A stretch of DNA of 64,000 nt from the IMG/VR virus record IMGVR_UViG_3300049846_001597, positions 8,313 to 72,312 of that record. One strand, written 5' to 3'. The notes below the pieces were generated by a model. It had not been told where the DNA came from. It searched no databases and saw only the letters and a list, made by a program, of their open reading frames with translations. This DNA is from a virus. How positions within the stretch are numbered: the stretch's first letter is position 1; each line of letters begins with the position of its first letter. Position numbers and translations under genes: made by a program. This document shows positions 1 through 64,000 of the stretch, piece after piece.

Positions 1-203
1 CACGCCGCGCTCAAATTTATCCTTTAGCGCCTCGCGCTCGGTCATCCTGAAACTCCTCGGTCAAGGGTAGCTCCTGAGGGTTACTGTGGAATAAACGAGT
101 GAGCTGCCGACCGCAGGCGGCGCACGGGTAAAACCAGCGGACGTTTACTTGAGGGAGTTCAGAATGCGCGGCGTAATAAGCCAGAACGGCGCGCCAGTTG
201 CGT

Positions 204-401
204 TCAGCTGGGCAGGGTAGGCGGTTGCACATCCTGATCTGATGATGCGCTTGATTCGGTCTGTGCGCGATACGCCGCCTCTACGCAGAGGTCGCAGACG
301 TAGGCATATTCCCGACGCTCGCAGCCCTCGCGCGCATTCGACCAAAGTTTACGCACTTCGTATCGAGTGCGCTCACAGAAGGAGCAGCGCGGCTCGGTCA
401 C
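204..401 (-). CDS. ClpX-type C4 zinc-finger small protein
   Basis: CSFC..R.EVRKL...YVCDLCVE matches the ClpX N-terminal zinc-binding motif. Confidence 0.7.
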   Translation of the reverse strand: MTEPRCSFCERTRYEVRKLWSNAREGCERREYAYVCDLCVEAAYRAQTESSASSDQDVQPPTLPS

Positions 402-402
402 A

Positions 403-678
403 TCAATCCTCTCCCGTCGCCTGCTTGATGCGCTCCGCGAGATCGCAACCCATCTTGTTCATCCGTCCACCGAGCGCTAGCTCGATGTTCTCGACGCGAC
501 GGATTAGCGTCATTGTGTCGAGCGTAACGCTGTCAACGCCACCAGCGAACGCAGCGCGAGGCCGCAGGCCTTTAGCGTGAAGTCGAGCGATCATGCAGCA
601 AGGGCAGAGTAGGCCGCTGTCGTCTCCGTTGGTGGAAATCTGCACGTAGGGGCGGTCGCAATCCTCGCACGCGCTCAT
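403..678 (-). CDS. Hypothetical phage protein
   Basis: ATGA-coupled ORF with CxxC/CPCC motifs. Confidence 0.55.
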   Translation of the reverse strand: MSACEDCDRPYVQISTNGDDSGLLCPCCMIARLHAKGLRPRAAFAGGVDSVTLDTMTLIRRVENIELALGGRMNKMGCDLAERIKQATGED

Positions 679-974
679 CCTTCCCTCCCATTCGCATCAT
701 CCTGACCGGCGCAAAGATCGCCGTTGTTCGATCCGCGCTGATTGCACGCGTAACAAGCCAGCCGCAGATTACCGAAAGCGCTCGTCCCGCCACGCGACAA
801 CTGCACCACGTGCTCAATCGTCAGGCGGCGAGGATTGTCGGAGCGACCGTGCTGGATCAGCTTGATCCCGCAGTGGTAGCACGTCTTGCCGTACTTGCGG
901 ATCAAGTCTTTTCGATAGCCGCGAGCGCGCTTCCGTTGCTGATGTCTGCGGGCCGTTACGCTTTTTGCCATCAA
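675..974 (-). CDS. HNH endonuclease
   Basis: CYHC...TIEHVVQLSRGG...NLRLACYACN. Confidence 0.85.
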   Translation of the reverse strand: MMAKSVTARRHQQRKRARGYRKDLIRKYGKTCYHCGIKLIQHGRSDNPRRLTIEHVVQLSRGGTSAFGNLRLACYACNQRGSNNGDLCAGQDDANGREG

Positions 975-1023
975 GCATCATCCTGACCGGACGTCGCTCT
1001 CGATAGGCCGTACTCTGGTGCGG

Positions 1024-1515
1024 TCATGCGCGCTTGTTCCACGGCTTGAACGCGGCGATGGCGTCATGGTCGGGCCACGTCCCATCAAACTGGTGGGCAC
1101 GATCATCGATGGTGTAGAGCGCAGGCGGCTTGAAGATTGGCCACATGATTGAGCGAACCACCAGCTTCGACGCGCTGTGCGTCTCGTGCCACCACGGCTC
1201 CATTGCCGACTGCTTGTGAATGAAGTCTGCCCACCAGCGCGGCAGTTCGAACTCAAATTGACCGCCCTGCGGATCGCAACCACCGAGCCCCATCAGATGC
1301 GTGTAGAGCCAGCGCTTCATTGCCGGGATGCCGCCCCACTGATGGCTGCGCGACGACAGGATTGCTGGCTGAAAGCGTTCTAGTGAGCGCACTAGGTGCT
1401 CTAGCGCCCCCGGCACAGGTGGATCATTGCAAACACCAGCGCCTTCCCAGCCGCGCGCATACGTGCTGAGGGTGCCGTCGAAATCGTAGACGATGATGGG
1501 CTTACGCTTCTTCAA
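1024..1515 (-). CDS. HAD-superfamily phosphatase/nucleotidase-like protein
   Basis: DFDGTL motif I, ILSSR, IDDRA motif IV; TTG start at 1515 overlaps the upstream TGA. Confidence 0.75.
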   Translation of the reverse strand: MKKRKPIIVYDFDGTLSTYARGWEGAGVCNDPPVPGALEHLVRSLERFQPAILSSRSHQWGGIPAMKRWLYTHLMGLGGCDPQGGQFEFELPRWWADFIHKQSAMEPWWHETHSASKLVVRSIMWPIFKPPALYTIDDRAHQFDGTWPDHDAIAAFKPWNKRA

Positions 1516-1802
1516 TTTGGAAGCTCCTGACAGGGGATCATGACAGATCGCGGATCGTCTGGGCGACCAGCGGTTGTGATCGCTACTCGGTAGCCACAGC
1601 GCTTGCATGTGACGATGTATGCGCCGCACCGACGCGCCGGGTAAGGGAGCGTGCTCCGGCATGCTGGCCGCTGGCCGAGCGTGACATCAGCGTCGATGCC
1701 CTTTGGAAAATCGGGGTTCGGTTTGCACTGTGGCTCGCGCTCGTGGTCGATCCAGATCAAATCGAAGCGCTCCTCATCCAGCTTCTGCGTGCGTTCTTTC
1801 AT
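1512..1802 (-). CDS. Hypothetical phage protein (Cys-rich)
   Basis: Coupled ORF in the minus-strand operon. Confidence 0.6.
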   Translation of the reverse strand: MKERTQKLDEERFDLIWIDHEREPQCKPNPDFPKGIDADVTLGQRPACRSTLPYPARRCGAYIVTCKRCGYRVAITTAGRPDDPRSVMIPCQELPN

Positions 1803-2047
1803 GGCGACTTCTCTCCCTGTGTCCTTGGCTGCAGAAAAGCTGCGCAGTCAGAGCCGTGCGTTCCGTGCGTGAGCACGCATGGGTTCGACGGCACAGGCAA
1901 TTGCGTCGGGCTCCACGGCGTCATCCAGAATGGGTTCTCGGCAGGCTTCGCAACGCAGCGCCCGTAGCGCGGCTCTCTGCGATGCCACGGCAGGCGAGGT
2001 TGGCGCGTCCACTGAGCGCAATCCTTACACATCGCTTCCGCTTCCAT
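1799..2047 (-). CDS. Hypothetical protein (Cys-rich)
   Basis: Coupled ORF with CKDC motif. Confidence 0.5.
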   Translation of the reverse strand: MEAEAMCKDCAQWTRQPRLPWHRREPRYGRCVAKPAENPFWMTPWSPTQLPVPSNPCVLTHGTHGSDCAAFLQPRTQGEKSP

Positions 2048-2315
2048 CGTCAGCCTTGAGAGAGAACTTTTGGCGCAGGTTTTTGATACGCCGGTTGCGC
2101 TTGATGATCGCTAAGTTCGCTAAGCGTAGCTGCTCGCGAAGGGTCGCCATTTCGGCATGGTGAGCATACGAAACGCGAACCTGTAGCTTGAAGTTGAAGT
2201 CGAGAAGTTCAAGTTTGCGCGCGGCCTCCTCATGGAGAGGGGATGGGTCAGCGCGGAGGTCTTTGACGATCCCTTCCGTACTGCGCTCTGACATGCATCC
2301 GTCAGCCATCGTCAT
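2025..2315 (-). CDS. Hypothetical coiled-coil protein
   Basis: ATGA-coupled ORF. Confidence 0.5.
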   Translation of the reverse strand: MTMADGCMSERSTEGIVKDLRADPSPLHEEAARKLELLDFNFKLQVRVSYAHHAEMATLREQLRLANLAIIKRNRRIKNLRQKFSLKADDGSGSDV

Positions 2316-2518
2316 TCACCCTCTCCGGGTGCAGCCTCGATAGAGACGTTGCCTGCGCCGCTGAACTTGTGCCGATAGTCAGCAAGAGCGCCGCCGCAAC
2401 GTGGGCAATAGGCGGCTGTTGGCTCCACAAAAACCCACACGCTGCTCTTTGAGGATCGGCTAGATTCCTCTACCTGAAGGCATGAGTAGCGCCGCATAAC
2501 TTCGGGCCAGTACATCAT
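2312..2518 (-). CDS. Hypothetical zinc-ribbon protein
   Basis: YCPRCG motif; ATG at 2518 overlaps the upstream stop. Confidence 0.45.
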   Translation of the reverse strand: MMYWPEVMRRYSCLQVEESSRSSKSSVWVFVEPTAAYCPRCGGALADYRHKFSGAGNVSIEAAPGEGE

Positions 2519-2778
2519 TCTTCTCCGGGCGTTACTTCTGGAGAGCCATTCTCTTTCGCGAACGGATGGTGCTTGATGATGTCGTGCACAGCATCTGCGC
2601 CGTGCGCTTTCGCTCGCTCCGGCCATGTGTGGCGCAGCACGAAATCTACGAAGGCTCTAGCGTCGTCACGCGCCGCTCGCTGCGTCATGGCCAGAACTTC
2701 GGTTGTGATGGGGCCGATGCCGACCTCATTGCGAAGGCCGGATTTGATCAGCGCCTCGACACGATCTCTCAAAGCCAT
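2515..2778 (-). CDS. Hypothetical protein sharing a C-terminal module with 3942..4808
   Basis: GGAG RBS; FVDFVLRHTWPERAKAHGA..HHPFA. Confidence 0.6.
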   Translation of the reverse strand: MALRDRVEALIKSGLRNEVGIGPITTEVLAMTQRAARDDARAFVDFVLRHTWPERAKAHGADAVHDIIKHHPFAKENGSPEVTPGEE

Positions 2779-2957
2779 GTTCAGTCTCCGTGCGTTACGT
2801 TATCCGGGCCGTGTACGGCTGCGATCAGCGCCTTGCGCGCCGTCAGGCATCTTTCCCGATCCTCATAAGTTTCGCGATCAATCGCGCTCAACGACATGAA
2901 GTTCTCGCGTGCCTCCAAGTACGCATCCAGCGCATCCACGAAATTGTCCGCATCCAT

Positions 2958-3197
2958 TCACTTCCGCTCCTGTACGTTTACGCTCGCGTCTGCCGCCGCC
3001 TTGAAGTCGCTTCCAGCTTGAGCACGAAGCAGCGCGACGAGTTCGGCCAACGCGGTGACGAACAACTGAAACCCGCGCGGATCGGCGTTAAAATCGAGAG
3101 CGGCGAGAAAGGACCGCTGCATGCGCTTGTGCATGCTCGAAAGATGCGCGTTTGCGTCAAATTCGCGAAGCGCGCGCGTCACCATATCATCACTCAC
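2958..3197 (-). CDS. Hypothetical protein
   Basis: GGAG RBS plus GTG start within a 22-bp repeat. Confidence 0.5.
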   Translation of the reverse strand: MSDDMVTRALREFDANAHLSSMHKRMQRSFLAALDFNADPRGFQLFVTALAELVALLRAQAGSDFKAAADASVNVQERK

Positions 3198-3323
3198 GGC
3201 CATCTCCAGGGTTAGAATACAGACCCGCACGCAAACGCGACGATGAGAACGACGAGCGCGACCAGACCAAGAACAGCCCCGCCAAAACTAGGATCAGTCT
3301 CCACGGCCATCTCCAGGGTTAGA
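3195..3323. repeat. 22-bp perfect direct repeat (3195-3216 and 3302-3323) flanking a 30-aa membrane peptide ORF
   Basis: CACGGCCATCTCCAGGGTTAGA occurs twice; on the minus strand it carries a GGAG RBS and GTG start. Confidence 0.9.
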
Positions 3324-3427
3324 GGGTTTCTTGGCGGCGCGTTTCTCGGTTGCGCGAAGGCGCTGCTCCAGCTCTTTGATGCGAGCTTCATTTGCGCGCT
3401 TCCATGCGTCATTGAACTCAGCGGTAT

Positions 3428-3661
3428 TCATTCGCCATCGCCCTTGAGAGAGCGGATGCGTTCCGCAATCCTGCGAGCAACAGTTACGCCGGATGCGTCT
3501 TCATGCGACCACAGCGTATACTCATCCGCGATCTTTGCAGCTTGCTCAGTCGCATCGGCGCGGGCGCTCTTGAGAAGCGCGCTAATCGCCAGCACATCCT
3601 TGTCGCTTTCGCTCAAACCACAATCGCCCTCAGCCATCTTCCCGATCTCCATTGTCCTCAC
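3428..3661 (-). CDS. Hypothetical phage protein
   Basis: EQAAKIAD...IAERIRSL pattern common in small phage proteins. Confidence 0.55.
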   Translation of the reverse strand: MRTMEIGKMAEGDCGLSESDKDVLAISALLKSARADATEQAAKIADEYTLWSHEDASGVTVARRIAERIRSLKGDGE

Positions 3662-3941
3662 TCAGGCGATGCGAACACCAGCATCAACGGGACCGCGATC
3701 ATCGCAATCGACGCGCCCGGCGCACCAAGCGTAAGCAAGCAAATCATGTGCGGTTGGCGTTCTCACGTTTCACCTGTCTGTTCTGGTTGCCAGAAGTCGT
3801 CGGTTTCTTTCTTGAAGCGTGCGTAGTCGCGCGCCGTCATGCGCCAGCTCAGATGCAAAAAGCCGATGTGCAACAGCGCGTCACCGCAGAAGGGGTGAAT
3901 CTCGCGCCCCCATGACCATGGAAGTCCAATGTGAACGCGCA

Positions 3942-4808
3942 TCACTCGGCCTCCGCCTTGCTCGGGCCATACGACTGCGCGAACGGATGGTGCGCGATGA
4001 TGCTGTAAACCTCTTCGGCCCCGTGTGCGGTCGCGCGTTCAGGGAGCGTGTGGCGCAGCACGAACTCCACGAACGTCCTCGCCTCTTCGCTCGCGCTTCT
4101 GATGTGCGCTGCCTGGGCCGTCGCAGAGCGATTTGAGCGCAGAAAAACTTTGAGGGTGCGCCCATCGTCTTGTAGTGAAAGTTCAAGCGTCGCATCTGGC
4201 TCAAGCCGTTTCGTCATGATCCGGCCGTCACCAGTCACATGGTCGATCACTTCAAAGCGCGTCACCTTGTCGAAGATCACTGCTTGCCCTCCACCTGTTT
4301 CGAGAGCGCGGGAGAGAGCGGCGCGTGCGGTTGACTTGGCAAACGCAGCAATCTGGACGTACGGGTCTTTCCCGCAATTCTGATCTGGCGCAAACTCCGC
4401 TATCGCGTTCAGCGCCTCGTACAGATCAGGCGCAGCGGCGATCAGAGCGGCGTTGGCTTGGATGCGCTCCCATGATGCGCGCGAGCCGCCGTGTGTCGCC
4501 ATGAAGCAAACGCGGTTCGCGTCATCGCTATGAATGACAAGGCTGTCGCCGTCACCGTATGGGACGACAGACCACGGCCCATCTGCGTGCTTCATCTCAC
4601 CCATCTCTTCTCTCCTTGCTTTCTTCTTACTGCCGCTCGCGTTCGCCTTCTTGAAAGATAACCCCACATCCCCTCGCGAGCGGGGATCAGTCCTGTGCTC
4701 AGGACGCGCGTACATTCGCGTGGCACGCGACGCAGAGGCGGGGGCCTTGTTCTGTTTCATGTCGTCGTCTTCGCGCCACTCCCACGGCCCCTTAGTGTGC
4801 CCGCTCAT
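3942..4808 (-). CDS. Mosaic hypothetical protein (chain of small phage modules in one frame)
   Basis: Two HxxGPW motifs, ANAALIAAAPDLYEAL, SLQDDGRTLKVF and the FVLRHT module; internal RBS-like sites. Confidence 0.6.
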   Translation of the reverse strand: MSGHTKGPWEWREDDDMKQNKAPASASRATRMYARPEHRTDPRSRGDVGLSFKKANASGSKKKARREEMGEMKHADGPWSVVPYGDGDSLVIHSDDANRVCFMATHGGSRASWERIQANAALIAAAPDLYEALNAIAEFAPDQNCGKDPYVQIAAFAKSTARAALSRALETGGGQAVIFDKVTRFEVIDHVTGDGRIMTKRLEPDATLELSLQDDGRTLKVFLRSNRSATAQAAHIRSASEEARTFVEFVLRHTLPERATAHGAEEVYSIIAHHPFAQSYGPSKAEAE

Positions 4809-4834
4809 TCGTATTCCTCTTCTTGGTGAAGGGT

Positions 4835-5044
4835 TCAAACAGACAGAAGCACGTATTCGAGCGCTTCCATTGCGATCAGTCGGCGCTTGTGTTGCGAGCG
4901 CCCACAGTGCGGCGGGATGATGATTTTCACACCCGTCTCGCGATGCGTGACGACCATGATCCCGGCGTCCATGCCGACATGCTGACCGCCCGCAGAGTGC
5001 GCACGCTCAACAGTCACATCGAAATCTTCCACCGGGATCGCCAT
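4835..5044 (-). CDS. Stand-alone class I release-factor GGQ (peptidyl-tRNA hydrolase) domain
   Basis: RAHSAGGQHVG...VTHRETGV...RSQHKRRLIAM aligns with RF1/RF2/ArfB domain 3; GGAG RBS. Confidence 0.8.
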   Translation of the reverse strand: MAIPVEDFDVTVERAHSAGGQHVGMDAGIMVVTHRETGVKIIIPPHCGRSQHKRRLIAMEALEYVLLSV

Positions 5045-5095
5045 TTCCTCTCCATTTCATTTTCTTGAAGCGCTAAGAGCGCTAGGGGTTAGGAG

Positions 5096-5512
5096 TCAGC
5101 CACCGAGAATGATCAGGCCTGAGCGGGAGCCGAACGTGACGTTCTTGCGAGCGCTCATGTCGGGGAAGTCGATTGGCTCTAGGCCAGTCGTGTTCTCGTA
5201 ATCATCGTCTGGAATTGCCTTTGCGCACGGCATGTAATGGCCCGCGCGGTCGTCCCAGACCTCGCCGTCGAAGAACCAGTACGAGCAATCAGTCGTGCCG
5301 CTGTCGTCCCACGGCCACGGCCAGCCTTGCTCGGGCGCCGTCCAGTCATCGCGGGTCGCTGCGAACGATGTCACCGCCGCGCGAAAGTCTTCCTCGGTCG
5401 TGGCATCCTTGATGGGATCGTCAATGCCATCGCGATAGCCATCCCACGCGATGCTCCCGAGCCATTCGGCGCCCGCGCCCTTGCCAACGTAAAAGTCTGC
5501 TCGCGTTCCCAT
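5096..5512 (-). CDS. Hypothetical phage protein (acidic, Trp-rich)
   Basis: Strong GAGGAG RBS; MGTRADFYVG start. Confidence 0.7.
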   Translation of the reverse strand: MGTRADFYVGKGAGAEWLGSIAWDGYRDGIDDPIKDATTEEDFRAAVTSFAATRDDWTAPEQGWPWPWDDSGTTDCSYWFFDGEVWDDRAGHYMPCAKAIPDDDYENTTGLEPIDFPDMSARKNVTFGSRSGLIILGG

Positions 5513-5547
5513 CGAAATCTCCTCAGATCAAAGTTCAGTTGAAGCGG

Positions 5548-5751
5548 TTAGAAGCAGGCGTCACAGGTGCAGTGCGGACGCTTGCCGCTTTCGCAGTAGC
5601 GTGAGGCGGTGTGGCTCGGGTGGAAGGACGTGCCGACTGCGCGGTAGCGGTCGCACTCCGCACACTCACCCGGAGCGGCCAGTCGGCGCGACGCGGCCTC
5701 AGGCTTCAGCAGAGCGTTCGCTTGCGCCACAAGATCAGGTTCGTCGGTCAC
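5548..5751 (-). CDS. Small Cys/His-rich zinc-binding protein
   Basis: CAEC...PSHTASRYCESGKRPHCTCDACF; GTG start at 5751. Confidence 0.6.
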   Translation of the reverse strand: MTDEPDLVAQANALLKPEAASRRLAAPGECAECDRYRAVGTSFHPSHTASRYCESGKRPHCTCDACF

Positions 5752-5756
5752 GGGCT

Positions 5757-5784
5757 TCCTCTGATAAGATATATTATGTGAAAT
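5757..5784 (+). other. dif-like XerC/XerD recombination site
   Basis: TCCTCTGATAA-GATATA-TTATGTGAAAT: 11-6-11 layout, right arm one mismatch from the E. coli XerD arm TTATGTTAAAT; AT-rich intergenic island. Confidence 0.75.
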
Positions 5785-5816
5785 CAATGACTTAGCGCCC
5801 TCCACAGATGGGTTCG

Positions 5817-6038
5817 CTAGTCATAGCGATGACCTCTAATGTGCGGCCAGCGCATCGCGAACGTGTAAAGCACCTCGCGCGGCAGCGACGGATGCGCCGC
5901 AAGAATTTCCTCCATCGTGTTTCCGGCGCGCAGGCATGCGACAATATCCACGCAGCGCACGCGCGTGTCGTAGAACACGGGATCGCCGCCAAGGATGTCC
6001 GGGTCGCTGTGGACTTCAGAGGTGGGGTCAGTGTTCAT
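5817..6038 (-). CDS. DUF433-domain (antitoxin-like HTH) protein
   Basis: SDPDILGGDPVFYDTRVRCVDIV..L.AG.T.EEIL..HPSL. Confidence 0.8.
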   Translation of the reverse strand: MNTDPTSEVHSDPDILGGDPVFYDTRVRCVDIVACLRAGNTMEEILAAHPSLPREVLYTFAMRWPHIRGHRYD

Positions 6039-6265
6039 CGCTTCCATCCATTCGCAACGTAAGTCGTCACGTAATACTCGACCGGCATGTTGCCGGGGTC
6101 GAGATAGGTTTTCTTCAGCCACGTGCGGTGACACTTCACGCACGAGACGCCCTCTGATGGCCCGGTGAACGAAACGTCCCACGGGCCGCCTTCGTGCTCA
6201 CCGAAAGGGCAAGGATCATCGATGCCGAGTTCGGAGAGCTTCATGTCTGCCTCACTGTCGGACAC
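6035..6265 (-). CDS. Hypothetical protein
   Basis: Coupled ORF with CVKC motif. Confidence 0.5.
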   Translation of the reverse strand: MSDSEADMKLSELGIDDPCPFGEHEGGPWDVSFTGPSEGVSCVKCHRTWLKKTYLDPGNMPVEYYVTTYVANGWKR

Positions 6266-6498
6266 TCGTGCGGGATTACGAACGCCTCAAACGTGCTCCC
6301 CAGCCCACTAGCCGGGCGGTCGCGAAGCGCGCGCGCAAGTGTTGAGTTCGCAAACCCCAGCGGGATGGCCGCACCCGAAATCTCAGCATGCAACGCATCT
6401 TCAAGGTAACGTCCGCTCGACGCGCCGCACTCGCACTTGCGCTCAGTCATGGCGAGCTTCACTACGTCCTGACACTTGGGGCAGAAAATCAGCTTCAC
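6241..6498 (-). CDS. Hypothetical zinc-binding phage protein
   Basis: KLIFCPKCQDVVKL...CECG. Confidence 0.6.
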   Translation of the reverse strand: MKLIFCPKCQDVVKLAMTERKCECGASSGRYLEDALHAEISGAAIPLGFANSTLARALRDRPASGLGSTFEAFVIPHECPTVRQT

Positions 6499-6815
6499 AG
6501 CGCCCCTCCCCAATCGGTCATGGCGTAGTCGCGGTCGCGCTCGATCTCAGCGGCTTCCATCAAGATGCGCTCACGCCGCGCGGCGCTGTAGCACTCAAGA
6601 CGCCCAATGTCGTCAGCCGCGTTGACTACCTGAAACCCCATCTGAGCGACGCGCTCTACCGCCGCATTACTGCCAATCGCTGCGTAGCCAGTCGTCACCT
6701 GCGGCAGCGGCGCGCCGCGATCAAACATCCAGACGTTGCCGATGCCGGGCATGGCTTCACCAACGGCGGCAGCGCCGCCTAGGCCGAAGAAGCGTAAGAG
6801 CGAGCGGCGGTTCAC
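6495..6815 (-). CDS. Hypothetical protein with twin-arginine-like N-terminus
   Basis: NRRSLLRFFGLGGAAA; GTGA coupling. Confidence 0.5.
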   Translation of the reverse strand: MNRRSLLRFFGLGGAAAVGEAMPGIGNVWMFDRGAPLPQVTTGYAAIGSNAAVERVAQMGFQVVNAADDIGRLECYSAARRERILMEAAEIERDRDYAMTDWGGAL

Positions 6816-7015
6816 CGCTTCCATCCTAAGGCGCGGCGCAGCAGCTCGTTGGCGCGATGCAAATAAAGCACGCCGAATTGCGTAAACAAGATGACGACAT
6901 AGGCCAGCGCGATGAGCAAAAGATCGAGCCAATTTTCCGGCTCAAGATAGTAACGCCAAGCGCACGCTCCAATCTGCGCTAGTGCAATGACGATCATCGT
7001 CCAGGCGATTATCAT
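6812..7015 (-). CDS. Small two-TM membrane protein
   Basis: Two hydrophobic segments. Confidence 0.6.
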   Translation of the reverse strand: MIIAWTMIVIALAQIGACAWRYYLEPENWLDLLLIALAYVVILFTQFGVLYLHRANELLRRALGWKR

Positions 7016-7224
7016 GTGCTCTCCATCAGTGCGGTCACGAAGTCCATGATCTTGAGCGGCTGGCGCTTGGGCTTCGCGCGCGCCTTCTTCGCCAGCGCAC
7101 GGCCTGCGTCGGTCATCGCCGCAATCGTGTCGCTGACGCCTTCGATGTAGCCTGCGGTGTGGCCTGCTTTGCGGCCACGCTCGTACATCTCCAGCTCGCG
7201 CTCGTTGTAACTGCTATCGCTCAC
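7012..7224 (-). CDS. Hypothetical protein
   Basis: Coupled ORF. Confidence 0.55.
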   Translation of the reverse strand: MSDSSYNERELEMYERGRKAGHTAGYIEGVSDTIAAMTDAGRALAKKARAKPKRQPLKIMDFVTALMEST

Positions 7225-7493
7225 GGCTTCGCTTTCTTTAGCTCAACCTTGCCTACCGCTTGGTAAAGATCGTGCATCTCCGTGCTGATTTTCTCGGCGC
7301 GCAGTTTGAGTTTCGCCTTCTGCGCCACAACCGGGTGATCCAGCATGTAGCCGTCGAAGACTTCGGCAAAGAAAAGCGCGCGCGACAGCGCCTCTTGTAA
7401 ATCGAACTCGGTCAATTTCTGCGCTTTGACGCTGACTTGCGGCTCGATCTTCGCCATCCGTTTGGCGAGACGCTTCTTGGCTTTCTTGCCCAT
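7221..7493 (-). CDS. Hypothetical protein
   Basis: Coupled ORF with GAGGAGG RBS. Confidence 0.6.
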   Translation of the reverse strand: MGKKAKKRLAKRMAKIEPQVSVKAQKLTEFDLQEALSRALFFAEVFDGYMLDHPVVAQKAKLKLRAEKISTEMHDLYQAVGKVELKKAKP

Positions 7494-7891
7494 CAGAACC
7501 CCTCCTCAATCGGCCCGCCAGCAGCGACACGCTCTTGTGTCTCGGCAGCCAGTTGCTTGGCGCGGCGGGCAATGAAGCTGAAGTCATCGGCCACCGGGTC
7601 GCCAGCCTTGCGGACGTGCGGCGGCGGCGGCGGCAGCGGTTGGCCGTCTTCACCACGCACGGGCGGCGGCAGATCGTGCGCGGAGCCGGGCTTCGGCGCG
7701 ATAGCGCGGTGGCCGGTGCTCAGCGGGCCGCTAACATGCACAGGCGCACCCGGCTGCTTTACGCCATTGGCGAGGTAGTTGCGGCGCGAATCCGGCACGC
7801 TAATGCTGACCCGGCACGCGGGGCAAATGCAATGCTTGCTGTATTGGGTATCCCACTGATGCTGACAGCGAATACAACGAATGGTCTGCAC
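7493..7891 (-). CDS. Hypothetical zinc-ribbon, Pro-rich protein
   Basis: CIRC..CPAC; coupled ORF. Confidence 0.55.
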   Translation of the reverse strand: MQTIRCIRCQHQWDTQYSKHCICPACRVSISVPDSRRNYLANGVKQPGAPVHVSGPLSTGHRAIAPKPGSAHDLPPPVRGEDGQPLPPPPPHVRKAGDPVADDFSFIARRAKQLAAETQERVAAGGPIEEGF

Positions 7892-9271
7892 TTACTTGTC
7901 TCCCTTATTCCGGCCTCGCGAGCGGCGCTTCGACCACCCGCGATACTTCGCCTCGCTTGCGAGGCCCATACTTTCCCCGGCGCTGCGCATCCGCTGAAGC
8001 TCCTGCTCCACAAGATGTTCGGATGCGCCGGGTATTTTCGCGGCGGCCTCCTTGGCCGAGAAGCCTAATGTAGTACATAACACCACGGCTTCAAGAGATT
8101 TCTGCGCTTTCTCGCTCAGCGGCCTCTTGCCTCTCCGTCCGTCACCCTTTGTTGGCACGACTTTCACCTCACCTTTGTAGGCATCGATGGCGGCGCGCTG
8201 CTCGGGTGTCATGCGACTGCGGGCGGCCTCTTCTTTCGTGTCGGCCACCGCCTCCATCTGCTCAGTCGTCATCTCTTCAATGCGCGGCAACTCGCCACTG
8301 CGGTTCATCTCCGCCAGTCGCTCTTGCGTGACAGGCTTCGTAAAGCGAGCGGCCTTCAGCAACGCCGCGAACCGGCGTGCGGCCTCTTCCGGTGGAAAGT
8401 AGTCGTCTGGATTGGCGACTTGATCTTTGGCGATTTCCGCATCGGCATCGATCTTGTCGATTTTCTTCACTTGCTCGCGCGTCAGCGCGGCAGCCTTCTT
8501 TGGGCGGCCAGCCTTCTTTTTGTTCGGTCGCATCTCATCCCAATAGAACGTGTCTCGTTTGCGCGCAGGCGGCGCAGGCGGCGCAGGCGGCGCGGAAAAC
8601 GAGACTTGTTGACCTCGATAGGTGATGTCGCGCTGACACGCCTTGCAGCGGAAAGTTGGCCTCCGCTTGGCGATGCTTTCAGCGTGCAGCGTCCAAAACT
8701 CTTCGCCGCCGCACTTGCACTTAAGCCCAACAACACGCGCCTCACGCTTCGCAGCGGCAGCCGCCGCCAAGCGCTCTTTGTTTGCCTCCAAATGCGCGGC
8801 TTTTTCTCGGCGAACAGTGCGCAGCTCCGCCGCGCCGCGCTCAAGCAGAAGTTCAAGCATCGGCTCATTCCAGATCGTGCCGCGCTTTATCGCGCTCGGG
8901 ATCGAATGCCACCAGCGCGCCGCCACGCGCGCTGTGATGCCTCCTGCAAGCGCCAGCTTGCCTAGAGACGGCTGCGGCCCCAGGCAAGCTTGGCACATAC
9001 GGATGATCTGGCTCCACGTCAGATTAGTGGCGCCCTGAAAGATGGTTCCCATCTTGGTGGAGAAGCTGGCGCGGCAATTACGATCCGCGCAGCGATAGAC
9101 AGCAGCCCACTCAGACGTGGGGCGCGAAATGCGGTAGGCGTTGTTGACCCCGCCACACTTCACACAAACCGGCCCAGCGGGCCACAGCAGCCGCTCAACC
9201 GCCGCTACAGCTTCGGAATCGGTCGCCGCGACAATGGCGGCTAATTGAGCGACGGTGACGGCGGGGCGCAT
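7892..9271 (-). CDS. Putative transcription regulator with IS1595-type zinc ribbons and C-terminal HTH, no DDE domain
   Basis: WPAGPVCVKCG...YRC..C...FS.K.GTIF; second CKCG..FRCKAC ribbon; GFSAKEAAAKI HTH. Confidence 0.65.
   Translation of the reverse strand: MRPAVTVAQLAAIVAATDSEAVAAVERLLWPAGPVCVKCGGVNNAYRISRPTSEWAAVYRCADRNCRASFSTKMGTIFQGATNLTWSQIIRMCQACLGPQPSLGKLALAGGITARVAARWWHSIPSAIKRGTIWNEPMLELLLERGAAELRTVRREKAAHLEANKERLAAAAAAKREARVVGLKCKCGGEEFWTLHAESIAKRRPTFRCKACQRDITYRGQQVSFSAPPAPPAPPARKRDTFYWDEMRPNKKKAGRPKKAAALTREQVKKIDKIDADAEIAKDQVANPDDYFPPEEAARRFAALLKAARFTKPVTQERLAEMNRSGELPRIEEMTTEQMEAVADTKEEAARSRMTPEQRAAIDAYKGEVKVVPTKGDGRRGKRPLSEKAQKSLEAVVLCTTLGFSAKEAAAKIPGASEHLVEQELQRMRSAGESMGLASEAKYRGWSKRRSRGRNKGDK
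8067..8094 (-). promoter_or_regulatory. Putative internal promoter/operator (TTGAAG-N16-TACATT with ATGTACTACAT)
   Basis: Perfect palindrome ATGTAGTACAT at 8068-8078, upstream of the accessory gene train. Confidence 0.55.
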
Positions 9272-9327
9272 GGGTAGGACAATTCTCCATCCCCATAGTA
9301 GCGACTACTAACGCCGCCGACAACCCC

Positions 9328-9696
9328 TCATGCGACGAGAGTGAGTTCCGTTCCAGCCGCCGTCTCCGCCAGCAGATGGTCAACAACGGCTAAGCCCTTG
9401 CTGGTGATTTCGATGTCGCGCAACCTGAGGTCGCCCTTGCGACCCTCGCGGGGGCGGCGCGCTTCGCTACGGATGAGGCCGTGGCGGGCCATCGTCGTCA
9501 TAGCGCGGGTGATGGTCGGCTTCTGCACCTTCAGCGCCCGCGCCAACTCGCCCGTTCCCCACGGCTCGTCGCGGCCTTTGCGCTGCTCGTTGGTCATCAT
9601 CACCAACAGCGCCAGATCGCGCACCGTGAGCAGCGTCGTCGCCTTGTCCTCGGCGGCGCGCAGCAACAGCATCGTCAGCGGTTCAAGTTTGCTCAC
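9328..9696 (-). CDS. MarR-like winged-helix regulator
   Basis: GELARALKVQKPTITRAMTTMARHGLI...DLR...ITSKG. Confidence 0.85.
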   Translation of the reverse strand: MSKLEPLTMLLLRAAEDKATTLLTVRDLALLVMMTNEQRKGRDEPWGTGELARALKVQKPTITRAMTTMARHGLIRSEARRPREGRKGDLRLRDIEITSKGLAVVDHLLAETAAGTELTLVA

Positions 9697-10604
9697 GGGT
9701 TCAGCCCCTTCGGTTCAACCGGACGCGGCCCCCACTCTTCGCGCCACTTGCCGGTTAGCTCGTAGTAGCGACGTTTCTGCGATTCGGGCATCCCGTCACC
9801 AACTGATTTTCCGTTTTCCAAATACGCTTCGACGGCGGCGTCAAGCTTGCCGTTCAAAAACACCTCCGCCAGCACGCAGTAGCGCCAGCCATCCTTGGTG
9901 ACGTCTGGCCGCGACAGGTAGTGGCGCGCCGCGCCCATCAGCGTCGGCGCATCCCACTCAGCCCGCGACCAACGCTCAAACGCCTTGCGCTTATCGCTCA
10001 ACTCGCGCCGCGCCTTCGGCCAAGATTTCCAGAACGCTTCAAACTCGGGCGTGTAGGCCGCCCGCTTGTGGGCGCCAGATTTAGGTTTCGATGGCGTTAG
10101 CGTCTCGCCAAACAACTCGCCTGTCGTCCCAAACGGCGCAGCCGCTTTGGGACAAGAGTCTTTAGGTTCAATGGTTGGTTCTAACGAAGTGAGTCCGGCA
10201 AGATTTGCCGCTGGGTTTGGTCGTATCTTGCCGTTGGCAGGATTTGCCGCTGGCAAGATTTGCCGCTGGCGACGTGGATTTTTCGCCTTCGGCAAATCTT
10301 GCCGCTGGACACTATTAGTGGTGTTTTGGACCGACAGGTTGAGGACGATGCCGTCTGTGGAGAAGCTACCGTTTGGACGCTTTCTTTGCGTCCGCGTGAT
10401 GAGGCCAGCCGCCTCCAAATCCGCCAGCACAGTACGCACGGTGCGGTCGCCGCAACGCGCCTCGGCTGCAATGGTTTTTTGCGACGGCCAGCAATAGGCG
10501 TTCTCGTCGGCGTAGTTGCCGAGCAGAATCAGAATGCATTTGTGCGTGGGCGACTTCACGACATCACGCAGGCCAATGGCCCAGGTTACAGCTTGAACGC
10601 TCAT
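9693..10604 (-). CDS. Phage replication initiator (N-terminal wHTH)
   Basis: LLGNYADENAYCWPSQKTIA..DRTVR..L..LE..GLI; FEAFWKSWP C-domain; adjacent to DnaB; internal iterons. Confidence 0.85.
   Translation of the reverse strand: MSVQAVTWAIGLRDVVKSPTHKCILILLGNYADENAYCWPSQKTIAAEARCGDRTVRTVLADLEAAGLITRTQRKRPNGSFSTDGIVLNLSVQNTTNSVQRQDLPKAKNPRRQRQILPAANPANGKIRPNPAANLAGLTSLEPTIEPKDSCPKAAAPFGTTGELFGETLTPSKPKSGAHKRAAYTPEFEAFWKSWPKARRELSDKRKAFERWSRAEWDAPTLMGAARHYLSRPDVTKDGWRYCVLAEVFLNGKLDAAVEAYLENGKSVGDGMPESQKRRYYELTGKWREEWGPRPVEPKGLNP
10197..10308. repeat. Iteron array, probable replication origin
   Basis: GGCA(A/G)(GAT/ATC)TTGCCGCTGG at 10197, 10236, 10252 and 10291, plus a partial copy near 10225. 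Confidence 0.8.
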
Positions 10605-10605
10605 T

Positions 10606-12024
10606 TCAGCCCCCGCTCACGTCCAAGATCAAATCGTACTGCACAAGCGCCTTGAAGCTGTCGCTGCCTACGGGGCCTTGGCGCTGCTTGGCCGTAATGA
10701 TCTCCATCACGTCGCGCGCGCGTTCTTTGCGTTCCATCCATTCGTGCAGTTTGCCTCCGCCGCCATCGTCGCGGGGCTCACTGCGGTCGAGATAATATTC
10801 CTCACGGTAAGCGAACAGCACCACATCGGCGTCCTGCTCGATATTTCCGCTTTCGCGCAGATCGGAAAGTTGTGGACGCTTATCGTCGCGACTTTCGAGC
10901 TGGCGCGACAATTGACTGAGCACCAGCACGGCGACATTGAGCTTGCGCGCCATCACCTTCAGCGCCTTCGTCGCCTCGCCAATCACCGCTGACAAGTTGA
11001 GGCCGCGCGCGTGTGGCAAATCGAGAATTTGCAAATAATCGATCACGACAAGATCGAGGCCGCCGAGTTTGCGACGTATCGCGCGCGCAGCATGCTCAAT
11101 CTGCGCCACACTGAGGCCAGCGCGATCATCGATCTCAAGCTTCAAGCCCAGCAAATCTTTTGCCGCCGCCGCCAAGTGCGAGCGATTGATGTTGGGCGCG
11201 CCTTGGCGTAAGTGCGCGTACGCGAAGCGATCAAACGCAAATTCTGTGCGCCAGTATTGCGCCGCCGCCAGCGCCCGCATGGCGAGGCTTTCCGCCGTCA
11301 TTTCCGCCGAAAACATCGCCACTCGCAGCCCGCTCTTGGCGGCGCAGCGGGCGATATTGTTGGCGAGCGCAGTCTTCCCCATGCTGGGTCTGCCGCCAAG
11401 GATTACGAGGTCGCCGCGAAACAGACCCCCGCCCAGGCGCTTATCGAGCTTCGGCAGCCCGGTGGTGATGGCTTGCGCTTTTGGCTCATCAAGCGAAAGC
11501 AGAAAATTCTCCGCCGCTTCGGCCAGCGAGCATGAGTGCGCGGCAGACGGCGGCTGCGCCGTATCGAACCCCGCGACGGCGCGCGCGACCAGCGCATCAC
11601 ACGAAACCTCATGCGGGGGGTGTTTGCCAAGCATGATGGCGTTCTCCCCCGCTTCAACAATGCGACGGCGCACCGCCAAATCACGGATAAGCTCGGCGTA
11701 GTTGAAAGCGTGCGTGGAAAGCACCGCTGCGTTTTCTAGCAGCGTCATCAGATATTTTGCGCCGCCAATTTCTGCGATGCCGCCATCTTTGGCGAAGTGC
11801 TCTTTTAGCGTGATGGCATCGGCCAATTCGCCTTGCGCGATCATTGCGCGCAGTTGCGCGAAGATGCGGCCATGCACAGGATCGTAAAATTCTTCCGGCG
11901 CAAGATCGATGACGCGGTTAATCGTCTCGTTGTCGAACAGGATCGCGCCTAGCAGCGCTTGTTCGGCCTCAAGTGAGGCAATCTTGTTGTGCGCAGGCGC
12001 GGTGCGCGCTATATCGTGTGTCAC
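10606..12024 (-). CDS. dnaB: Replicative DNA helicase
   Basis: EAEQALLGAIL N-domain, GRPSMGKT Walker A, IDYLQ, LSQLSR, SDLRESGNIEQDADVV, KQRQGP. Confidence 0.96.
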   Translation of the reverse strand: MTHDIARTAPAHNKIASLEAEQALLGAILFDNETINRVIDLAPEEFYDPVHGRIFAQLRAMIAQGELADAITLKEHFAKDGGIAEIGGAKYLMTLLENAAVLSTHAFNYAELIRDLAVRRRIVEAGENAIMLGKHPPHEVSCDALVARAVAGFDTAQPPSAAHSCSLAEAAENFLLSLDEPKAQAITTGLPKLDKRLGGGLFRGDLVILGGRPSMGKTALANNIARCAAKSGLRVAMFSAEMTAESLAMRALAAAQYWRTEFAFDRFAYAHLRQGAPNINRSHLAAAAKDLLGLKLEIDDRAGLSVAQIEHAARAIRRKLGGLDLVVIDYLQILDLPHARGLNLSAVIGEATKALKVMARKLNVAVLVLSQLSRQLESRDDKRPQLSDLRESGNIEQDADVVLFAYREEYYLDRSEPRDDGGGGKLHEWMERKERARDVMEIITAKQRQGPVGSDSFKALVQYDLILDVSGG

Positions 12025-12118
12025 GAGGGTTCGTTCTCCAGCTGGCCCTCGTCGCGAGGGGGCTTAGTCTCCACCCTCGCCCCGCAAAGCGACTTCCAAG
12101 GGAAGCGCCAAGCAAATC

Positions 12119-12161
12119 AGAGGGGCCGGTGCATAGGACACACCGGCCCCTCTTTCTTTTT
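12119..12161 (+). terminator. Intrinsic terminator-like hairpin, U-tract on the plus strand
   Basis: AGAGGGGCCGGTG-9nt-CACCGGCCCCTCT followed by TTCTTTTT. Confidence 0.65.
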
Positions 12162-12191
12162 CGTTACGGCTGAGTCGCGCAAGCGCGGGTT

Positions 12192-12713
12192 CTAGTTGTT
12201 CACAGCAAGCGCATAAACGCGATGGCGCATTTGGCCGTGCGTCGTCACTTTGCCTATTTGATACATATGAATAAGCGCACGGCGAGTGCGTGGGTTGGCG
12301 GCAATGCGCGGCGGCAGTTGCGCACGCAGTTGTGGCCACGTCAGCGGCTCCGGCGACGCCGCAAGCGCCCTGGTAATGGCAAGCGCGGCGGGCGACGATA
12401 GTCTGAAGCCCCTGCCGCGCGGTTTCAAACGGAGGCGTTTTGCCGCTACCGATACCGATGATGTATTCGAGAAATCAAACTCGTCACGCAATACGCGCAG
12501 CGGCGCGCCGCTGCGCCAGCGCGCTGTAAACGCCGCAACCCGCTCTGGCGTCCAGCGCAAATACCTCCTCTTGATGCCGCGCACCTGACAGCGTTGATCG
12601 ATTTGCTGCCTCGTGCGCCCAGGCAGGCGCGTTGCAGCAATCTCCGCCGAAGTTTCGTTCGCTGCCAAGCCTTCATCCAGAGCCGCGTCTTCAGCCGCCG
12701 TCCAGCGTCTCAT
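12192..12713 (-). CDS. Multi-HTH protein, GcrA/Myb-like repeats
   Basis: WTAAEDAAL..TSAEIA and WTPERVAAF..RW.SG. Confidence 0.65.
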   Translation of the reverse strand: MRRWTAAEDAALDEGLAANETSAEIAATRLPGRTRQQIDQRCQVRGIKRRYLRWTPERVAAFTARWRSGAPLRVLRDEFDFSNTSSVSVAAKRLRLKPRGRGFRLSSPAALAITRALAASPEPLTWPQLRAQLPPRIAANPRTRRALIHMYQIGKVTTHGQMRHRVYALAVNN

Positions 12714-13558
12714 CAGCGCACCAATTGGTAAGCGCCACGCGCGGGCGAGGTGATCGTGTTGGCTCGCCGCAGCTGCTTGATCGCCGCGCGTACGAGGTCG
12801 CTGTCGCGGATATTCAAGCGATTGCGGATCAACTCAAACGAAACCGGCTCCGTCTGTGTCGCTAAAAAAGCGGCGATTTGAGGCGCGATGGTTTCCGGCA
12901 GCACCCGCCCGCGCTTGGCGGCGCGCGACAAGCCGAGTGCGCGAATACGTTGATCTATGCCGCCCTTATCGCGCAAGGCGAGTTTCGGCGAGTTAGCAAT
13001 TTGCGCTGCGGTTGCGCCCTTCATGTAGAGGCGGCGAATTTCCGCATCTTCTTCGGGTGAATAATGTGCGCCTTTGGGTATGTCGGCGGCGCGCCGTGGC
13101 CACCCCGCGCGACGGCGATAGTATTCCAAATTCTCTGCTGAACGCCCATACTTTTTGACAAGTTCGTTCATGGGAACATCAGCACGCCAATCTGCTTCAA
13201 ACTCGGCGCGCCGTGTATCATCCCAATGAACCTTTTTGGTTTCAAAATCGATGTTGCGGAGCGGCAGCTCTAAAGCGCGGATGCGGTCGCGGATGGAAGA
13301 CGGTGAACATTGCGTGCGCGCGATGATTTCGTCCAAGGGAACCCCTTCAGCCCACCACGCGCGCAATTGTGGCGCCCATGTCGCATTGACGCCGGAGCCC
13401 ACGTAATTCACGCCGACACTATTGGCGAGCCGCTTTATGAGCCTGGGGGAATTTGCGGCGAACCCGTACTTTTCCGCGAGTGCCCGTATATTGAGCCCTA
13501 TCAAGAGGTCTTGTTTGAACTCAGCGTGTTTCTTCTTTGGAAGGACAAACTTAGCCAC
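12713..13558 (-). CDS. Multi-HTH protein, GcrA-like repeats
   Basis: Repeated units LRAWWAEGVPLDEII, WDDTRRAEF..W, YSPEEDAEIRRLY.KG.TAAQIA. Confidence 0.65.
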   Translation of the reverse strand: MAKFVLPKKKHAEFKQDLLIGLNIRALAEKYGFAANSPRLIKRLANSVGVNYVGSGVNATWAPQLRAWWAEGVPLDEIIARTQCSPSSIRDRIRALELPLRNIDFETKKVHWDDTRRAEFEADWRADVPMNELVKKYGRSAENLEYYRRRAGWPRRAADIPKGAHYSPEEDAEIRRLYMKGATAAQIANSPKLALRDKGGIDQRIRALGLSRAAKRGRVLPETIAPQIAAFLATQTEPVSFELIRNRLNIRDSDLVRAAIKQLRRANTITSPARGAYQLVR

Positions 13559-13575
13559 GTCCGACTGTCTCCTTG

Positions 13576-13604
13576 TTGACGAACGATCAATCGTTCTCTA
13601 AATA
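13576..13604 (+). promoter_or_regulatory. Sigma70 promoter with palindromic operator in the spacer
   Basis: TTGACG-N17-TAAATA; GAACGAT-CA-ATCGTTC at 13581-13596, at a divergent junction. Confidence 0.7.
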
Positions 13605-13664
13605 TGCGGCTTCCGCAATCCCGACAAGCCCCGGCTCGCGTCGGCATCGATTGCCTAAGGAGAC

Positions 13665-14609
13665 TTGATGAAAACGTTTGTGACCCCGGAGATGGCTCGC
13701 GATTGGCTATCCCGCAATGATGCAAATCGCAACCTCAGCCTCGCCCGCGCCCGTGAGTATTCGGGCGATATGCTTGCTGGACGCTGGAACTCTGACAACC
13801 GCCAAGGCATCCAGCTCGGCAGCGACGGCACCCTGGTGGATGGCCAACACCGCCTTATGGCGGTCTGTCTGGCCGCCAACGAAGACCCCGGTTTCAAGGG
13901 TATCGATATGTGGGTTTACGAGAACGTCCCGCCCTCTGTGCGCGGCGTCGTAGACTTCAATCGCGTCCGCTCTGTGGGTGACGTTCTTCACATCGAAGGC
14001 CACAAGCACGGTCAGCTGGCTGGCGCAGCTTCTGGCTACGTTCTGAACTGGCTCAACGGCGAGAAGATCAACGCGATGCGGTCAAAGACCGAGAAGCACG
14101 AGTTTATTCTCAACAACCTCGATCTCATCAACTACGCCGCCCTCGCCTCTGCGACGCGCGGGTATGCGGTGCCATCCGCTCTGGCGGCGATCCTGTTCCT
14201 CGCCAGCCGCAGCAAAGACCGCGAGGGCGCAAGCCTGCTCGACACCCACGCTGAGGCATTTGTGGACGGCATCGCCAATGGCGCCATGCTGAAAGCGCGT
14301 GATCCACGCTTGGCGCTGCGCACGTGGATGTTCAACCAGCGCAATGGCAAACAGGTGCAAGCTGCGGCGTTTGCAGCGACGGTGCAAGCCTGGAACAACT
14401 TCGTTGCTGGTCACGAGGTCGCGCAAATCCGCACGGTCGTCGGCGATGACGGTCAAATCGACATCAAGCCAATCGTCGGCGCGCCAGATCGCGGCGCAGG
14501 CTTGGGCGCACTGAAGGGCGTTACCTTGCCCGGCCCCGTGCGTACCCTGATCGAAGAGGCGCGCCAAGCCCTCTTGCGTGAACGCGCCGCCGCGACCGCC
14601 GCCGAATGA
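13665..14609 (+). CDS. ParB/Srx-like domain phage protein
   Basis: VTPEMARDWL..N..NR......Y..DM..GRW...G.LVDGQHRL; AAGGAG RBS. Confidence 0.8.
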   Translation: MMKTFVTPEMARDWLSRNDANRNLSLARAREYSGDMLAGRWNSDNRQGIQLGSDGTLVDGQHRLMAVCLAANEDPGFKGIDMWVYENVPPSVRGVVDFNRVRSVGDVLHIEGHKHGQLAGAASGYVLNWLNGEKINAMRSKTEKHEFILNNLDLINYAALASATRGYAVPSALAAILFLASRSKDREGASLLDTHAEAFVDGIANGAMLKARDPRLALRTWMFNQRNGKQVQAAAFAATVQAWNNFVAGHEVAQIRTVVGDDGQIDIKPIVGAPDRGAGLGALKGVTLPGPVRTLIEEARQALLRERAAATAAE

Positions 14610-14998
14610 CAACGCGCCGGGCGCTCACGCCGACTGAGAAATCGATTGTGCGTGAGCGCCAGGGCGGATTGTGCGGGTGCGGGTGCAAACGCCTGCTTGC
14701 TGAGCACCCGCATGACTTCGATCACGAACTGGAAGTCTGGGAATTTGGCCCCGAGGCCGACCCGGCTGAAGTCAACGCTCTCTCAAATTTTCGGGCGCTG
14801 GTCAAAAAACCTTGCCATCAAGCCAAGACTGCACGAAAAGCAAAGGAGCGCGCCAAGGTGCGGCGCAACGCCAAGAAGCACGCAGGCACGTTCAAAAAAT
14901 CCCCTTCTCGTTGGGGTAATCGCAAGTTGGAAAGCAGGAGTTCATTCGACCAATGGCTGAACATGAGGGGCGAGAAGAAAACGAAGAAGAAAACGTGA
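14606..14998 (+). CDS. HNH-like endonuclease
   Basis: QGGLCGCGC...FDH.L....N..AL...CH..KT. Confidence 0.75.
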   Translation: MTTRRALTPTEKSIVRERQGGLCGCGCKRLLAEHPHDFDHELEVWEFGPEADPAEVNALSNFRALVKKPCHQAKTARKAKERAKVRRNAKKHAGTFKKSPSRWGNRKLESRSSFDQWLNMRGEKKTKKKT

Positions 14999-15924
14999 CA
15001 AACACGCAAATTGCGACGCCCTCGGCGCAACGCAGCATCGTCGCTGCAACAGCTGCTTTCTACGGCATGGAACCTGGGCCGTTTGAGCAGACGCTGCGCG
15101 CAACAGTGTTTCCGGCCAACGGCACGCGCGAGCAATTCGCCGCGTTCTTGATCGTCGCCAAAAACCACAACCTCAACCCCGTCACGCGCGAGATGTTCGC
15201 GTTCCCAACAAAGGGCGGCGGCATCGCGCCGGTTGTCTCTGTGGACGGCTGGTTGAAGCTCATCAACTGCAATCCGGCCATGGACGGCCTGACCTTCGTC
15301 GATGAGACGGACGACAAGGGCAACCTTGTGTCTGTTACGGCCAATCTCTATCGCAAGGATCGCGAGCATCCGATCTCGGTTACGGAATATCTGGCCGAGT
15401 GCAAACGCGACACCGACACGTGGCGGCAGTGGCCGAAGCGCATGCTGCGTCACAAGGCAACGATCCAAGCGGCGCGCTATGCGTTCGGCTTCGCGGGCAT
15501 CTACGACATCGATGAAGCCGAGCGGATGAAAAACATTCAGGGCGCAGGCCTCGGCGGCGGCACGTGGGAAGAGATCGCGCCCGCAGAAAATGACGATACC
15601 TCTGGGCAATTCCTGAACGGCGAAGTCGCTGACCTGCTGCGCGCCGATTACATCCGCCAGATGAGCGCCTGCACCACACTGGAGGAGCTGGCGAAAGTCT
15701 GGAAGTCGTTCCACCGTCGCTACTACAACAACACCCGCAAGCGCATCTCAGACGCCTTCTACGGCGGGTTGGAGGAAGAACACGCCCGCATCGAAGAAAA
15801 ATTGAGTGAGCAAGAGTTTGAGGCGCACCAAGCCAAGACCGACATCACGGCGCATATCGCCGCGAAAACACCCAAGACGAAAGCTGCGCAAAGGCGCGCC
15901 CGCAAGATTGTGAAGCGCAAGTGA
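14995..15924 (+). CDS. bet: Single-strand annealing recombinase, RecT/Bet family
   Basis: LNPVTREMFAFP.KGGGIAPVVSVDGW...EY..EC...W...P.RMLRHKA.IQ.AR.AFGF.GIYD.DE. Confidence 0.92.
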   Translation: MTNTQIATPSAQRSIVAATAAFYGMEPGPFEQTLRATVFPANGTREQFAAFLIVAKNHNLNPVTREMFAFPTKGGGIAPVVSVDGWLKLINCNPAMDGLTFVDETDDKGNLVSVTANLYRKDREHPISVTEYLAECKRDTDTWRQWPKRMLRHKATIQAARYAFGFAGIYDIDEAERMKNIQGAGLGGGTWEEIAPAENDDTSGQFLNGEVADLLRADYIRQMSACTTLEELAKVWKSFHRRYYNNTRKRISDAFYGGLEEEHARIEEKLSEQEFEAHQAKTDITAHIAAKTPKTKAAQRRARKIVKRK

Positions 15925-16331
15925 GTAAGCGTCGCTCCTATCGCATCACCGACAAGACCCGCGCCGCTATCGAACAGGCGGTGCGGGAGGCGTCAAACGG
16001 TGCGTTCGTAGACATCACCACGGAGGAGCGACGCACCGAGGAGCAAAACGAGCGCATGTGGTCGATGCTGGACGATATTGCCGAGCAGCTGCCGTGGCGC
16101 GATTGGCAGGGCCGCGTGATCCGTATGGACAGTGAAGAGTGGAAGAATTTTTTTCTCGCCCTCCTCTGGCGTGAACAGAAGATGGTGATGAACCCTGAAG
16201 GCACAGGCATGGTGCTTGTGGATCGACGGAGCGGCAGCTCGACGCTTCGCATCAGTGAGATGAGCGATCTGATGGCGCTTATCGAGGCGTTCGCAGCCGA
16301 GCGTAATGTAAGGCTCAAAGTGTGGAGCTGA
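15921..16331 (+). CDS. ninB: NinB/Orf recombination protein
   Basis: RT.EQN.RMW.ML.DIA.Q...EEWK..F...SS.L...EMSDL..LIEAF.AE. Confidence 0.88.
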   Translation: MSKRRSYRITDKTRAAIEQAVREASNGAFVDITTEERRTEEQNERMWSMLDDIAEQLPWRDWQGRVIRMDSEEWKNFFLALLWREQKMVMNPEGTGMVLVDRRSGSSTLRISEMSDLMALIEAFAAERNVRLKVWS

Positions 16332-16343
16332 AGGAGAAGGAAG

Positions 16344-16967
16344 ATGCCGAAACCAAGTTTAAGTGACCCAAAGATTCAGGCTAAGGCGGCGACCGCACGC
16401 AAAGCCGCCAGTCAGGCGCGTGGCGGCCTCGGCTACGGCAGCCTCGTAACCGCCATTGTCGCGCTCGCGGCGGCGGCGCGCGGCCACGTGCCGACCGCGC
16501 GTTTGATGGCGGAGCTGCTGGGCGGAGACTTGGTGAAGCACCAAGCCCGCCTCGCCAAGCTAACGTCGCTTGGCTTCCTGACGCGCCCTGGACGCGGCAT
16601 CTATGCCCTGACCGACAAGCGCGTGGATGAAGGGCTGCTGCGTCCTAAGGATCGCAGGGACGTGGCCGCAGCCATCTCCAAACTGGACGCGCCGCAGTCA
16701 CAAGTGATCCCGGCCTCGCCGCCCGCCAACATCGAACGCGCCCTGCAACAGGCGTTGAAGGCGCTCGCGCCTTTTGCCCGCTATGGTGCGCGCCTTAAGG
16801 ATGCGAAGCCGGAGGCGGTGCCGATGCTCTTGCGTAGCGACGGGTTGTGCAACGAGGACTTCCAAAACGCGCATGCAGCGCGCGTCGAGGTGCTGAGGTT
16901 GAGCGCGCCGGAGACGGAGGCTAAGCCCCAGACAGAGGCGGTAGACTTTAGCCGCTTTATCAGCTGA
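16344..16967 (+). CDS. Hypothetical protein with wHTH-like segment
   Basis: AGGAG RBS; LAKLTSLGFLTRPGRGIYAL. Confidence 0.6.
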   Translation: MPKPSLSDPKIQAKAATARKAASQARGGLGYGSLVTAIVALAAAARGHVPTARLMAELLGGDLVKHQARLAKLTSLGFLTRPGRGIYALTDKRVDEGLLRPKDRRDVAAAISKLDAPQSQVIPASPPANIERALQQALKALAPFARYGARLKDAKPEAVPMLLRSDGLCNEDFQNAHAARVEVLRLSAPETEAKPQTEAVDFSRFIS

Positions 16968-16971
16968 ACCC

Positions 16972-17175
16972 CTATGAACGCCGCCCTCCGGGGCGGCGTT
17001 TCTTTAGCGGACGCTCGTCGTCGTGGCGCTCCAGCAGCGTGCGGAAGAACTCGCTAATCCCCATCCCCTCCTCTTTGGCGTGCGCCAGCGCCAGCGCCTT
17101 CATATTAGGCGACAGGCGGATCGATACAGGCAGAGTTCCGGTGGTACTGTCGCCGGGCGGCAAGATTCGCTTCAT
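16972..17175 (-). CDS. Ribbon-helix-helix (CopG/Arc-like) repressor
   Basis: PVSIRLSPNMKALALAHAKEEGMGISEFFRTLLE. Confidence 0.75.
   Translation of the reverse strand: MKRILPPGDSTTGTLPVSIRLSPNMKALALAHAKEEGMGISEFFRTLLERHDDERPLKKRRPGGRRS
16977..17005 (+). terminator. Intrinsic terminator of the recombination operon
   Basis: AACGCCGCCC-TCCG-GGGCGGCGTT-TCTTT. Confidence 0.7.
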
Positions 17176-17181
17176 GGCGCG

Positions 17182-17278
17182 TATGTAATACCTGATGCGC
17201 CCGCCGACAAGGGCGATAAGCTTCTTGCATCGGGTACTACATTTTCCCATTGCAACGCCCAACACCGTGTAGTACATA
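17182..17278. promoter_or_regulatory. Divergent promoters with three TGTA-N-TACA-type operators
   Basis: Minus: TTGTCG(17210)-N17-TACATA; plus: TTGCAA(17250)-N17-TACATA; extra GTACTACAT at 17234-17242. Confidence 0.75.
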
Positions 17279-17328
17279 GGTCTTGTCCTAACCCGGAGAT
17301 GGCGCGCGGTTTGGAGGAGGAGACTGAG

Positions 17329-17553
17329 ATGCAAGAACCGACTGACAAGGAGCGTCTAACGATCTGGAGCGCGCTCGATGTAGCAGCCCAGGCTTACGAT
17401 AAGGACGCCGCCACCTTTGGTGAACTGGAGGAGGCTGCTCGCGCGAATGGCGGCGAAACCGGCGAGCGGCAAGCCGAGATGATGGGCCGCTTACGCCAGA
17501 CGTTTGAAGAACAAGCGGCGGATGCACGCAAACTGATGGAGCGGTACGAATGA
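17329..17553 (+). CDS. Hypothetical protein
   Basis: GGAGGAGGAG RBS. Confidence 0.7.
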   Translation: MQEPTDKERLTIWSALDVAAQAYDKDAATFGELEEAARANGGETGERQAEMMGRLRQTFEEQAADARKLMERYE

Positions 17554-17777
17554 CCCGCATCAAACGCGACATCCAACGCGCCCTCTGGCGCGCTTACCCT
17601 GGCGCGGCGATCACCTTTGAGAAAGGCAAGAAGCATGATTTCGTCGTCGTGCGGCTGCCGGATAATCGCGCCGCCCGCGTCAGCTACGCGGGCTCGCCGT
17701 CCGCACCGGACATCACGGTGAAAAACGTGGTGCGAGACATCCGCTCTCTCTTTCAGGCGCCGCTGCGGCATTCGTAA
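17550..17777 (+). CDS. Small protein, possibly HicA-like fold
   Basis: GKKH...SPS....KN...DIR pattern. Confidence 0.45.
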   Translation: MTRIKRDIQRALWRAYPGAAITFEKGKKHDFVVVRLPDNRAARVSYAGSPSAPDITVKNVVRDIRSLFQAPLRHS

Positions 17778-17784
17778 TAACTAC

Positions 17785-17813
17785 TTGCACGGCGCGAGAT
17801 GCCGTACTACATC
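17785..17813 (+). promoter_or_regulatory. Sigma70 promoter with GTACTACAT operator
   Basis: TTGCAC-N17-TACATC, then ACGGAGAC RBS. Confidence 0.7.
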
Positions 17814-17832
17814 GCTTTCAACGGAGACTGAA

Positions 17833-18219
17833 ATGACAACCGCAGCAACTCCCGCCCCGCCCCCGTGGCAAGATACCGTTGCACAGGAGGGCTCGCGCCT
17901 GCTCGACGCCATGCGCGAAGTGGCGCCGCAAATTACTGAGGCGGTGGTCCGCTATGTGTGGGCGCAGGGTGTGGCGGGGCTCGTCGTCGCCGGTAGCTTG
18001 GGCGTCGTAACCCTCATTGCGTGGTGGATTTGCTGCAAGGTAGCAACAAAAATACACCCAGGAGACGATGAGATGGGGATTGTCGTGATTTCTGGCTTCA
18101 TTGGCCTCGCTTGCCCGATTGCGATTATCTTTCTTGTTCAAGACAATCTCCCTAAGGTGCTCGCCCCTGAGGGCGCAGCTGCGATGATGGCGTTGCAAGC
18201 GTTGGGAGGCGGCCAATGA
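17833..18219 (+). CDS. Two-TM membrane protein
   Basis: Two hydrophobic helices. Confidence 0.65.
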   Translation: MTTAATPAPPPWQDTVAQEGSRLLDAMREVAPQITEAVVRYVWAQGVAGLVVAGSLGVVTLIAWWICCKVATKIHPGDDEMGIVVISGFIGLACPIAIIFLVQDNLPKVLAPEGAAAMMALQALGGGQ

Positions 18220-18605
18220 TCCGGCTCCTCGCCCTCTTCGCGACGTGCATACTGGCGGCGGCGGCTTCCGCCGAGGCGTTCGACCGACCCGTATCGTTGA
18301 TTGTCAGCGGCGCCTTCGGCCTCGCCCTCGGGGTGTTCTGGGATGACATCTGGCCGCGCAAGCGCGACAATGAAAATGTCGAGTACGTCGATCTCTCCGG
18401 CCTGAGCCGCGAGGCCAATTTGCCGGAGGGCTACATCGTACTCTGGGTTGAAACCCAGATGCGTAAAGACACCCATGAAATCGTCGGTTGCAAGGCCATG
18501 ATCGGCTCCCTGCGCGAAAGCAAGCGCTACGAAGGCAACGGCGCCACTATCGAGGCCGCCATTCAGCATGCGGCGATGCGCGCCAGATTTGCAGGCGCAA
18601 AATGA
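18216..18605 (+). CDS. Hypothetical membrane/secreted protein
   Basis: Signal-like N-terminus plus a TM helix. Confidence 0.55.
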   Translation: MIRLLALFATCILAAAASAEAFDRPVSLIVSGAFGLALGVFWDDIWPRKRDNENVEYVDLSGLSREANLPEGYIVLWVETQMRKDTHEIVGCKAMIGSLRESKRYEGNGATIEAAIQHAAMRARFAGAK

Positions 18606-19214
18606 ATGGCGCGCGATTGGATCATCCTTCCGTCTAGTCCCGCGCCCGGCGTCAGCCGATCTCTTTCAGGCGCAGCCAAGGTGCGGATGCTGGCCGACGG
18701 TTCGCGTACGGCCAGAGAAATCGCCGAGATGACCGGCTGCCACCTAAACTATATTTACGTTTTAGCGCGCACTGAGGGGTTGACGCTGAAGCGCGGTCAG
18801 CGCGGTGTTCAGCCGGGATCGAAGCTTGGCTCCGAGCCGCTTGTGGCGCGAAACAGTGAAATCGTGCGCCGGGTGATTGAAGGCGAAGAAACGTTGGAGG
18901 CGGTCGCTAAAGACTACAAGCTCACGCGCGAGCGAGTACGGCAAATCGTCTGGCGCGCCACCCGCATCTCACTGATAGGTCGCAAGAACAAGATGGCGGC
19001 GAAGGCCAAGCTCGCCACAGAAAAACGCGCGGCCAAAGCGGCTCAGGAAAAAGAATGGGGCGAGAAGATGCTGGCCCTTGTGAGTCTGGGCGTCTCGATT
19101 CGCGCCGCCGCTAAGCGTGCGGGCGTCACCAAGCAAAGCATGGCGGACAAGCTGTCGCGCCGCTATGGCTTGGGGAAGCTCACCCATCATGGCCGCTGGC
19201 GCAAGAAGCGTTAG
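18606..19214 (+). CDS. Multi-HTH DNA-binding protein (sigma region 4-like)
   Basis: TAREIAEMTGC; ETLEAVAKDYKLTRERVRQI; SIRAAAKRAGV. Confidence 0.75.
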   Translation: MARDWIILPSSPAPGVSRSLSGAAKVRMLADGSRTAREIAEMTGCHLNYIYVLARTEGLTLKRGQRGVQPGSKLGSEPLVARNSEIVRRVIEGEETLEAVAKDYKLTRERVRQIVWRATRISLIGRKNKMAAKAKLATEKRAAKAAQEKEWGEKMLALVSLGVSIRAAAKRAGVTKQSMADKLSRRYGLGKLTHHGRWRKKR

Positions 19215-19254
19215 TGGGTTTTTAACCGTCCCGGCTCACATGCTGTAAGCTCCT

Positions 19255-19950
19255 ATGAGCTACACGACGAGCCTCGATTACGAACCGGCCCAGGAGCCGG
19301 ATGAACTCGCCTCCTGGCTCGCCTGGGCCATCGTGGCGGCGTTCGCCATCTGGGCTGGCTGGGGCTGGCTCAATGACGGGATGACGGCCCTGAGCCTCCT
19401 CCTGGCCGTGGTCTTCGGCCTCTTTCAGGTTGCCACCAACATTTTGGCGGTGAAGGTGCGTGAGCTGGCGCGGCGCGGCGCGTTCTTGACCATGTTGGCC
19501 GCCTTTGCGGCCATGATTGCAACCGGCCTCTTGACCCACGAGAGCTTAAACCACGCCTACGCTGAGGCGGTCGAGGACGGCCACGTCACCGCTGACGCCG
19601 AGCTGATGAGCTGGCTGCTGCTTGGGGTGCCGTTTCTTGAGCCGCTTTTGTTTTGGATCAACAAGCTGCTGACTGAGCCCGCCCATACCGCGCCAGCTGG
19701 CTTAGGGCTCATCCCGACGCTGATGATAATCTTGTTTGGGCCGTCAGCTGTCGCGCAGCCGCCTCAAACGCCGCCGCCGCGAACCGATCCTGTAGTCCGC
19801 ACGCTGCCTAAGCCTCAGGCGCGCAATCTAGATGAGCCAGCCCGCGCGCAAGCTAAGCTCCTGGCGTCTCAGGGCATGAAGGCTGGAGACATCCATCGCG
19901 CAACCGGGGTGCCGCTGGCTACCTGTAAGCGTTGGGTGAAGGCAGCGTAA
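19255..19950 (+). CDS. Multi-pass membrane protein with C-terminal HTH
   Basis: About five hydrophobic helices, then QGMKAGDIHRATGVPLATCKRW. Confidence 0.7.
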   Translation: MSYTTSLDYEPAQEPDELASWLAWAIVAAFAIWAGWGWLNDGMTALSLLLAVVFGLFQVATNILAVKVRELARRGAFLTMLAAFAAMIATGLLTHESLNHAYAEAVEDGHVTADAELMSWLLLGVPFLEPLLFWINKLLTEPAHTAPAGLGLIPTLMIILFGPSAVAQPPQTPPPRTDPVVRTLPKPQARNLDEPARAQAKLLASQGMKAGDIHRATGVPLATCKRWVKAA

Positions 19951-20104
19951 GCTCGCGCTCGTCATCGAGCCAATCGTCTTCGTCGTAGCAGCCTTCTTTT
20001 AATTTGCGCTCGATCTCGCGCAGTTGCCGCTTGCGCTGCTTGCGCAGACGCAGGCGCTCATGGCGTTCAATGGCGCGCTGGACATCTGTATCGGCCACCG
20101 TCCT

Positions 20105-20542
20105 TCACTCCCTGTAGGTTTTTCCTGAGCGTATCTCTGAGATTGTTGAGCTGCTGACGCCGTACTGGCGAGCCAAGGCTGAACCCGTTGCAGGAGAGAC
20201 ACGGATGGATAGGGCGTCCTTGTATGAGAGTTTTTCAGCGCCAAACTTTCCAACAGCACGGTTGTGCTGCGCGTACCGTTGATCGTTGTTTTCCGCGACC
20301 GTCGCCCAGCGCAAATGAAGCGGATTGACGCAGGAACGAACGCCACAGCCGTGCGCCGCGACATGCTTTATCGTGGGCCTCGATCCGTTGGCGCGGAGGC
20401 AAACATAAGCATGAGCGTTCACGCCTTGCGAAATCGACCCGTAGCCATGTTTGTTGAGCTTGTAGGGCCAGATGAGGCAAGTGCTTCCGCGATGGCGGAG
20501 CGCTATCTCTTCAACAAATTCCAGCCGGTCGATCACAGACAT
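20105..20542 (-). CDS. HNH homing-endonuclease-like protein with C-terminal HTH
   Basis: CLIWP...GYG...AH...AAHGCGVRSCVNPLHLRWATVAEN; LARQYGVSSSTISEI. Confidence 0.85.
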   Translation of the reverse strand: MSVIDRLEFVEEIALRHRGSTCLIWPYKLNKHGYGSISQGVNAHAYVCLRANGSRPTIKHVAAHGCGVRSCVNPLHLRWATVAENNDQRYAQHNRAVGKFGAEKLSYKDALSIRVSPATGSALARQYGVSSSTISEIRSGKTYRE

Positions 20543-20543
20543 C

Positions 20544-20873
20544 TCAATCCTCGCGAATCAAAACGTTGTGAGCTTGCACTACGGAGACGATCTCGTCGCG
20601 CTGACGACACGCAAGCCGCGTCACCGCGCTCGCCTCAACAATTTCACCCGCCCAAAAGCGACGCTCGACAAGCTGGGCTTCCCCGGCTTCGCCTTCGGCC
20701 AACGGCGGCAACTCACTCTCAGCCGGTAGCTGATAGCGCGCGCACGGATCGATAAGCTCCTGCCGGATTGGGATTTCGAGGCCGAGCGGATCAACGTCCG
20801 GTTTCGGGATCAGCCCACACGCCGTCAACCCCAGCAACGAGGGCAGCATAAATATCAGCGGCGGTTTCAGCAT
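20544..20873 (-). CDS. Outer-membrane spanin (Rz1-like lipoprotein)
   Basis: LTAC lipobox, Pro-rich, overlaps the i-spanin. Confidence 0.75.
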   Translation of the reverse strand: MLKPPLIFMLPSLLGLTACGLIPKPDVDPLGLEIPIRQELIDPCARYQLPAESELPPLAEGEAGEAQLVERRFWAGEIVEASAVTRLACRQRDEIVSVVQAHNVLIRED

Positions 20874-21135
20874 TGGCGATCTCTCGTTGCGCGGCCTCAA
20901 CAGCTTCGCGCGTTTGATCTTCGATACGCTCGGTAGTTTGCGCCTCAGTGCTTGCCACTTCGTTTAAGGCCAATTTATCTTCGGCGGAGGCCCGCAGCGC
21001 ACGTTCGCTGTCCAGTGAACTTTGCAGCTTCTCGGCGTCGGCCTCCAGAAGCTGAAATCGCACCCACACTGACGCCACGATGGCGAGCACGAACATGCCG
21101 CTGATGACGCGCCAGTTGCCAAGCAACGCCAGCAT
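20791..21135 (-). CDS. Inner-membrane spanin (Rz-like)
   Basis: N-terminal TM plus coiled coil. Confidence 0.75.
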   Translation of the reverse strand: MLALLGNWRVISGMFVLAIVASVWVRFQLLEADAEKLQSSLDSERALRASAEDKLALNEVASTEAQTTERIEDQTREAVEAAQREIANAETAADIYAALVAGVDGVWADPETGR

Positions 21136-21413
21136 TATGAGAGCGCAACATTGTTGACGAGGCCGCCACCTGCGGCACGATCTCGTGCGACCTGCTCAAC
21201 GCCCCGGCTGACAAACGTGGTGACGACGAGGCCGAGATAGACGTTCACCGCCGTGTAATCGACGGCGATCTGATGCAGCGGCGCATAGACGAACGAGAAC
21301 ATGGCGACAATGAAGCCGCTCCAGCCGAGTGCGCGTCGCCAGCCTTTTTCGCTGAGGCGGTCCAGGCGATTGATGATGTGGTTGTAGATCGGAAGAAAAG
21401 CGGCGGCTTGCAT
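21135..21413 (-). CDS. Putative holin
   Basis: GWRRALGW plus two TM helices, upstream of the spanins. Confidence 0.65.
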   Translation of the reverse strand: MQAAAFLPIYNHIINRLDRLSEKGWRRALGWSGFIVAMFSFVYAPLHQIAVDYTAVNVYLGLVVTTFVSRGVEQVARDRAAGGGLVNNVALS

Positions 21414-21449
21414 GCGATAATGATGCGCGCAGCGCCACGCATGCGGGGC

Positions 21450-21935
21450 TCAGTTTTCTTCGCGCTCGCCGCCTTTCGGCACAAGGTCAATCGGATCGGT
21501 GGAGTTGCCGCCTGAATAGACATATTGCGCCGCGAACGTGAACGTATCTATGGCGGCCCCGCCGTCGCTGTCGTTGGTGACAGTGACGGTGCCGGTGTCG
21601 TAGTTGCCGGATGGGAACGTGTAGGCGACATAGACGGCAAAGTAGAGTTGGTCGCCCACGCTTGCGTTGACAGTGATTGGCGTCAGTGTCGGCGACTGCA
21701 CCGCAACACCGTTCTTAAACCACTGACCCTTGGCGGGGTTGCCGGATGTTGAGGTCCACGCCGCGCGCAGCGTAATGACGTTATCGATAGCGGCGAGCGT
21801 TTGCACGGAGGCCGAATTGTTTTCGTAGCCGGTGCTGGTGTCGGTGACGCTGATGTTGCCCCAATTGAGCGCGCTTGGGGTGAAGTCGGAGCCGCCGCCT
21901 GCGGCGCGGCTTTGCACAAAGATAATTGTCGCCAT
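21450..21935 (-). CDS. Virion fibre-associated protein
   Basis: Thr/Ser/Gly beta-rich, coupled to 21935..22951. Confidence 0.55.
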   Translation of the reverse strand: MATIIFVQSRAAGGGSDFTPSALNWGNISVTDTSTGYENNSASVQTLAAIDNVITLRAAWTSTSGNPAKGQWFKNGVAVQSPTLTPITVNASVGDQLYFAVYVAYTFPSGNYDTGTVTVTNDSDGGAAIDTFTFAAQYVYSGGNSTDPIDLVPKGGEREEN

Positions 21936-22951
21936 CAGCTGTTTCGCTTGTAACCGATGAGCGCAAGCTTGACGCCGGTTGCGCCAGAGGTGCCGACTTG
22001 ATCGAAATCCACGGTGATGAGCGAGTCATCCGTCACCGACACAACTGAGCTGGTGAGCACCGCTGCGGTCGCCGCTGTGGTTGACGTGGTTTCGTTGTTG
22101 TCAATTGTGAGCCGGGTGGAGAATACGGATGCAGAAGCGATATTGACGTCAAAGGTCAGGATGGAGCCGCCCGGCTGCGCTGTCGTCAGCGAGCCGCGCA
22201 CTTCGGTCAACTCAAACGCGCACGGCGCGCGGGTGGTGATCTTGGCGTTGCCGCTGGTGATGGCGGTGCTCTCGTCGCCGATGCCCATCTGATAGATGAA
22301 GCTCTCGAAAATCGCCTTGCCGGTGGCGGTCATGCCGCCGATCAAACGGGTGACGCCGCCGCCTTCGCCGATGAAACGCAGGATCATGCCCGCTTGCGTG
22401 GTGATGTTTGCGCCGCCGAGGAGGAGGTTAGCGGAATGTGCTATCGTCAGGACGCCATCGAACACCACGATGCGCTCTGCGCCTTGCGCCAACGTGATGG
22501 TGGAAATGTTTGTCGTGCCGGTGATGTGCAAGAAGTTGCCGGTGGCGGCGTCGAGATCGATAGCGGACGCGGACGCGATAGCTGCGCCTTCCGCCCAGCG
22601 CAGCGGCCCCGTCATCGCGCCGCCCGCTTTTTGCAAGTACCCCGAGAGGTCGCTGGCGACGAGGAAGCCCGCAGCTTTGTAGATTGGATTGATGGTGACG
22701 ATGGTTGAGCCGCCAGAATCCTTCAACACCGCCTTGTAGTCGAGGTCGTCTTTGAAGAAGGCTTTCGGAAAACGCCCGGCGCTGTTGGCGGTCAACACGC
22801 CTGCGGTTGAGGCGGGCGTCACCCAATCAATGTCGGTGTAGACCTCTTGCAGCACATCGGCGAGCGAATAGAAGGTGAGGGTGCAGCCGCTCTCCACTTC
22901 GCTGGAGGCGTCAATAACGGAGGCGAGGGCGTCGGCGACCGGACGATGCAT
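21935..22951 (-). CDS. Tail fibre / tail-attachment protein
   Basis: LTFY..VYTD...TANSAGRFP...YKAVLKD head-binding-like N-domain; GAAIASASAIDL..TGN..HITGT. Confidence 0.7.
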   Translation of the reverse strand: MHRPVADALASVIDASSEVESGCTLTFYSLADVLQEVYTDIDWVTPASTAGVLTANSAGRFPKAFFKDDLDYKAVLKDSGGSTIVTINPIYKAAGFLVASDLSGYLQKAGGAMTGPLRWAEGAAIASASAIDLDAATGNFLHITGTTNISTITLAQGAERIVVFDGVLTIAHSANLLLGGANITTQAGMILRFIGEGGGVTRLIGGMTATGKAIFESFIYQMGIGDESTAITSGNAKITTRAPCAFELTEVRGSLTTAQPGGSILTFDVNIASASVFSTRLTIDNNETTSTTAATAAVLTSSVVSVTDDSLITVDFDQVGTSGATGVKLALIGYKRNS

Positions 22952-22965
22952 GCCCAGATTATCGG

Positions 22966-24021
22966 CTACGCCGCCTCATCGCGGCCTTCCGCCGCCAGAG
23001 CCGCTTGCAGCGCCGCCAGGAGGCCAAGCAGCGGGCCTTTGCCACGGATCATCTCGCTCAGAGCTTGCTCGAAAGATTGGCCGCGCTGCTCAGCCGTTTC
23101 GCGAATGCGATCCACAAGATGCTTCAAGAACGGGTCTGCGCCAGATTGGACGCCCGTGATGTCGCCGCCGCCAACCCATGCTGCGGCCTGCGCCTGGGGG
23201 CCGGTGAGGCCGCGCTCTTTGCCGAGTGACTTGTAGTAATCGGCAAGCGCGCCATACTCGCTGTCTAAGCCTTTGCCGCCCCACCATGACGGCTGCTCTA
23301 GCGCCTCATCTATGTCGATGAGGCCCATGTGGTAAGCTTGGCGCGGATTGAATTGCTCGCCCTCAAACGTCACCGGATTTTTGCCGTTCTTCAAAAAACG
23401 CGGGTCGGCAGAAAAGATCGACGGCAGCGCCAGCGCGTGACTGTCTATGGTCACTGGTTCATGGTTGCCTGCAAGGTTCTCAGCGTAGCTTGCGGTCTTC
23501 GGTCCAGTGATCGGAGAGAAGCCGCCATCGTCCATGCGGTCCATCAGTTGCCGGTGGACGCCGCCTGCAAAGTGACCGTAGCCTTCAGGCGGGACCGGGC
23601 GCGACTCACCTGCGCGATCTGCGCCATAAAACAGTGAGGCGCGTTTGATCTGAGTCGCTACATCAGAGCGCGGACTGGTGGCGGCGTTGAAGTCGATAAA
23701 GCGCCGAAACGCCGTTTGTCCTTCCTCGGGGCCAAGCTCAGCGATGAACGCTGCTAGAAGCGGGCGCGTGTCGTACCATTGATCTGCGCCCATCTCGACG
23801 CCGCGATCAATAGTGTCGAGCATGCGGGAGCGAACGTTTGAATTGTTGATGAGGTCGAGCATGCGATCCGGCACGCGGCGCGGACTCGCATAAGCCAGCG
23901 CCTTTTGTTCGCCGAAGGCTTGGCCGGTGAGATTGTCGAGCAGCGCCGTGTCGGCGCCGCCATACTCAATAGCCTCACGCAACGCGGCTACGAGGCGCGG
24001 GAGGGAGGGGGCTTTAGGCAT
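22966..24021 (-). CDS. Polyvalent-protein-type domain (DUF7178/HhH-like), stand-alone
   Basis: QWYD...AATSP...PKTASYAENLAG..VTIDSHA...EY...QAQAAAW; family recalled from memory. Confidence 0.55.
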   Translation of the reverse strand: MPKAPSLPRLVAALREAIEYGGADTALLDNLTGQAFGEQKALAYASPRRVPDRMLDLINNSNVRSRMLDTIDRGVEMGADQWYDTRPLLAAFIAELGPEEGQTAFRRFIDFNAATSPRSDVATQIKRASLFYGADRAGESRPVPPEGYGHFAGGVHRQLMDRMDDGGFSPITGPKTASYAENLAGNHEPVTIDSHALALPSIFSADPRFLKNGKNPVTFEGEQFNPRQAYHMGLIDIDEALEQPSWWGGKGLDSEYGALADYYKSLGKERGLTGPQAQAAAWVGGGDITGVQSGADPFLKHLVDRIRETAEQRGQSFEQALSEMIRGKGPLLGLLAALQAALAAEGRDEAA

Positions 24022-24919
24022 CTTCGCTCGCTTTCGCGCCAACGCCTGCGCCCGCCAACGCGATCAGCAACATCGCGAGGCGCTTGCGCAATTCCTCAAG
24101 CGAGATTTTGCGACCGTCTACACCTTCGTTGTAAACCCATTCGGGCAGGAGGCCGACTTTCTGATCGGCATAAACCGTATCTTCCTGACTGGCGGTGCGG
24201 TTCTTTGCGCCGAAGGGGCCGTAATTCACCCACGAGTTTTGCCCGCGCGTTTCAGCGGTCAGCGCAGGCAGCGCCATATCGGAGAACATGCCGCGATGAT
24301 GGCGGAAGGCGTTCTCTTCGCCGCCAGCGCGGAAAGTCGCGCCAATCGGCGCGTGACCGAAGGCGTCATGCACGGCGCGGAACGCATCGTTTCGGGTAAA
24401 CGGCGCGCCGCCGAATGCGCGCCGCCCAAAACCGCGCACCGGCTCCAACAGCGGATTGAGCACCGCCTCATTGATCGAACCGAAACCGTCTTCGCTGGGA
24501 AAGACAGAAAGATGCTGGTTCTCGCGCAAATCCGCGAGCGCTGCTGCTGGCGTGTCGTAGGGGCTGCCGCCCTTCGGGATGAAGTCGAATTTGTAACCTT
24601 TGTCGAGCAACAGATCGAGCTGATCCAAGGTTTCGTCGCCCATCGCGCCCCAGGAAGCGCGCACCAGCGGGTCGGATGGATCGTTGACCATCGCGTCATA
24701 GGCGGCGGCGATGCGCGCGCCGCGTTCAGGATCAGCCGCAGCCCAATGCGTCGGGCGCTCGCCGCCGAGGCCCATGCCATCGGCGTAGCTGTCTGCAATC
24801 AAGCGTAGCCGTGCATTTGGACGCACATGCGTAGGCGAGCCAACGAGCGGCGCCTTGGCCGCCAGGACAGCTTCCAGCGCCGCCCTGAGGCTAGACCCGG
24901 AGGGACGCATACCAACCAC
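24014..24919 (-). CDS. Polyvalent-protein-type domain with zincin-like HDxxGH..E motif
   Basis: NDAFRAVHDAFGH...GEENAF..H...ETRGQNSWVN. Confidence 0.55.
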   Translation of the reverse strand: MVGMRPSGSSLRAALEAVLAAKAPLVGSPTHVRPNARLRLIADSYADGMGLGGERPTHWAAADPERGARIAAAYDAMVNDPSDPLVRASWGAMGDETLDQLDLLLDKGYKFDFIPKGGSPYDTPAAALADLRENQHLSVFPSEDGFGSINEAVLNPLLEPVRGFGRRAFGGAPFTRNDAFRAVHDAFGHAPIGATFRAGGEENAFRHHRGMFSDMALPALTAETRGQNSWVNYGPFGAKNRTASQEDTVYADQKVGLLPEWVYNEGVDGRKISLEELRKRLAMLLIALAGAGVGAKASEDA

Positions 24920-25962
24920 TAGGTCGCCTCGCTTTCCATCTCACGCTGAAGCGCTTGGCGCACTGCGCCCATCGAGAGGCCGAGGCCGCCCATAGCGGTG
25001 GCGATCTTGAAGAAATTGGCGAGACGCTGCACCTCGCTATTGTTGCGGCGGTCGCGATACTTGCCCCACAAGCCCTCGCCGCGCACCAGCGTCTTGGCGA
25101 GCGGCGTATCGAGTGCGGAGAAGGGGGCGGGGCCAGAGCGAATGTCGGCCAGCGACTTATAGGCGTTTTTCTCGGCCCAACGCGCCAGCGCCTCGCCAAG
25201 CTCGCGCTTGTAGACGCTCAACGCGGCGTGATCGCGGATAACTTCTGGGTTGCTGAGGGCGTAGTCGTAATACTGACGCATCTCAACCATCGCCGCTTTA
25301 TTGGCGGGCGTCGGGTCGCTCCAGTAGGCTTCCTCGGCGTCGGCAAGCATCCGCTTCAGCGCGGGCATCTTGTCGTCCACCGACTCGGTGACGATGCGGG
25401 AAGCGCGAGCGCTATCGATGGAGGTTCCCCACGGAACGCCTTTGCGATTGTACGCGACGGCGTGCTGGGCCTCATGCGCAAGCTGATAAGGCACTTGTTC
25501 GCCGGGCTCCAAGCGCGCACGCTCGGTGCCAAGGCGAATGTTGATGTCACCATTGTCGTACACCTCGGCTACGCCGCCGCCGCGTTGCTCTGGATCGAGA
25601 ATGAGCTGAATGCGGTCCCGTAAGCTCTTAGGCAGCGGCGCGCCCGTCACAAACGCATCGAGGTCGCCTGCATTGAAGCCTGCGAGATCGGCCTCCGACA
25701 TATCGGTTGTCATCCGCGCATCGGCCCACGAGCGCGGGCCTAGCCAGACGCCGGTATTGTCGAGGTCGGGCGACAGCGTGAGGCCGGTTTCATCCCAGAC
25801 GCGATCTTGGTCCCAGCCGCTTTCCAGCATGCTTTGCGCCCGCTGGGCGGCGCGCGAACGCGGGCTCACCGGATAAAGCATGCCTGCGGCGTTGGGATCG
25901 ACCGTGGTCGCCTCCAACAGCGCACGCAGGGCGCTCATAAGCGGACGAGGGGCGGCGGCCAC
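24919..25962 (-). CDS. LPD23-like domain plus HExxH metallopeptidase
   Basis: AQSMLESG...VWDETG; LAHEAQHAV; Y.R.LGE..AR. Confidence 0.6.
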   Translation of the reverse strand: MAAAPRPLMSALRALLEATTVDPNAAGMLYPVSPRSRAAQRAQSMLESGWDQDRVWDETGLTLSPDLDNTGVWLGPRSWADARMTTDMSEADLAGFNAGDLDAFVTGAPLPKSLRDRIQLILDPEQRGGGVAEVYDNGDINIRLGTERARLEPGEQVPYQLAHEAQHAVAYNRKGVPWGTSIDSARASRIVTESVDDKMPALKRMLADAEEAYWSDPTPANKAAMVEMRQYYDYALSNPEVIRDHAALSVYKRELGEALARWAEKNAYKSLADIRSGPAPFSALDTPLAKTLVRGEGLWGKYRDRRNNSEVQRLANFFKIATAMGGLGLSMGAVRQALQREMESEAT

Positions 25963-26472
25963 TTACGCGCCTCCAGTTGGCGGCGCAGGCTCGACATAGA
26001 GCGCGCCAATGACCCTGCGCCCGGCTGCTGTAACCACCGATACATCGGTCGAGGCGAGGTAGGTCTGCGACCCGCCCGCGTTCCCGGCGTCGTCGTAATA
26101 GACGTAATAGGTCTGGCCTCGGGTCACGCCGGTCACACTCCCAGCCGCCAGTGTAGCAGCGGCGGTCGAGCGGGTGTGCTCGGCCACGGTGATGGTGGCG
26201 GAGCTGGCGGAGGTGGCCTCGTAATCCAAAATCTGGCTCTCAGCCGGGGTGTGATAGTAGCCGGTGGTCATGCCAAACATCGCCGCGCGCAGCATCGCTT
26301 CCGCTTCAAACGCAGTCGCGCGCGCTTCGCGCACATGATCTTCGCGCTGGCCGCCGAGGCGGCGGATGATGTCTGTAAACAGACGCACGACATGGCGCTC
26401 AAATTTGCCGCCTCTATCCACCACGCGAATAGCGGCGTTCGGGATGTCGAGGTTGATGAGGGGGTTACTCAC
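25963..26472 (-). CDS. Virion tail-associated protein
   Basis: TITVAEHTR...GSVTG....YYVYYDD; GTG start overlaps the upstream stop. Confidence 0.55.
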   Translation of the reverse strand: MSNPLINLDIPNAAIRVVDRGGKFERHVVRLFTDIIRRLGGQREDHVREARATAFEAEAMLRAAMFGMTTGYYHTPAESQILDYEATSASSATITVAEHTRSTAAATLAAGSVTGVTRGQTYYVYYDDAGNAGGSQTYLASTDVSVVTAAGRRVIGALYVEPAPPTGGA

Positions 26473-26635
26473 TGGCGCGCTCGGCAGCATAGGCGGCGAG
26501 GCCTGCGGGTGCGCCAGCGGAAATCAGGCTCGCAAGATCAAAAACTCTCTCTACGCCGCGCGGCAACGGCACTTCGGGCGCAAGCCGCCCAAGCATATCG
26601 CGCAAGGCGACGCGGAGGAGATCACTGCGGCTCAT
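26465..26635 (-). CDS. 56-aa peptide missing from the ORF track
   Basis: MSRSDLLRVALRDMLGRLAPEVPLPRGVERVFDLASLISAGAPAGLAAYAAERASE; TAATG coupling upstream and GTGAGTAA coupling downstream. Confidence 0.7.
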   Translation of the reverse strand: MSRSDLLRVALRDMLGRLAPEVPLPRGVERVFDLASLISAGAPAGLAAYAAERASE

Positions 26636-27255
26636 TAGTAACGAAACGCTCCGAACTTAGCGGGTTTAAGCTTCACTGTTTTCGCCGCGCGCGGCTGCTT
26701 TAGAAGCGCGCGCTCGGTGCGCGCCTGCTCAATCGTTGTCTCCATCACGCCAGATGGCTCGCGTGTGTGGCTGCGCAAAATCTCTACGCTGTCAGCGACA
26801 CGATCAGGAAACACGACCCTGTGGGTGGCGCGGTTTCGCGACACAAGCGGGTCATCGAGGATATTGACGAAATCGACGCCATCGTACCCCTCGCGGCGGG
26901 CGGCGGATGTTTCTCTCAACATCCAGTCGCGCTGCTTGCCGAGGCTGCCGCGCTGCTTTTCCAGCGCCGGAACATCTACTGCTTTGAACCGGCCACGGAT
27001 GCGCGCCTCGATCACGCGCCCATCGTTTTTATCGCGCGGCGTGTCGCTGTATTTGAGCGCCAAGCGACGGAAGTTGTCGCCTTGCTGACGCGAATTGGTG
27101 AAGAAGACGCCAGCAACAGACCCCGTTCCCATGCGCTTGTCAGCGAGGTTGGGGTCGAAGCTAGTGAACTCCGTATCGCCCGTGCCGTGATACCACGGGC
27201 CGCCATCATCAAGCGCGTCAGCCAGTGCGCGGCGCAGGGGGGCGCTGTCGCTCAT
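26635..27255 (-). CDS. ADP-ribosyltransferase-fold protein (ART-PolyVal-like)
   Basis: WYHGT..F.SFD...GVFFT...GRVIEA...GYDGV...VVF. Confidence 0.7.
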   Translation of the reverse strand: MSDSAPLRRALADALDDGGPWYHGTGDTEFTSFDPNLADKRMGTGSVAGVFFTNSRQQGDNFRRLALKYSDTPRDKNDGRVIEARIRGRFKAVDVPALEKQRGSLGKQRDWMLRETSAARREGYDGVDFVNILDDPLVSRNRATHRVVFPDRVADSVEILRSHTREPSGVMETTIEQARTERALLKQPRAAKTVKLKPAKFGAFRY

Positions 27256-28706
27256 GTCGGGTCTTCGTTGATCCAGACGCCAGAGAAGGCGAAGTTGATG
27301 GGGTCGGTGATGCGGATTTTGAGAATGACGCCATCTGCGGCGCGCGCCATACCCATACGCCAGAGCGTCGGACGCTCATCAAAAGCCCCGCGCTTGCCGA
27401 GCTGCACACGCCGCTCGACCCCGCGTTCGGAGAGACTGTCACGCGAGCCGCCATCAGTGTAGAACGTGAGGGTCGCCACCGGATCGTAGCCGCGCTGGCT
27501 CTCCGCCAGAGGCACATCCGTGCATTTCAAGTCGAGCGTGACGGAGTTAATGATGGTGCGCGCAGCCACCGGCACATGCAACGTCACAATGCGCTCGTGC
27601 GGGTCGCCATCGTCGCTATAGACGTTTTCTTCCCAGCTCCACACCACGTCGCTCTCATCGGAGGCGACAACGTGTTTTCCAGCGGCGTGGAAGAACGTGT
27701 AATAGGTCGGCGCATAGCGCATAGCGACGCCTGGGTCGCTCCAGCTGGTGCGCTCGCTCCACGTTTGCGTCAGCGTGTCGTAAGCATAAGCTTTGCCAAT
27801 CGGGAAGCGCAGCACCCAGGTAAGGTGCGAGCCTTGTGCGTAAGCAAAACACTGCAGCGCCTGCGCTTCGGTGTCGGAGAGGGCGGCCAGCGCCATTTCG
27901 ATCTCGCGGTTCGACACGCGCACAGGGGTGTAGCCATTGAGCATGTAGACGACACGATCATCGGCCACCCACATAGCGGAGCTGTCGAGCTTAGCAATGG
28001 CGTCGCGACCGACGATGCCGCGATCTATGACGATGGTGAGGATGTCGAAGGCGTCGGCGTCGTCGCCGCCCATAGCGCGCCAGACTTGAGTGGAGTTTGC
28101 GCCAAAGTGCCAGAGATCGCCGCCGATCACGATCTGGCTGCGGATTTCATCCGGTAGACGAGCTGATGAGGCAAACCCTGACGGGGGCCAATCAAGCGGG
28201 TTACCGACGCTTGACCAATCGAACTGATCTGATCCTTCGGCGTTGGTGATTGCGCGATCCGCGAGCGACGCAAGTGTGTAAGCATTGAGTGGGAAGTCTT
28301 CGTCGGTGCAAATTGAGAGGTCGGTCCCGTCATATTTGTAGAGGGAGCCGCCCGCGAGCAGCACCAAGTTGGCGCCGACGCTATCAAACAACACCGTGCC
28401 GGTTGCGCCCTGAATGGGGCCAAGCGCGGTCGCCGTCCAGCTGCTGGTGACGCGATAGAGTTGTGAGCCAGCCGCAACGAAGAGGTCGCCGTCGAGTACG
28501 CCAGGACGCGAGAAGACGCCGCGCACGAGGTCGCCCGCAGAGGGCGTCACCCGCTCTTGGCGGCCCATGCACGGCGCGATCAGATATTTGCTGCGCTTGG
28601 CGTTGCCGAGCGGCTGCGGCTCGACAACGCAGTTGCGCAGCACCAAAGGCGTACAACCCTTCGTGCTGCGGTCGTCAGAAGAGGGGGCGACCGGAAAAAA
28701 TGGCAC
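27252..28706 (-). CDS. Tail hub / packaged DNA stabilisation protein (P22 gp10-like)
   Basis: Beta-propeller-like; FASSARLPD, LWHFG..STQVW, GYTPVRVS..IE, YAYDTLTQTW.ER. Confidence 0.8.
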   Translation of the reverse strand: MPFFPVAPSSDDRSTKGCTPLVLRNCVVEPQPLGNAKRSKYLIAPCMGRQERVTPSAGDLVRGVFSRPGVLDGDLFVAAGSQLYRVTSSWTATALGPIQGATGTVLFDSVGANLVLLAGGSLYKYDGTDLSICTDEDFPLNAYTLASLADRAITNAEGSDQFDWSSVGNPLDWPPSGFASSARLPDEIRSQIVIGGDLWHFGANSTQVWRAMGGDDADAFDILTIVIDRGIVGRDAIAKLDSSAMWVADDRVVYMLNGYTPVRVSNREIEMALAALSDTEAQALQCFAYAQGSHLTWVLRFPIGKAYAYDTLTQTWSERTSWSDPGVAMRYAPTYYTFFHAAGKHVVASDESDVVWSWEENVYSDDGDPHERIVTLHVPVAARTIINSVTLDLKCTDVPLAESQRGYDPVATLTFYTDGGSRDSLSERGVERRVQLGKRGAFDERPTLWRMGMARAADGVILKIRITDPINFAFSGVWINEDPT

Positions 28707-28712
28707 GGCTTA

Positions 28713-28811
28713 TTATGCCGGAGCGCTGCATAGTGCGATGATGAGCGCCAGACCGGCGAGCATCAGCCACTTCCACGGAACCAGCTGATGCCACGGATAC
28801 CTAGTACCCAT
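28713..28811 (-). CDS. 32-aa single-TM peptide
   Basis: MGTRYPWHQLVPWKWLMLAGLALIIALCSAPA fills the gap after the ejection genes. Confidence 0.45.
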   Translation of the reverse strand: MGTRYPWHQLVPWKWLMLAGLALIIALCSAPA

Positions 28812-30075
28812 AAGCATCCATCAGCTCACGCTCGTAGTCGTTTTCGCGGCGTGCAAGAATTGGGGTGTCACCGAAGAAAGCAGCGTTGCTGAAGCCTTCG
28901 CCCACGGCTTCGGGACCGGCGCGACCGAGGCGGCCAGTCTCGCGATGCGAGAGGAGGCGAATAAGCTCCTGCGTGAGCTTGGAATTGGCTGGCGCATTAA
29001 GCGCGTCGAGGACACCTTGGTTTTCGGCGACATCAATGCTCGTGAGCGGACGGAAGTTGCCGCGTCCGCGCCGAATGATGTTTGAGGCAGCCGAACCGTA
29101 ATTGTGCATCAGCACGTCGCGCACCAATTCGAGATTGTTGTCGCCGGTTGTGTTGCGCAGCCGCGCCGCCTGCGCCGCGCCTTGTGGCAAGTCGCCGCCA
29201 GCCGCCTGCCATTGCGCGCGATAAGACGGCGGCGCATTGGGCATTTCGAGCGCCTCTATCACGCGCGCGCCCTCAGGGGCGCGATTGATGCGTTGTGCGA
29301 CGCCAGCGATGTCGTCGCCTGCCGCGCCCATTGCGCGGTCCAGTGCATTGACGGTGTGACCGTTCACGCGCGGCGCGCCGGGCGTACGACCAAGCCCTAT
29401 TTTCATGCCGATAGCGTGAGCCGGAATGCGCGCTAGTGCGTTGATGGCGGGGCCGAGCAACGCAGCGCTCCCGCCTGAAAACGCTGCGTTGAGCGGCATA
29501 TTGGCGAGCCTATTATCGAAGCCTCGCTGACCCGGCAGCATGCCGCCTTCGGCGGAGCCGTAGCCATAAAGTGCGCCCATTGGCGCGCCAACCAACCCCG
29601 CCGTCAACGCTTGCCGACGCCAGCCCGCGAACCCACGTTGCGCGCCGCGCGACAGAAAGTTGGCAATTGGGCGACCTAGCCGCCCAGCTTGCGCCGCGCG
29701 CCCTAACGCTGCGCCAGGAAACACAAAGCTTCCCGCTGCGCCAATAAAGGCGCCAGCGTTCGTCCACCCCTCTCGTGTTGCGCGGTAGTGAGCAAGATCA
29801 TTGCGCGCGCGACGGACGCCATCGCGGAAACCGCTTTGGAAGTCGCCGCCAGACGCCATCGAGAGGAGGCCATTAAGTCCGCCCATAGCTTCGTCGCCTA
29901 AACCGAAGCTAAAGGCATCCATCGCGCCAGCGCGAACAGCGTGCGCGCGATCAACCCATTCGGAGCGACGGGGGGTAGGTGGGCCGCCGTCATCAAGCCA
30001 CTGCGTTTGCGCAGGTCCGCGCGCTGGCGGCGCAACCTGCGGTGGCTGCTGTTGATCCAACCATTCCGTTGTCAT
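28801..30075 (-). CDS. Putative ejection (internal virion) protein
   Basis: DAFSFGLGDE motif and Gly/Ala hydrophobic helices; third of three coupled genes. Confidence 0.65.
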   Translation of the reverse strand: MTTEWLDQQQPPQVAPPARGPAQTQWLDDGGPPTPRRSEWVDRAHAVRAGAMDAFSFGLGDEAMGGLNGLLSMASGGDFQSGFRDGVRRARNDLAHYRATREGWTNAGAFIGAAGSFVFPGAALGRAAQAGRLGRPIANFLSRGAQRGFAGWRRQALTAGLVGAPMGALYGYGSAEGGMLPGQRGFDNRLANMPLNAAFSGGSAALLGPAINALARIPAHAIGMKIGLGRTPGAPRVNGHTVNALDRAMGAAGDDIAGVAQRINRAPEGARVIEALEMPNAPPSYRAQWQAAGGDLPQGAAQAARLRNTTGDNNLELVRDVLMHNYGSAASNIIRRGRGNFRPLTSIDVAENQGVLDALNAPANSKLTQELIRLLSHRETGRLGRAGPEAVGEGFSNAAFFGDTPILARRENDYERELMDAYGY

Positions 30076-32165
30076 CGGCTGCGCGCCCCGTTCGCGCGCA
30101 CGACGCCCCGGCGACCGTCGCGGGTGCGGAAATAGATGTCACGCCCGCTGCGATTGGCGCGCGCCTGCATATCGCGTTCTTCGCGGCTGCCTGCCCATGC
30201 ATCGGCATTGACCGGCACCTCAACCGGGTAGCCCTCAACCGCGCCTTGCTCTTGTGCGTCGCCGTGACGAACGAAGGCCCAATGCGGTTCCGATGATTGC
30301 GCATCGAAACGGAAGAAATCGCCGGTTTGCGGAACCTGTACTTCACGACCGTCTTGCGGCGCATCCGCCAAAATCGCCCAATTGGCTTGCGTGTATGGAC
30401 GCAGCGCCGTGCGTTCGACCTCTGACCAGCGGCGACCTTGCGCATCAACGCCGCGCTGAAGCGAGCCCGCTTCGTAGATGAACTGACGACGCGCGGAAGA
30501 TAGCGCGCGCGAACCGAGGAGGGCGGCGCGTGATTTACGCAAGAAATTGATCGCAGACTCCAGCGTCCATTGGCCGGAAACGATGCCGCGCAAAGCCGCC
30601 TGACGTTCGCCTTCTGAGATCGGCTGCAAGCCTTGCAGTGCTTGCAGCAACAGCGGCCACGTATTAGATTGAATGTCTTCCAGTAGCGCTTGGCGGCCCG
30701 TTGAGCCAGCAAGGCGCGCCAAATCTGTGTTCATGTTATCCGGCAGGATAGTGCCGTTTTCGCTATTACGGGCGAGCGACATAAAAGCCGCCTCAAGCGA
30801 GTCAAGGCTGTAAAGCGCCTGTTCACGCTGATCTTCCGCCGCGAAATTTCGTTCGTAAATTTGAATTTCACCCGGCGTCGGCTCCGCGTACCCAGGCGAC
30901 TGACCGGCGCGGGCGCGCTGCCCTTCCCGATTGCGGTAGTTCTCATCGAGGCGCTGCGCGTAGGTCAGCGTCATCTGCTCAAGCGCATCGAGTTCGCTGT
31001 CTTGGATGCCGTCGCGACCAAGGTTTTGCAGCATCGGCATGATGTCATCGGCGAGCAGCGGTTGACCGTTGGTGTCATAAGCATACGGCGTGTTTTGCAG
31101 CCAATGCATCGCCACCGGCAGACGCTGCTGCTCGGGGATGCGACGCAACGCCGTCACCATCTGTTGCGAGAACTGTAAGCGCGCGCCGAAAAGATCGACA
31201 GCGGTGGCGCGCTCATCGTCCATCAGCGCCGAGATGCGCTCTAGGCCATCCAGGTCGCCCATCGACATGGCTTCCTCGCGCAATCCAGCGAGGATGCTCA
31301 TGTTTTGAGTGAGCTGCGGCGGAGCCGCCTGCATGATAGCTTGCTCTAAACCTTGGAAGCCACCATCAGCAGGCGGGCCGGTGGGTGCGGGTGCGGCTGC
31401 GGCGGCAGGCGTCGGCCCGCCTGTAATGGGGCCGGTCGGCGCGACGGCTTGCGCTTCCAGGGGTCGAGCGTTGTCCAGCAGTATGCGCGCAGCATCGTCG
31501 CCGTTATATGTGCTTGGGCCAGCTTCTGGCTCATAAGGGTTTGCATACGGCGTGGGGTCGGGCTGAGCGGCGCCCGGTGACGCCGTGTTCACGCCGGAGC
31601 GCGCCCGCAAAGCCGCCGCAGAGGGCGTGTCAAAGACCATGCCGTCGCCGCGTGCGCCGCCCGGCTGGTAAGCCTCATTGAACTGCATTAGCCCGAGGCG
31701 CTCCGTCCATGACGGCGCAAGCGGCGTCTGCTGAATATCGGTTTGCGGCGGCGGCGCAGTCACGACTTGCGGCTGCGCCGAGGGTTGCGGTTGCTGCGGC
31801 AAGCCGGGGCCACCCGGTTGGCCGGGTGCGATTTGCATCTCGGGGCCAGAGTAGGGCGTGGCCGGGACTTGCGGCAGCTGCGGGGCCTGCGGGGCAGGCG
31901 CCGTCTTCAGCAACGCATTGCGCTCATTATCCGCGCGCCAGTCATAGCGGTTCGGCAGGAACACATTCTGGCGCGCCCAGGCATAATGATCGGGCTCGTT
32001 GACGTCCAAGAAGCTGTTGAGGCTGTCTTCCAGTTGACGCGGGTCGCGCGAAGCGAGCGCGTTGCGCATGCTGCGCATGGCGCGACCCTGGTTGGCGCGT
32101 CGTTGACGCCGCTCGCCGTGGTCGTAACCTTCGCGGAAGGCGCGGCCATAATCATAGACTGCCAT
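30072..32165 (-). CDS. Putative ejection (internal virion) protein
   Basis: Pro/Gln-rich disordered N-half, helical C-half; position. Confidence 0.6.
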   Translation of the reverse strand: MAVYDYGRAFREGYDHGERRQRRANQGRAMRSMRNALASRDPRQLEDSLNSFLDVNEPDHYAWARQNVFLPNRYDWRADNERNALLKTAPAPQAPQLPQVPATPYSGPEMQIAPGQPGGPGLPQQPQPSAQPQVVTAPPPQTDIQQTPLAPSWTERLGLMQFNEAYQPGGARGDGMVFDTPSAAALRARSGVNTASPGAAQPDPTPYANPYEPEAGPSTYNGDDAARILLDNARPLEAQAVAPTGPITGGPTPAAAAAPAPTGPPADGGFQGLEQAIMQAAPPQLTQNMSILAGLREEAMSMGDLDGLERISALMDDERATAVDLFGARLQFSQQMVTALRRIPEQQRLPVAMHWLQNTPYAYDTNGQPLLADDIMPMLQNLGRDGIQDSELDALEQMTLTYAQRLDENYRNREGQRARAGQSPGYAEPTPGEIQIYERNFAAEDQREQALYSLDSLEAAFMSLARNSENGTILPDNMNTDLARLAGSTGRQALLEDIQSNTWPLLLQALQGLQPISEGERQAALRGIVSGQWTLESAINFLRKSRAALLGSRALSSARRQFIYEAGSLQRGVDAQGRRWSEVERTALRPYTQANWAILADAPQDGREVQVPQTGDFFRFDAQSSEPHWAFVRHGDAQEQGAVEGYPVEVPVNADAWAGSREERDMQARANRSGRDIYFRTRDGRRGVVRANGARSR

Positions 32166-32938
32166 TAGATGCGCCCAGGTTTAGGCGTGACGCCCTTGGT
32201 GGACGTGACGGTTTGCGTGGGGCCGCCGCCAAAGAAGTTGCCGACCGCCTTGCGGGTGTTATTCCAATTGAAGCCGCCATTGGCGATCTTGGCGCTGATG
32301 CCGCCCAGCGCATTCGAGATCGCCATGCCGCCAGTGGCGGCGGCGTCCTGCAAGCCTTGGCCGCGTTGCAGCGCAATTTGACTAAGCGCGTTGCCCTGAT
32401 TGGCGAAAGCATTGGCGGCCTGACTACCGACACCCATTGCCGCGTTAGCGATGCCGGTGCGTGCGGCGTCGCCGCGATCCACGTAGCCCTTGAGGCCAGT
32501 CAGGTGCGCTTCACGGCCAGCCATCGCCAACTCGTAACCTTGTTGGCCCGCCGCGCGCAGCGCCTTGCCTGAATTGATTGCGCCGCCTTTGCCAAGTGCG
32601 GCGTTGGTGGAAACCAGCGCGTTGTGCGCTTTGGCCGTGTTGTAGTCGGCTTCGTTCTTGTAGAAGGAGCCGTTGTAAGCCGTATTGTACGCGCCCGCTT
32701 GCGAGGGATCGATGCCGAGCGCGCCACGCACCAAATTGTTGGGCGTGGTGCTATCGTTCACCATCGGCTGCATTTGCGCGGTGGCGCGGTCGTAGCCGAG
32801 ATTGAGTTGTTCGATTTGCTTGTCGGTGGCGTACTTCTGCGCATCCGCCGCCATTGCAGCAGAGTCTTTGACGGCGTTGGCTTGGGTCTTGGCGTTAGCC
32901 GCGCCGAAGATGCCCTGGATTACGTCCCCGATGCACAT
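32165..32938 (-). CDS. Putative DNA-transfer/ejection protein (P22 gp7-like)
   Basis: Ala/Gly/Gln-rich; GAANAKTQANA..QKYA; SGKALRA. Confidence 0.7.
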   Translation of the reverse strand: MCIGDVIQGIFGAANAKTQANAVKDSAAMAADAQKYATDKQIEQLNLGYDRATAQMQPMVNDSTTPNNLVRGALGIDPSQAGAYNTAYNGSFYKNEADYNTAKAHNALVSTNAALGKGGAINSGKALRAAGQQGYELAMAGREAHLTGLKGYVDRGDAARTGIANAAMGVGSQAANAFANQGNALSQIALQRGQGLQDAAATGGMAISNALGGISAKIANGGFNWNNTRKAVGNFFGGGPTQTVTSTKGVTPKPGRI

Positions 32939-33383
32939 AAGAAAACAGTCTAAAGGGGTGGCCGTTTATGCTGGCTTCGCCTAGCCAGCTGAAGCCGCAG
33001 GCCTCAATAAAGCGATGATGCATGACGTTACGCTTGTCGGAGGCATTGAGCAGGCAACCCCATTTGCACCCCCACGCACGCACCCAACGCGGCACATGCT
33101 TGAGGGTGAAGTAGCGGGCGCGGCTGACATCATCCGCGCAGAGCATCCAGGGACTTGCGCCGTAAGCGGTTTGCTTCGCGCCAAGAATGGCCAGCACCCG
33201 GCCCGTGGCCACTTCAACCATTGCGCGCGCGTCGCCGGGTTTGGCGAGGTCATCGGTCAGGCGCGCGTAGATGTCGCTCGCGCCAGCCGCTTCTGCTTCG
33301 CGCGCATCTTCAGGCCGCAGCCGCAAAAGCAGATTGACGACATCTTCTTGGTTGGCGCGCCGGAAGGTGAACTTAGCCGCCAA
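32895..33383 (-). CDS. GNAT-fold virion assembly protein (T7 gp13-like)
   Basis: LRPEDAREA...PWML...LLN..D.RN....RF....GF. Confidence 0.75.
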   Translation of the reverse strand: MAAKFTFRRANQEDVVNLLLRLRPEDAREAEAAGASDIYARLTDDLAKPGDARAMVEVATGRVLAILGAKQTAYGASPWMLCADDVSRARYFTLKHVPRWVRAWGCKWGCLLNASDKRNVMHHRFIEACGFSWLGEASINGHPFRLFSYVHRGRNPGHLRRG

Positions 33384-33882
33384 GCTGCTGGAGCTGCTGC
33401 TGGAGCTGCTGGATCATCATGTCGATTTGCTGGGCGCGCGGATCGTCTTCTGGCAGAGATTGGCGCATCTGCGTCAAACGCTCTAGTTGCTCCATGAGCT
33501 GCATCGGGCGTTGCATGACGGTCTGCTGAGGGCGCTGCTCGCGCAAGGCGCGCTCAATCGCCACGCGCAGAGCGCGTGCGCCGCCGCGTGCGCCGCCTGC
33601 GAGCGTACCACCCGCCACACCTAAGACGCCACCCGTCGCGCCGCCCGCGATGGCGTTGCCCATCGTGTCGGTTTCGGAGCCGCCGTTCATGGCGTTGACA
33701 TCAGAGTAGCCCGCGCCCATCGCTGCGCCTAAGCCGACGCCGCCTGCGGCTAAGCCGCGCCCGTTGCGACCCATGAACTCTTCTGCGCCGCCGCGCACGC
33801 CGCGCGTGGTTTGTTCACCAATATCGCCCATTGCTTCACGCAGGAAGCGCAGGAACGTTGAGGATGGAACTGTATCAGCCAT
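33373..33882 (-). CDS. Glycine-zipper protein with Gln-rich tail
   Basis: GxxxG helices GLAAGGVGLGAAMGAG and GGATGGVLGVAGG. Confidence 0.6.
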   Translation of the reverse strand: MADTVPSSTFLRFLREAMGDIGEQTTRGVRGGAEEFMGRNGRGLAAGGVGLGAAMGAGYSDVNAMNGGSETDTMGNAIAGGATGGVLGVAGGTLAGGARGGARALRVAIERALREQRPQQTVMQRPMQLMEQLERLTQMRQSLPEDDPRAQQIDMMIQQLQQQLQQLGG

Positions 33883-35447
33883 TAGGCACCCATTTCACGC
33901 ATGATAGCGCCACGACGCGCCTCGCGGTCTGCAACCGTTGAAATCGCTGCGCCGACCCCGCCCGTTACGAGATAGGGGAGGACAATCGAGAGGGCGTCAG
34001 GCTTCCGCGCCTTTTTGCCTAACCCCGCCTCGCGCAGCGCCGCGTAGACGGTTTGCTCGATGCTGTTGTCGGTTGAGTCGCGGAAGGATGGGTCGCGGCG
34101 CAATTCAGCAATCAGACGCCGCGCGTCGGTCATGCCGCCAGCAATCAGACGCCGCGCTTGATTTTTGGTTGAGAGCTTGTTTCCGCGCCACGGGCGCTGC
34201 GCAAACAGACGCACGCGATCTGGCGTGACATTCCATAGCTTCGCAAGGATGGCCACCGCAGGTTCGCCCGCCGCAACAGCGCGGTCAGCGTACTTAAGCA
34301 GCCGATCCAACTGGACGCCGATAATATTTGCGCCTTCACCCTCATCGTCTCGCAACGATGCTGAGATGTCGGCGCGCTTCGGGTAGAAGCCGCGCTCGTT
34401 CATTGTCGTGGCTTCGTTGACAATATCGGCTTCGTTATACTGCCCGCGTGTTAGCTTGAAGACTTTTTTGACCCCAATCGCCTCGCCAAGTTGCGCCCGC
34501 TCAGCCCGATCTTGCGCTCGCCCTTGTGCGCGCGCGTAACGCTGTTGCGCGGCCTCCGAGTGAGAGGCGCGCTTGGCTTCGATACGCGCAAGTCTGGCGC
34601 GCGCGGCTTCCAGCGCCGCCGCATCGGACGGCGGTCGGTTGTCAAATGCAGGACTTCTGGGTCGATCTGGGATCGGGATGCCCAAGCGCTTGCGCGCATA
34701 CGTCATCGCACCTTTTAGCGCCTCCATCGTCGGAAGCTCGGTGGCGTTGAGCACCTGCTCCATTGTATAAACAGGCCGCCCATCGGGGTGGCGGGCGCTA
34801 TACATGATGATCGCGCGCGCTTTGTTGGCCTTACCTTTCAGCGAAGGATAGCGGTCGAGTAAGACCTTAAAGTCTTCGGGATTGGAGGGTAGCGGCTCCG
34901 CCTGTCGCCCAAGGCCAGCCGCACGCCGCATGCGGCGCGGATCAAACGCAGCGCCGCCAAACAGCACGGAGCCCGCCGAATCTTCATCGAGGTCTTGGCG
35001 CGCAGAGTAGGGGCCAAGATACTCATCGAACATCTCGTCCGATCCGCGCTGGCCTGACTCAAGCACGTCCGCCATGCGAACGGGCGGCAAACCCTTGAGG
35101 GTGTTGACGTCATCCAGCATGCGGCTGGTGTGCTGCGCGAGCGGGCGCGTGGCGTCAGCGACCCGCCGCTGGACGCGCGACATCGATTGTGCTTCCGGGT
35201 CACGGATGTGCATCGCAGGCGAGCGGATGTCAGCTGGCAACGAAGGGCGCAGCGCATTGCGGGCGAGACGCGACAAAACTTGCCGCGCGCCATAGCCGCC
35301 CATCGCTCCGATCATTGCGCCGCCAAGCGCGCCGCTTGCATCGTTCTCGCCAAGCGCGACGCCACCGGTTGCGCCAGCGAGGCCGCCAAGAAGAGGAAAC
35401 GCCGCCTCATCGATTGCGCGGAGGAGCGCGGAACGCAGCGGGTTCAT
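33882..35447 (-). CDS. Glycine-zipper plus multiple HTH-like segments
   Basis: N-terminal GGLAGATGG/GGAMIGAMGG; YTMEQVLNATELPT..., LAKLWNVTPDRV; C-terminal hydrophobic helix. Confidence 0.6.
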   Translation of the reverse strand: MNPLRSALLRAIDEAAFPLLGGLAGATGGVALGENDASGALGGAMIGAMGGYGARQVLSRLARNALRPSLPADIRSPAMHIRDPEAQSMSRVQRRVADATRPLAQHTSRMLDDVNTLKGLPPVRMADVLESGQRGSDEMFDEYLGPYSARQDLDEDSAGSVLFGGAAFDPRRMRRAAGLGRQAEPLPSNPEDFKVLLDRYPSLKGKANKARAIIMYSARHPDGRPVYTMEQVLNATELPTMEALKGAMTYARKRLGIPIPDRPRSPAFDNRPPSDAAALEAARARLARIEAKRASHSEAAQQRYARAQGRAQDRAERAQLGEAIGVKKVFKLTRGQYNEADIVNEATTMNERGFYPKRADISASLRDDEGEGANIIGVQLDRLLKYADRAVAAGEPAVAILAKLWNVTPDRVRLFAQRPWRGNKLSTKNQARRLIAGGMTDARRLIAELRRDPSFRDSTDNSIEQTVYAALREAGLGKKARKPDALSIVLPYLVTGGVGAAISTVADREARRGAIMREMGA

Positions 35448-36043
35448 TGGCGACCTCCACGATTCCGCATCTGCCGCAGCATCGCTTCCGCGATGAGGCG
35501 GGTTTCCTCTTCACCAAGCCGCTCAGCGCGCGCAATACGACGACGAACATCAGCGTGATGCGGCGCACGCTCCATGCGCTCAAGAGTGCGGGCGGCATTA
35601 AAGCTGTCGCCTTTGCCGATGGCCCACGCCGCCTCCGCGCGCGCCGCCTCTTCGCGTAAGCCGATGCGGCGCAAATGGCGGATGTATTTCTGAAAAGCTT
35701 TGACGCTCTCTTTTGCACCCATGCGCAAAAACGAGCTGCGACCAGCCGCCATCCCGCTTAGCGCGCCCAAGGCGGCGGCCCCGCCCACTGTCGCGCCAGC
35801 AAAATTGCGGAAGCCTTCATGCTCGCCCTCAGTCAAATCATAATCAGACAAAGCGCTAACGCCGCCTGCGATGGCGTAGGGGTAAAGCCCAACGGGCAAT
35901 CCGAGCATGCCTCCAACTTGTGCGCCGCCCGCGAGCGCGCCTTCGGCCCGGTCTAGCGCGCCAGACGCCGTGCGTTGCACGCCGCGCATGGCGGCGCGGG
36001 CGCCGTCTTGCAACGCCAATTGGAGGGCGGCCCGCAGACTCAT
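35444..36043 (-). CDS. Glycine-zipper protein
   Basis: GALAGGAQVGGMLG and GATVGGAAALGALSG. Confidence 0.6.
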   Translation of the reverse strand: MSLRAALQLALQDGARAAMRGVQRTASGALDRAEGALAGGAQVGGMLGLPVGLYPYAIAGGVSALSDYDLTEGEHEGFRNFAGATVGGAAALGALSGMAAGRSSFLRMGAKESVKAFQKYIRHLRRIGLREEAARAEAAWAIGKGDSFNAARTLERMERAPHHADVRRRIARAERLGEEETRLIAEAMLRQMRNRGGRQ

Positions 36044-36717
36044 CGCATCACATTCAAATCGACGTCGCCCCAGCGGTCGAAGCCCATGACTTGCTCGTAG
36101 AGGGTTTGGGCGCGCTCACGGATGCGCTGGCTGTTGGTGTCGATCAGCTGATAATCTTCACACAGACGCGCCGCGAGGCAGATGACAATCGCCTCAGCAA
36201 ACTCCTCAGGGACGTCGATCTCGTCGTTGCCGGAATCGACAGTCTCGATCACCCGCTCGTAGCCAACTTTGAGCGTGTAGGTTCCGCTGCTAAAGGAGGG
36301 GATGGGCCACAGTGTTACTGTTGTTGAGGTGCGCTGCTTGTCGAGCACGTAAGCGACAGGTTGGCCGGTATTGGCTTTGAAGATAAACCGATCCCAATCC
36401 TGACGATCCCATTCGGTGAGCGGCAGCCGCTCCTCGCCATCCTCCAGCCAGCGCACATTGTAGACGAGGCGCGGGCGCGGGTTGAGCGTGTAGGTCTGCG
36501 TCCCAGAGACAAGCGTCACCGTTTGCTCGGCGCGCGTCCACAGATTGGGGCCTTCCGTTGACCACGACTTCAACATCTCGTTGAAGACATCGAGGCCGTT
36601 GCTCAGCTCATCAGCTGACGCCTCAAAACCTTGGCCGAGGACGCCAAGCTTCTGCAACGCGCGCGACACGTAATGGGCGGCGGTTTTTTGATAATCGATG
36701 ACGCCAGAGAGGGCCAC
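36040..36717 (-). CDS. Head-to-tail adaptor (gp4-like)
   Basis: RALQKLGV...GLDVFNEMLKSW...G.P..Y...LWPIP...PEEF.EAI..LA.RL. Confidence 0.8.
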   Translation of the reverse strand: MALSGVIDYQKTAAHYVSRALQKLGVLGQGFEASADELSNGLDVFNEMLKSWSTEGPNLWTRAEQTVTLVSGTQTYTLNPRPRLVYNVRWLEDGEERLPLTEWDRQDWDRFIFKANTGQPVAYVLDKQRTSTTVTLWPIPSFSSGTYTLKVGYERVIETVDSGNDEIDVPEEFAEAIVICLAARLCEDYQLIDTNSQRIRERAQTLYEQVMGFDRWGDVDLNVMR

Positions 36718-36720
36718 GGC

Positions 36721-36930
36721 TTACATGCCTCCCTTGCCGCCAAAGAGGCCCTTGGGGTTCATAAAAGCGTTCTGCGTCACGCCGGTCGTTGGGCCGCGCG
36801 GATTGGCGCTGGGCGGCTTGATTGCGCCCCCGCCATTACGGCGCTTGCCGCCTTGCGACGGCGCGCCAAACATCTCCGGGTTCTGCATCCAGAATTGGCG
36901 CAGCAGGTGAGGCGGCCACTGATACATCAT
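36721..36930 (-). CDS. Small Gly/Pro-rich protein
   Basis: Coupled ORF. Confidence 0.5.
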   Translation of the reverse strand: MMYQWPPHLLRQFWMQNPEMFGAPSQGGKRRNGGGAIKPPSANPRGPTTGVTQNAFMNPKGLFGGKGGM

Positions 36931-37469
36931 GGACGCTCATCCCATTCATCGGGGTGGTCGTTGCCGGAGTAGCCAACGTAGTCGGTGTTCAGTCTGCTGA
37001 TGATGTCGCGCATGCGTTGTTCGCGCGCGTGCTGGCGGCGGAAGTTGTCGAAGCGCATGCGCCACGTTGAGCGCGAGAAATTCGGCGCATCGTCGGAGAG
37101 ATGCTCGGTCACCGCCTCGTTGCCGCTATTGGCGACGGACAGCTCCGTCATAAGCGCCTCAAGCAAACGGCGTTGCTCGCGGACGGCGCGGCGCTGTTCG
37201 CGCAACGGATCATTGCGCTGTCGCGCATACTCAAGCGCGGCGGTTTGGCCTAAAACCGTCCCGCCAAGAGCAACCGCGAGCGTCGGGCGGATGTCGCGCT
37301 CGAAACTATAGACGCCTCGCTCGCGCTCCATATCGGCAACCGCACGGGCGCGATCTCTTTCGGTGATGTGTCTGCGCCAGCCGCGCCCGAAAGCGCCTCG
37401 GCCATAAGCGCGACGCGGCATATTAGAAAGCGCGTTGTCGGCGGCGGAGCGAAGCAGGCGGCCAATCAC
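36927..37469 (-). CDS. Arg-rich protein with one hydrophobic helix
   Basis: Coupled ORF; TLAVALGGTVLG. Confidence 0.55.
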   Translation of the reverse strand: MIGRLLRSAADNALSNMPRRAYGRGAFGRGWRRHITERDRARAVADMERERGVYSFERDIRPTLAVALGGTVLGQTAALEYARQRNDPLREQRRAVREQRRLLEALMTELSVANSGNEAVTEHLSDDAPNFSRSTWRMRFDNFRRQHAREQRMRDIISRLNTDYVGYSGNDHPDEWDERP

Positions 37470-37696
37470 AGGTCGTCTCCGGTGATCGGGTCGTTATCGT
37501 CAGTGAAGGTGTAGTTGGTGTTGTCGAGACGCACGTTCTTGACCGGCGCGCCCTCGGCTGGGTTTACATAAGGCGTCGTCAAATAGACAAGCGGCGGGTC
37601 ATAGCACTGGCGGCACACAAACAATTGCGTCCACTCAATGCGGCAGTCGTCGTGCTTTACGGTGAACCCGCAGCGGTCGCAGATCGCCTTTACCAT
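37466..37696 (-). CDS. Zinc-binding virion-module protein
   Basis: AICDRCGF...EW..L.VC..CYDP. Confidence 0.7.
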   Translation of the reverse strand: MVKAICDRCGFTVKHDDCRIEWTQLFVCRQCYDPPLVYLTTPYVNPAEGAPVKNVRLDNTNYTFTDDNDPITGDDL

Positions 37697-37746
37697 CGCA
37701 TCAGTGTAGGCGAGAGCAGCTTTCTGCTGCCCTCAAACCCACCGGG

Positions 37747-38469
37747 TTAGCGTTCAAACAGGATTTCGAGGAAATCCACAGAAAGCGTGCGGGCGTTGGC
37801 GTCACCAGCCTGCACCGCGATGGTGACGGCAAGTTCTTCATCGTCAACAATATTGGTGGTGGAGGTGATGTCTGTACCAACCGGCACGCCATCAAGCATC
37901 GCGGTAAGCGTGCTCTTGCCGTCGAAGTACATTTCGGCAGTGACGTAAGTGTCATCGACCATCGAGCCCATCGTGATCGTGGATGCGGTCGAGTTCTTGG
38001 CCGCAGCCGCAACCAAAGTCGTCGCGCCATCAGCCTTGTAAAAGGCGATATAGTCGCTCGGAAGCGACTGCAGTGGCGAAGTGTCGGTGATTGCGAGGCC
38101 GATGATGACATCTGACTCGGTCGCGTTGGATACCTTGAAGCGGGCGCGTATCCAGAACTTCTTGGTGGCCGTGAACTTGAAACTCTCGACGGTTGCGCCT
38201 GAGCCGCCAGCCCATTGCAGCGAGTTGACATCGTTGTCGGTTGACGTGTTGACGAGCGAGAGGATGCCGCCGTGACCCGCAGCAGCAGCAGCCTGAGTTG
38301 CGCCAGCTTGGGTTTCAGTGACAACCCAATCGCCTGAAGTGTAGCCGTGGAAGTCATCGAACCAGCGCACGTAACGCGTCGGGTCAGGTTGAGGGTAGAA
38401 GCGGCCCATGCCTGCGTTGCCGGAGGCATGGTCATTGATCCCGTTTGGATAACGGACAGGTGTCGTCAT
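37747..38469 (-). CDS. Putative capsid decoration/structural protein
   Basis: PVRYPNG..WFDDF; beta-sandwich composition. Confidence 0.65.
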   Translation of the reverse strand: MTTPVRYPNGINDHASGNAGMGRFYPQPDPTRYVRWFDDFHGYTSGDWVVTETQAGATQAAAAAGHGGILSLVNTSTDNDVNSLQWAGGSGATVESFKFTATKKFWIRARFKVSNATESDVIIGLAITDTSPLQSLPSDYIAFYKADGATTLVAAAAKNSTASTITMGSMVDDTYVTAEMYFDGKSTLTAMLDGVPVGTDITSTTNIVDDEELAVTIAVQAGDANARTLSVDFLEILFER

Positions 38470-38555
38470 GGCGCGAACTCCATAGTGGTTCCCCGGAATG
38501 GGGCTTTCGCAAAAACGACACTCCGCTATCGATGTGAATAAATTGCTAAAGGGGC

Positions 38556-38584
38556 TTGCGTCTTCGTCTTCAATGTACTACATT
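38556..38584 (+). promoter_or_regulatory. Sigma70 promoter with ATGTACTACAT operator
   Basis: TTGCGT-N17-TACATT, then AAGGAGAC RBS. Confidence 0.75.
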
Positions 38585-38609
38585 GAACTTATCGAAGGAG
38601 ACTGTCCTC

Positions 38610-38828
38610 ATGTTTGACGTACAAGTTATCAATCACGGCTCGCTCATCGGCTTCCTGCCGATGACCCAGGAGGCCAAGGATTGGATCGATGAGAAGGTCG
38701 ATCCTGACGCCCAATATCTGGGCCGCCAACTCATGGTCGAGCCGCGCTACGCGGGCGACATCGTGCTTGGCATGGCCGCCGATGGCCTGGAGATCGACGG
38801 CGATTTTGTCGGCGGAACGGGAGACTGA
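38610..38828 (+). CDS. Hypothetical early protein
   Basis: Promoter plus RBS; NHGSL...W.DE.V...VEPRY. Confidence 0.75.
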   Translation: MFDVQVINHGSLIGFLPMTQEAKDWIDEKVDPDAQYLGRQLMVEPRYAGDIVLGMAADGLEIDGDFVGGTGD

Positions 38829-38831
38829 GCC

Positions 38832-39203
38832 GTGGCTGCGAAGAAGACCAAGAAGCGCGCGCAACCTCTGCTCATGGCGACCGCGCCGACCCTGCGCCAG
38901 CAGCTGGAAGACTCGCTCGTCATCACCGAGCTGGCTCCCCGCGCTCTGAAGGCGAAAGTGGATCGCCTGGGTGACCTCAACGCCGAGATCGCCCGCCTGA
39001 CGGAGAAGGCTGACGAGCTGAAGGCGGAGCTGAAGGCGACGGGCCGCACCGAGATCGTCGGTAGCCGCTTCCGTGCTGTCATCAGCACCCGCGAAAGCAC
39101 CCGCCTCGATACCGCGATAGTGAAGGGCTTCCTCACCGTCGAGCAGATCATCGCGGCGTCGAAGACACAAACCTCAACCGCGATCAGCCTCTACGACCGC
39201 TAG
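38832..39203 (+). CDS. Hypothetical coiled-coil protein
   Basis: VDRLGDLNAEIARL...LKAELK. Confidence 0.7.
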   Translation: MAAKKTKKRAQPLLMATAPTLRQQLEDSLVITELAPRALKAKVDRLGDLNAEIARLTEKADELKAELKATGRTEIVGSRFRAVISTRESTRLDTAIVKGFLTVEQIIAASKTQTSTAISLYDR

Positions 39204-39223
39204 AAAGAGAAGGAGAAACGCAA

Positions 39224-39249
39224 AAGGCCCCGGAGTGATCCGGGGCCTT
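39224..39249. terminator. Terminator between convergent genes
   Basis: AAGGCCCCGGA-GTGA-TCCGGGGCCTT. Confidence 0.8.
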
Positions 39250-39309
39250 CCGTTATCGCCACGCCCGAGACTTAAGGTTTGAGCATGGGTGAGGGGTGGC
39301 GAAATTGCG

Positions 39310-39846
39310 TTACAGACGGAAGCGCACGCCCACCGTCAACTCGTCAGCGGCGACGTCGAAGCCGCCGAAGTCGCTATCCATATCGGCTTCGATGCGGCGG
39401 AACTGCACCTCGCCAATCATGCGCTCGCTGAGCCGGTAAGCTCCGCCAACCGCCCAATGATAACCTTCACCGGAGGCGTTCACGGAGCCGAAGCCGAAAC
39501 TGGCTTCGCCATCCACGTAATCGATGCCGACGCCGCCAAACACCGAAGCGTTGTCGCCGACAGGCAGATCGAGGTAGGCGGTGGCGTGATAATCAAGCGC
39601 ATCGGCGTTGATCGCGCCCGCGAAGTCGCCGGAGAGGCGCGCGACGCCAGCCTCAACACGCACCGGCCCGACGCCCGTGCCGATAGCCGCCCCGTAGGCC
39701 AGCCCGTCATTCAGTGTAAGGCCGCCTACATCCGCCGAGGATTGGCCGATGGAGAGCTTGCCATACCACTCGTCGGCGTGCGCGTTGGGTGCGATAAAGA
39801 CCGGCCCAAGCAACGCCGATGCGATCAGGAGTTGAGAGATTTTCAT
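39310..39846 (-). CDS. Eight-stranded outer-membrane beta-barrel (OmpA/Ail/Lom-like)
   Basis: Signal peptide ending AHA, alternating beta strands, RVE, terminal VGVRFRL. Confidence 0.85.
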   Translation of the reverse strand: MKISQLLIASALLGPVFIAPNAHADEWYGKLSIGQSSADVGGLTLNDGLAYGAAIGTGVGPVRVEAGVARLSGDFAGAINADALDYHATAYLDLPVGDNASVFGGVGIDYVDGEASFGFGSVNASGEGYHWAVGGAYRLSERMIGEVQFRRIEADMDSDFGGFDVAADELTVGVRFRL

Positions 39847-39891
39847 GGTTCCCCGCTTCAATTGAAGTCCGGGGAGGGTTGAGCGGGTTCG

Positions 39892-39907
39892 GTTAAGAAG
39901 AGGTTAC
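39892..39907 (-). promoter_or_regulatory. CtrA-like box, within a 16-bp repeat also at 40599-40614
   Basis: Minus strand GTAA-N7-TTAAC; second copy TTTA-N7-TTAAC. Confidence 0.5.
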
Positions 39908-39908
39908 G

Positions 39909-40151
39909 TCACCAATAATAGCTATGTGGCTTATGATTTCCAAGCGGCCACGCAATGCTATCTGGATCAGCGCCAGCGCGCAGTTTTGCCAAGAGCATGC
40001 GGTTATGCGCGCGCTTTGGTCTTGTGTGATAAACGATGTCCCACCAGCGCGGCCAGTTGCCCATCCAGTTGTAATATTTCGCGCGGTCGTGCTTATCCAG
40101 GCTGCGGCCTGATGAAGACGTGCGCGGGCGGCGGCGTTTGAAGTTCGCCAT
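39909..40151 (-). CDS. Small basic Trp-rich protein
   Basis: GGAG RBS; MANFKRRRPR...WMGNWPRWW...HTRPKR...YYW. Confidence 0.7.
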   Translation of the reverse strand: MANFKRRRPRTSSSGRSLDKHDRAKYYNWMGNWPRWWDIVYHTRPKRAHNRMLLAKLRAGADPDSIAWPLGNHKPHSYYW

Positions 40152-40189
40152 GACAATGTGGCTCCGTTGTTACCTACATTGTCATGGCG
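40146..40189 (-). promoter_or_regulatory. 14-bp perfect hairpin with Met-Thr-Met-amber uORF (40174-40185) sequestering the downstream start codon
   Basis: CGCCATGACAATGT / ACATTGTCATGGCG; AGGAG precedes the uORF. Confidence 0.7.
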
Positions 40190-40202
40190 TTCTCCTGTGA
40201 AT

Positions 40203-40278
40203 TGGGGATAAGGGTTGGATTCGCACCAACGGCCTCCGGGGTATGAACCCGGCGCTCTAACTGCTGAGCTACCTTATC
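40203..40278 (-). tRNA. tRNA with CAT anticodon (Met or Ile2), encoded CCA
   Basis: GATAAGG/CCTTATC acceptor, GCTC/GAGC D stem, CCGGG-TTCATAC-CCCGG, GTTGG-TGCGAAT-CCAAC; 76 nt. Confidence 0.88.
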
Positions 40279-40360
40279 AAAACCGCCAGTCTTTTCCCCT
40301 GCCGGGGTTCATGTTCGGGGCGCTGGCTTCCCCTAGCGGTTGGCTAGGCCGCGCGGAGGG

Positions 40361-40447
40361 TTAACCCCAGCCTTCGATGCCAGCAGAACCGCCGTCGTCA
40401 ATCTTCACGGTGCCGCCCCAGCCCTCAATCAAATAACCTTTGCGCAT
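40361..40447 (-). CDS. 28-aa peptide with two IEGWG motifs
   Basis: GGAGG RBS; MRKGYLIEGWGGTVKIDDGGSAGIEGWG. Confidence 0.55.
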   Translation of the reverse strand: MRKGYLIEGWGGTVKIDDGGSAGIEGWG

Positions 40448-40495
40448 GCGCTGCCTCCGATAACACGCGACGCTGCCGCCGCGTGTCCGACATAG

Positions 40496-40526
40496 AAAAA
40501 CTCCCCCGCCTTTACAAGCGGGGGAG
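40496..40526 (-). terminator. Intrinsic terminator
   Basis: CTCCCCCGC stem followed by TTTTT on the minus strand. Confidence 0.7.
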
Positions 40527-40648
40527 AAGTAGACGTTGGGTTACTAGGAAGGGAAGAAAGCAAAAGATAGAGTCTCTTGCAAGATCAACCCTTGCGCCGG
40601 TTCGGTTAAGAAGACGTAAACGCGACAGGCGACTTGTCATAAGTAGGT

Positions 40649-40681
40649 AAAAAGAAGGAGCCCCGCCGTTTCCAGCGGGGC
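40649..40681 (-). terminator. Terminator after the major capsid gene
   Basis: GCCCCGC stem followed by TCCTTCTTTTT. Confidence 0.65.
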
Positions 40682-40741
40682 GCCTAAGTATTGCGTATCG
40701 CAGCCAAGCGATAACCGAGCGCCCGTAGGCGTCAGCTAGAC

Positions 40742-41659
40742 TTAGCCTGCGCCTTGCGTGCCGTAAATGGCGCGCCAGTCGCTCCAGCCGGTCGAGAAGC
40801 GCATCGTGCTTTTGGCGCGGGCGTTCTCGGTGCCGAAGTCTTCGTCTTTGCCGAAGTCGAGCTTACGGCGCTCAAACAACTTCAGACCCTTGTCGCCGCC
40901 GATGTCCACCGTGATGAACCACGCATCAGCGTCCGTAAGATACGGGCTGACGAGCGGGCCATCCGAGAAGATGCCCATCGACTTGATGGCGTTGAGGTCG
41001 TTGTTGCCGGTGCCGGGACGCAGCGTCGAGTTCAGGTAGCGCTCGGCGTTGAACATCTCGTTGACCGGGATGACCAGCCGCTTCGGCGACGCTTGGATGC
41101 GCAGACCACGCGCATTCTTCATGTTGGTGATGTCCTTCACCGCGTCTTCAAGCGATGCTTCAGACAAGTCAGCGTCGGTCGCTGGGCGGTTGGCTTGGTT
41201 GCCAGAGCGGGTGACGTGCGCCGTCGAGCAGAGCACAACACCGTCGCCGCCAAGGTAAGACGAGTTGAACGCGCGGTTGAGCACGTTCCAGCACACCGTC
41301 TCTTTCGTTTTGCGCATCGAGAAGGCGAGGGCGCGAGCACGTCCGCGCGAAAGCGCGTCGTACTGGCTGTCTTCCATCTCTTCGCGCGTGACGATGTAAC
41401 CGAGCGCGTAAGACGAGTGGATGAACGAAGACTTGATGCCTTCGCGCGCTTCGTCGTACGTGATCGGCGCGCCTTCCGCCTTCAGCGGCGCGAGGCCGAA
41501 CTGAGTGCTTTCAGCGATGACTTCCATGTGCTTGCTTGACGAGTTGACGTCAAACAGCTCTTTGTAGGTTTCCGGCTGCTCCTTGTAGGAGAGGCCAAAC
41601 CATTCGTACACGCCCGGCCAGAGAGCATCTGGGTGGGCTGAACGGGTAATAACTGACAT
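40742..41659 (-). CDS. Major capsid protein
   Basis: ALWPG..WFG; K.EG..I.YD; YALGY.VT.E..ED; DLSEASLE; YLTD.DAWF; RFS.GWSDWR. Confidence 0.9.
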   Translation of the reverse strand: MSVITRSAHPDALWPGVYEWFGLSYKEQPETYKELFDVNSSSKHMEVIAESTQFGLAPLKAEGAPITYDEAREGIKSSFIHSSYALGYIVTREEMEDSQYDALSRGRARALAFSMRKTKETVCWNVLNRAFNSSYLGGDGVVLCSTAHVTRSGNQANRPATDADLSEASLEDAVKDITNMKNARGLRIQASPKRLVIPVNEMFNAERYLNSTLRPGTGNNDLNAIKSMGIFSDGPLVSPYLTDADAWFITVDIGGDKGLKLFERRKLDFGKDEDFGTENARAKSTMRFSTGWSDWRAIYGTQGAG

Positions 41660-41672
41660 CGTTCAATCCCCC

Positions 41673-42254
41673 TTAGACGCCAGCTGAGCCAGGACGGTAG
41701 CTGTGCATGTTGATCTTCACGATCACATCCACGCCGGTCGCGTTGATCTCGTTGTCGGGCCGCCCTTCTGGGAAGCCGATAACGAGCAACTGATCGGTGT
41801 TTGTGGTTGCGAGTTCGGAAGCGTCGAGCTGGAAGCCCGACAGACCCGTGTAGGCGTTGAGGGAGCCAGAAACGATTTGGCAGGTGTTGCCTACGTTGGT
41901 GACATCAACAGCCGCGTCAGCTTTGACGAGATAAAGCTGCTCGGGGTCGTCAGAGACGAGCAAGTTATAGGCGGTCGAGGCCGCGCCATACTTGAGCGAA
42001 GGGATCGGTTCGGTCGGCACGAAACCAACGACGACGCCCGTGATGTAATCCGTGGTCACAGCGGTGCCGACCGTCGCGCGGATTACAGTGGGGTAGCCGT
42101 TCGTATCGGCTGAGCCAGCGAGAACTACCGGGTCGCCAACCGCGAGAGCCGTGCCGTCGCCAGACGCATGCGCGTATTGACGGACACGACCAACAAAGTT
42201 GCCGCCCAGAAGATCAACCGGCTTGAAACCGAAGGCCGTAGTAGAGTTAGCCAT
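41673..42254 (-). CDS. Capsid cement/decoration protein
   Basis: MAN...FGFKPV; GDPV; V.DDP; immediately upstream of the capsid gene. Confidence 0.75.
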   Translation of the reverse strand: MANSTTAFGFKPVDLLGGNFVGRVRQYAHASGDGTALAVGDPVVLAGSADTNGYPTVIRATVGTAVTTDYITGVVVGFVPTEPIPSLKYGAASTAYNLLVSDDPEQLYLVKADAAVDVTNVGNTCQIVSGSLNAYTGLSGFQLDASELATTNTDQLLVIGFPEGRPDNEINATGVDVIVKINMHSYRPGSAGV

Positions 42255-42278
42255 CAGGATTTCTCCAGATCAAAAGGG

Positions 42279-42758
42279 TTAGAGCTTGTTGTCTGCGTCG
42301 CGCGGCGTGTAGACGCGGGGGTCGCCCGCTTCCAAACCCGCGCCGTTAGGTCCGTTCAAAACCTTCTGGCCCAATTCGGCGGCCTTCATTTCCTCGTCCA
42401 ACCGTTTCTGATTGGCGGCATGGTCTGCTTCAAAAAACTCTACCGGCTTCTTCATTAACCGAGTGTTTAGAGCGAGACGATTTTGCGCCACGTCTGCGTG
42501 GCGCGTAGCTGGGACGGCTGCGCCGAGTTCGTCGTCGGTCACCAAGTCCCAATCTTGACGATAGAGCTGATCGATGCGGCCCGGCTGATCCACGACCCAG
42601 CGGTAGCGGAAGTTCGGGTCTTTCGATTCAGGCGGCACGTGCAGGCGCTTGACGATGCCGTTGTCGTTTGGATCACGGCGGCGGCGCACGTTTGCATCTT
42701 CAACCGCGCGCGCGACGCGGCCACGTGAAGCCGGTTTCGGCGCTTCAGTCGAGGACAT
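42279..42758 (-). CDS. Conserved head-module protein
   Basis: FRYRWV.D.PGRI...W..V...LMKKP.E. Confidence 0.7.
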   Translation of the reverse strand: MSSTEAPKPASRGRVARAVEDANVRRRRDPNDNGIVKRLHVPPESKDPNFRYRWVVDQPGRIDQLYRQDWDLVTDDELGAAVPATRHADVAQNRLALNTRLMKKPVEFFEADHAANQKRLDEEMKAAELGQKVLNGPNGAGLEAGDPRVYTPRDADNKL

Positions 42759-43845
42759 TGCCAGTATCTCCATTGTAGATTTTTGCGAAGCGAACGATGT
42801 CGCCTTTGAAGGAGCCGTTTTTCTTTTGCTCTTGGTAAACGGCGCGCGCCTCGGGCGGCAGCGCGTTCCAAGCTTGCGCTTCGGGGCTCGCCATGCGGGA
42901 GCTGGACGGCATGCGGGAGCCGCTCTGGACGTTGGCAGCCGGGCGACGCTGTTGCTGGACCGGCTGCTCAAAGGCTTCGTCTTTTTTGACGAACTTGCCT
43001 GTCACCGGGTCTTGCGGCTGCGCCGCGCGCGGCTGACGCTCGCTCTCCATCTCCCACGGCGCATCCTCAAGCTCATCGTCTTGCGGAGCAACTTGCGGGG
43101 CAGGGCGCGCTTGGGATTGCGCGCGACCCTTAAAGTAGTCGGGGTACTCTTCGCGCAGCGCCGCCTTGACGGCTTGAATCTGCATGCTCTTTGGGTAGCC
43201 CGCGTCGGCGTAATCTTGCGCGATGGAGAAGGCGTAGGAGTACGCCTCTTCGTCTTGTACGACCCACGGATGCTCTTTCAGGAACTTGCCGACAATCGGA
43301 TCGGCCAGCATCTCTTGCGCTTGCTGGGTGTAGTTGATTTCCGGCTCCTGCCGGAATTTCTCATCGAGCGCGGCCTGCGCCTGATGCTTTTGGGCGTCGA
43401 GTTCTTCGTAGAGTTCGTCGTTGCCGTCTTTGGCCGCCTTGCGCTTCTCCGACTCGAAGTAGCGCTCGATCTCGGCGCGGTGGCGGGCCTCTTGCTCTTG
43501 CGCCAGCTGCGAGGTGGTGCGCGTTAAGCGCTCCATCCGCTGCTGCAACTCATCGTAGGAGCGCTGGCTGGCGCGCAAGTGGCGGGTCGCCTCTCTGGCG
43601 CGCTCAGCAGCAGCTTGTTGTTTGGCGTGTGTGGTGCGCAGATACTGATCTGCGGGGGTCCAGCCTTCTTTCGGACCCTTCCACTGGCTCTCGGGCTTCC
43701 AGCCTAGTTCGCTGGCGAGCTTCTCGATCTCATTGAGTTCTGGCGCTTCGATGGCCGCCCCGTCATCAGCGGGGAGATTCGGATCGGGCTGATTTTCAGC
43801 AGCCCCGGTATCAAGCGCCCACTCTTCTTCGTGGGCTGCACTCAT
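42745..43845 (-). CDS. Putative scaffolding protein
   Basis: A.ELGWKP...W.G...W..A; acidic coiled coil; LPPEAR C-terminus. Confidence 0.75.
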   Translation of the reverse strand: MSAAHEEEWALDTGAAENQPDPNLPADDGAAIEAPELNEIEKLASELGWKPESQWKGPKEGWTPADQYLRTTHAKQQAAAERAREATRHLRASQRSYDELQQRMERLTRTTSQLAQEQEARHRAEIERYFESEKRKAAKDGNDELYEELDAQKHQAQAALDEKFRQEPEINYTQQAQEMLADPIVGKFLKEHPWVVQDEEAYSYAFSIAQDYADAGYPKSMQIQAVKAALREEYPDYFKGRAQSQARPAPQVAPQDDELEDAPWEMESERQPRAAQPQDPVTGKFVKKDEAFEQPVQQQRRPAANVQSGSRMPSSSRMASPEAQAWNALPPEARAVYQEQKKNGSFKGDIVRFAKIYNGDTGNVLD

Positions 43846-43943
43846 TGTGTTTCTAACACGCTCCTCAAGGCACGCGGAATGCGTGCTGGATTGTGAGAGA
43901 ATACGAGAGGCTTAAAGCACGCTGGCTTCAGCGTTATTGACGC

Positions 43944-44183
43944 TCAGTCGAGATCGCGCGCAAGCGCCTCGCACGCCTCTTGGACATATTGACGTGGTTC
44001 ATTGCGAACTGCGCTTACATGATCGAGGAGGGCGTTATAGAGGCCGGGATTTCCAGCGCGCAGCGGATGCGAGAGCGGCAGCTTCAACAGCGTGACGTAG
44101 GCGTGGACAACCTTCACGTCATGGGCGGCGAGGCCGCCCATCAGGCCGTTAGCCTTGTGCGTGATGGCGTAGTCGTCGCTCAT
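43944..44183 (-). CDS. Hypothetical protein
   Basis: Coupled ORF. Confidence 0.5.
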   Translation of the reverse strand: MSDDYAITHKANGLMGGLAAHDVKVVHAYVTLLKLPLSHPLRAGNPGLYNALLDHVSAVRNEPRQYVQEACEALARDLD

Positions 44184-44358
44184 CGGCTTCGCACCAAAGC
44201 AAGGCGCGCCGCATGCGGCTGGCAGGGCGGCGCTTCAGCCCGCATCGCGTCTTTGAAGCGGCTGATCTTGGTGGCGCGGAATGGGATGGCGGAGTAGTCG
44301 CGGCAGGTCTTGCCAGCGGCTTCGCCGCAGGTTGGGCATTTAGGAAGCGGCTGGTCGT

Positions 44359-44688
44359 TCAAAACACTTCGCCTTTGGCCATTGCGACAGCTTCCTGAAA
44401 GCGCTCGTCGCGCTCCAGCATCTGACACAGCATCTCGTCGGCTTGGCGATTGTAGCGGTTCAACACCCGCAAATGCGGCGCGATGAACTGCTCCTCCACG
44501 ATGGCGTAAAGCTCGCGATCTGGCGCGCTAGGGAAGCCGCCAACCTTAGCGACGCCCTTGGCGATGCGGAACAGATGCTCGCGCGCGCCGAGCGGGCTCT
44601 CGATGTGCTCAGGATCGGAAGATGTCGCCGGGGCTTTCTTCCCAGCTGCGGACTTGCGCTTCGGCTTCGATGATGGTGCTTCGGTCAT
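44359..44688 (-). CDS. Hypothetical protein
   Basis: GAGG RBS. Confidence 0.5.
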   Translation of the reverse strand: MTEAPSSKPKRKSAAGKKAPATSSDPEHIESPLGAREHLFRIAKGVAKVGGFPSAPDRELYAIVEEQFIAPHLRVLNRYNRQADEMLCQMLERDERFQEAVAMAKGEVF

Positions 44689-44878
44689 GTGTGCCTCTGG
44701 CGACAGTGATAAGATTGTTGCGCGCGGTGTAGAGCGCCGCAAGCGCATCCCGCGTCTCACTTTTGATTTCATGCATGCGCCGCTCAATCGCGCGCCCTTC
44801 TGCGTTCAGCGCATTGAGATCATCAAGCGCCGTGCGCAGTGTCGCCACCGCCTGCAGGAGAGCGGGCAACTCGCTCAT
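44609..44878 (-). CDS. Hypothetical coiled-coil protein
   Basis: ATGA coupling to the GroES-like gene. Confidence 0.45.
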   Translation of the reverse strand: MSELPALLQAVATLRTALDDLNALNAEGRAIERRMHEIKSETRDALAALYTARNNLITVARGTHDRSTIIEAEAQVRSWEESPGDIFRS

Positions 44879-45270
44879 GCGGCCTGCGCTTTCGCCCAAG
44901 CCGCTTCGATACGGCGACCGCCGATCTCTTTGTCTTTGACGGCCATGTAGGTGCGTCCGTCTGCGCCCACGATGTATGAGCCCGCTGGATAACGTTTGGT
45001 GTAAACGAGGTCGCCGGGTTGATATTGCGGCTTCTGATCGATGGCGTCCCAATCGGCGGAGCGAAAAGCGACGGGTGACATGGCGACGATGCGCGCAAGC
45101 ACGGACGCGCCCGTCTCATCAGCCTTGGTGCTGTCATGCAGAATAATGCTGCCGATCTTGTCGTCAGGCACGGCCTGCAAGATGATGACATCGAAGTCCC
45201 AACCGGGCTCGTAGCCGAAATTCAGCTCCGAGAGCGGCGGGATGGGTTTGTAGCGTTGGAGTGTTGTCAC
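44875..45270 (-). CDS. GroES-like co-chaperonin
   Basis: KIGSIIL mobile loop; RIVAMSP.AF; GDLV...RY.AG...G.DG..Y....D.EI. Confidence 0.75.
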   Translation of the reverse strand: MTTLQRYKPIPPLSELNFGYEPGWDFDVIILQAVPDDKIGSIILHDSTKADETGASVLARIVAMSPVAFRSADWDAIDQKPQYQPGDLVYTKRYPAGSYIVGADGRTYMAVKDKEIGGRRIEAAWAKAQAA

Positions 45271-45280
45271 TGAAAACTCT

Positions 45281-45526
45281 TCACCGTTTGCCGTACAGAA
45301 ATTGCATCGTTTTGGCGCGACCCGCTTTGCACCACTTCAAACGCTGCTCGGTGCTGACGGGCTCCAGCCCCATGCGATTAGCCTTGCCGATGCAGGCCAT
45401 GTTGGTCTTACCGACGATGTCGGCGATCTCAGGCGAGGGGAGCTTGCCCCAATAACGTACAAGACCCTTAACTTGGGTAAGCGACCACTTGTCATTAACA
45501 TGGTCGATCAATTCTTGCTCGGTCAT
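45281..45526 (-). CDS. GcrA N-terminal-like domain protein
   Basis: WS...V..L...W....EIA..VG.T..ACIGKANRMGL. Confidence 0.75.
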   Translation of the reverse strand: MTEQELIDHVNDKWSLTQVKGLVRYWGKLPSPEIADIVGKTNMACIGKANRMGLEPVSTEQRLKWCKAGRAKTMQFLYGKR

Positions 45527-45816
45527 TGCGTGCTTCCCGCTCTCGCGACCCAAGTGCCGTCGAGATCGTGCTCAAGCTCACCTGATTCGTGCATGTTGAC
45601 TACACTCTCGTAGGTCAGCTCCTGCGGGGTGAGCCGCATCAGCGCAAAGAATTGGCCGCGCAAGTAACCTGCATCGTGGGTGTCGCGCTCGCTGCCATAG
45701 AAGAAGCGGCCAAGATATTGGTCGCGCGCGTCGTCAGCGGCGGCGACGATGGCGTCGAGCACCCATTGTGTGATGGGGGAGCTGCGCCATTGTTCAAATT
45801 CTTCTTTGTCGATCAT
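45523..45816 (-). CDS. Conserved portal-module hypothetical protein
   Basis: EEFEQW.S.PIT.W. Confidence 0.65.
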   Translation of the reverse strand: MIDKEEFEQWRSSPITQWVLDAIVAAADDARDQYLGRFFYGSERDTHDAGYLRGQFFALMRLTPQELTYESVVNMHESGELEHDLDGTWVARAGSTQ

Positions 45817-46235
45817 TGGCTGCGTGTGTGAGAGGGGGCGAGGCGGATACGCCCGTGTCGGATTTGGCTTAGGGTGGAGCGCACCACGTTGTCGGTGGTG
45901 GGTTCCAGGCCGATGGATTGGCGATAGGCGTTCAGACGCTCACGCAGCACCTGGGAGGGGAGGCCTTTGCCCATCATGCTGGCGAGGAAATCGCGGTTGA
46001 CCGGGCGCCCCGGCAGGCCGCGCAGGCGTTTCGCTCGTTCAGCCGCCTCCGGCCCGATGCGTCCGCTGCGAATATTGGTCATCATTGTTTTGACGGAGCC
46101 CGAGGTGTAGCCGGTGATCTCGGCCAACGCCTTCGGGTAGCCGCGCAAGTCGCCTTTGCGCAGCTCCGCCCAAGCCTCCGCCGCCTCCAGCAGACGCCAG
46201 AAGCCGCCGTCGCCCCAGGTTTTCTTGTGGCTCAC
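45813..46235 (-). CDS. HTH-like hypothetical protein
   Basis: LAEITGYTSGSVKTMM; internal repeat IRSGRI/IRHGRI. Confidence 0.5.
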   Translation of the reverse strand: MSHKKTWGDGGFWRLLEAAEAWAELRKGDLRGYPKALAEITGYTSGSVKTMMTNIRSGRIGPEAAERAKRLRGLPGRPVNRDFLASMMGKGLPSQVLRERLNAYRQSIGLEPTTDNVVRSTLSQIRHGRIRLAPSHTRSQ

Positions 46236-46341
46236 GGCTTCGGCTTCTTAAGCCGGGGGAGGGTCGGCCACTTGCCGGTTACGACCCTGTAGCCGCCAAT
46301 ACAGATGGCGGCGAGGCCGAGGAGGATGGCGAAAGTCTCGA

Positions 46342-46629
46342 TCATGGCAACTTCTCGTAGTCGGCGAGGCGAGTTGTCGCCCGCTCCTCGGGTTTAGGGA
46401 TGTCGATCTCTTCTGGATCGGGCGGCTGCAGTTTCGACGTTTTGTCGATTAGTTCTTCTAAATCAATGACATCCGGCGCAGAACTCGGGCTCGGCTGCGT
46501 CAGGTGATTTTCACCAAAGACCCACGCCTCGTAGGACTTGGCCGCCGACAAAATCGCTGTCGGCGTGCTGGCGTGGCGGCAGGCGATCTCCAGCAGGTAG
46601 ATGCGTTGGCTTGGGTCGGCAGTCATCAA
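46342..46629 (-). CDS. Hypothetical protein
   Basis: AAGGAG RBS; R..LLEIA...I...A..YEAWV. Confidence 0.6.
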   Translation of the reverse strand: MMTADPSQRIYLLEIACRHASTPTAILSAAKSYEAWVFGENHLTQPSPSSAPDVIDLEELIDKTSKLQPPDPEEIDIPKPEERATTRLADYEKLP

Positions 46630-46768
46630 AACTCCTTGCTGACTTTTTGCACGCCCCGCAGCCAGCGGCGGGTAGACGCGCGCACGGGGCGACCCTGGCG
46701 GGAAAACCGTAAGCGTCGTGCAGGCGAAAGCATCCGCGATTCGGCGTTAAAAAAGTCTTGCATAGGGG

Positions 46769-46797
46769 TTGTCAGCCGATCTTCAATGTACTACATG
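46769..46797 (+). promoter_or_regulatory. Sigma70 promoter with ATGTACTACAT operator
   Basis: TTGTCA-N17-TACATG; shares TCTTCAATGTACTACAT with the 38556 promoter. Confidence 0.75.
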
Positions 46798-46823
46798 AAT
46801 AATACGGAAGACGGAGACGGAAG

Positions 46824-47708
46824 ATGACCAACGCCTGGGATCGCCTGATGGAGCAATCGACGCTGGAGGACGACGCCGCCCCCACGCAAGCGCCGCTTGA
46901 GCGTTTCGCCCGGTTGCAGGCAGAAGTCACCACCTCGGAAACCTATAAGGAAACCTGCCCGAAGTGCCGTGGCACGGGCCGCTTCCGCAGCTACGGCGCG
47001 TGCTACACCTGCAAGGGCGTCGGCCACCGCGAGTACAAGACCTCGCCGCAAACCCGCCAAGCTAACCGCGACCGCGCGCACGCCCGCCACGCCGCCAAAA
47101 TCGAAGGTTTTGCCCGCACGTATCCCAATGAGGTGGCTTGGATGAACGCCAAGCAAGCCACCTTCGGCTTCGCAGGCAAGATGCTGCAAGCGCTGATGCA
47201 ATACGGCGAGCTGACCGAGCGCCAACTCGAAACCGTGCAGCGCCTGATGACCCAAGACGCCGAGCGCGCCGCCGCCCGCAAGGTCGAAGCGGAAACCCGC
47301 GCCGCCGCCGCCTCGACGGTTTCGGTCGAAGCTCTGGAAACCGCTTACGCCACCGCGCGTGAAAACGGCATCCGTTTCCCGAAGCTGCCGCTGACGTGGC
47401 AGAACCCGGAAGACAAGGATGACGCGCAGACCTTCCTGTTCAAAACGTCGCAGAAGGGGCCGATCTACGTCACCGAGTCGGGCGAGTACCTGGGCAAGAT
47501 CACCGAGGGCAAGTTCTTCGGCGTGCGCGCCTGCTCGAAGCAAACCGAGGAGCGCATTGTCGCCATCTGCGCCGATCCTAAGCAAGCCGCTATCGCCTAT
47601 GGCCGCCGCTTTGGCGTCTGCTGCAAGTGCGGTCGCGAGCTGACCAACAAGGCCAGCATCGAACTCGGCATCGGCCCGATCTGCGCAGCAAAGTACGGGT
47701 GGGCTTGA
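46824..47708 (+). CDS. DnaJ-type zinc finger plus DUF6011-like zinc finger protein
   Basis: CPKCRGTG..CYTCKGVG; CCKCGRELT..SIELGIGPICA. Confidence 0.8.
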   Translation: MTNAWDRLMEQSTLEDDAAPTQAPLERFARLQAEVTTSETYKETCPKCRGTGRFRSYGACYTCKGVGHREYKTSPQTRQANRDRAHARHAAKIEGFARTYPNEVAWMNAKQATFGFAGKMLQALMQYGELTERQLETVQRLMTQDAERAAARKVEAETRAAAASTVSVEALETAYATARENGIRFPKLPLTWQNPEDKDDAQTFLFKTSQKGPIYVTESGEYLGKITEGKFFGVRACSKQTEERIVAICADPKQAAIAYGRRFGVCCKCGRELTNKASIELGIGPICAAKYGWA

Positions 47709-47733
47709 CGCTCCAGCATCCGTGTACTACATT
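47705..47733 (+). promoter_or_regulatory. Sigma70 promoter with GTGTACTACAT operator
   Basis: TTGACG-N17-TACATT, then ACGGAGAC RBS. Confidence 0.8.
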
Positions 47734-47758
47734 CATCTCATCGGAACGGAGACGCCTT

Positions 47759-48091
47759 ATGACCCACACCGCCGCTCAACTCGCCGCCATCGAAGCGTTC
47801 GTGCAAGCGCTGCAAACTAAGTTCGACGCCGAAGGCCCAGGCTACGGCCCAGGCGAGCTGCACCACACGGTTTTCTCGGTCGAGTACGGCCCGAAATACG
47901 CGCGCATCGTTGAGACGAAGTACGCTGGCAGCCGCTCGGTCTATTGCTTCGTTGAGATCGCAACCGGCGACATCCTGAAGTCGGCGAGCTGGAAGGCTCC
48001 GGCCAAGGGCGCGCGCGGCACCATCCTGACGCCGACCTTCGGCGTCGAGTTCTGCGACCGCTTCGGCGGCTCGCTCTACAAGCGCCGCTAG
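47759..48091 (+). CDS. Conserved small phage early protein
   Basis: KYARIV...SVYCFV...TGDILKSASWKAPAKGARG. Confidence 0.8.
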   Translation: MTHTAAQLAAIEAFVQALQTKFDAEGPGYGPGELHHTVFSVEYGPKYARIVETKYAGSRSVYCFVEIATGDILKSASWKAPAKGARGTILTPTFGVEFCDRFGGSLYKRR

Positions 48092-48102
48092 GAGGAACTG
48101 AC

Positions 48103-48411
48103 ATGCCTAAACTTTGGATCAAACGTGACGCGCCGGGCGCGTATTTCAGCCCGCTCATTGACGGCAAGCGCTATTGGGCTTGGCGCAACAACGAAGAGGG
48201 CGGCTGGTGGCGCGTTGATATGGTTGATGAGCGCCTCGACGGCAAGCCGGTGATCGGTACGGCGTGCTTCCGTCTTCTCAAAGACGCCGACGACTTCATC
48301 CGCGCCATTCCTGTGCGCCGCCGCAACATCATGTCGGGCGACTACTTCATCGAGCGCGTCGACACCCCGTATTATCTCTCGCCGTCGAGCGAGACGTATT
48401 GGAGTTCGTAG
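48103..48411 (+). CDS. Hypothetical phage protein
   Basis: AGGAGG RBS; N.MSG..F.E..DTPY..SPSSETYWS. Confidence 0.75.
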   Translation: MPKLWIKRDAPGAYFSPLIDGKRYWAWRNNEEGGWWRVDMVDERLDGKPVIGTACFRLLKDADDFIRAIPVRRRNIMSGDYFIERVDTPYYLSPSSETYWSS

Positions 48412-48414
48412 AGC

Positions 48415-48443
48415 TTGCGCTAGCACTATTCGTGTAGTGCATA
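48415..48443 (+). promoter_or_regulatory. Variant promoter/operator
   Basis: TTGCGC-N17-TGCATA with GTGTAGTGCAT. Confidence 0.55.
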
Positions 48444-48467
48444 TCTTGCTGGGAACGGAGGCTGAAA

Positions 48468-48839
48468 ATGATCGACACACGCAAACCCTATCGCCAATTC
48501 GACCGTAAAGACGAATATGGCGGCGGCGAAGACCGCGTCACCGTTGGCCTGAATTACGGCAACGACACGCGGCTCATCGTAGAGTCCAGCCACAAAGGCC
48601 GGGTCGAACGCTATCGCAGCGACTCGAAGCTCGAAATCCACCCGTGCTGGCGCGATGACGGCAGTGTGCTGATCGAACTCAGCGTCACCAATTACTCGCG
48701 CAATGGCGCGCGCCGCACGTCCTACCAATCGTTGGTGCTGCCACGCGATGCGGCTGACGCCATCGCCAAGGTGCTCAACAACCGGCCCGCCAACGAAGCC
48801 TTGGCGGAAATGCCAAACACAACGAAGATCGAACGATGA
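48468..48839 (+). CDS. Hypothetical protein
   Basis: GGAGG RBS. Confidence 0.7.
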   Translation: MIDTRKPYRQFDRKDEYGGGEDRVTVGLNYGNDTRLIVESSHKGRVERYRSDSKLEIHPCWRDDGSVLIELSVTNYSRNGARRTSYQSLVLPRDAADAIAKVLNNRPANEALAEMPNTTKIER

Positions 48840-49012
48840 GCTACGTCCTACGCCACCTCAAGACCGGCGAATACTTGAAGCGCCCGTTTGCGCGCACCAC
48901 TGATATTGCCGAAGCGCAGCGCTTTTCCAACGCAGGCGAGGCCGCGCGCTACAAGCGCACGCAGGTGCGCATGCCGCAGAACTGGACTGAGGACAAAGCC
49001 GACGATGAGTGA
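48836..49012 (+). CDS. 58-aa hypothetical protein missing from the ORF track
   Basis: MSYVLRHLKTGEYL...T.DI.EAQRF; ATGA coupling. Confidence 0.55.
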   Translation: MSYVLRHLKTGEYLKRPFARTTDIAEAQRFSNAGEAARYKRTQVRMPQNWTEDKADDE

Positions 49013-49328
49013 CGTAAAAGAGAAGACCAAGCCCGGCGACTCCATCACCGACCTCATCCGCAAGCATGGTGCGGACACCAAGCGCGAGGAAGAAAAGACC
49101 GAGACGCCGAAGAAGAAGTGGCGCAACGTCTTTCAAGCGATGGAGGATGGGCTAGTGTGGCAAGGCCCGCCGACGCCGGGCGAGCCGCTCAAGTCTGGCG
49201 ACATCGTGTTCGGCAAGAACACCTATCGCACGGCGGAGGCGGCGCGCAAGGCTTGCATCGCTGGCATCATGGCTGGCCGCTGGCACCCGCTGGCGTTCTT
49301 CTATCTTGGACCGGAGGAAGTGGAGTGA
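49005..49328 (+). CDS. Hypothetical protein
   Basis: Coupled ORF. Confidence 0.5.
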   Translation: MSDVKEKTKPGDSITDLIRKHGADTKREEEKTETPKKKWRNVFQAMEDGLVWQGPPTPGEPLKSGDIVFGKNTYRTAEAARKACIAGIMAGRWHPLAFFYLGPEEVE

Positions 49329-49500
49329 GCCCGATCACGCTCTACTTCGCCATCCAATTCTTCATCATGGCGCAGAGCATGTCCGAAGACGCCGCCGTGC
49401 CAGAGGGAGAGCGCCTGTGGTGGTTCCTCGGGCTCAACGTACTTGGCTTGCTGCTGCTTGTCGCCGCCAATGAGCGGAGGGAGAAGAAATAAGCCTCAGC

Positions 49501-49947
49501 TTAAGCCGCCAACAGCAACGCAATCGCCTCGTCATCATCATTGGCGGGGCGCTTAGCGGCGCGCTGGTGGGCGCTGATCGCAGCCTCTAGGCGGACCAAC
49601 TCGGCCACCGCCGCTTCGCGCGTCATCTCTTGCGTTGGCGCTGGAGCGCCAACAGCCTCGACCACACCGGCGCTGACGGAAGCACGCTGCGCCACCGCAA
49701 GCACCGCCATCAACCCCGCCATCGAGACGCGCCGGTCGTCTTGCTCGTAAACCAATGAGCCAGCGAGGCGCACCACGCCAGAGCGCGTCGTGACCGCAAC
49801 CGCTGCGTCTTCAAGTGTACCCGTCGCCGTGGCGACGCCAGCCGCCGATCCGGCCAGCGCACCCACGATTGCACCGCCGCCGCCGCTTGGGCGGAAAAAC
49901 TGGTTGAAGTAATCTTCAGGCCAGTAGGGGGTGTTGAACGTGCTCAT
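49501..49947 (-). CDS. Virion-module hypothetical protein
   Basis: Ends DDDEAIALLLAA; coupled ORF. Confidence 0.6.
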   Translation of the reverse strand: MSTFNTPYWPEDYFNQFFRPSGGGGAIVGALAGSAAGVATATGTLEDAAVAVTTRSGVVRLAGSLVYEQDDRRVSMAGLMAVLAVAQRASVSAGVVEAVGAPAPTQEMTREAAVAELVRLEAAISAHQRAAKRPANDDDEAIALLLAA

Positions 49948-50711
49948 CAGTCGAGATCATAACTCAAGCTGGTGCGGTTGCCGTCCACATCGACGGTCGC
50001 CGTGATCCGATCTTGGTCATCAGCCACAGCATTGCGGAACGTGATGGTGGTCGTGCCGCCGCCAGAAACCTTGCCACCTGTAGCCGCCGCAATGAGACGC
50101 AGTGCTTGGCGAAGCGTCAGGCCCGTCTCAACGTCTTCCTCGTCCAACAGGTAGGTTGAGAAGATGGCCGCATCCAACTCAACCGCTGGCGCAATCGAGC
50201 CTATAAGCTCGCCTGTGGCGTAACGCACCGCCGAGGTAGTAGCGACGCCCGCGCTCGCGCCGACGCCCCACGCCTTAGCTGTGATCGATCCAGACGCAGT
50301 AGCGACGCCTGCCGCCGCAGCGGAGCCAGAGAGCGCCGCGATGACGTTGCCTGAAACCGTCGCGACGCCCGCCGCCGATCCGACGCCAGAGGTGACAAGC
50401 TGACCGCTGCCGGTGGCGGTTGCGACCCCATCGGCGGTTGCGGCGATGTTGCGGCCAGACGCCATCGCGCCACTGGCGGTGGCGACGCCTTGGGCTGAGT
50501 TGTGCGAGGAGAGGCCGCCCGTCTTGAGCGGCAGCACCCAGCTTGACGGCGCAAGGTTGCCTGATGGGATGCCAGATTTCGCCGCCCAGCCGCCTGCGCC
50601 CGCAAACACATTGCGCCGGTTGCCGCGCGCGACAAACGCGCGCTCTTGCGTCGCACCGCGCGGGTGAAGCGGATACTGCGCTGCGATGGCGTTATTTTGA
50701 AGCAGCGCCAC
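49947..50711 (-). CDS. Fibre-like structural protein with GVATA repeats
   Basis: Repeated (A)GVAT(A)S; ETGLTLRQALRL..GK.SG...RITATVD..GNR. Confidence 0.7.
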   Translation of the reverse strand: MALLQNNAIAAQYPLHPRGATQERAFVARGNRRNVFAGAGGWAAKSGIPSGNLAPSSWVLPLKTGGLSSHNSAQGVATASGAMASGRNIAATADGVATATGSGQLVTSGVGSAAGVATVSGNVIAALSGSAAAAGVATASGSITAKAWGVGASAGVATTSAVRYATGELIGSIAPAVELDAAIFSTYLLDEEDVETGLTLRQALRLIAAATGGKVSGGGTTTITFRNAVADDQDRITATVDVDGNRTSLSYDLD

Positions 50712-50714
50712 GCA

Positions 50715-51608
50715 TCAGCCCCAACCGAAATCGACGGAGCCGTAGAAGTTGGTCGAGGCCGCGACCGCCGCGCCCGTGAACAGAAGCCACGTCAAGCACG
50801 CATCATCCGGTATCTTCGGCAAGCTTGGCAGCTGGTTCATCAAGTCGCGCTCTGCGCCAACTGACACGGTGGTCAGAGGCAGCGTCAGAATCGGGCGGCA
50901 CAGAACAAGCGCGGCGAGCGGCGCGGTGCCAGCCGATGAGGCCGACATTGTAACCGACGCCACGTTGCGGATGCCGTAGTCGCCGTTCGCCAACGGCAGG
51001 AAGGGGCCGTAGTTGTTGGCGGCGGTGCCTGAGTGCGTGATGTGCGGGGTGATCGCTGACGCGGTGCAAGCCACAGTCACAGGCAGCGTGTTGCCGGTGT
51101 TGCCGTCTTGGTCGGTGTAGCTGATGTTGATGTTGTGCGCGGTCGCGCCCACCGTGCCCGAGTACGGCACGAGATATGCGCGCACGCCGACGCCATTGGT
51201 GTAGCGCAGCGACGGCGTACCCGAGAGGTTTTGCGCCACGGCGGAGTTGAGCGAGATGTTATTCCAGTAGCCGCACATATCGACCAGCATCAGCACCGAT
51301 GGAACGCCGGTCGCAACGCCCGTAACTGCGGCGACGTTCAAGACGTGCTTGGTGTCGGTTGACACGTTGCCGCCATGACGGAGGCCAAAAATCTGCGTGC
51401 CGTTGCCGCTGGTTTCCGTGCAGGCCGTCCACGTCAGCGACGTGCCAGCCCAGGCGTTTGCAACCGGCGTGCCGCCAAGTGCGCTCATATCGTACCAGCG
51501 GCCAGCAGTGTAGGCGGCAGCGCCCGTGATCTTGTTCCAGTCGTTGCGCCAGAACTTGCCGTTGGTGGTGACTTCGGTGATGAAGTCGTCGTGCGATGAC
51601 CAGCCCAT
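50715..51608 (-). CDS. Structural beta-sandwich protein (paralog of 51612..52478)
   Basis: RYTNGVGV, ISYTDQDG, PFLPLA.GD.GIR.V.S, LVL.RP. Confidence 0.7.
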   Translation of the reverse strand: MGWSSHDDFITEVTTNGKFWRNDWNKITGAAAYTAGRWYDMSALGGTPVANAWAGTSLTWTACTETSGNGTQIFGLRHGGNVSTDTKHVLNVAAVTGVATGVPSVLMLVDMCGYWNNISLNSAVAQNLSGTPSLRYTNGVGVRAYLVPYSGTVGATAHNINISYTDQDGNTGNTLPVTVACTASAITPHITHSGTAANNYGPFLPLANGDYGIRNVASVTMSASSAGTAPLAALVLCRPILTLPLTTVSVGAERDLMNQLPSLPKIPDDACLTWLLFTGAAVAASTNFYGSVDFGWG

Positions 51609-51611
51609 GTG

Positions 51612-52478
51612 TTAGCCCCAAGCAAAGGTGACGTGGCCGCGCACCACGGATGATGTTGATGACGCGCCAGACGTGAAGATATGATTGAGGCACGCGCCGG
51701 ATTGGACTTCCAGCGTGCGGCCATCGTGAATGTATGGCGTCTTTTCAGAAGCCGTCGAAGTCTCGCGCAAGATTTGCTGAATAAGCGGCTTCACCAAAAC
51801 CAGCGAGATGAACCCGCCAGCCGATGCGCTCAGCGTGATCGATTGCACAGAGCGCACGCCCGCGTCGTTATCCGCAAGCGGAATGAACGGCGTGCGCTGG
51901 CCTGCGCCAGCCGTTGAGTTTGCCGCGCAATTGATCGTGCCAAGGTTTGCGGTGTTGAGGTAAAACGTCGCCGTGCGACCCGAGACGCCAGCGCTGTTGG
52001 TGTAGCTCACCGTCGCTGTTGCCGTCGCCGTTTGCGGCACGGTGCAGACGGCCATTATTTGCACGCCTTCGCCGCTCGTATAGCGGGTGAGGCTTGCCGT
52101 GTTGTCCAAGTCCTGCTGATCGGTCGAGTCCATATCGAGCAGCGGATAGTGACCGAGGTAGTCGCAGAGAATGTAATAGGCCGGGGCCATGTTGGCCGTG
52201 GAGCACTGAAGCTGCGCGTCCACGATCACCTTATCTTCGCCGGAGGCGGGCGAGGGGCCAGCATAGATGCCGAAGTTGCCTGCGCCCGTGAGCGGCGTAA
52301 ATTCGCCCTGGACGCCAACGTAGGCGTTGTAGCGCGGGATGCCTGCGCCGACGCTTAGGTCAGCCCAATTGGCCGCCGCGCCAAGCACGGGCGAGGTTGT
52401 CTTGTGAATGAAGCTCGTCCAGCTCTTGCCGCCATCACTGGCTGAATTGGCAAGCTCGACAAGGCGATCAAAGGACAC
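51612..52478 (-). CDS. Structural beta-sandwich protein (paralog of 50715..51608)
   Basis: RYTSGEGV, VSYTNSAG, PFIPLADND.GVR.V.S, LVLVKP. Confidence 0.7.
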   Translation of the reverse strand: MSFDRLVELANSASDGGKSWTSFIHKTTSPVLGAAANWADLSVGAGIPRYNAYVGVQGEFTPLTGAGNFGIYAGPSPASGEDKVIVDAQLQCSTANMAPAYYILCDYLGHYPLLDMDSTDQQDLDNTASLTRYTSGEGVQIMAVCTVPQTATATATVSYTNSAGVSGRTATFYLNTANLGTINCAANSTAGAGQRTPFIPLADNDAGVRSVQSITLSASAGGFISLVLVKPLIQQILRETSTASEKTPYIHDGRTLEVQSGACLNHIFTSGASSTSSVVRGHVTFAWG

Positions 52479-52910
52479 TTAGTCCTCCGTGATGTCGAGG
52501 TCGCCCGCTGCAAACTGAGGCTGGATGCCAGACGAGACAGCAAGCGATGACGTCAGCGCGCCCTTGTAAAGCACCTTGCCGGTCGAGCTTGAAGCCGTGC
52601 CGACTGCGAAGTGCGTGACCGTCTCCGAACCCCCCGTGCATTGGGGAAACTGAATGATTGCCGTGTTGCTGACGGCGTTGCCGCTAACCGTCCAACCGCC
52701 GCTGTCTCGCGTCACCGCCACGCGCGCATAGGACGTGTAAGCACACTCGCTGGTGGTTTGCGAGCCAGCTTCACCTGGGTCAGCGGTGTGCAAGCTCACA
52801 TAGAGGCTCGTCAGTGGCGACGATGCCGCATTGTCTGCGATGTTGGCGATGGCTGTGCCATTGAAGATCAGCTTCAGCAGATCGTTCTCGAATGTATTGC
52901 CCTTGCTCAT
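52479..52910 (-). CDS. Fibre/decoration-associated structural protein
   Basis: LYVSLHTADPGEAG...SYARVAV...I.FP...THF. Confidence 0.75.
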   Translation of the reverse strand: MSKGNTFENDLLKLIFNGTAIANIADNAASSPLTSLYVSLHTADPGEAGSQTTSECAYTSYARVAVTRDSGGWTVSGNAVSNTAIIQFPQCTGGSETVTHFAVGTASSSTGKVLYKGALTSSLAVSSGIQPQFAAGDLDITED

Positions 52911-52921
52911 ACGTCTTGATC

Positions 52922-55906
52922 CTATGCCGGTTCTGCGCCGATGATCTTACCTTCATCATCACGCACGATGCGCTTGGGGCCGCTGCTGCGCTCAACCGCT
53001 TTCGCCATAGCCTTGATGGCTTCCGCCGTTGCGGATTGAGCTGAGGCTTGAGCTGAGGAGGACGCAGCGTTGGATGAGGCGGCGGCCTTCTTTTCCCCAT
53101 CCTTTTTGGCCGCAGCTGCGGCCTGCGCTTTGGCTTTCTCTTTGTCAGCCTTGATACGCTCCGCCTCTAGCGTGGCGTTGACCCTGATCTCCTCGGCTTG
53201 GAGCAGGCGATCTTTGTCGCCTTCGCGGGCGCTGTGCTCGCGCTCGGCCTTCTTGTCTTCGGCGTCTTGCACAATCTTACGCAGCTGGGCGAGAAGGTTA
53301 TCCTTCGACGTCGCTTGCTCGTGCGCTAAGCGCAAGCGCTCCAGCGTCGTCTTCTCCGCCTCGCGTGCGTGCGTTTCGCCGCGATCCGCTTCATCGACAG
53401 CGGCTTTGTGCGCCTCGATGTCTACGCGACGGCTCTCAATGTTGACCCGCTCCGATTCGAGCATGGCGTTGTGCTCGTTGAGCTGCATCGCCGCTTGCGC
53501 CTGCAGCTCAGCGGCGGCCACTTCACGCTCACGCAGCGCCAGCTCCTTGGCGCGAAATTGCGTTTCGGCCATCGCCGCTTGCGCCTTGGCTTGCTCGGCT
53601 TGGAGCCGCTGCTGGATTTCTTGCTGCTTGGTCGTTGCTTCCTGCATGCGGAGTTGCGGCTCCTGCGCCGCGCCTCCTACTTGCGCTTCCAACAACGCCG
53701 CTTCAGCATGCACCTTGCGTGCTTCGCCTTGCTCTAGATTGAGCTGCGCTTGGGCTTGCGCATCCATCATCGGGTTCGGCTTCGCCATCAGCTTCTCAGG
53801 CTCAGTCATGCGGCTATCGACAAACGCGCGCTTCAGCAGCTCCGCTTGATCGACGCCGGGGTTGCCCAAGAATTGGAGCGCAAATTGCAGCTTCGCCAGA
53901 CGCTGCGTCTCAGTCACCGCGCTCGGGTCGGCGACTGGACGGATGTCCATGTCAGAGAGATCGAAATCCTTGGCCGGATCGAACATCTCTTGTTGCGGCT
54001 GCTGCGGCATCTGCGCCGCAAGCGCCGCCTGCATCTGCGAGGGATCGAAACCCGGCGCGCCTTGTTGTGCGTTCTGTGCGCCCTGCGGGACCGGCAATTG
54101 GGATGGGTCTGATCCAACCGGCAAACCCATCCCAACGCCAGCGCCGGGTGAAGGAGAAACACCCGGCTGAGGCCCCCCGGCCCCAACTTGCCCCGCTGCA
54201 CCCTGAGAGGCTGGAGTAGGGAACGGCAGCACTTGACCCATCTGCGGCTGCGGTGCAGCTGGGCCTTGTTGCGGCGCGCCCACTTGCTCTGCGCCCGGCA
54301 AGTTAGTCGGCGCTTGGCCTGCGCCCGTGTCGTTGCCAAACTCCGGCAACGGCGGCTGCGCATCCAAGAATCGGTTGTAGTCTTCGACGCTGAGATAGCG
54401 TGCGTTGAGCCGATACAGCAACTCAAATTCGCGCGTCATCGAACGATAGATGCGCTTGTAGATTGCCGAGAACACCTGCAAGCCTTGTTCGATCAAAGCG
54501 AGCGTGGAGGTTGCGGGCTGCGTGCCGGGCGCGTCGCCTGTGAGCACGTCTTTAACGCTGGTGATGTCCTTGGCGGAGCCGATCAGAAACTCAAGCAGCG
54601 AGAAGAGTGTCGGGTTCGGCCCCGGAAACTCCATCATATACACAACGTCTTTGACGTTGTGTGCGCCGGGGATCATCTTGAGTTTATTGGGCTCAAGGTC
54701 AAGCTGACCCGAGCGGGTTTTCACCTGCGCGCCGAGGAAGCCGGTCATCGTGTTGGCGAGGTGGCCTGCGTCGATCAGCTCATTGATGGTGGTGTCGATC
54801 ACCGCCGAGATCGGCGCGAGCAGCTGCCCGAAACCCATGCCGTAGTAGTTGCCCTCAGGATCGGGCAGGAAGTTGTAGTCAATCCAGGGGATCACCCGCT
54901 TGATCGAGAGAATGTGTGGATAAGTTTGGCCGCTGGCTTGATCGAACGCCTCGACCACCTCGACATCTTCAATGTCGTACGCCGGGTCGATCCGCACCAC
55001 CTTGCCGGTGTCTTTGTGGACAGTGACGATGTAGGGCTCAGCGAGGTGATCTTCATCGAGGTCTTCGTAACGGCACTGTTCGAGGTAGTCGCACGGCTTC
55101 TGGCTGTCGCCGTCATCGTGCGGGTAATCGTGCTCCAGCCAAATCGGTTGCTCGCCGCGCGTCAGGCGCTGGACTTCGTAGGGGTACTTCTTGAGGATGT
55201 GGGTGATGCGCGGCGCAAGCTCCAAGCTCGGCGCATCACACGGCACGCACACATCGATGGCCGAAACGAAATCGAGACGCACGCGATTGAGCGTCGTGTC
55301 CCAATAGACTTTGCGGAAGCCGTGACCAACAGCGGGGAGGGCGTGCAGCAGCGTGTCGGTGCCGGGCTCCCATTCGGTGCAGCGGTACACCAGCTGATCG
55401 TTGGCGAAGGCCGCCGAACGCTGCGCGCGCTTGGTCTTCTCGCCCGCTGCATCGTCACCCACCACTTTGGCTTCGATCACTTCGTCGCCGCGCATCAGTT
55501 GCGGCGCTGCGCGCGCAGCGAATTGCATGCAGGCCGTGGTTAACAGCGGGTACTTGATATTTGAGGCGCCTTTGTAGGGCGTGTTCTTGGCTTCAGGTTT
55601 GCGCTGGGTCGCCGTCTTCAAATATTCCTTGGCGGCGTCGCGCCAGTCGCTGCGACTGGCTTCATCGATCTCAAACTCGCGCACGACATCGCGGCCAATG
55701 CGGTCGAGAAGCGCATCGTCGAGCAGCTCAGCGACGTTGCCGCCGTAGGCCAAGATCATCTCGACAGTGACTGGCGCGTCGCCGCCCACGTTTTGGCTTG
55801 GGTCGGCGTCGAGGAAAATTTCGTCGTAGGTCTGACCGAAGTCTTCGCCTGCTTGTGTGGCGACGGTGTTAGCGAGCCGCTTGCCGCCGCCTGAGGAGCG
55901 CGCCAT
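52922..55906 (-). CDS. Portal protein with long C-terminal coiled coil
   Basis: SRSDW; YPLLT.AC.QF.AR; G..FRKVY; YYG.GFG.LL; TLF.LL; LALIEQGL.VFSAIYKR. Confidence 0.9.
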   Translation of the reverse strand: MARSSGGGKRLANTVATQAGEDFGQTYDEIFLDADPSQNVGGDAPVTVEMILAYGGNVAELLDDALLDRIGRDVVREFEIDEASRSDWRDAAKEYLKTATQRKPEAKNTPYKGASNIKYPLLTTACMQFAARAAPQLMRGDEVIEAKVVGDDAAGEKTKRAQRSAAFANDQLVYRCTEWEPGTDTLLHALPAVGHGFRKVYWDTTLNRVRLDFVSAIDVCVPCDAPSLELAPRITHILKKYPYEVQRLTRGEQPIWLEHDYPHDDGDSQKPCDYLEQCRYEDLDEDHLAEPYIVTVHKDTGKVVRIDPAYDIEDVEVVEAFDQASGQTYPHILSIKRVIPWIDYNFLPDPEGNYYGMGFGQLLAPISAVIDTTINELIDAGHLANTMTGFLGAQVKTRSGQLDLEPNKLKMIPGAHNVKDVVYMMEFPGPNPTLFSLLEFLIGSAKDITSVKDVLTGDAPGTQPATSTLALIEQGLQVFSAIYKRIYRSMTREFELLYRLNARYLSVEDYNRFLDAQPPLPEFGNDTGAGQAPTNLPGAEQVGAPQQGPAAPQPQMGQVLPFPTPASQGAAGQVGAGGPQPGVSPSPGAGVGMGLPVGSDPSQLPVPQGAQNAQQGAPGFDPSQMQAALAAQMPQQPQQEMFDPAKDFDLSDMDIRPVADPSAVTETQRLAKLQFALQFLGNPGVDQAELLKRAFVDSRMTEPEKLMAKPNPMMDAQAQAQLNLEQGEARKVHAEAALLEAQVGGAAQEPQLRMQEATTKQQEIQQRLQAEQAKAQAAMAETQFRAKELALREREVAAAELQAQAAMQLNEHNAMLESERVNIESRRVDIEAHKAAVDEADRGETHAREAEKTTLERLRLAHEQATSKDNLLAQLRKIVQDAEDKKAEREHSAREGDKDRLLQAEEIRVNATLEAERIKADKEKAKAQAAAAAKKDGEKKAAASSNAASSSAQASAQSATAEAIKAMAKAVERSSGPKRIVRDDEGKIIGAEPA

Positions 55907-56232
55907 TAGAACGCCTCCGAGACTACCACGGCTGTTACTGAGCCAGAGAAGGCGGCGTTGGCGACGAGGGCGACGCTGGCGTTGCTCGGCACGTCCAGCG
56001 GCTCAAAGATCGAGTAGCCGGTGCCAGCCTCGTTGCCGTTGGTTTGCAGGTAGGTGGCGTCAATGGTATCGGCCACGTACTCGGTCGCGCTGCTTCTGAT
56101 CTTTATCACCACCAGCACCGCGCCAGCCGAGATCGTACCTGTCACGCCAATGAAAGCGCGCTCGCCTGGGGGCACGGAGACGAACTCGGTTTCCCCGGTC
56201 GCGGACGTGATTGAAGCTTCTGAATAGGCCAT
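55906..56232 (-). CDS. Small structural beta-sandwich protein
   Basis: Coupled to the portal gene. Confidence 0.55.
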   Translation of the reverse strand: MAYSEASITSATGETEFVSVPPGERAFIGVTGTISAGAVLVVIKIRSSATEYVADTIDATYLQTNGNEAGTGYSIFEPLDVPSNASVALVANAAFSGSVTAVVVSEAF

Positions 56233-56268
56233 ACTCTAAGGATACGCGGCAGAGCCTTGAGGCTGGGT

Positions 56269-59200
56269 TCACGACAGAACGATGCCGTAGATGACGTAGG
56301 TGGCCGTTGCCGTGCTGCCCTGCGCAGTCGTGAGGGAGAGAATGGGCGTCGCTGAAAGCGAGCCCGAGCCAGTCGTTTGTAGCGACACACCCTGACCTGT
56401 GCCTGCGGTGTTGGTCGCGCCCGTGTAAACTTGCGACGCCGCTGCGATGATGCTCCCGGTCTTGCCTGCGCCAGTATAGACGCCACCAGCCGCAGTCGTC
56501 AGGCTCGTGGACGCCGAGTGAACACGAATGAGCGTAATGAGGTAGTTTGAGAACGTGCCAATCTTGGTGAAATTCTGATCCGACGTTGAGTTCATGTCGG
56601 CAGTCAACGTAAAGAGCTGCCTGAATATGCCCACGTCGATGACATTTGCGGGCGTCAGCAGCTTGGTCGTGTTGGTGGTGTCGCGTGCATTTGCTTGAGA
56701 CGCGGGGAGGGCTTCAAACTGATCGCGAACAGCGTTCTTCGACGGCGCAACGCCAGTAACGCCGTTCCATGACGTCGCGTCGTACGCCGTGTCTGAAACA
56801 AACGTATCGGCCAAGCCAGATGCGCCGCCAGACCACACGATATGGCCGCCACTGTCAGCAATCGTGCCAAGCCAACCAAACACACGCACGTTGAGAGCTT
56901 CCCCGCTATCAACCGTCAGTGTGTAACCCTGACCGCCGCCAAAGATCGACGTACGCACGGTGTAGTTGGTGGATGTGCCATCGTGAATTTTGACGTTGCC
57001 AATAACGCCATGCAGCTCGACATCCGCCGAGCGGTACACCGACCAATCCGTATCGGTGTTGCTGACGCACTTCCCGCCAAAGACCTTGGTGCGGTCGCTG
57101 TCGGTATCGATCTCGACACCGCGCACTGTATTGAGGGTGGCATAGACGCCGTGTAGCTCGCCATCCTTGCTGTCGTACCAATCGACGCCAGAGATGCCGT
57201 TTGAGTTAGCGACCGGGCCATAGAGCTTGCAGCGGTCGCCATTGTTTTGCTGGTAGCCGTGGCCGAGCGTATTGGAGTTGGTGATGGGCGCGAAGCCAAT
57301 CACATCATCAGAGTCAACAACCATGAAGCCTGCGCCAGCGTAGGCCGTGCAGTTGCCGTTGGCGATAACGCCATTGTGCCGCCAGCGATGTGAGCTTGCA
57401 GCGAGTAGCACAGCAGCGCGCGTGCATGCTGAACCCGTGAGCGTGACGATGCGTCCATCGGTGTGGCCAGAGGAGAGGACGCCATCGCCACACGTGTCTA
57501 CTGTGACGTTGAAGAGGCGCGCGCCGGAGCCGCCCGTCAAGCTAATTGCGCGGCCCGTTGGGCTGCCGCTAAACGAGGCGTAGAGGTTTTTGCCGGTGAT
57601 GTTGATAAACACCGGCTTGACCGGGTTGACGAGCGAGATGCCTTCTTGGTTGATCGGGCTATCGGTCTGGAAGCCCTCCATCGAGAAGTTCTCAAACACC
57701 AAGCCGGTCTTGGCCGATGCAGCCCGCAAGCAATAGGTCGAGCCAGACTTGCGCTTGAGGATAGTGACGTTCTCGCCCGCGCCGCGCAGGTGAGTGTAGT
57801 CGCGCAGGTTATCGACATCGACGACATACGTGCCGGGCGGAATGTCCACACAGAGGTTCGCTGTGATCGCAGCCTCAAACGCTGCGGTGTCGTCGGTCGC
57901 GCCATCACCAACTGCGCCAAAGTCCCTGACGTTGGCTGACGATGCAAACGGCACGACTGTTTCGTTCAGCGTGTAGAGGGCAGTGGCAGCGCGGCGCACG
58001 CGATTGCGGAGCACATAGTTGACTGTGCCTGAGCCCGATGCAGCCAGCACGCCGTGCTTGCCGTTCGTGCCGCAATCAATGAAGTTGTCGTTGACGTAGT
58101 TGCGGCGTGGCAGATAGGTCGTGCCGCCATTGGCGTTGAAGCGCACGCCAGCGGTTTCGTTGGCCGAGAACGTGCCGTCAGGGTCGATGTCGTAAATGTA
58201 GTTGCCGAAGACGAGATTGTCGGCGGTGTCTTGTGTGGCCGATGACGAGCCATCGATGTCAACGCCAGAGAGGCCGCAGCGACGCAGGAAGTTGTCATTG
58301 ATCGTGTTGCGTGATGCGCCATGCACGAGCTTGATGCCGAAATAGTAGCACTTGTCGATGTCGTTAGTGGCGACAATGCCATTGCAGCTCGCAAGATCGA
58401 TGCCCTCGCCAACGTTATAGATGCGGTTGCCGATCATGCGAATGTGCGTGGCTGTGGCTTTGACTGTGTTGATGCCGTCCGTCTGATAGCCGAAGCTCGT
58501 AACGAAGCTCGCGCCGCAGGTCAGGTCGTGAATGTTGTTGTGCGAGCAATCGATATAGCTTGAGGCCGTATCGTCGTTGTCGAACTCGATGCCGGAGATT
58601 TGGCCAGTGCTCGCGCTGTCTGTGGCGCAGTCGTGAATGTGGTTGTGCGAGACTGAACCGTTCGCGCAAGCACCCAGGTAAAGGACACCCAAAGCTTTGG
58701 TGAAGTTCCAGGCTTCGGTGTATTCGATGGTAACGTTAGTGCAGGAGCGGAACGCGACCGCTTTAACATAGCGGTCGTCGGTCTGCGCTTGATATTTGAT
58801 GCGGACACCACGGCAAACCGGGCGATCAATAGCCGAGGCATAGACGCCGACTGCGGTTGTGCCGTAGCGCGTGCCTGAACCCGAGGTTGTGTTGTTAAAA
58901 CCCACCGTGCTCATAATGAGCGTCGCGCTGCCATCGCCCCAAATGCCGGTGCCAGCAACCGTGATGTTGAGGCGCTGGGAGATGAAGTAGCTTTTGTTCG
59001 ACAACGGCTCCCAAATGTAGCCCGCCGTCAGCAGCGCTTGAATGGCGGTGGTGTCATCAGTCGTGCCATCGCCCACTGCGCCATAGTCTTCGGCGTGACG
59101 CTTATAGAAGCGGCCAATGTCGGTTTGCTTCCAGACGCCGGACGTGAGGCGAAAGCTCGCTTGCGGCACGAGCGCGTTGAGCATGATGTTGCCGCCGCCG

Positions 59201-59496
59201 AGCGTGTCGATGGTGGCGTTATCGGCAATGGTGATATTGGTCCCGCCCCAATACACCGTGATCGTCTGGCCATCGACGCCATCGTCAAAGTTGGTGATTG
59301 TGGTTGAGCCAGCGGTGATGAACTTGGAATTGTCCAGCACCGAGGGGGTCGCGTCGCCGTTCGCAAACGTGCTGGCGACGTCGCCCAGGTTGATGCTGTT
59401 CTGGAGATCGCGCAGCCACCGATCCACGCTCTTGGTGGTTGAGCCGCCACGGGCTCGGGCTAGGCGTTTGGAGACGTCGCGGGCAAGAACTGACAT
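56269..59496 (-). CDS. Tailspike with two pectin-lyase-like beta-helix modules
   Basis: DYGAVGDG.TDDT.AIQ and DFGAVGDG.TDDT.AF; Asn/Gly ladder repeats. Confidence 0.85.
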   Translation of the reverse strand: MSVLARDVSKRLARARGGSTTKSVDRWLRDLQNSINLGDVASTFANGDATPSVLDNSKFITAGSTTITNFDDGVDGQTITVYWGGTNITIADNATIDTLGGGNIMLNALVPQASFRLTSGVWKQTDIGRFYKRHAEDYGAVGDGTTDDTTAIQALLTAGYIWEPLSNKSYFISQRLNITVAGTGIWGDGSATLIMSTVGFNNTTSGSGTRYGTTAVGVYASAIDRPVCRGVRIKYQAQTDDRYVKAVAFRSCTNVTIEYTEAWNFTKALGVLYLGACANGSVSHNHIHDCATDSASTGQISGIEFDNDDTASSYIDCSHNNIHDLTCGASFVTSFGYQTDGINTVKATATHIRMIGNRIYNVGEGIDLASCNGIVATNDIDKCYYFGIKLVHGASRNTINDNFLRRCGLSGVDIDGSSSATQDTADNLVFGNYIYDIDPDGTFSANETAGVRFNANGGTTYLPRRNYVNDNFIDCGTNGKHGVLAASGSGTVNYVLRNRVRRAATALYTLNETVVPFASSANVRDFGAVGDGATDDTAAFEAAITANLCVDIPPGTYVVDVDNLRDYTHLRGAGENVTILKRKSGSTYCLRAASAKTGLVFENFSMEGFQTDSPINQEGISLVNPVKPVFINITGKNLYASFSGSPTGRAISLTGGSGARLFNVTVDTCGDGVLSSGHTDGRIVTLTGSACTRAAVLLAASSHRWRHNGVIANGNCTAYAGAGFMVVDSDDVIGFAPITNSNTLGHGYQQNNGDRCKLYGPVANSNGISGVDWYDSKDGELHGVYATLNTVRGVEIDTDSDRTKVFGGKCVSNTDTDWSVYRSADVELHGVIGNVKIHDGTSTNYTVRTSIFGGGQGYTLTVDSGEALNVRVFGWLGTIADSGGHIVWSGGASGLADTFVSDTAYDATSWNGVTGVAPSKNAVRDQFEALPASQANARDTTNTTKLLTPANVIDVGIFRQLFTLTADMNSTSDQNFTKIGTFSNYLITLIRVHSASTSLTTAAGGVYTGAGKTGSIIAAASQVYTGATNTAGTGQGVSLQTTGSGSLSATPILSLTTAQGSTATATYVIYGIVLS

Positions 59497-59814
59497 GCCC
59501 GCATTATCGCGCGTGCGATCAGCGCGATGGGCTTAGAGGGCGTCGGCCCCTCATAGGAAGTGCAGCCCAATCAGCGCCAGGATCAGGAACGCGAGGATGA
59601 CCAACGCACCGAGGTAACCGTCGCGGGTCATTCTTCAATCAGCTCCGCATGCCCATCGGGATAGATGGTGATCTGACAGGGCGTGATCTCGCCGCCGATC
59701 TCAAGGCCATTGATGACGTAGATGTTGCGTGGATCGGTGTGGGCTACAAGTATGACATAGGGATGCGCCTGCGTTTGGACCGTCACATGGTAGCGGCCCA
59801 AGCGGGCGTAGGGA

Positions 59815-61317
59815 TCAGTAGCCTGTCCAGCTATTGGCCGAGCGGCGTCTGTCGTCGTAGTCGTAATCGTCATAATCAAGCGGCTCCGTGTCCGCGAATC
59901 GGAGCATCATCATCGCGTAGCGCGTAGCCGATAACAAGTCGTCGTCGCGCGCGACGATCTTGACCACAGAGGGGTCGGACTTCATCGGCGCGCGGTGATA
60001 CATGCGGAACTCTTCAAACCACTCGACATTCTGGCTGAAGACCTTGAGGCGGCCCGTACGCATACGGTCGAGCATCATGGTGACGCCAGCCTCAAGCCCG
60101 TTGCCGCCATCAGGGAAGGTGGCGCGCTCGCCCAGCATGCTCAAACCCTGTTCGGCGTATTGGGGCGCTAAGCTCTCGCCTGAACCCTTGTCGTGCTGAA
60201 GCCCGTCATGCGGCCACGAGACTGGCGCCCAGCTGCAATCGACCCAAGAGCGAATAGCAGCGGCGTGCTGCACCGGGGTTTGTTCGCGCACGCGGATCGT
60301 CTTCACCACGTAGACGACATCGGCGTCGTGATCGTAGGCGATATGAACGGCGGCGAACGGGTGGTCCCAGCCGAAGTCGATGCCGATGATGTGCTTCCAG
60401 TGGCGCGGGATTTGAAACGGCTTCACCGTGATCGTCTCTTCATCCACCGGGAAGACTTGGCCCTTGCCCATGAGCGGGATGCCCTGAGCGCGGGCTTTGC
60501 GCTCGTGTGGCGGATAAGAGGCGATGATCGCTGCTCGCTCCTCAGGCGAATAATGGAGCGCGTCATCGATGGTCATTTTGATGACCGTGTGCCGCTGGGC
60601 CGCGAGCGGGTCAATATTCGCTTCATCTTTGGAAATAAAGCGACGCACAACTTGGGACATGCCCAGCAGAGGCGTGAAGGTGATGAAGACCATGCCGCCC
60701 GTGGCGTTGGTGCGGGTCAAGGCTTCCGTGTAGATGTCGGGCGGCGGCTCCTCATCCATCCAGATGAAGTGCAGCGTGTCGCCCTGCCATTTCTCGCGAC
60801 CGCGCTCATAAGACTTGAAGAGGAGGGTGGAGGTGCCGCCCGAGACGTGCCTGACGGTTACGCTGTCGAGCGCATTTGGAACCCCCCGCGCGCTGGTGTA
60901 ATCAACGATACAGTCGCCGGGGATGGCGCCGGTGCCGAAGTTCTCCTCCTGCTCGGGCGGACCAACCAGCAACTTCTGCACCGTGTCGCGCGTCGTCTCT
61001 GATGTGACGCCGCCCGCCCAGCAGCGCACCGGATGGTCGAAGCGTCGGCCCCTCCACCAATCGGGATAGCGCCCGGTCAGATGGATGGCCGTCTCCGCTG
61101 CGCCCGAAAACGTCTTGCCAAGCTGGTTGCCCGCCATGAACAGGCGCTCGCGATACTTGAGGCCCGCGTTGTGGAAGTCGCGTTGCTTGGGGTAGGGCGC
61201 ATAGCACGCCAGCTGATTGCGTTTGGCGCGGCGCTGCCGCTCCGCCAGCAGCTTGGCGAACTCCTCCTTCATCGCACGGACTTGGAGGGCTACCGGATCG
61301 TCCGCCCCATCGGCCAT
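59815..61317 (-). CDS. terL: Terminase large subunit
   Basis: AGNQLGKT Walker A, WMDEEP Walker B, TFTPL.G, GIDFGWDHP nuclease, DDLLSATRY. Confidence 0.95.
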   Translation of the reverse strand: MADGADDPVALQVRAMKEEFAKLLAERQRRAKRNQLACYAPYPKQRDFHNAGLKYRERLFMAGNQLGKTFSGAAETAIHLTGRYPDWWRGRRFDHPVRCWAGGVTSETTRDTVQKLLVGPPEQEENFGTGAIPGDCIVDYTSARGVPNALDSVTVRHVSGGTSTLLFKSYERGREKWQGDTLHFIWMDEEPPPDIYTEALTRTNATGGMVFITFTPLLGMSQVVRRFISKDEANIDPLAAQRHTVIKMTIDDALHYSPEERAAIIASYPPHERKARAQGIPLMGKGQVFPVDEETITVKPFQIPRHWKHIIGIDFGWDHPFAAVHIAYDHDADVVYVVKTIRVREQTPVQHAAAIRSWVDCSWAPVSWPHDGLQHDKGSGESLAPQYAEQGLSMLGERATFPDGGNGLEAGVTMMLDRMRTGRLKVFSQNVEWFEEFRMYHRAPMKSDPSVVKIVARDDDLLSATRYAMMMLRFADTEPLDYDDYDYDDRRRSANSWTGY

Positions 61318-61956
61318 TTAGTTGGCTTTGGTGGTCGGCTGTAGGATCGTGAGCGCCGCCGACAGTTGGCTGGACATCTCGGCCAGCTTCTTGTCCAGCG
61401 CCTCGTCGGTCAGCTCAGCGAACTCAGAGACGCGCACGTCCACTTGCTGCGGCAGCACCTTGATTGCGCCGTTGAAATACACATCCGGCTTATTCTCAAA
61501 GACCCACTGGATCGCGGCCCGGCCATTCTCTAGCCAGTGCGAGTAGAAGTCCGAGAAGAACTCTTCAGCGATCTTATTGCGCGAGCCCTTGGGGCGACCC
61601 GGCCCAGGTTTGCCGCCCTTTACAAAACGCGGGCGCTCATCTGGCTCGATGGTGACGAGAACAGCGTCACCGAGGTCTTCCTCGGTCGGCCCACAGGTGG
61701 TGTCATCCTCATCGGGGATGTCGTGGACCTCTTCGGGAATATCGCTCTCTATAGGCTCGTTAGGCGCATCGTGGCTAACTTGCGGTAGACCCTTGGTGTT
61801 CACTCCTTGGCTGCGCATGAGCCACTCGTGGGCTTTAGCGCTATCGCCTGGGGCTGAGCTGGTCTTGGTCTTCGGTGTCTTTGAGGGCGACGCTTTCTTA
61901 GCGTTGGTCTTACTGACCGTGGGCTTCTTGAGCGACGCCACTTTCTTCGTGGCCAT
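61318..61956 (-). CDS. terS: Terminase small subunit
   Basis: F.KG..PGPGRPKGSRNK; immediately upstream of terL. Confidence 0.75.
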   Translation of the reverse strand: MATKKVASLKKPTVSKTNAKKASPSKTPKTKTSSAPGDSAKAHEWLMRSQGVNTKGLPQVSHDAPNEPIESDIPEEVHDIPDEDDTTCGPTEEDLGDAVLVTIEPDERPRFVKGGKPGPGRPKGSRNKIAEEFFSDFYSHWLENGRAAIQWVFENKPDVYFNGAIKVLPQQVDVRVSEFAELTDEALDKKLAEMSSQLSAALTILQPTTKAN

Positions 61957-62142
61957 TGGTCTTCTCCGTGTCGCTTAGAATAAGCGGGGAGAAGTTGATG
62001 CTGGGTTTATGGGTTGGGATCGCGGCTCATGGCTTTTTTGATGCGCGCGGCCACCATTGGCCCATACACATCTTCAAGCCACCCAATGTAATCATCTTCC
62101 AGCGCAGCGCGGTTACGCTCGGCTACGGAAGACGCCACCACA

Positions 62143-62634
62143 TTAGCCTTCTCCACTCCGATTACGCCGCCTGATCGCTTCCATCTCTCTGACGAGACGC
62201 GAGAGCGAGCGGGGGCCGGAGAGCTTGCGATAAGGAGCGTGCGAGCGGGCGCGTCCAGCTTCGTCGCTCATGGCGGCCAAGCGAATGAGCGCGTGATAAG
62301 TAGCGAGCTTGGCGCGCTCCGCCTCAAGCAGCTGCTTGCGATTGACGAGCCGCGTCCAGGGCATCGGCGTCCAGGCCATGTCGCCATAGACGTCATCGGC
62401 CATATCGGCTGAGGAGCCCTCAAGGCGTTGACCCACTGGATCGACATCGTTCAGCATGCCGATCTCGTTGGCCGGGACATCGCGGCCCGTGCGCCAATCG
62501 TCTGGATCGGGCGTGAAGCTAAAAGCGTCGCGGCGGTTGAGGTGCGGCAACGAGCCATCCGGCATCGATTGCAAAGCGATGTTGCGCTCCAGCGTGCGGA
62601 GCAGAGCCTGACGGAGGGAGGGTAGGCGCGCCAC
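62143..62634 (-). CDS. Hypothetical protein with the LRxAL N-terminal motif
   Basis: MARLPSLRQALLRTLE; coupled ORF. Confidence 0.6.
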   Translation of the reverse strand: MARLPSLRQALLRTLERNIALQSMPDGSLPHLNRRDAFSFTPDPDDWRTGRDVPANEIGMLNDVDPVGQRLEGSSADMADDVYGDMAWTPMPWTRLVNRKQLLEAERAKLATYHALIRLAAMSDEAGRARSHAPYRKLSGPRSLSRLVREMEAIRRRNRSGEG

Positions 62635-62816
62635 TAGTCAAACCAATGCTTCGGCAGCTTACGCTCCATGCCGCCGATATGGCGAGCGTGGACGCGGCGG
62701 CCTGTGGCCTTCAATATCGTCCATTCGGCTTTGACAAACAAGCCGGGCTTCTTGGCCGCATCGTCAATACGCCAGTCAGTCGGCGGCGCGTCGGGCTTCT
62801 CTCTTACCTCGCTCAT
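62634..62816 (-). CDS. Hypothetical protein
   Basis: Coupled ORF. Confidence 0.5.
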   Translation of the reverse strand: MSEVREKPDAPPTDWRIDDAAKKPGLFVKAEWTILKATGRRVHARHIGGMERKLPKHWFD

Positions 62817-63130
62817 TGCGCCAGCAGCCTCATCAACTCAAGCCGCGCACGCTGGTCGCCCAAGATCGCGCCACGGCGACGGGCGGCGCGGATGTCAGTG
62901 GCTGGGCTGATATTGATCGCGCGCTGGGGCGCAGGCGACGGCGCATGATAGCGCGTACGCGGCTGCATGCGCGACCATGCGGGCTCGTTGATGTCGAGTT
63001 CGCCCGAGGGCGGGATCACCACGTTTTGCGCGGGCCGCATCACCGGCACATCCGTCATGCTCTGCCCGTAGCGATTGCGCTGCGGCAGCCGCTCCTCCAT
63101 AGCGGCGCGACGGACAAAGCGAATGTCCAT
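62813..63130 (-). CDS. Hypothetical Arg/Pro-rich protein
   Basis: Coupled ORF. Confidence 0.5.
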   Translation of the reverse strand: MDIRFVRRAAMEERLPQRNRYGQSMTDVPVMRPAQNVVIPPSGELDINEPAWSRMQPRTRYHAPSPAPQRAINISPATDIRAARRRGAILGDQRARLELMRLLAQ

Positions 63131-63468
63131 CAGGTGTCCGCGACGGCGTTGACGTAAAGATCGTCAGTGGGGCCGTCCGTGGTGCTGCGGCGCTTGCGGC
63201 GGATCAGAAACGTACGGGTCGAGTTGGCGGCGATGAAGATGTCGGCCTGTGAGGCGTCTCCACCGGAGCTTGCCGTATGGAAGCGAACGCGCGCGCCAGT
63301 CGTGCCGTCATCATTAGAAATAACGATAGCTTTGATCGGGGCGGTTTCACCGACCTGCGTGTAGGTGTTGGCGAGAGCGACGCCAGCCGTGCGCCGCACA
63401 AGCGTATCCCAAAGCGGCTCATTGGTGCCGGGCTCGATGTCCGAGAACTCAAAGATGGAAATGGTCAT
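63130..63468 (-). CDS. Small structural beta-sandwich protein
   Basis: Beta-rich composition. Confidence 0.55.
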   Translation of the reverse strand: MTISIFEFSDIEPGTNEPLWDTLVRRTAGVALANTYTQVGETAPIKAIVISNDDGTTGARVRFHTASSGGDASQADIFIAANSTRTFLIRRKRRSTTDGPTDDLYVNAVADT

Positions 63469-63485
63469 GGCGCTATCTTACCCCC

Positions 63486-63890
63486 TCAGAGCGCGCCGCT
63501 GATCTCTGCGGTGCGCGGGGAGGCGGCGCGGGCAAGCGCCGGTTGCGCCACCTCATCCCAGACCACATAAAGCGCAAACAAAATGACGACCCAATTTTTG
63601 GCGACGAACTCCGCCGCAGGCTTCAAGATGTCGGCGCGGCCAACGTTGCGCGCCTCCTGGGCGGCCATCCGCAACTCAAGCGCATGGAGGTGGGCTTTGA
63701 AGCCGCTGTGCTCTTGGCCGCCACGATCACACACGTCGCCGACTTTGGCGTAGAGTTCGCTATAGTGGCGGTCGAGCTTCTCATCGAGAGAGGCCCAGCG
63801 GCGCTCGGAGTTGCTTTGATGGGCCAAGAACGCGGCATGCAGATTGTTGAGGCCATGAGTGATCTGATGCAGGGCTTCGCTTTCCGTCAT
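63486..63890 (-). CDS. Coiled-coil plus TM protein (holin/antiholin-like position)
   Basis: Coiled coil, then WVVILFALYVVW. Confidence 0.5.
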   Translation of the reverse strand: MTESEALHQITHGLNNLHAAFLAHQSNSERRWASLDEKLDRHYSELYAKVGDVCDRGGQEHSGFKAHLHALELRMAAQEARNVGRADILKPAAEFVAKNWVVILFALYVVWDEVAQPALARAASPRTAEISGAL

Positions 63891-64000
63891 CACTGCACCT
63901 TGGCGATGTGAAGCGGAATGTAGCGCCACCCTTCTTTATCGCGCGAGGCAAACGTCTCAGCGACGCCCGTCAGCCGGTAGCCGCGCTTGAGAAGCGCCCG

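Follow-up and report, generated by a model that had tools for sequence, protein, structure and literature searches.

In phage T4, a myovirus with a scaffold core, the otherwise unrelated, non-essential internal proteins IPI-III and Alt, the latter an ADP-ribosyltransferase, carry a short N-terminal capsid-targeting sequence (CTS) that the head protease gp21 removes at a conserved site. The CTS is described as sufficient to load foreign proteins (PMC9024508; PMC8402733). [quoted passage not shown] The ejection proteins of podoviruses (P22 gp7/16/20, T7 gp14-16 and gp6.7, cyanophage A4 gp26-29) are encoded between adaptor and nozzle genes. Those of P22 load through N-terminal parts, with the scaffold needed and the portal not (PMC8402733), and the N-terminal helix of cyanophage A4 gp29 intercalates between the portal-barrel helices while its remainder is disordered (PMC12002296); the available portions of these accounts report no motif shared among the ejection proteins (PMC8402733; PMC12002296; PMC11784390). 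Polyvalent proteins are proposed to be delivered with the DNA (Iyer et al., 2017, PMC5512222); the text of that paper lacks the term "packaging signal", and its four mentions of an "N-terminal helix" refer, in context, to domain folds. In temperate phages, polymorphic toxins of the MuF type combine an unvarying N-terminal region, linked to head morphogenesis, with a variable C-terminal effector (PMC5576092).

Here we report that in an uncultured short-tailed phage and its relatives a short helix with the core L-R-x-A-L-x-x-x-L is common to many unrelated proteins encoded among the particle genes, at the N-terminus and often at the C-terminus too. The window is the whole 64,000-nucleotide stretch of viral DNA analysed, and genes were called anew over the entire 72.3-kb record (104 genes). 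We tentatively favour the reading that the helix could be a hitherto undescribed address tag for proteins that the particle would carry and inject along with its DNA. It would act as a short docking motif, placed N-terminally and, in many cargo proteins, present a second time at the very C-terminus, behind a Gly-rich hydrophobic stretch. It would mark the changeable internal virion proteins, both accessory ejection proteins and enzyme effectors of the polyvalent kind, among them an ADP-ribosyltransferase (ART), a zincin-like peptidase, a ParB-like protein and others. One conserved component of the assembling particle would read the tag, and any protein bearing it would enter the head and exit with the DNA; candidate readers, listed without ranking, are the ejection-protein core, the portal barrel and, inside the procapsid, the scaffold or the capsid protein.

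The locus resembles the T4 system in that a short N-terminal peptide is common to otherwise unrelated and presumably non-essential putative internal proteins. It differs in that the motif is also C-terminal and internal and that about ten cargo genes lie in tail-hub and ejection operons; T4 has a CTS-removing head protease, whereas Pfam and PHROGs scans, each covering 30 window proteins, detected no family of head proteases. The likeness to P1 DarB, a large polyvalent-type protein with an anti-restriction role, lies in the N-terminal signal, but P1 has a single signal on a single protein in a stepwise pathway, whereas one motif here is common to many proteins and is repeated C-terminally. As in podoviruses, the tagged genes are encoded with gp14/15/16-like genes between adaptor and nozzle, and Gly-rich hydrophobic stretches occur in both sets of proteins, although here enzymes unrelated to channel formation also bear the motif. 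The domain repertoire matches that set out for polyvalent proteins in PMC5512222 (ART-PolyVal, LPD23-like, zincin-like peptidase, ParB-like), and so does the role proposed, delivery along with the DNA. Polyvalent proteins, however, have a layout of 2 to 15 domains, whereas the window holds separate single-domain genes (56-521 aa), each with its own end tags; relatives include 2-4-module proteins of 445-604 aa. The MuF toxins differ in that their constant part is a whole MuF domain, and Pfam scanning of the ten tagged and ten flanking proteins gave no match to the MuF (SPP1 gp7-like) domain.

An earlier sequence-only reading had listed ten tagged N-termini, whose sequences and coordinates we recover, all on the minus strand. 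With a matrix built from relatives, seven members are strong and three (22966, 36927 and 33373) are weak. The best 7 scores among 20,826 genome positions (15.8-22.3) all begin at residues 1-9, in the proteins at 62143, 33882, 26635, 26465, 24919, 35444 and 24014, a test that is partly circular because the hits contributing to the relatives-only matrix were first chosen with a window-derived matrix. The bodies of the ten show no clustering with one another in all-against-all BLASTP. The tag is confined to structural operons, and no early gene scores. Translational coupling holds for the genes at 22966-27255 and 33373-36043, where stops and starts overlap or abut; the gene at 62143-62634 overlaps its upstream neighbour by one base (62634) and lies 186 bases from the downstream one.

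The genes, all on the minus strand, run from the adaptor through tagged genes, phrog_308, phrog_598 and large proteins to the gp10-like gene. The SU10-type head-tail adaptor (36040..36717; PF24175, E 3.2e-15) is an untagged core gene; a possible weak member of 180 aa lies at 36927..37469 (matrix score 8.4). Directly after the adaptor gene comes a tagged protein of 199 aa with two Gly-rich hydrophobic stretches (35444..36043; 16.2), followed by a tagged protein of 521 aa with three such stretches (33882..35447; 21.1; FAM17), whose ortholog in L009 bears the same tag. The Gly-rich 169-aa protein at 33373..33882 has a degenerate N-tag (FLRFL, score below 7) and a second tag-like helix near residue 100; it is the positional equivalent of the FAM9 family, and in hhalign only the tag aligns with its positional equivalents (13 columns, probability 76%). 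Genes resembling those of ejection complexes occupy 28801..33383 and show no N-terminal matrix match: an internal virion protein (32895-33383; phrog_308), a "DNA ejection" protein (32165-32938; phrog_598), a protein with no family assigned (30072-32165) and an ejection protein of FAM3 (28801-30075). The P22 gp10-like nozzle or "needle head" gene (27252..28706; phrog_578, E 1e-58; PF11134; PDB 7eeq and 9vyg) is likewise an untagged core gene.

Beyond the nozzle gene lie further cargo genes, all again on the minus strand. An ART-PolyVal-like protein of 206 aa with a YHGT motif (26635..27255; matrix score 20.0) is without the C-terminal hydrophobic module; its "ART fold", as first read, is a Pfam match of 22.8 bits (E 1.7e-4), under the curated cut-off of 31.2, which ART-PolyVal in the relative's protein L005:9437-9940 exceeds (31.9 bits). 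A 56-aa protein (26465..26635; 19.3) consists of the N-tag and the C-terminal hydrophobic module and nothing else. The 347-aa protein at 24919..25962 (18.7) has a zincin-like HExxH motif and ends in a GLGLS stretch and then a VRQALQ helix, a C-module invariant in the 3/3 family members found; the source's gene call starts it at Met9, which places the tag at residue 2. The label "metallopeptidase" was not confirmed as written, its basis being an HExxH invariant in 3/3 family members and a weak LPD23 match. A phrog_3170 protein of 301 aa (24014..24919; 15.8) has an HDxxGH motif and a Gly/Ala hydrophobic stretch at its C-terminus, and a DUF7178 protein of 351 aa (22966..24021; PF23802, 28.2 bits; phrog_3842) has a weaker N-tag with V replacing R (9.7) and a C-terminal Leu/Ala helix like the tag (C-terminal match 12.1). 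The highest tag score of the genome, 22.3, belongs to a 163-aa protein upstream of the terminase genes (62143..62634), in which the hydrophobic stretch is absent. To judge by their sequences, the domains of the cargo belong to the types known from polyvalent proteins (ART-PolyVal, zincin HExxH motif, ParB-like), types that are predicted to be injected; the ParB_N match is weak, and a 331-aa tagged protein of the relative G001 aligns to internal parts of PHROG profiles 1,664-3,431 positions long.

Relatives were found with the gp10-like protein (27252..28706) as anchor (53-63% identical), and in them the same helix is borne by different cargo. BLASTP against the complete relative G001 matches 20/104 proteins of this genome, including the gp10-like protein (55% identity), the capsid (66%) and the portal (44%), and none of the tagged ones; of the ten, only the protein at 33882-35447 clusters with any relative's protein. 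A window-only matrix applied to G001 (100 genes, 18,305 positions) places 8 of the top 10 matches at N-termini, the N-terminal matches sitting in tail-hub, ejection and portal-scaffold modules. The proposal of a portable, protein-level tag conserved while interchangeable cargo turns over is borne out. The claim that all tagged genes are insertions is not, as the tagged FAM9 family belongs to the conserved core of the ejection-protein operon. Its 6 proteins share 34-48% identity with the first sequence and are invariant at I3, P4, S6, A7, L8, R9, R10, A11, L12 and E14, and again in a second motif copy (L81, R82, A84, L85 and A86); no other part of the orthologs is as constrained as the tag. Among cultured phages the gp10-like protein is at most 30% identical, and no close cultured relative was found.

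The tag had been described as N-terminal, which it is, though not purely so: most relatives' cargo and several window proteins also have a module at the C-terminus, in which a Gly-rich hydrophobic stretch leads into a similar helix. This two-ended nature is new in the present analysis. In phages further removed, a change in the N-terminal motif is matched by one in the C-terminal motif. Among 30 proteins non-redundant by their termini, out of 53, the two ends of one protein reach a mean best 8-mer score of 16.1, compared with 14.07 when ends are mismatched, a value reached in 31/10,000 permutations; this count is not a clean probability because the proteins are relatives of one another. Across all six frames of MW202573.1 (34.6 kb), one 7-residue pattern matches only twice, at both ends of one ART-bearing protein of 679 aa encoded between the adaptor and gp10-like genes. 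N-tags of relatives prefer R at position +2 (8/22), and C-tags are mostly LREAL. AlphaFold2 predicts residues 3-17 and 158-168 of a relative's ART cargo as helices, joined by low-confidence linkers to a confident core.

A simple loading tag does not call for a motif at both ends, an arrangement seen even where only one such protein is encoded, and the like ends raise a rather unlikely alternative in which N- and C-terminal helices are self-complementary and pair between molecules. Separately encoded effectors would thereby be linked with the 56-aa protein and with FAM9, which has two motifs, into chains or rings. Such an assembly, equivalent to a polyvalent protein but non-covalent, would be retained on the ejection core, and its members would be threaded out one after another. 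The co-change of the ends across lineages, the MW202573.1 protein, the differing preferences of N- and C-tags, the two invariant FAM9 copies and a mini-protein made of two end modules only are all consistent with such pairing; a lineage-specific connector sequence would make start and end motifs change together. A multivalent reader (12-fold portal or capsid lattice), however, accounts equally for like ends, the C-module is missing in some cargo (26635-27255, 62143-62634), and the relatedness of the proteins tempers the permutation result. The fuller version, in which the end helices are universal connectors that join effectors, tag-only mini-protein and two-motif core protein head to tail without covalent bonds, is unlikely. 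Were it true, the ejection core would hold the chain, which would thread its way down the tail before the DNA, and single effector genes could be swapped without re-evolving packaging. The address-tag reading has its own difficulties: tag similarity among non-homologous proteins is not higher within than between lineages (11.2 versus 11.7), so that no co-drift with a partner is seen within clades, and the long helical region at the C-terminus of the portal, for which the window and G001 show poor conservation, does not sit well with a conserved tag.

It is improbable that the shared elements act after ejection instead, with packaging left to other protein parts and an Arg-rich amphipathic helix plus Gly-rich stretch targeting the inner membrane or entry channel, or binding one host factor. 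Uncharged Gly-rich stretches of at least 13 aa are enriched in tagged proteins (7/10 versus 19/94 others) and occur in the ejection protein 28801-30075, an observation that speaks for the address-tag reading as well. The ART cargo of other lineages ends in a hydrophobic stretch and a Lys-rich tail, in an arrangement reminiscent of a membrane anchor, and P22 gp7 lacking its first 20 residues is described as little affected in function (PMC8402733). A host-directed motif, however, should need no joint change at both ends between phage lineages; the hydrophobic stretch is absent in two tagged proteins, and those at C-termini (13-19 residues) are short for a membrane span. Very improbable is a role without addressing, in which the motif is a cleavage or junction site of an ancestral or current polyprotein for the zincin-like peptidase. 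Such processing has been proposed for polyvalent-type domains like these (PMC5512222), tandem tags about 20 residues apart open the larger cargo L008:11368-12705 and L003:7548-9362, and internal copies lie near residue 130-140 in L004 and L017 proteins. Yet in multi-module cargo of 552-604 aa the motif sits at the polypeptide ends while the joints use another Gly-rich linker (P-D/N-A/G-G-G); cutting at residue 1-9 or 13 residues from the C-terminus would release little, ortholog invariance speaks against a relic, and the protease scan noted above found no head protease family. It is hardly credible, finally, that the motif works at the level of DNA or RNA, as a recombination linker or a translation element, or that it is an artefact of composition in GC-rich coding sequence, even though Ala, Leu and Arg abound in this genome of about 61% G+C and its genes are tightly coupled; pattern counts, shuffled proteomes and codons contradict it. 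"LR.AL" occurs 6 times among the first 20 start positions (2,080 positions; 0.11 expected) and once among 19,058 internal ones, and a looser 10-residue pattern 7 times against 1; internal matches number 0 or 1 per pattern except for "mid" (2) and L[RVM].AL (3). Across 200 residue-shuffled proteomes the mean number of N-terminal matches scoring at least 12 was 0.08 (maximum 1) versus 7 observed, and among six-frame ORFs of at least 45 aa, 7/551 score at least 15 at the N-terminus, all seven being claimed genes. The DNA of the ten tags averages 44% identity, with a longest common word of 10 bases and third codon positions least alike (34%); Leu and Arg codons vary among the tags, and selection therefore acts at the protein level.

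Ten proteins of this genome, all encoded on the minus strand, open with a short helix whose core reads L-R-x-A-L-x-x-x-L. The N-termini that the sequence-only reading had given for them (genes 22966, 24014, 24919, 26465, 26635, 33373, 33882, 35444, 36927 and 62143) were confirmed in all ten cases when the sequence was re-read. Among the 104 proteins used in the counts (103 from a codon-usage gene call on the source record, plus a 56-aa ORF), L-R-x-A-L occurs 6 times in 2,080 N-terminal start positions and once in 19,058 internal positions. A matrix built from the ten tags gave 13 N-terminal matches of at least 12 bits in 190 ORFs of relatives, against 0.89 expected from the internal rate. With a relatives-only matrix, built from relatives' matches that had first been picked with the ten-tag matrix, the best seven of 20,826 genome positions were residues 1–9 of seven of the claimed proteins. 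The weaker members by this matrix were 22966 (9.7), 36927 (8.4) and 33373 (below 7), and the N-terminus of the last was aligned by hhalign to the tag of FAM9, a conserved tagged family of the relatives. Of the 551 six-frame ORFs, only seven have an N-terminus scoring 15 bits or more, and all seven are claimed genes. De novo motif finding on the relatives' N-termini recovered A-L-R-R-A-L-A-E-R-L; its matrix was blurred by orthologous N-termini (e.g., that of the gp10-like protein) and ranked the window poorly, and the other matrices were used instead.

Several other origins of the pattern were considered. A composition artefact, which the sequence-only reading had itself raised, is ruled out by the N-terminal versus internal counts together with shuffled proteomes, which give 0.08 N-terminal tags against the 7 observed. 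A DNA or RNA signal is ruled out as well, because the tag DNA is only 44% identical, is least alike at third codon positions and mixes synonymous Leu and Arg codons. Tat and Sec signals were rejected by inspection, the tags being charged amphipathic helices without a hydrophobic core. Position-specific enrichment, the controls and the codon variation together show that the motif is real, terminal and selected at the protein level.

The source record (72.3 kb, CheckV completeness 86%, G+C about 61%), whose bases 8313–72312 make up the window, has a podovirus gene layout on the minus strand. Family scans place the large terminase at 59815–61317, a pectate-lyase tailspike (1,075 aa) at 56269–59496, the portal (994 aa) at 52922–55906, a GP4 fiber-I-like protein at 52479–52910, the capsid protein at 40742–41659 and an SU10-type adaptor at 36040–36717. 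A probable acidic scaffold lies at 42745–43845, an internal virion protein (phrog_308) at 32895–33383 and a "DNA ejection" protein at 32165–32938 (a weak match to phrog_598, which reaches E 4.9e-15 in a relative). Two large proteins are listed between the latter and the gene for a P22 gp10-like "needle head" protein, the nozzle (27252–28706; PDB relatives 7eeq and 9vyg), whose identity to cultured phages is at most 30%. The source's gene calls begin later than the longest ORFs, by 20 residues in the nozzle gene and at Met9 in the peptidase 24919–25962; read from Met9, the peptidase carries its tag at residue 2, matching several other members. Adjacent to the GP4 fiber-I-like gene is a pair of neighboring paralogs (BLAST family 19), 50715–51608 (297 aa) and 51612–52478 (288 aa). 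The 338-aa protein 21935–22951 and the tailspike fall into one BLAST family with relatives' proteins of 330 aa and 600–870 aa; they likely share a module, which is perhaps an attachment domain.

Relatives were found through the nozzle protein, of which 22 homologs were aligned; 6 viral and 13 metagenomic loci were taken, two of the latter duplicating viral ones. In loci with 52–63% nozzle identity, the same helix (e.g., S-A-L-R-R-A-L-A-E) stands at the start of proteins whose genes neighbor the nozzle gene or follow that of the adaptor. One locus, L008, comes from G001, a complete genome (66.9 kb, with terminal repeats) that was read whole. With a window-only matrix, 8 of its best 10 matches were N-terminal, marking six proteins, two of them before the nozzle gene and one after it; the other three are encoded after the adaptor, between portal and scaffold (331 aa), and directly after the portal (163 aa). 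BLASTP against G001 found matches for 20 of the 104 proteins of the present genome and for none of the tagged ones, and in all-against-all clustering only 33882–35447 among the ten grouped with a relative's protein. The tag is thus conserved while its cargo turns over, in line with the check that had been proposed. Megablast and tblastn with the 697-aa protein gave no match in the phage collection, and scans of genome contigs, as well as a single-protein scan of viral contigs, yielded no relative.

The relatives also revealed that their cargo is bookended: in 17 proteins the cargo domain is followed by an uncharged Gly/Ala-rich stretch and then by a tag-like helix at the extreme C-terminus, typically T-L-R-E-A-L-x-D-R-x-G. 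The window's C-terminal modules are diverged versions of these. The C-terminus of the peptidase reads G-L-G-L-S-M-G-A-V-R-Q-A-L-Q and is unchanged in its two homologs, similar stretches close 24014, 26465 and 22966, and the 56-aa ORF (26465) consists of the two end modules and nothing else. Uncharged Gly-rich stretches of at least 13 residues occur in 7 of the 10 tagged and 19 of the 94 other proteins, among the latter the ejection protein 28801–30075. FAM9, whose conserved core gene immediately follows that of the adaptor, keeps two invariant motif copies despite 34–48% overall identity to its first sequence; its positional equivalent in the window is 33373–33882, and hhalign found no relation between FAM9 and 35444–36043. 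AlphaFold2 modeled a relative's ART cargo with a confident core and terminal helices (3–17 and 158–168) on low-confidence linkers, and FAM9 with low confidence (pLDDT 57). The slot after FAM9 holds three unrelated small proteins across L010:1004–1429, L003:783–1310 and window 32895–33383, namely acetyltransferase-like phrog_1249, "head morphogenesis" phrog_651 and "internal virion protein" phrog_308. In multi-module cargo of relatives (L003:7548–9362, L008:11368–12705, L013:5870–7528), a Gly-rich linker, P-D/N-A/G-G-G and often then Q, joins the modules; it is unlike the end tags and possibly a hinge or a site of cleavage.

As to what is carried, ART-PolyVal scores under its curated cut-off in the window and over it in L005:9437–9940. 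Foldseek of the ART model gave no match at E ≤ 0.001, its top matches being ADP-ribosyltransferases (Arr, tankyrase/PARP; best E 0.035). The HExxH motif of 24919–25962 is invariant in 3 of 3 family members; a peptidase search of representative sequences returned only 4 matches, one a spurious repeat protein, and among these 4 no peptidase domain was seen within a giant protein. DUF7178 and phrog_3170 also occur among the window's cargo, a relative's cargo matches ParB_N weakly, and the 331-aa cargo of G001 corresponds to interior parts of PHROG profiles that are 1,664–3,431 positions in length. ESM Atlas gave nothing usable on 33882–35447 and 24014–24919. A "deconstructed polyvalent protein" would be in keeping with these identities.

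The favored hypothesis, still tentative and given somewhat less than an even chance, is that the tag may act as a docking or address motif through which the particle, during assembly, would take on an exchangeable set of internal proteins. Among precedents, the N-terminal 30 residues of P1 DarB suffice for capsid targeting (PMC9024508), P22 ejection proteins are loaded through their N-terminal parts, which suffice, with scaffold, not portal, required (PMC8402733), the N-terminal helix of cyanophage A4 gp29 lies between portal-barrel helices (PMC12002296), and P1 DarA-Hdf bind the inner capsid surface (PMC12810830). Against docking count the poor conservation of the portal barrel and the tags themselves, in which no co-drift within lineages was seen (similarity 11.2 within versus 11.7 between). 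The portal has a Gly/Pro/Gln-rich insertion at residues ~600–690; its C-terminal region, helical and charged, spans ~250 residues, ~100 more than in G001, and is poorly conserved. A complex prediction with the probable scaffold, the capsid protein, the phrog_308 protein and, as partner, the 56-aa protein scored 0.12 (mark 0.34); run on four chains without alignments, unlike the tool's calibration, it speaks neither for nor against binding. Next in likelihood, though rather improbable, is a variant in which the tags would serve as connectors, the two cargo ends pairing between molecules.

The N-terminal capsid-targeting peptide as a concept is already established for T4 and P1. Full-text searches of the literature yielded no description of this motif or of two-ended tags, and the polyvalent-protein paper (PMC5512222) gave none either. 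A short, conserved, transferable motif on about ten proteins would give a direct handle on how podoviruses choose head-loaded, tail-exported proteins, and its mutation or transplantation could reveal what gets packed. It would also supply a rule by which genomes of uncultured phages could be searched for anti-defence effectors that are injected, and point to a way of loading podovirus particles of laboratory strains with foreign proteins; the strategy predicted for "polyvalent proteins" would be connected with a version split into single genes.

Beyond the clade, 41 proteins matched the C-terminal 49 residues of a relative's ART cargo, and 20 of these contain ART-PolyVal. The L-R-x-A-L tail is found only in the closest seven; in the remainder the tails are Lys-rich or of other kinds and the leaders differ too, several being similar to the tail of the same protein. 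In a set of 53 proteins, reduced to 30 by removing redundancy at the termini, the two ends of one protein gave a mean best 8-mer score of 16.1 and mismatched pairs one of 14.07; the former value was reached in 31 of 10,000 permutations, a count that is only indicative because the proteins are related. In other phage lineages of lower GC (P0049–P0082 of this search), the ART-PolyVal cargo shares a different N-terminal leader, of the M-A-G-L-L-D-Y type, and ends in a hydrophobic stretch and a Lys-rich tail, leader and tail being often alike. In the P22-like MW202573.1 (34.6 kb), a 679-aa ART-bearing protein (15617–17656), annotated as "DNA repair protein", is encoded in the interval from the adaptor gene to the gp10-like gene, and one 7-residue pattern matches only twice in the six frames of that genome, once at each end of this protein.

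Follow-up and report, generated by a model that had tools for sequence, protein, structure and literature searches.

When a phage carries, in separate genes, effector modules of the kind known from giant polyvalent proteins, is this a polyvalent protein taken apart or the remnant of one, and what would the separate proteins be used for? The locus that raises this question lies in a ~72-kb viral contig of a freshwater short-tailed phage with a P22-type neck, i.e. a podovirus, of which a stretch of 64,000 nucleotides (the window) was analyzed. A reading of the sequence alone had described four ORFs as stand-alone genes between the tail hub and the tail fibre, each resembling one domain that is usually fused in giant proteins, and had regarded them as a swappable payload in place of one large polyprotein. 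The four ORFs (A, B, C and E in Table 1) are real, and all of them are encoded on the minus strand between hub and fibre, with lengths of 206-358 aa.

Table 1. The hub-to-fibre cluster and the genes around it (positions refer to the window).
Feature	Position	Strand	Length	Remarks
p521 and p199	33882-36043	minus		between head-tail adaptor and internal virion proteins
Internal virion protein (162 aa) and protein with weak DNA-ejection-protein match (257 aa)	32165-33383	minus		
Tail hub/head-closure protein, P22 gp10-like	27252-28706	minus	484 aa	upstream neighbour of E
E	26635-27255	minus	206 aa	solo ART-PolyVal-type ADP-ribosyltransferase-like protein
D	25963-26490	minus	175 aa	between E and C; passed over in the sequence-only reading
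C	24919-25962	minus	347 aa	HExxH zincin-like; weak LPD23-like N-terminal region
B	24014-24919	minus	301 aa	HDxxGH (HDxxxH + GEEN) domain protein
A	22966-24042	minus	358 aa	DUF7178 protein
Fibre-like protein	21935-22951	minus	338 aa	downstream neighbour of A

Layout and integrity of the cluster

The hub protein gives a full-length profile match to phrog_578 ('head closure Hc3', 1e-58, aa 6-482 of 484) and shares 25-30% identity with gene products named 'packaged DNA stabilization protein' in 42 phage records. In case of the fibre-like protein, Pfam and PHROG searches returned no family match; its last ~120 aa are 39-45% identical to the C-terminal domains of proteins that nine phage records list as tail fibre or virion structural, and the protein is 66% identical to that of the syntenic gene in a relative, the metagenome contig L136. 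Just upstream of the hub-to-fibre cluster, the stretch that encodes the 162-aa protein (phrog_308 'internal virion protein', 1.4e-23) and the 257-aa protein (phrog_598 'DNA ejection', a weak match with E=0.0029) marks the ejection-protein block. For p521 and p199, no match was obtained in Pfam or PHROG.

The genes of the E-C-B-A cluster are intact, translationally coupled, and kept as separate genes in relatives. The stop of the hub gene and the start of E overlap, C and B overlap by 1 nt, the ends of B and A overlap as well, and Shine-Dalgarno-like sequences (GGAGG or GAGG) are positioned 7 nt 5' of the starts of C and B. A search for promoter or terminator signals at the cluster found none above shuffled sequences. 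In L136, the order is D-B-C-A-fibre instead of D-C-B-A, and both B and C are intact. As L136 is the single comparable relative in the synteny comparison at this locus, the idea of swappable cargo rests on this order change alone: the B/C order is permuted, but the gene content is the same. D itself, which over aa 66-174 is 63% identical to the first ORF of L136, gave no match in Pfam, PHROG, PDB or by tblastn against phages.

Could the ORFs nevertheless be the debris of one giant gene that decayed or was mis-assembled, due to frameshifts or assembly errors? C, B and A do each use a different frame, their ends overlap, and the source is a metagenome assembly, but a second assembly (Logan contigs of run X1, likely the source run) matches positions 21900-28800 with 0 differences and 0 gaps, i.e. 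at every base across all junctions. As it repeats every gene junction, the ORFs are not frameshift fragments of one ORF, the outcome that the sequence-only reading had named as its own refutation. Moreover, full-length solo orthologues exist elsewhere for each ORF (with the same length, eight for E, two for C and nine for B), the regions that flank B in giant proteins have no similarity to C or A, and the Shine-Dalgarno-like sequences ahead of C and B as well as the swap of two genes that are both intact speak against debris. Such an origin is extremely improbable and close to refuted.

There is also no large polyprotein elsewhere, in agreement with the earlier claim of separate genes: the largest ORF of the window encodes a pectate-lyase-like spike of 1,075 aa, the largest in the remaining 8.4 kb has 692 aa, and no ORF in the record thus exceeds 1,075 aa. 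Polyvalent proteins carry 2 to 15 effector or LPD domains per polypeptide, and those of phages are encoded among virion or late structural genes. The ORFs of the cluster (175-358 aa) contain one or at most two modules, and their position between hub and fibre, downstream of internal-virion genes, is that of the phage type. The cluster proteins are therefore solo versions and not polyvalent proteins. Solo versions of polyvalent domains beside virion genes, 'suggesting deployment in the capsid', and small ORFs that encode domains of the polyvalent type in the vicinity of a primary locus have already been described (Iyer et al. 2017, PMC5512222), and the locus is therefore a clean variant rather than a new idea.

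The modules and their relatives in giant proteins

B contains the motif HDAFGH, with H184, D185 and H189 invariant across 35 sequences, and 11 residues further a GEEN motif, all positions being invariant or nearly so. Its core (aa ~38-270) lies between two helices, one at the N-terminus (aa 8-22) and a hydrophobic one at the C-terminus (aa 274-290). B matches phrog_3170 (1e-16) and no Pfam family. The AF2 model (pLDDT 85, pTM 0.82) found no fold in the PDB at E<=0.001 (best E 0.7); in the BFVD, there were 22 matches at this threshold, including proteins annotated as LPD, ART-PolyVal or head-morphogenesis (MuF) proteins. The motif of the proposed 'HDxxGH zincin-like' domain is thus present and invariant, but neither a Pfam family nor a solved fold backs the zincin assignment. 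A possible relationship is to the MATCAP/TMCP gluzincin carboxypeptidases (PF08014, formerly DUF1704), which have a metal-ligand motif EE(G) downstream of HExxxH (PMC10499314). These have a catalytic Glu where B has an Asp after the first His (HDxxxH versus HExxxH), PF08014 was matched by only one of the 35 B relatives (E=0.016) and is precomputed for 5 of 119 B homologues among the matches listed, and MATCAP structures are absent from the best 50 Foldseek matches listed for B. These are weak MATCAP-like (HExxxH + EE) gluzincin signs, and B is regarded as a putative metallohydrolase.

That the B domain is usually fused in giant proteins was borne out. In IMG/VR, B relatives are encoded by 375 of 402 stretches, and 47 of the 55 closed B ORFs of this set comprise at least 1,445 aa, while six have 651-985 aa and two 318 aa. 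Solo forms are not rare in a second set, with 25 of 94 closed ORFs having <=450 aa. B is 41-47% identical to internal segments of phage giants of 2,000-5,000 aa, some of which are annotated or Pfam-confirmed as polyvalent proteins, and scans of five B-bearing giants detected LPD domains in three and ART-PolyVal in two, in one of them weakly. In gp16 of Octadecabacter Antarctic BD virus 1 (2,986 aa), the B domain (aa 770-1000, 47% identity) is directly followed by ART-PolyVal (aa 1023-1155, 2.6e-15), and the gene has, in this podovirus, internal-virion genes on one side and the tailspike on the other. The 'large polyvalent protein' of Planktothrix phage Pag-Yong1 (2,772 aa) has B at aa 776-1090 (41% identity). 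Both differ from the cluster in being single giant ORFs, and neither revealed any similarity to A, C or D.

A is a DUF7178 protein: PF23802 is matched at aa 87-205 with 28.1 bits, above the gathering cut-off of 27, and 27 of the 30 nearest Atlas clusters contain DUF7178; A also matches phrog_3842 (1.9e-7). The sequence-only reading was mistaken in regarding DUF7178 as a usual domain of giants, as it mostly occurs as a solo phage protein of 310-470 aa, and in cultured phages its gene follows the portal gene and is not found beside the fibre. B and A form one ORF in five other loci (L027, L214, L121, L130 and L207), always with A at the C-terminus, and are adjacent separate genes in three (L026, L033 and L132). 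From sequence comparison, the pair can be traced from fused to split forms.

C was proposed to combine an LPD23-like region with an HExxH peptidase. The motif (HEAQH) and a downstream Glu are indeed invariant (H163, E164, H167 and E210 in all three family members), but LPD23 (PF18838, aa 37-60, 16.5 bits, E=0.007) stays below the gathering cut-off of 27; it is also sub-threshold in one homologue (P0013; 15.2 bits, E=0.018) and without signal in the other (P0011). These two are the only true homologues among 1.84 billion representatives, and no relative of C was found in the giant proteins. Matches to LPD23 clusters (features 0.88, TM 0.49) and zincin clusters (TM ~0.3) of the Atlas are leads only. 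Zincin-like MPTases have HExxH in a helix, a three-stranded sheet, and a Glu in the next conserved helix; the secondary-structure order of the C model fits, but this model is unreliable (pLDDT 42.6), and the putative zincin domain has neither a profile match in Pfam nor a match in the PDB.

E can be assigned, by its sequence, to a family of solo proteins of 200-240 aa, with eight homologues of 202-241 aa and 55-71% identity. Its likeness to ART-PolyVal is carried by the family, in which six of nine members match PF18760 at E<=0.01 (best 4e-8) and five of the eight homologues have it precomputed, but E alone (22.8 bits, E=1.7e-4) is below the cut-off of 31.2. The ART-PolyVal active site consists of H, Y and D in strands 1, 2 and 5 (PMC5512222). 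H23 (in WYHGT), D125 and D135 are invariant in all nine members, and all nine have Phe at the position of the expected Tyr, which renders the enzymatic activity uncertain; Phe is found at the same position in the bona fide ART-PolyVal of the Octadecabacter virus gp16.

Terminal motifs and possible roles in the virion

The earlier reading also regarded the genes as tagged. An LR.AL-type N-terminal helix motif is found in E (PLRRAL) and C (ALRALL), but not in D, which lacks the terminal motifs, and it recurs in the upstream p521 and p199. Six of its 12 matches fall within the first 25 aa (P=0.0018, in a post hoc enrichment test). At the other end, B carries its hydrophobic helix, A a hydrophobic tail with acidic end that recurs in most of nine aligned family sequences, C a Gly-rich tail kept in all three family proteins, and p521 a hydrophobic segment at aa 484-506; the latter and one in the fibre-like protein are the only 19-aa windows with a mean hydropathy of >=1.5. 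In all nine closest solo homologues of B, the hydrophobic tail is retained along with the N-terminal helix region. As 24 of the 25 solo B ORFs with <=450 aa of the second set have no hydrophobic tail, the tail is specific to this clade. Both motifs were absent from the giant proteins checked for them, including gp16 and the Pag-Yong1 protein. A shared tag is thus conserved in orthologues, but does not rise above chance in the window, where an unsupervised motif test gave top scores of 35-26 for termini and of 33-26 for internal segments.

We favour, and consider fairly probable, the explanation that the late operon contains a cluster of solo modules, known in other phages as fused parts of large polyvalent or internal-virion proteins, and that these modules are packaged and ejected to act early on the host. 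The proteins would be loaded into the capsid together with the neighbouring internal and ejection proteins and would leave through the tail at infection. E may then ADP-ribosylate host proteins in the manner of T4 Alt, B and C may cleave host or co-ejected proteins, and A may work with B, as suggested by its constant position C-terminal to B when fused. In the weakest step of this proposal, the amphipathic N-terminal helix and the hydrophobic C-helix with its acidic end might mediate incorporation, ejection or membrane association.

What if the proteins are packaged and ejected, but serve DNA delivery and not host takeover or anti-defence? As parts of a trans-envelope ejectosome, the two metallohydrolase-like enzymes would breach the cell wall or envelope, with the hydrophobic tails inserting into membranes. 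In ejection proteins of the T7 and P22 types, membrane segments are present at the C-terminal end and basic C-termini are essential (PMC8954989), and the same role has been proposed for a virion-borne polyvalent protein of phi24B (bioRxiv 10.64898/2026.04.10.717836). The cluster belongs to the same block as the internal-virion and ejection genes, the basic C-terminal tail of E, which ends in R-Y, is conserved, and gp16 of the Octadecabacter virus, which combines B and ART, occupies the position of T7 gp16 before the tailspike. However, it is not obvious what an ADP-ribosyltransferase-like domain would do in penetrating the envelope, the hydrophobic tails of the cluster proteins are too short for canonical membrane helices, and six other candidate internal or ejection proteins are already encoded upstream in the record. 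HExxH and HExxxH zincins are, to our knowledge, not usual peptidoglycan hydrolases either, and we regard this role as unlikely.

Still less probable are late-expressed proteins that never enter the particle. Such proteins could act in assembly or maturation, for instance as peptidases for virion proteins or as an ART with phage or host targets at a late stage, or could be moron-type cargo of the late operon. Polyvalent peptidases were proposed mainly to process their own polypeptide (Iyer et al., PMC5512222), and terminal tails are missing from the majority of solo B proteins found elsewhere. But self-processing makes little sense with domains in separate genes, proteins at internal-virion positions contain relatives of B and of the ART, head-morphogenesis (MuF) domains occur in fusion with B-like folds, and the cluster is tightly coupled in translation to the hub gene.

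Related delivery systems and significance

The internal proteins of T4 are small and separate, and are addressed by a short N-terminal capsid-targeting sequence, which directs incorporation and is removed by the prohead protease. Packaged effectors as favoured here would resemble this arrangement, with the difference that just a shared N-terminal helix motif, known from sequence, would stand in place of such a signal. T4 Alt, with which the ADP-ribosyltransferase-like E can be compared, is an ADP-ribosyltransferase that travels in the phage head and enters the cell along with the DNA, but it belongs to the R-S-E clade and not to the H-Y-D clade of ART-PolyVal (PMC5512222). T4 moreover is a myovirus, and in the record of our podovirus, neither a prohead protease gene was recognized nor a cleavage site identified. 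The polyvalent and solo proteins of Iyer et al. comprise ART-PolyVal, zincin-like peptidases including the HExxxH form, and LPD domains, which the modules of the cluster resemble at the strengths given above, and they share with the cluster the context next to virion genes (PMC5512222); the cluster differs in having a maximum of one or two domains per polypeptide, no giant ORF, and conserved terminal helices, which the giants lack. The LPD-bearing gp47 of the T=9 podovirus phi24B, which has a metallopeptidase domain, was detected in the virion proteome and proposed to be an ejection protein (bioRxiv 10.64898/2026.04.10.717836). It is one protein of 2,811 aa, and the likeness drawn here is one of description.

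A tentative and rather doubtful extension is that the LR.AL-type helix and the short hydrophobic C-helix with acidic end act as a portable address for capsid loading and ejection of unrelated enzyme modules. The polyvalent protein would thereby become a cassette array, the members of which could be reordered, as in the B/C swap, or replaced, with no need to rebuild a giant ORF, in a natural cargo-tag system of podoviruses.

Polyvalent proteins are thought to have arisen from solo modules, with selection for being delivered together during infection. The locus provides a series for this, from solo B over B fused to DUF7178 to B embedded in giants of 2,000-5,000 aa, and in one phage lineage, four modules are maintained in the ejection-protein block, each in a gene of its own and with translational coupling, which shows how giant virion-carried weapon proteins are built and taken apart. 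If the proteins are confirmed in particles, the small single-domain versions would lend themselves to expression and assays far better than the giants, and the biochemistry of DUF7178, ART-PolyVal and the very widespread B domain would come within reach. Should the terminal helices turn out to be loading signals, they would offer a handle for packaging foreign proteins into podovirus capsids.

The gene array and its genomic setting

Five minus-strand ORFs lie between the hub gene and the gene of a 338-aa fibre-like protein, namely E (ART-PolyVal-type), D, C (an HExxH protein with an LPD23-like N-terminal region), B (an HDxxGH-domain protein) and A (a DUF7178 protein), and the fibre-like protein is followed by one of 161 aa. 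The location between hub and fibre is thus as the sequence-only reading described it, and its four-gene set of E, C, B and A is present, but it left out D, which lies amid them. Coupling between the genes is tight: the E start is overlapped by the hub stop, the D stop directly adjoins the C start, the C stop and the B start have one base in common, and B and A overlap. A Shine-Dalgarno-type sequence (GGAGG or GAGG) lies 7 nt 5' of the C and B starts, and promoter and terminator scans of the cluster gave no signal above shuffled controls.

Could these genes simply be frameshift fragments of one ORF? This is ruled out, because the stretch 21900-28800, with all junctions, is matched with 0 differing letters and 0 gaps by Logan contigs from run X1 (possibly the source sample), and because E, C and B each have solo orthologues. 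Short pieces from runs X2 and X3 are identical to the window as well, and there was no RNA data set among the sequencing runs listed as containing it. A metagenome contig of 10.6 kb (L136) is a true relative with the gene order D'-B'-C'-A'-fibre-p161', in which the order of B and C is opposite to that of the window and B' and C' are each intact.

Features of the window, with identities of the L136 genes to their counterparts
Feature	Position	Strand	Remarks	L136 identity
163-aa ORF	62143-62634	-	upstream of terminase genes
Large terminase	59815-61317	-
Pectate-lyase-like spike, 1,075 aa	56269-59496	-	PF12708, 8e-18; endosialidase-type N-terminal stretch
Portal, 994 aa	52922-55906	-	portal PHROGs match aa 337-509 only
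143-aa protein	52479-52910	-	directly after portal; Pfam Gp80, 'Podophage GP4 fiber I protein', 2.1e-26
First following ORF	51612-52478	-
Second following ORF	50715-51608	-
Third following ORF	49947-50711	-
Major capsid protein	40742-41659	-
tRNA-Met (CAT)	40203-40278	-	in structural region, immediately downstream of major capsid gene
Ad3-type head-tail adaptor	36040-36717	-
P22 gp10-type hub	27252-28706	-	phrog_578, 1e-58
E, 206 aa	26635-27255	-
D, 175 aa	25963-26490	-		63%
C, 347 aa	24919-25962	-		39%
B, 301 aa	24014-24919	-		58-63%
A, 358 aa	22966-24042	-		45%
Fibre-like protein, 338 aa			after A	66%
161-aa protein			after fibre-like protein	53%

The virus is an uncultured and distant podovirus whose neck is of the P22 type. 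Its hub reaches at most 25-30% identity to cultured phages, across 42 records, and found no relative in IMG/VR as a single-protein query; megablast of 21000-33000 and tblastn with E, C and D against phages gave no match. All structural genes are on the minus strand, and the G+C content is about 61% all along the window. Between the head-tail adaptor and the hub comes a series of proteins of small to medium size, one of which matches 'internal virion protein' (phrog_308, 1.4e-23) and another, weakly, 'DNA ejection'. The 72,312-base IMG/VR record, of which the window is bases 8313-72312, contains no giant ORF: none is longer than 1,075 aa within the window or 692 aa within the 8.4 kb outside it. 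CheckV puts the completeness of the record at 86%, so that some 14% of the genome may lie beyond it.

The position of the spike between terminase and portal is unusual for a tailspike. The portal ORF has no Pfam match and has long N- and C-terminal parts without explanation; effector fusions to portal domains are mentioned in the parts of Iyer et al. drawn on here (PMC5512222). The Gp80 match after the portal and the like ...F(A/G)WG C-termini of the next two ORFs suggest that a second fibre set is encoded between portal and capsid genes.

The B module in solo proteins, fusions and giants

That B is a module split from a polyvalent protein, as had been proposed, is clearly borne out by its identity of 41-47% to segments inside giants, i.e. 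phage proteins of 2,000-5,000 aa, polyvalent or internal-virion, with a B-like domain inside. The B core (aa ~38-270) has 41% identity to aa 776-1090 of the 'large polyvalent protein' (2,772 aa) of Planktothrix phage Pag-Yong1, which also carries LPD38 and a weak ART-PolyVal match, and 47% identity to aa 770-1000 of gp16 (2,986 aa) of Octadecabacter Antarctic BD virus 1. In this gp16, whose gene is flanked by internal-virion genes and a tailspike, the B segment is immediately followed by ART-PolyVal (2.6e-15, aa 1023-1155), and LPD22 is present as well. Three further IMG/VR giants were scanned (E<=0.001, above the Pfam cut-off), with LPD38 in one and nothing in the other two.

B relatives are encoded in 375 of 402 candidate IMG/VR stretches. 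Around the B matches of the best 80 IMG/VR loci, 55 ORFs were closed, of which 47 exceed 1,000 aa (all at least 1,445, up to 5,168 aa), six have 451-1,000 aa (651-985 aa) and two have up to 450 aa (both 318 aa). In the set of genome and metagenome contigs, for which the window's own clade served as the seed, the closed ORFs number 94, with 54, 15 and 25 in the same three classes. By these counts, fusion is the majority state of B, and solo forms are not rare.

Between solo proteins and giants stand five loci (L027, L214, L121, L130, L207) in which the B domain and then the DUF7178 domain lie in one ORF of 809-1,156 aa. DUF7178 is mostly a solo protein, and it is the gene next after B in L026, L033, L132 and the window. 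The B-DUF7178 pair moves between head and tail modules as a unit. Complex prediction for B and A returned a score of 0.00, which is no verdict and was counted neither for nor against. In cultured phages, DUF7178 occurs directly after the portal gene (Microcystis phage MJing1, 504 aa; Roseobacter phage CRP-212 gp38, 1,203 aa). In L026 (9833-12195) and L033, IMG/VR loci of another podovirus type, solo B and DUF7178 genes are found between portal/fibre and scaffold/capsid genes, away from the hub.

Large contigs of isolate genomes of Sphingomonas, Polynucleobacter, Paraburkholderia and Halomonas (L095, L119, L097, L101, L099) also contain B-domain ORFs, presumably in prophages. The best of these matches is from Sphingomonas desiccabilis (49%), and such matches hint weakly at the hosts of the B family at large, not at that of the window's phage.

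Domain identities and terminal helices

The single domains are identified with differing clarity, and PDB sequence and profile searches with A to E gave nothing at E < 0.05. The assignment of A to DUF7178 stands, with 28.1 bits against a cut-off of 27, and DUF7178 accounts for 27 of the 30 Atlas clusters nearest A, all of them viral and 310-468 aa long among the clusters listed; the literature searched held no mention of DUF7178.

B matches phrog_3170 (1e-16) and no Pfam family. Seven residues (H184, D185, H189, E201, H208, E223, R225) are invariant in 35 B sequences. The zincin-like nature ascribed to B is plausible, because its HDxxxH with GEEN after it is similar to the HExxxH and EEG arrangement of MATCAP-type gluzincins (as far as described in the parts of PMC10499314 drawn on), because PF08014 appears in a few relatives (precomputed in 5 of the 119 homologues listed; in 1 of 35 at E=0.016), and because an HExxxH peptidase clade is known in polyvalent proteins (PMC5512222); yet B itself has no Pfam match, and its confident model (pLDDT 85, pTM 0.82) found no PDB fold at E<=0.001 with Foldseek (best E 0.7). 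Predicted viral structures gave 22 matches at E<=0.001, among them proteins annotated as LPD, ART-PolyVal and phage head morphogenesis.

In case of C, the HExxH motif and a downstream Glu are invariant in the family, but the LPD23 part of the proposed assignment is sub-threshold, with matches at the same N-terminal place in two of three members (E=0.007 and 0.018). Atlas leads for C are LPD23 clusters (features 0.88; structure TM 0.49) and several zincin families (TM ~0.3), and its AF2 model from 3 sequences was too poor (pLDDT 42.6) and was left out of the fold search. The family is very rare, with two true homologues among 1.84 billion representatives; a further candidate, P0012 (1,375 aa, 6 stretches, E=2.6e-11), is a false match, namely a DUF11/DUF7927 repeat surface protein. 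C was absent from giants in the searches run, and the profile search found no longer proteins with the C-family profile, which is weak evidence.

E alone stays below the ART-PolyVal cut-off (22.8 versus 31.2 bits), but six of nine members of its family match PF18760 here (best 4e-8). The eight homologues are solo proteins of 202-241 aa with 55-71% identity, five of them with precomputed PF18760. Two aspartates and the WYHGT histidine do not vary, and the whole family has a Phe where Iyer et al. put a tyrosine (PMC5512222), as does the strong ART-PolyVal domain of the Octadecabacter virus gp16. The E-family alignment found no relative in IMG/VR, metagenome contigs or genome contigs, and a narrow family HMM gave only one weak match to giants. 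A variable tail rich in Lys, Arg and Pro closes each of the nine E-family proteins (window 26635-26700, minus strand), in about eight of nine with an aromatic after a basic residue (RY, RF, KY..RF), and with I or F..I in the two whose very last residues differ; the tail is reminiscent of T7 gp16, whose basic C-terminus is essential, as portrayed in the part of PMC8954989 drawn on.

The genes had also been described as 'tagged'. By eye, the N-terminal helices of A, B, C, E and two upstream proteins, p521 and p199, are variants of (S/P)-L-R-x-A-L-x-x-A-(L/I), and at the C-termini of A, B, C and p521 acidic residues come after a short hydrophobic stretch that is rich in Gly, Ala and Leu. Of the 12 occurrences in 103 ORFs of the pattern LR.[AL]L, picked after looking, six fall among residues 1-25 (binomial P=0.0018). 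The C-terminal hydropathy of B, A and p521 ranks 3rd, 6th and 10th among the 103 ORFs, C is outside the top 16, and only the p521 tail has membrane-helix length. The B model has helices at aa 8-22 and 274-290. The public gene call for B (P0014, 262 aa) starts about 39 residues later than our ORF, and the longer form is favoured by four positions, G27, P29, P34 and L38, that are conserved among ten orthologues; the invariant G27 and P29 lie 5' of the shorter call.

The B N-terminal region and hydrophobic tail are kept in 9/9 closest solo homologues, the C-family tail in 3/3 proteins, and the A tail in most of nine aligned DUF7178 relatives, fused or solo; comparable (L/I/V)-R-rich N-terminal helices occur in B', C' and A' of L136 and in five or six of nine E-family members. 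The giants lack the N-terminal motif and the C-terminal tail, and of the 25 other solo B proteins, 24 have no such tail and end directly after the domain. The termini are therefore conserved features of this clade. Within the window, the unsupervised all-against-all comparison of N-terminal 30-mers (10-mer similarity) shows no excess (top scores 35-26, versus 33-26 for internal 30-mers). That the termini act as addressing signals is a hypothesis. The 163-aa ORF near the terminase genes, which has no Pfam match, carries LR.AL at residues 7-11; this could be a coincidence, or else the motif set may extend beyond the block.

A proposed split counterpart of a polyvalent protein

What could such an array do? 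In the best reading, its proteins would be internal virion proteins that are ejected at infection, and the cluster would correspond to a polyvalent protein split into separate genes. This is suggested by the location in the ejection-protein block and the coupling to the hub gene, by the homologous modules inside proteins at internal-virion positions, and by proteins of related fold in which a fusion with a head-morphogenesis domain of MuF type is present. In the parts of Iyer et al. 2017 drawn on (PMC5512222), many polyvalent-protein domains are solo beside virion genes and probably capsid-deployed, and the giants are pieced together out of solo forms; the former inference points the same way, as does the detection of an LPD-bearing protein of 2,811 aa in phi24B particles, for which the authors, in the sections drawn on, put forward a role in DNA delivery through the envelope (bioRxiv 10.64898/2026.04.10.717836). 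The role of the array may be host takeover or anti-defence, or else an aid to DNA delivery through the envelope.

The literature searched on polyvalent and virion-ejected proteins describes no split array of this kind, and the B domain or the C-like peptidase clade may already be in the external tables or alignments of Iyer et al. What is new is that the B module can be traced in a series from solo over two-domain proteins to giants, that a four-gene array exists whose order is permuted in a relative, and that its proteins carry clade-specific terminal helices.

Follow-up and report, generated by a model that had tools for sequence, protein, structure and literature searches.

An 80-residue basic protein encoded in the viral DNA analysed here is preceded by a leader whose mini-ORF is paired, through a hairpin, with the start codon of the protein. 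Judged from sequence, the best-supported reading is that the element would represent a variant form of two known kinds of control, translational coupling and minigenes, and it accompanies a protein family that is widespread in phages and uncharacterised. We propose that the tRNA gene, leader and protein gene together form a self-contained translation-control cassette. We put the probability that it operates by ribosome-operated unmasking, that is by translational coupling via a start-stop or mini-ORF, at about 55%. The stretch analysed (the window) comprises 64,000 nucleotides of a 72,312-bp viral record which is estimated to be 86% complete.

Layout and setting of the cassette

The cassette occupies positions 39909-40278 on the minus strand. 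It begins with a tRNA gene (40203-40278) with a CAT anticodon and an encoded CCA end, identified as tRNA-Met(CAT) by ARAGORN and matching Rfam RF00005 with 67.7 bits; it is the single tRNA that ARAGORN finds in the window. The CCA end is followed after 6 nt by a Shine-Dalgarno (SD) sequence AGGAG (SD1, 40192-40196), and after a further 6 nt by the mini-ORF ATG ACA ATG TAG (Met-Thr-Met-amber, 40174-40185). An inverted-repeat search and the predicted fold place the start and all of the sense codons of the mini-ORF in the 14-nt 5′ arm of a stem (40176-40189), with SD1 outside the stem and predicted to be single-stranded. The 16-nt loop (40160-40175 in the predicted fold) carries an A/C-rich stretch immediately 3′ of the amber codon and a second SD, GGAG (SD2, 40162-40165). 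The 14-nt 3′ arm (40146-40159), located by the same search and by homologue covariation, contains the main ATG (40149-40151) and the first bases of codon 2. The main ORF, assigned from the ORF list and from homologues, runs over 39909-40151 and encodes a basic protein of 80 amino acids. Every element named in the initial annotation, namely the tRNA(CAT), AGGAG, Met-Thr-Met-amber frame, 14-bp stem, GGAG loop and 80-aa ORF, was found in place. The protein is indeed basic and Trp-rich, its pI being 11.0 with 17 Lys plus Arg and 6 Trp in 80 residues.

The two arms are 100% complementary and 16 nt apart, and of the window's 11 inverted repeats of 13 nt or more they make up the longest perfect one. 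Folding bears out the hairpin. A 91-nt stretch is predicted to fold at −33 kcal/mol with z = −4.79 (0/200 shuffles are equally stable), and the 57-nt leader alone gives z = −7.2 against 100 shuffles. Apart from the tRNA, searching the Rfam cis-regulatory families gave sub-threshold matches only, all of which overlap the tRNA itself. An intrinsic terminator or attenuator at the stem was considered and rejected. The terminator scan lists none there, and the 3′ arm is followed by coding sequence without a T run; terminator-like sites are listed at 40526-40501, 40681-40660, 40580-40560 and 39252-39221. A DNA operator was rejected as well. It is complementarity rather than sequence which is conserved among homologues, and the leader alignments contain G-U pairs on the sense strand, which indicates RNA structure rather than a DNA operator.

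In the Rfam alignment the first base pair of the window tRNA is paired and three G-C pairs adjoin the anticodon loop. The T-loop reads UGCGAAU where UUCGAAU is usual, and a C precedes the CCA end. The pairing at this end speaks against an initiator of bacterial type, and the three G-C pairs are initiator-like. The tRNA could be either Met or Ile2.

The cassette sits within the structural module of the phage. It has a capsid protein gene (PF25209, 40742-41659) upstream on the same (minus) strand and, on its downstream side, a gene for an SU10-type adaptor (36040-36717). No GenBank phage matches the capsid protein at more than 51% identity; relatives of this protein include those of Caulobacter, Roseobacter and Pelagibacter phages. 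Directly 3′ of the 80-aa ORF is an outer-membrane β-barrel gene (PF13505, E = 2e-15; 39310-39846, minus strand), which has a signal-peptide-like N-terminus and, placed in the middle of a structural module, looks like a moron. At one homologous locus (L001) a β-barrel homologue is also found beside the family gene, on the opposite strand. An all-against-all comparison of the flanking ORFs in the fetched loci found no partner gene shared beyond close relatives.

We note two further features of the region. A 15-nt sequence is repeated exactly, in direct orientation, at 39887-39901 and 40600-40614 (minus strand), and its two copies flank a block with the 80-aa gene, its leader, the tRNA and two terminator-like hairpins. 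The motif has five matches at up to three mismatches in the window against 0.5 expected, and a similar motif occupies the corresponding place in relative L005; it may mark an edge of the cassette or serve as a promoter or regulatory element. A 28-codon Gly-rich ORF (40361-40447, minus strand), preceded by a strong GGAGG at good spacing, is situated between the second of these hairpins and the tRNA.

Conservation of the leader among homologues

The comparison rests on 45 full-length family loci, one of them the window, taken from collections of viruses, genomes and metagenomes. The loci were retrieved by N-terminal peptide patterns, so that the counts given here refer to those 45 loci only. At 70% protein identity they group into 27 lineages, which the counts treat as independent. 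A mini-ORF was scored where a strong SD is followed after 4-10 nt by AUG, 0-2 further sense codons and a stop. Such a mini-ORF lies 27-36 nt before the main AUG (AUG to AUG) in 24 of the 27 lineages, 23 of these 24 leaders having a GGAG-type SD. The initial annotation had treated the uORF and hairpin as features that homologues should not lack, and most lineages do retain the mini-ORF. The pattern is rare elsewhere. Of 556 other ORFs in the same sequences, 4 have it upstream, and among 10,500 random positions it turned up 67 times. When every fetched locus and the window were scanned with a less strict version of the leader pattern, the hits comprised 34 family starts and three others.

The mini-ORF consists of AUG alone in eight lineages, AUG plus one codon in 11 and AUG plus two codons in five, the window among the latter. 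The codons after AUG specify T-M, S-M, L, N, R, T, K, T-K, Q-D or T-R, and the resulting peptides (M, MT, ML, MN, MR, MK, MTM, MSM, MTK, MQD and MTR) are unconserved. The distance from the mini-ORF stop to the main AUG is 18-28 nt. The window frame ends in ATG-TAG followed by an A/C-rich linker, and this tail matches the bare start-stop of locus L010; the window mini-ORF therefore looks like a derived form. In most leaders a G-poor, A/C-rich stretch with AAC repeats separates the mini-ORF stop from SD2 (40166-40173 in the window). This linker may simply keep the loop unstructured.

The three lineages without a mini-ORF are those of L006, L025 and L036-L043. In L036-L043, whose proteins start Met-Asn, a three-tier hairpin of −25 to −34 kcal/mol is found about 60 nt before the family gene start. 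Here a CCUCC (anti-SD) pairs with the SD, and the reading frame is open upstream through a hydrophobic stretch.

The initial annotation had named covariation of uORF and stem upstream of homologues as a check, and the stem does covary, the bare start-stop group apart. RNAalifold on MAFFT alignments, in which gaps behind the mini-ORF AUG had broken the register, recovered no more than a 5-bp core without variation. Covariation was therefore examined on register-anchored data and on a gap-free subset. In the 11 lineages with AUG plus one codon, whose arms are gap-free, 69.9% of cells pair against 64.5 ± 1.8% after shuffling (1/500 shuffles reach this value). Doubly changed cells number 14 in the same set, against 6.4 ± 2.0 (0/500). 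Five pairs carry compensatory changes, and slid registers pair at 25-53%. In a register-anchored permutation test on 12 leaders, 50 of the 84 inner cells were paired where 35 ± 4 would be expected (P = 0.0002), a result which is favoured by the choice of these leaders by eye as pairing with the main start. For 22 unselected leaders, inner pairs form runs averaging 2.27 when a leader is matched to its own 3′ arm and 0.56 when it is matched to the arms of other lineages. The eight bare start-stop lineages behave differently, in that their pairing with the main start is an invariant 5 bp (GCCAU/AUGGC) without covariation. In several of these leaders the predicted partner of the start-stop is instead an intermediate CAUG adjoining SD2. 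Taken over the lineages, the sequence comparison supports the view that the mini-ORF and the stem are selected as a unit.

Transfer RNA genes are present in the fetched flanks of 13 of the 27 lineages and absent from those of the other 14; the fetched flanks span at most 3-5 kb and are often shorter. In six of the 27 lineages, as in the window, the distance from the end of an upstream same-strand tRNA to the main AUG is 50-76 nt. Three loci (L044, L045 and L046) are embedded in arrays of 14-17 tRNAs. In L005, the closest relative, the same capsid gene also lies upstream. ARAGORN detects no tRNA in this locus, but a 13-nt stretch identical to the anticodon arm of the window tRNA remains. The 14-tRNA array of L046, which also holds a family member, includes a tRNA with anticodon CTA (187-260). 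It is of the amber suppressor type, is labelled Pyl by ARAGORN and is of interest beside the amber-terminated mini-ORFs.

Proposed ribosome-operated unmasking and alternative explanations

We infer that the mini-ORF is translated and that its translation switches on the main ORF; a look-up of sequencing runs listed no RNA run containing the sequence. In the proposed mechanism a ribosome would dock on the strong, unpaired SD1 and start at the mini-ORF AUG. Loading would be easiest on nascent RNA, or on RNA fresh from the tRNA precursor, before the 3′ arm exists. The ribosome would enclose the whole 5′ arm (−4 to +9 of the mini-ORF AUG), and the masking stem could then not form. The mini-ORF would end after 0-2 further codons, at a stop placed 18-28 nt before the main AUG, and the ribosome would thus halt short of SD2 and the main AUG. 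Either the same ribosome would then re-initiate at the main AUG, or a second 30S subunit would bind. With no ribosome on the mini-ORF, the hairpin would stay closed and the gene silent.

That a ribosome on the uORF would open the stem had been suggested from the window alone, and modelling is consistent with this. Occupancy was represented by keeping −14 to +13 of the mini-ORF start single-stranded. Over the 24 lineages the modelled cost of opening the main ribosome-binding site (RBS) then averages 6.1 instead of 14.2 kcal/mol; for the window it is 6.5 instead of 27.3 kcal/mol. A saving of 2 kcal/mol or more is seen in 22 of the 24 lineages; L007 and L014 barely change. The start of the mini-ORF is itself in the stem, with a modelled mean opening cost of 13.0 kcal/mol, about equal to that of the main RBS. 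The model therefore needs either co-transcriptional loading or standby binding at SD1.

A different role for the parked ribosome is protection of the message. The mRNA would begin a few bases before SD1, where the tRNA precursor is cut away, and ribosome and hairpin would shield this 5′ end from RNase E-type decay; the main ORF would be affected through mRNA stability, without unmasking. The end of a same-strand tRNA some 10-40 nt before SD1 in six of the 27 lineages is consistent with this explanation. Cis-acting leader minigenes that raise downstream expression, perhaps by keeping nucleases off the message, are also known from axe-txe and the EHEC LEE operons, as described in the available text of PMC8708949. 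Protection leaves the covariation of the mini-ORF arm with the main start unexplained, and the 14 lineages whose fetched flanks hold no tRNA also count against it. We consider it unlikely as the explanation of the leader; protection and unmasking are not mutually exclusive.

The initial annotation regarded the leader as a sensor of translation stress. A longer dwell of the ribosome on the mini-ORF, caused by slow RF1 termination at UAG or by a shortage of aminoacyl-tRNA, would raise output of a protein that counters the arrest. The stop codons are compatible with this idea. The mini-ORFs of the 24 lineages end in UAG in 16 cases, UAA in seven and UGA in one (L003). The main ORFs of the same 24 loci end mostly in UGA (16, with UAA in six and UAG in two), and long ORFs in these G+C-rich loci use UAG, UAA and UGA at 27%, 24% and 49%. 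With lineages treated as independent, which weakens the P values as support for a sensor, the surplus of UAG has a binomial probability of 5e-5 and the shortage of UGA one of 2e-6. The bias fits a preference for stops read by RF1; nucleotide or pairing constraints could equally have produced it, and the L003 mini-ORF does use UGA. The residence of the family gene among tRNA genes is also in keeping with a sensor. The sense codons are not. They vary among lineages and are absent from the eight bare start-stops, thus no particular tRNA can be the signal, and the shortage of Met-tRNA originally put forward is not sustained. The protein, moreover, resembles neither ArfA nor any named family. The sensor idea survives in its RF1/amber form only, and in general we think it quite improbable. 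A more specific version, that the amber-biased mini-ORF gauges the reading of UAG (RF1 against read-through or suppressor tRNAs) and so times synthesis of a basic protein that acts on tRNA or the ribosome and accompanies phage tRNA arrays, seems to us doubtful to a like degree.

The upstream site might instead lower expression. A ribosome bound there would compete with, or block, the main RBS and thereby limit a possibly harmful protein. Closely spaced upstream ribosome-binding sites do attenuate downstream translation in S. meliloti, as reported in the available part of PMC13285730, and an E. coli start-stop cut expression of its host gene by about 16% in the portion of 10.1101/520783 at hand. 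At a spacing of 27-28 nt two ribosome footprints would presumably touch. The AUG-AUG spacing of 27-36 nt nevertheless lies outside the 3-25 nt screened for occlusion in the available part of PMC13285730, and we count this in favour of coupling. A decoy needs no hairpin covarying with the main start, and in the model the main RBS is masked even without a ribosome. We regard occlusion as decidedly improbable.

Lastly, CAUG is its own complement and a C precedes the main AUG of the window, so a masking stem over this start would yield an AUG in the 5′ arm automatically, as the complement of the main start region; that the uORF is such a meaningless by-product is very unlikely, because chance does not predict a well-spaced SD in 24 of 27 lineages, a stop within three codons in all 24, the amber bias or the pairing of start-stops with a CAUG that is not a start.

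The protein family and comparison with known leaders

Six close homologues share the N-terminus of the window protein, which fixes the start codon of the 80-aa ORF. A profile search of 1.84 billion cluster representatives returned 366 clusters (defined at 50% identity) with E ≤ 1e-3, 123 of them with E ≤ 1e-10. In an alignment of 79 members the protein has a basic N-terminal tail beginning Met-Ala, a variable linker, a conserved Trp/His-Thr-Arg-Pro core and a C-terminus of the form Asp-Pro-Asp ... Lys-Pro-His ... Tyr-Tyr-Trp; the median pI of the family is 10.8. The AF2 model of the window protein (mean pLDDT 74.9) contains one confident helix, residues 35-58, and little else.

The initial annotation had suggested an ArfA-like ribosome binder. 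ArfA, alternative ribosome rescue factor A, occupies the empty mRNA channel and recruits RF2. The searches lend the suggestion no support. The window protein has no match in Pfam (E ≤ 1), PHROGs or NCBIfam, nor in a PDB sequence search at E ≤ 1, and Foldseek with the model gave 0 matches in each of PDB and BFVD. Among the 79 members, NCBIfam gave five weak single-member matches only. The ESM Atlas holds only 'hypothetical protein' clusters, from Pseudomonadota and tailed phages. No convincing fused or longer form was found; a single 209-aa protein turned up, and the Met-Ala start inside it suggests that the gene was called too long. A tblastn search for cultured phages with three family members gave one weak match only, in an unverified 3.6-kb record. 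This match (GenBank OR851001.1, our L004, 1440-1500) has 43% identity over the C-terminal half. The distant member it represents is preceded by an 8-codon, UAA-terminated upstream frame and then by a similar A/C-rich linker.

In sequence terms, then, this is a large, unnamed family with no characterised match, which recurs within phage tRNA arrays. The position of its genes among phage tRNA genes hints that the function is connected with tRNA or translation. That the 80-aa protein binds RNA, whether tRNA or the ribosome, is a guess. Our literature search found no paper describing this leader or this protein family.

Several known systems resemble the leader in part. The classic cases of leader-peptide coupling are tap-repA of plasmid R1 and repY-repZ of the IncI plasmids. 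Translational coupling by RNA unfolding and re-initiation has been reviewed as a general mechanism, and in the available text of that review (PMC12548453) the structure covers the downstream RBS, its other strand is in the upstream frame and the distance from stop to start is short, all as here. In our leader a 14-bp stem lies over the main AUG and its complementary strand is at the mini-ORF, in a pairing that covaries. It departs from the classic cases in that the upstream frame has only 1-3 sense codons including AUG, and one lineage in three has a bare start-stop. The stop of the upstream frame precedes the main start by 18-28 nt instead of overlapping it, the main ORF has its own SD, and no antisense RNA is known.

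Start-stops and two-codon frames in bacteria have mostly been isolated cases of uncertain purpose. The lambda bar minigenes belong with the two-codon cases. By retapamulin ribosome profiling in E. coli, 14 start-stop sites were located inside genes, with a small negative effect (10.1101/520783, in the portion available). They share with the present leader an SD-preceded AUG followed at once by a stop, the lack of a product and an inferred regulatory role. The present element differs in lying in a 5′ leader, in being conserved across phage lineages, in being paired to the main start and in being amber-biased. Bare start-stops account for eight of our 24 lineages; the window, with two sense codons after AUG, is not one of them. 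The two-codon leader minigenes, axe-txe mg2 and the EHEC ler/esp mini-ORFs, for which mRNA protection or peptidyl-tRNA drop-off has been invoked, have a strong SD, AUG, one sense codon and a stop, and act in cis on the next gene (PMC8708949, in the text available). Eleven of our 24 lineages have this form; the window has three sense codons including AUG. For those minigenes the available text of PMC8708949 describes no hairpin covarying with a main start, and, unlike ours, they are tied there neither to one protein family nor to tRNA arrays.

The leader also recalls those of erm and cat in that a ribosome on a short frame would free a masked RBS. In erm/cat attenuation a ribosome in the leader frame frees the hairpin-masked RBS, which requires a specific nascent peptide and a drug in the exit tunnel. 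Our mini-ORFs, by contrast, encode unconserved peptides of 1-3 residues, and we found no conserved exit-tunnel peptide.

Coupling, start-stops and minigenes are thus known individually. What is new is a conserved form of leader tied to a protein family of tRNA arrays: a phylogenetically conserved mini-ORF with a covarying partner helix, which is amenable to simple reporters. The leader also marks a large and unnamed family of small basic proteins in phage tRNA arrays, whose non-tRNA content is poorly understood. If the amber preference is functional, gene expression during phage infection would be tied through this element to the status of termination factors. If the mini-ORF did prove to gauge the reading of UAG, leader and protein would constitute a translation-state sensor-effector pair specific to tRNA-carrying phages.
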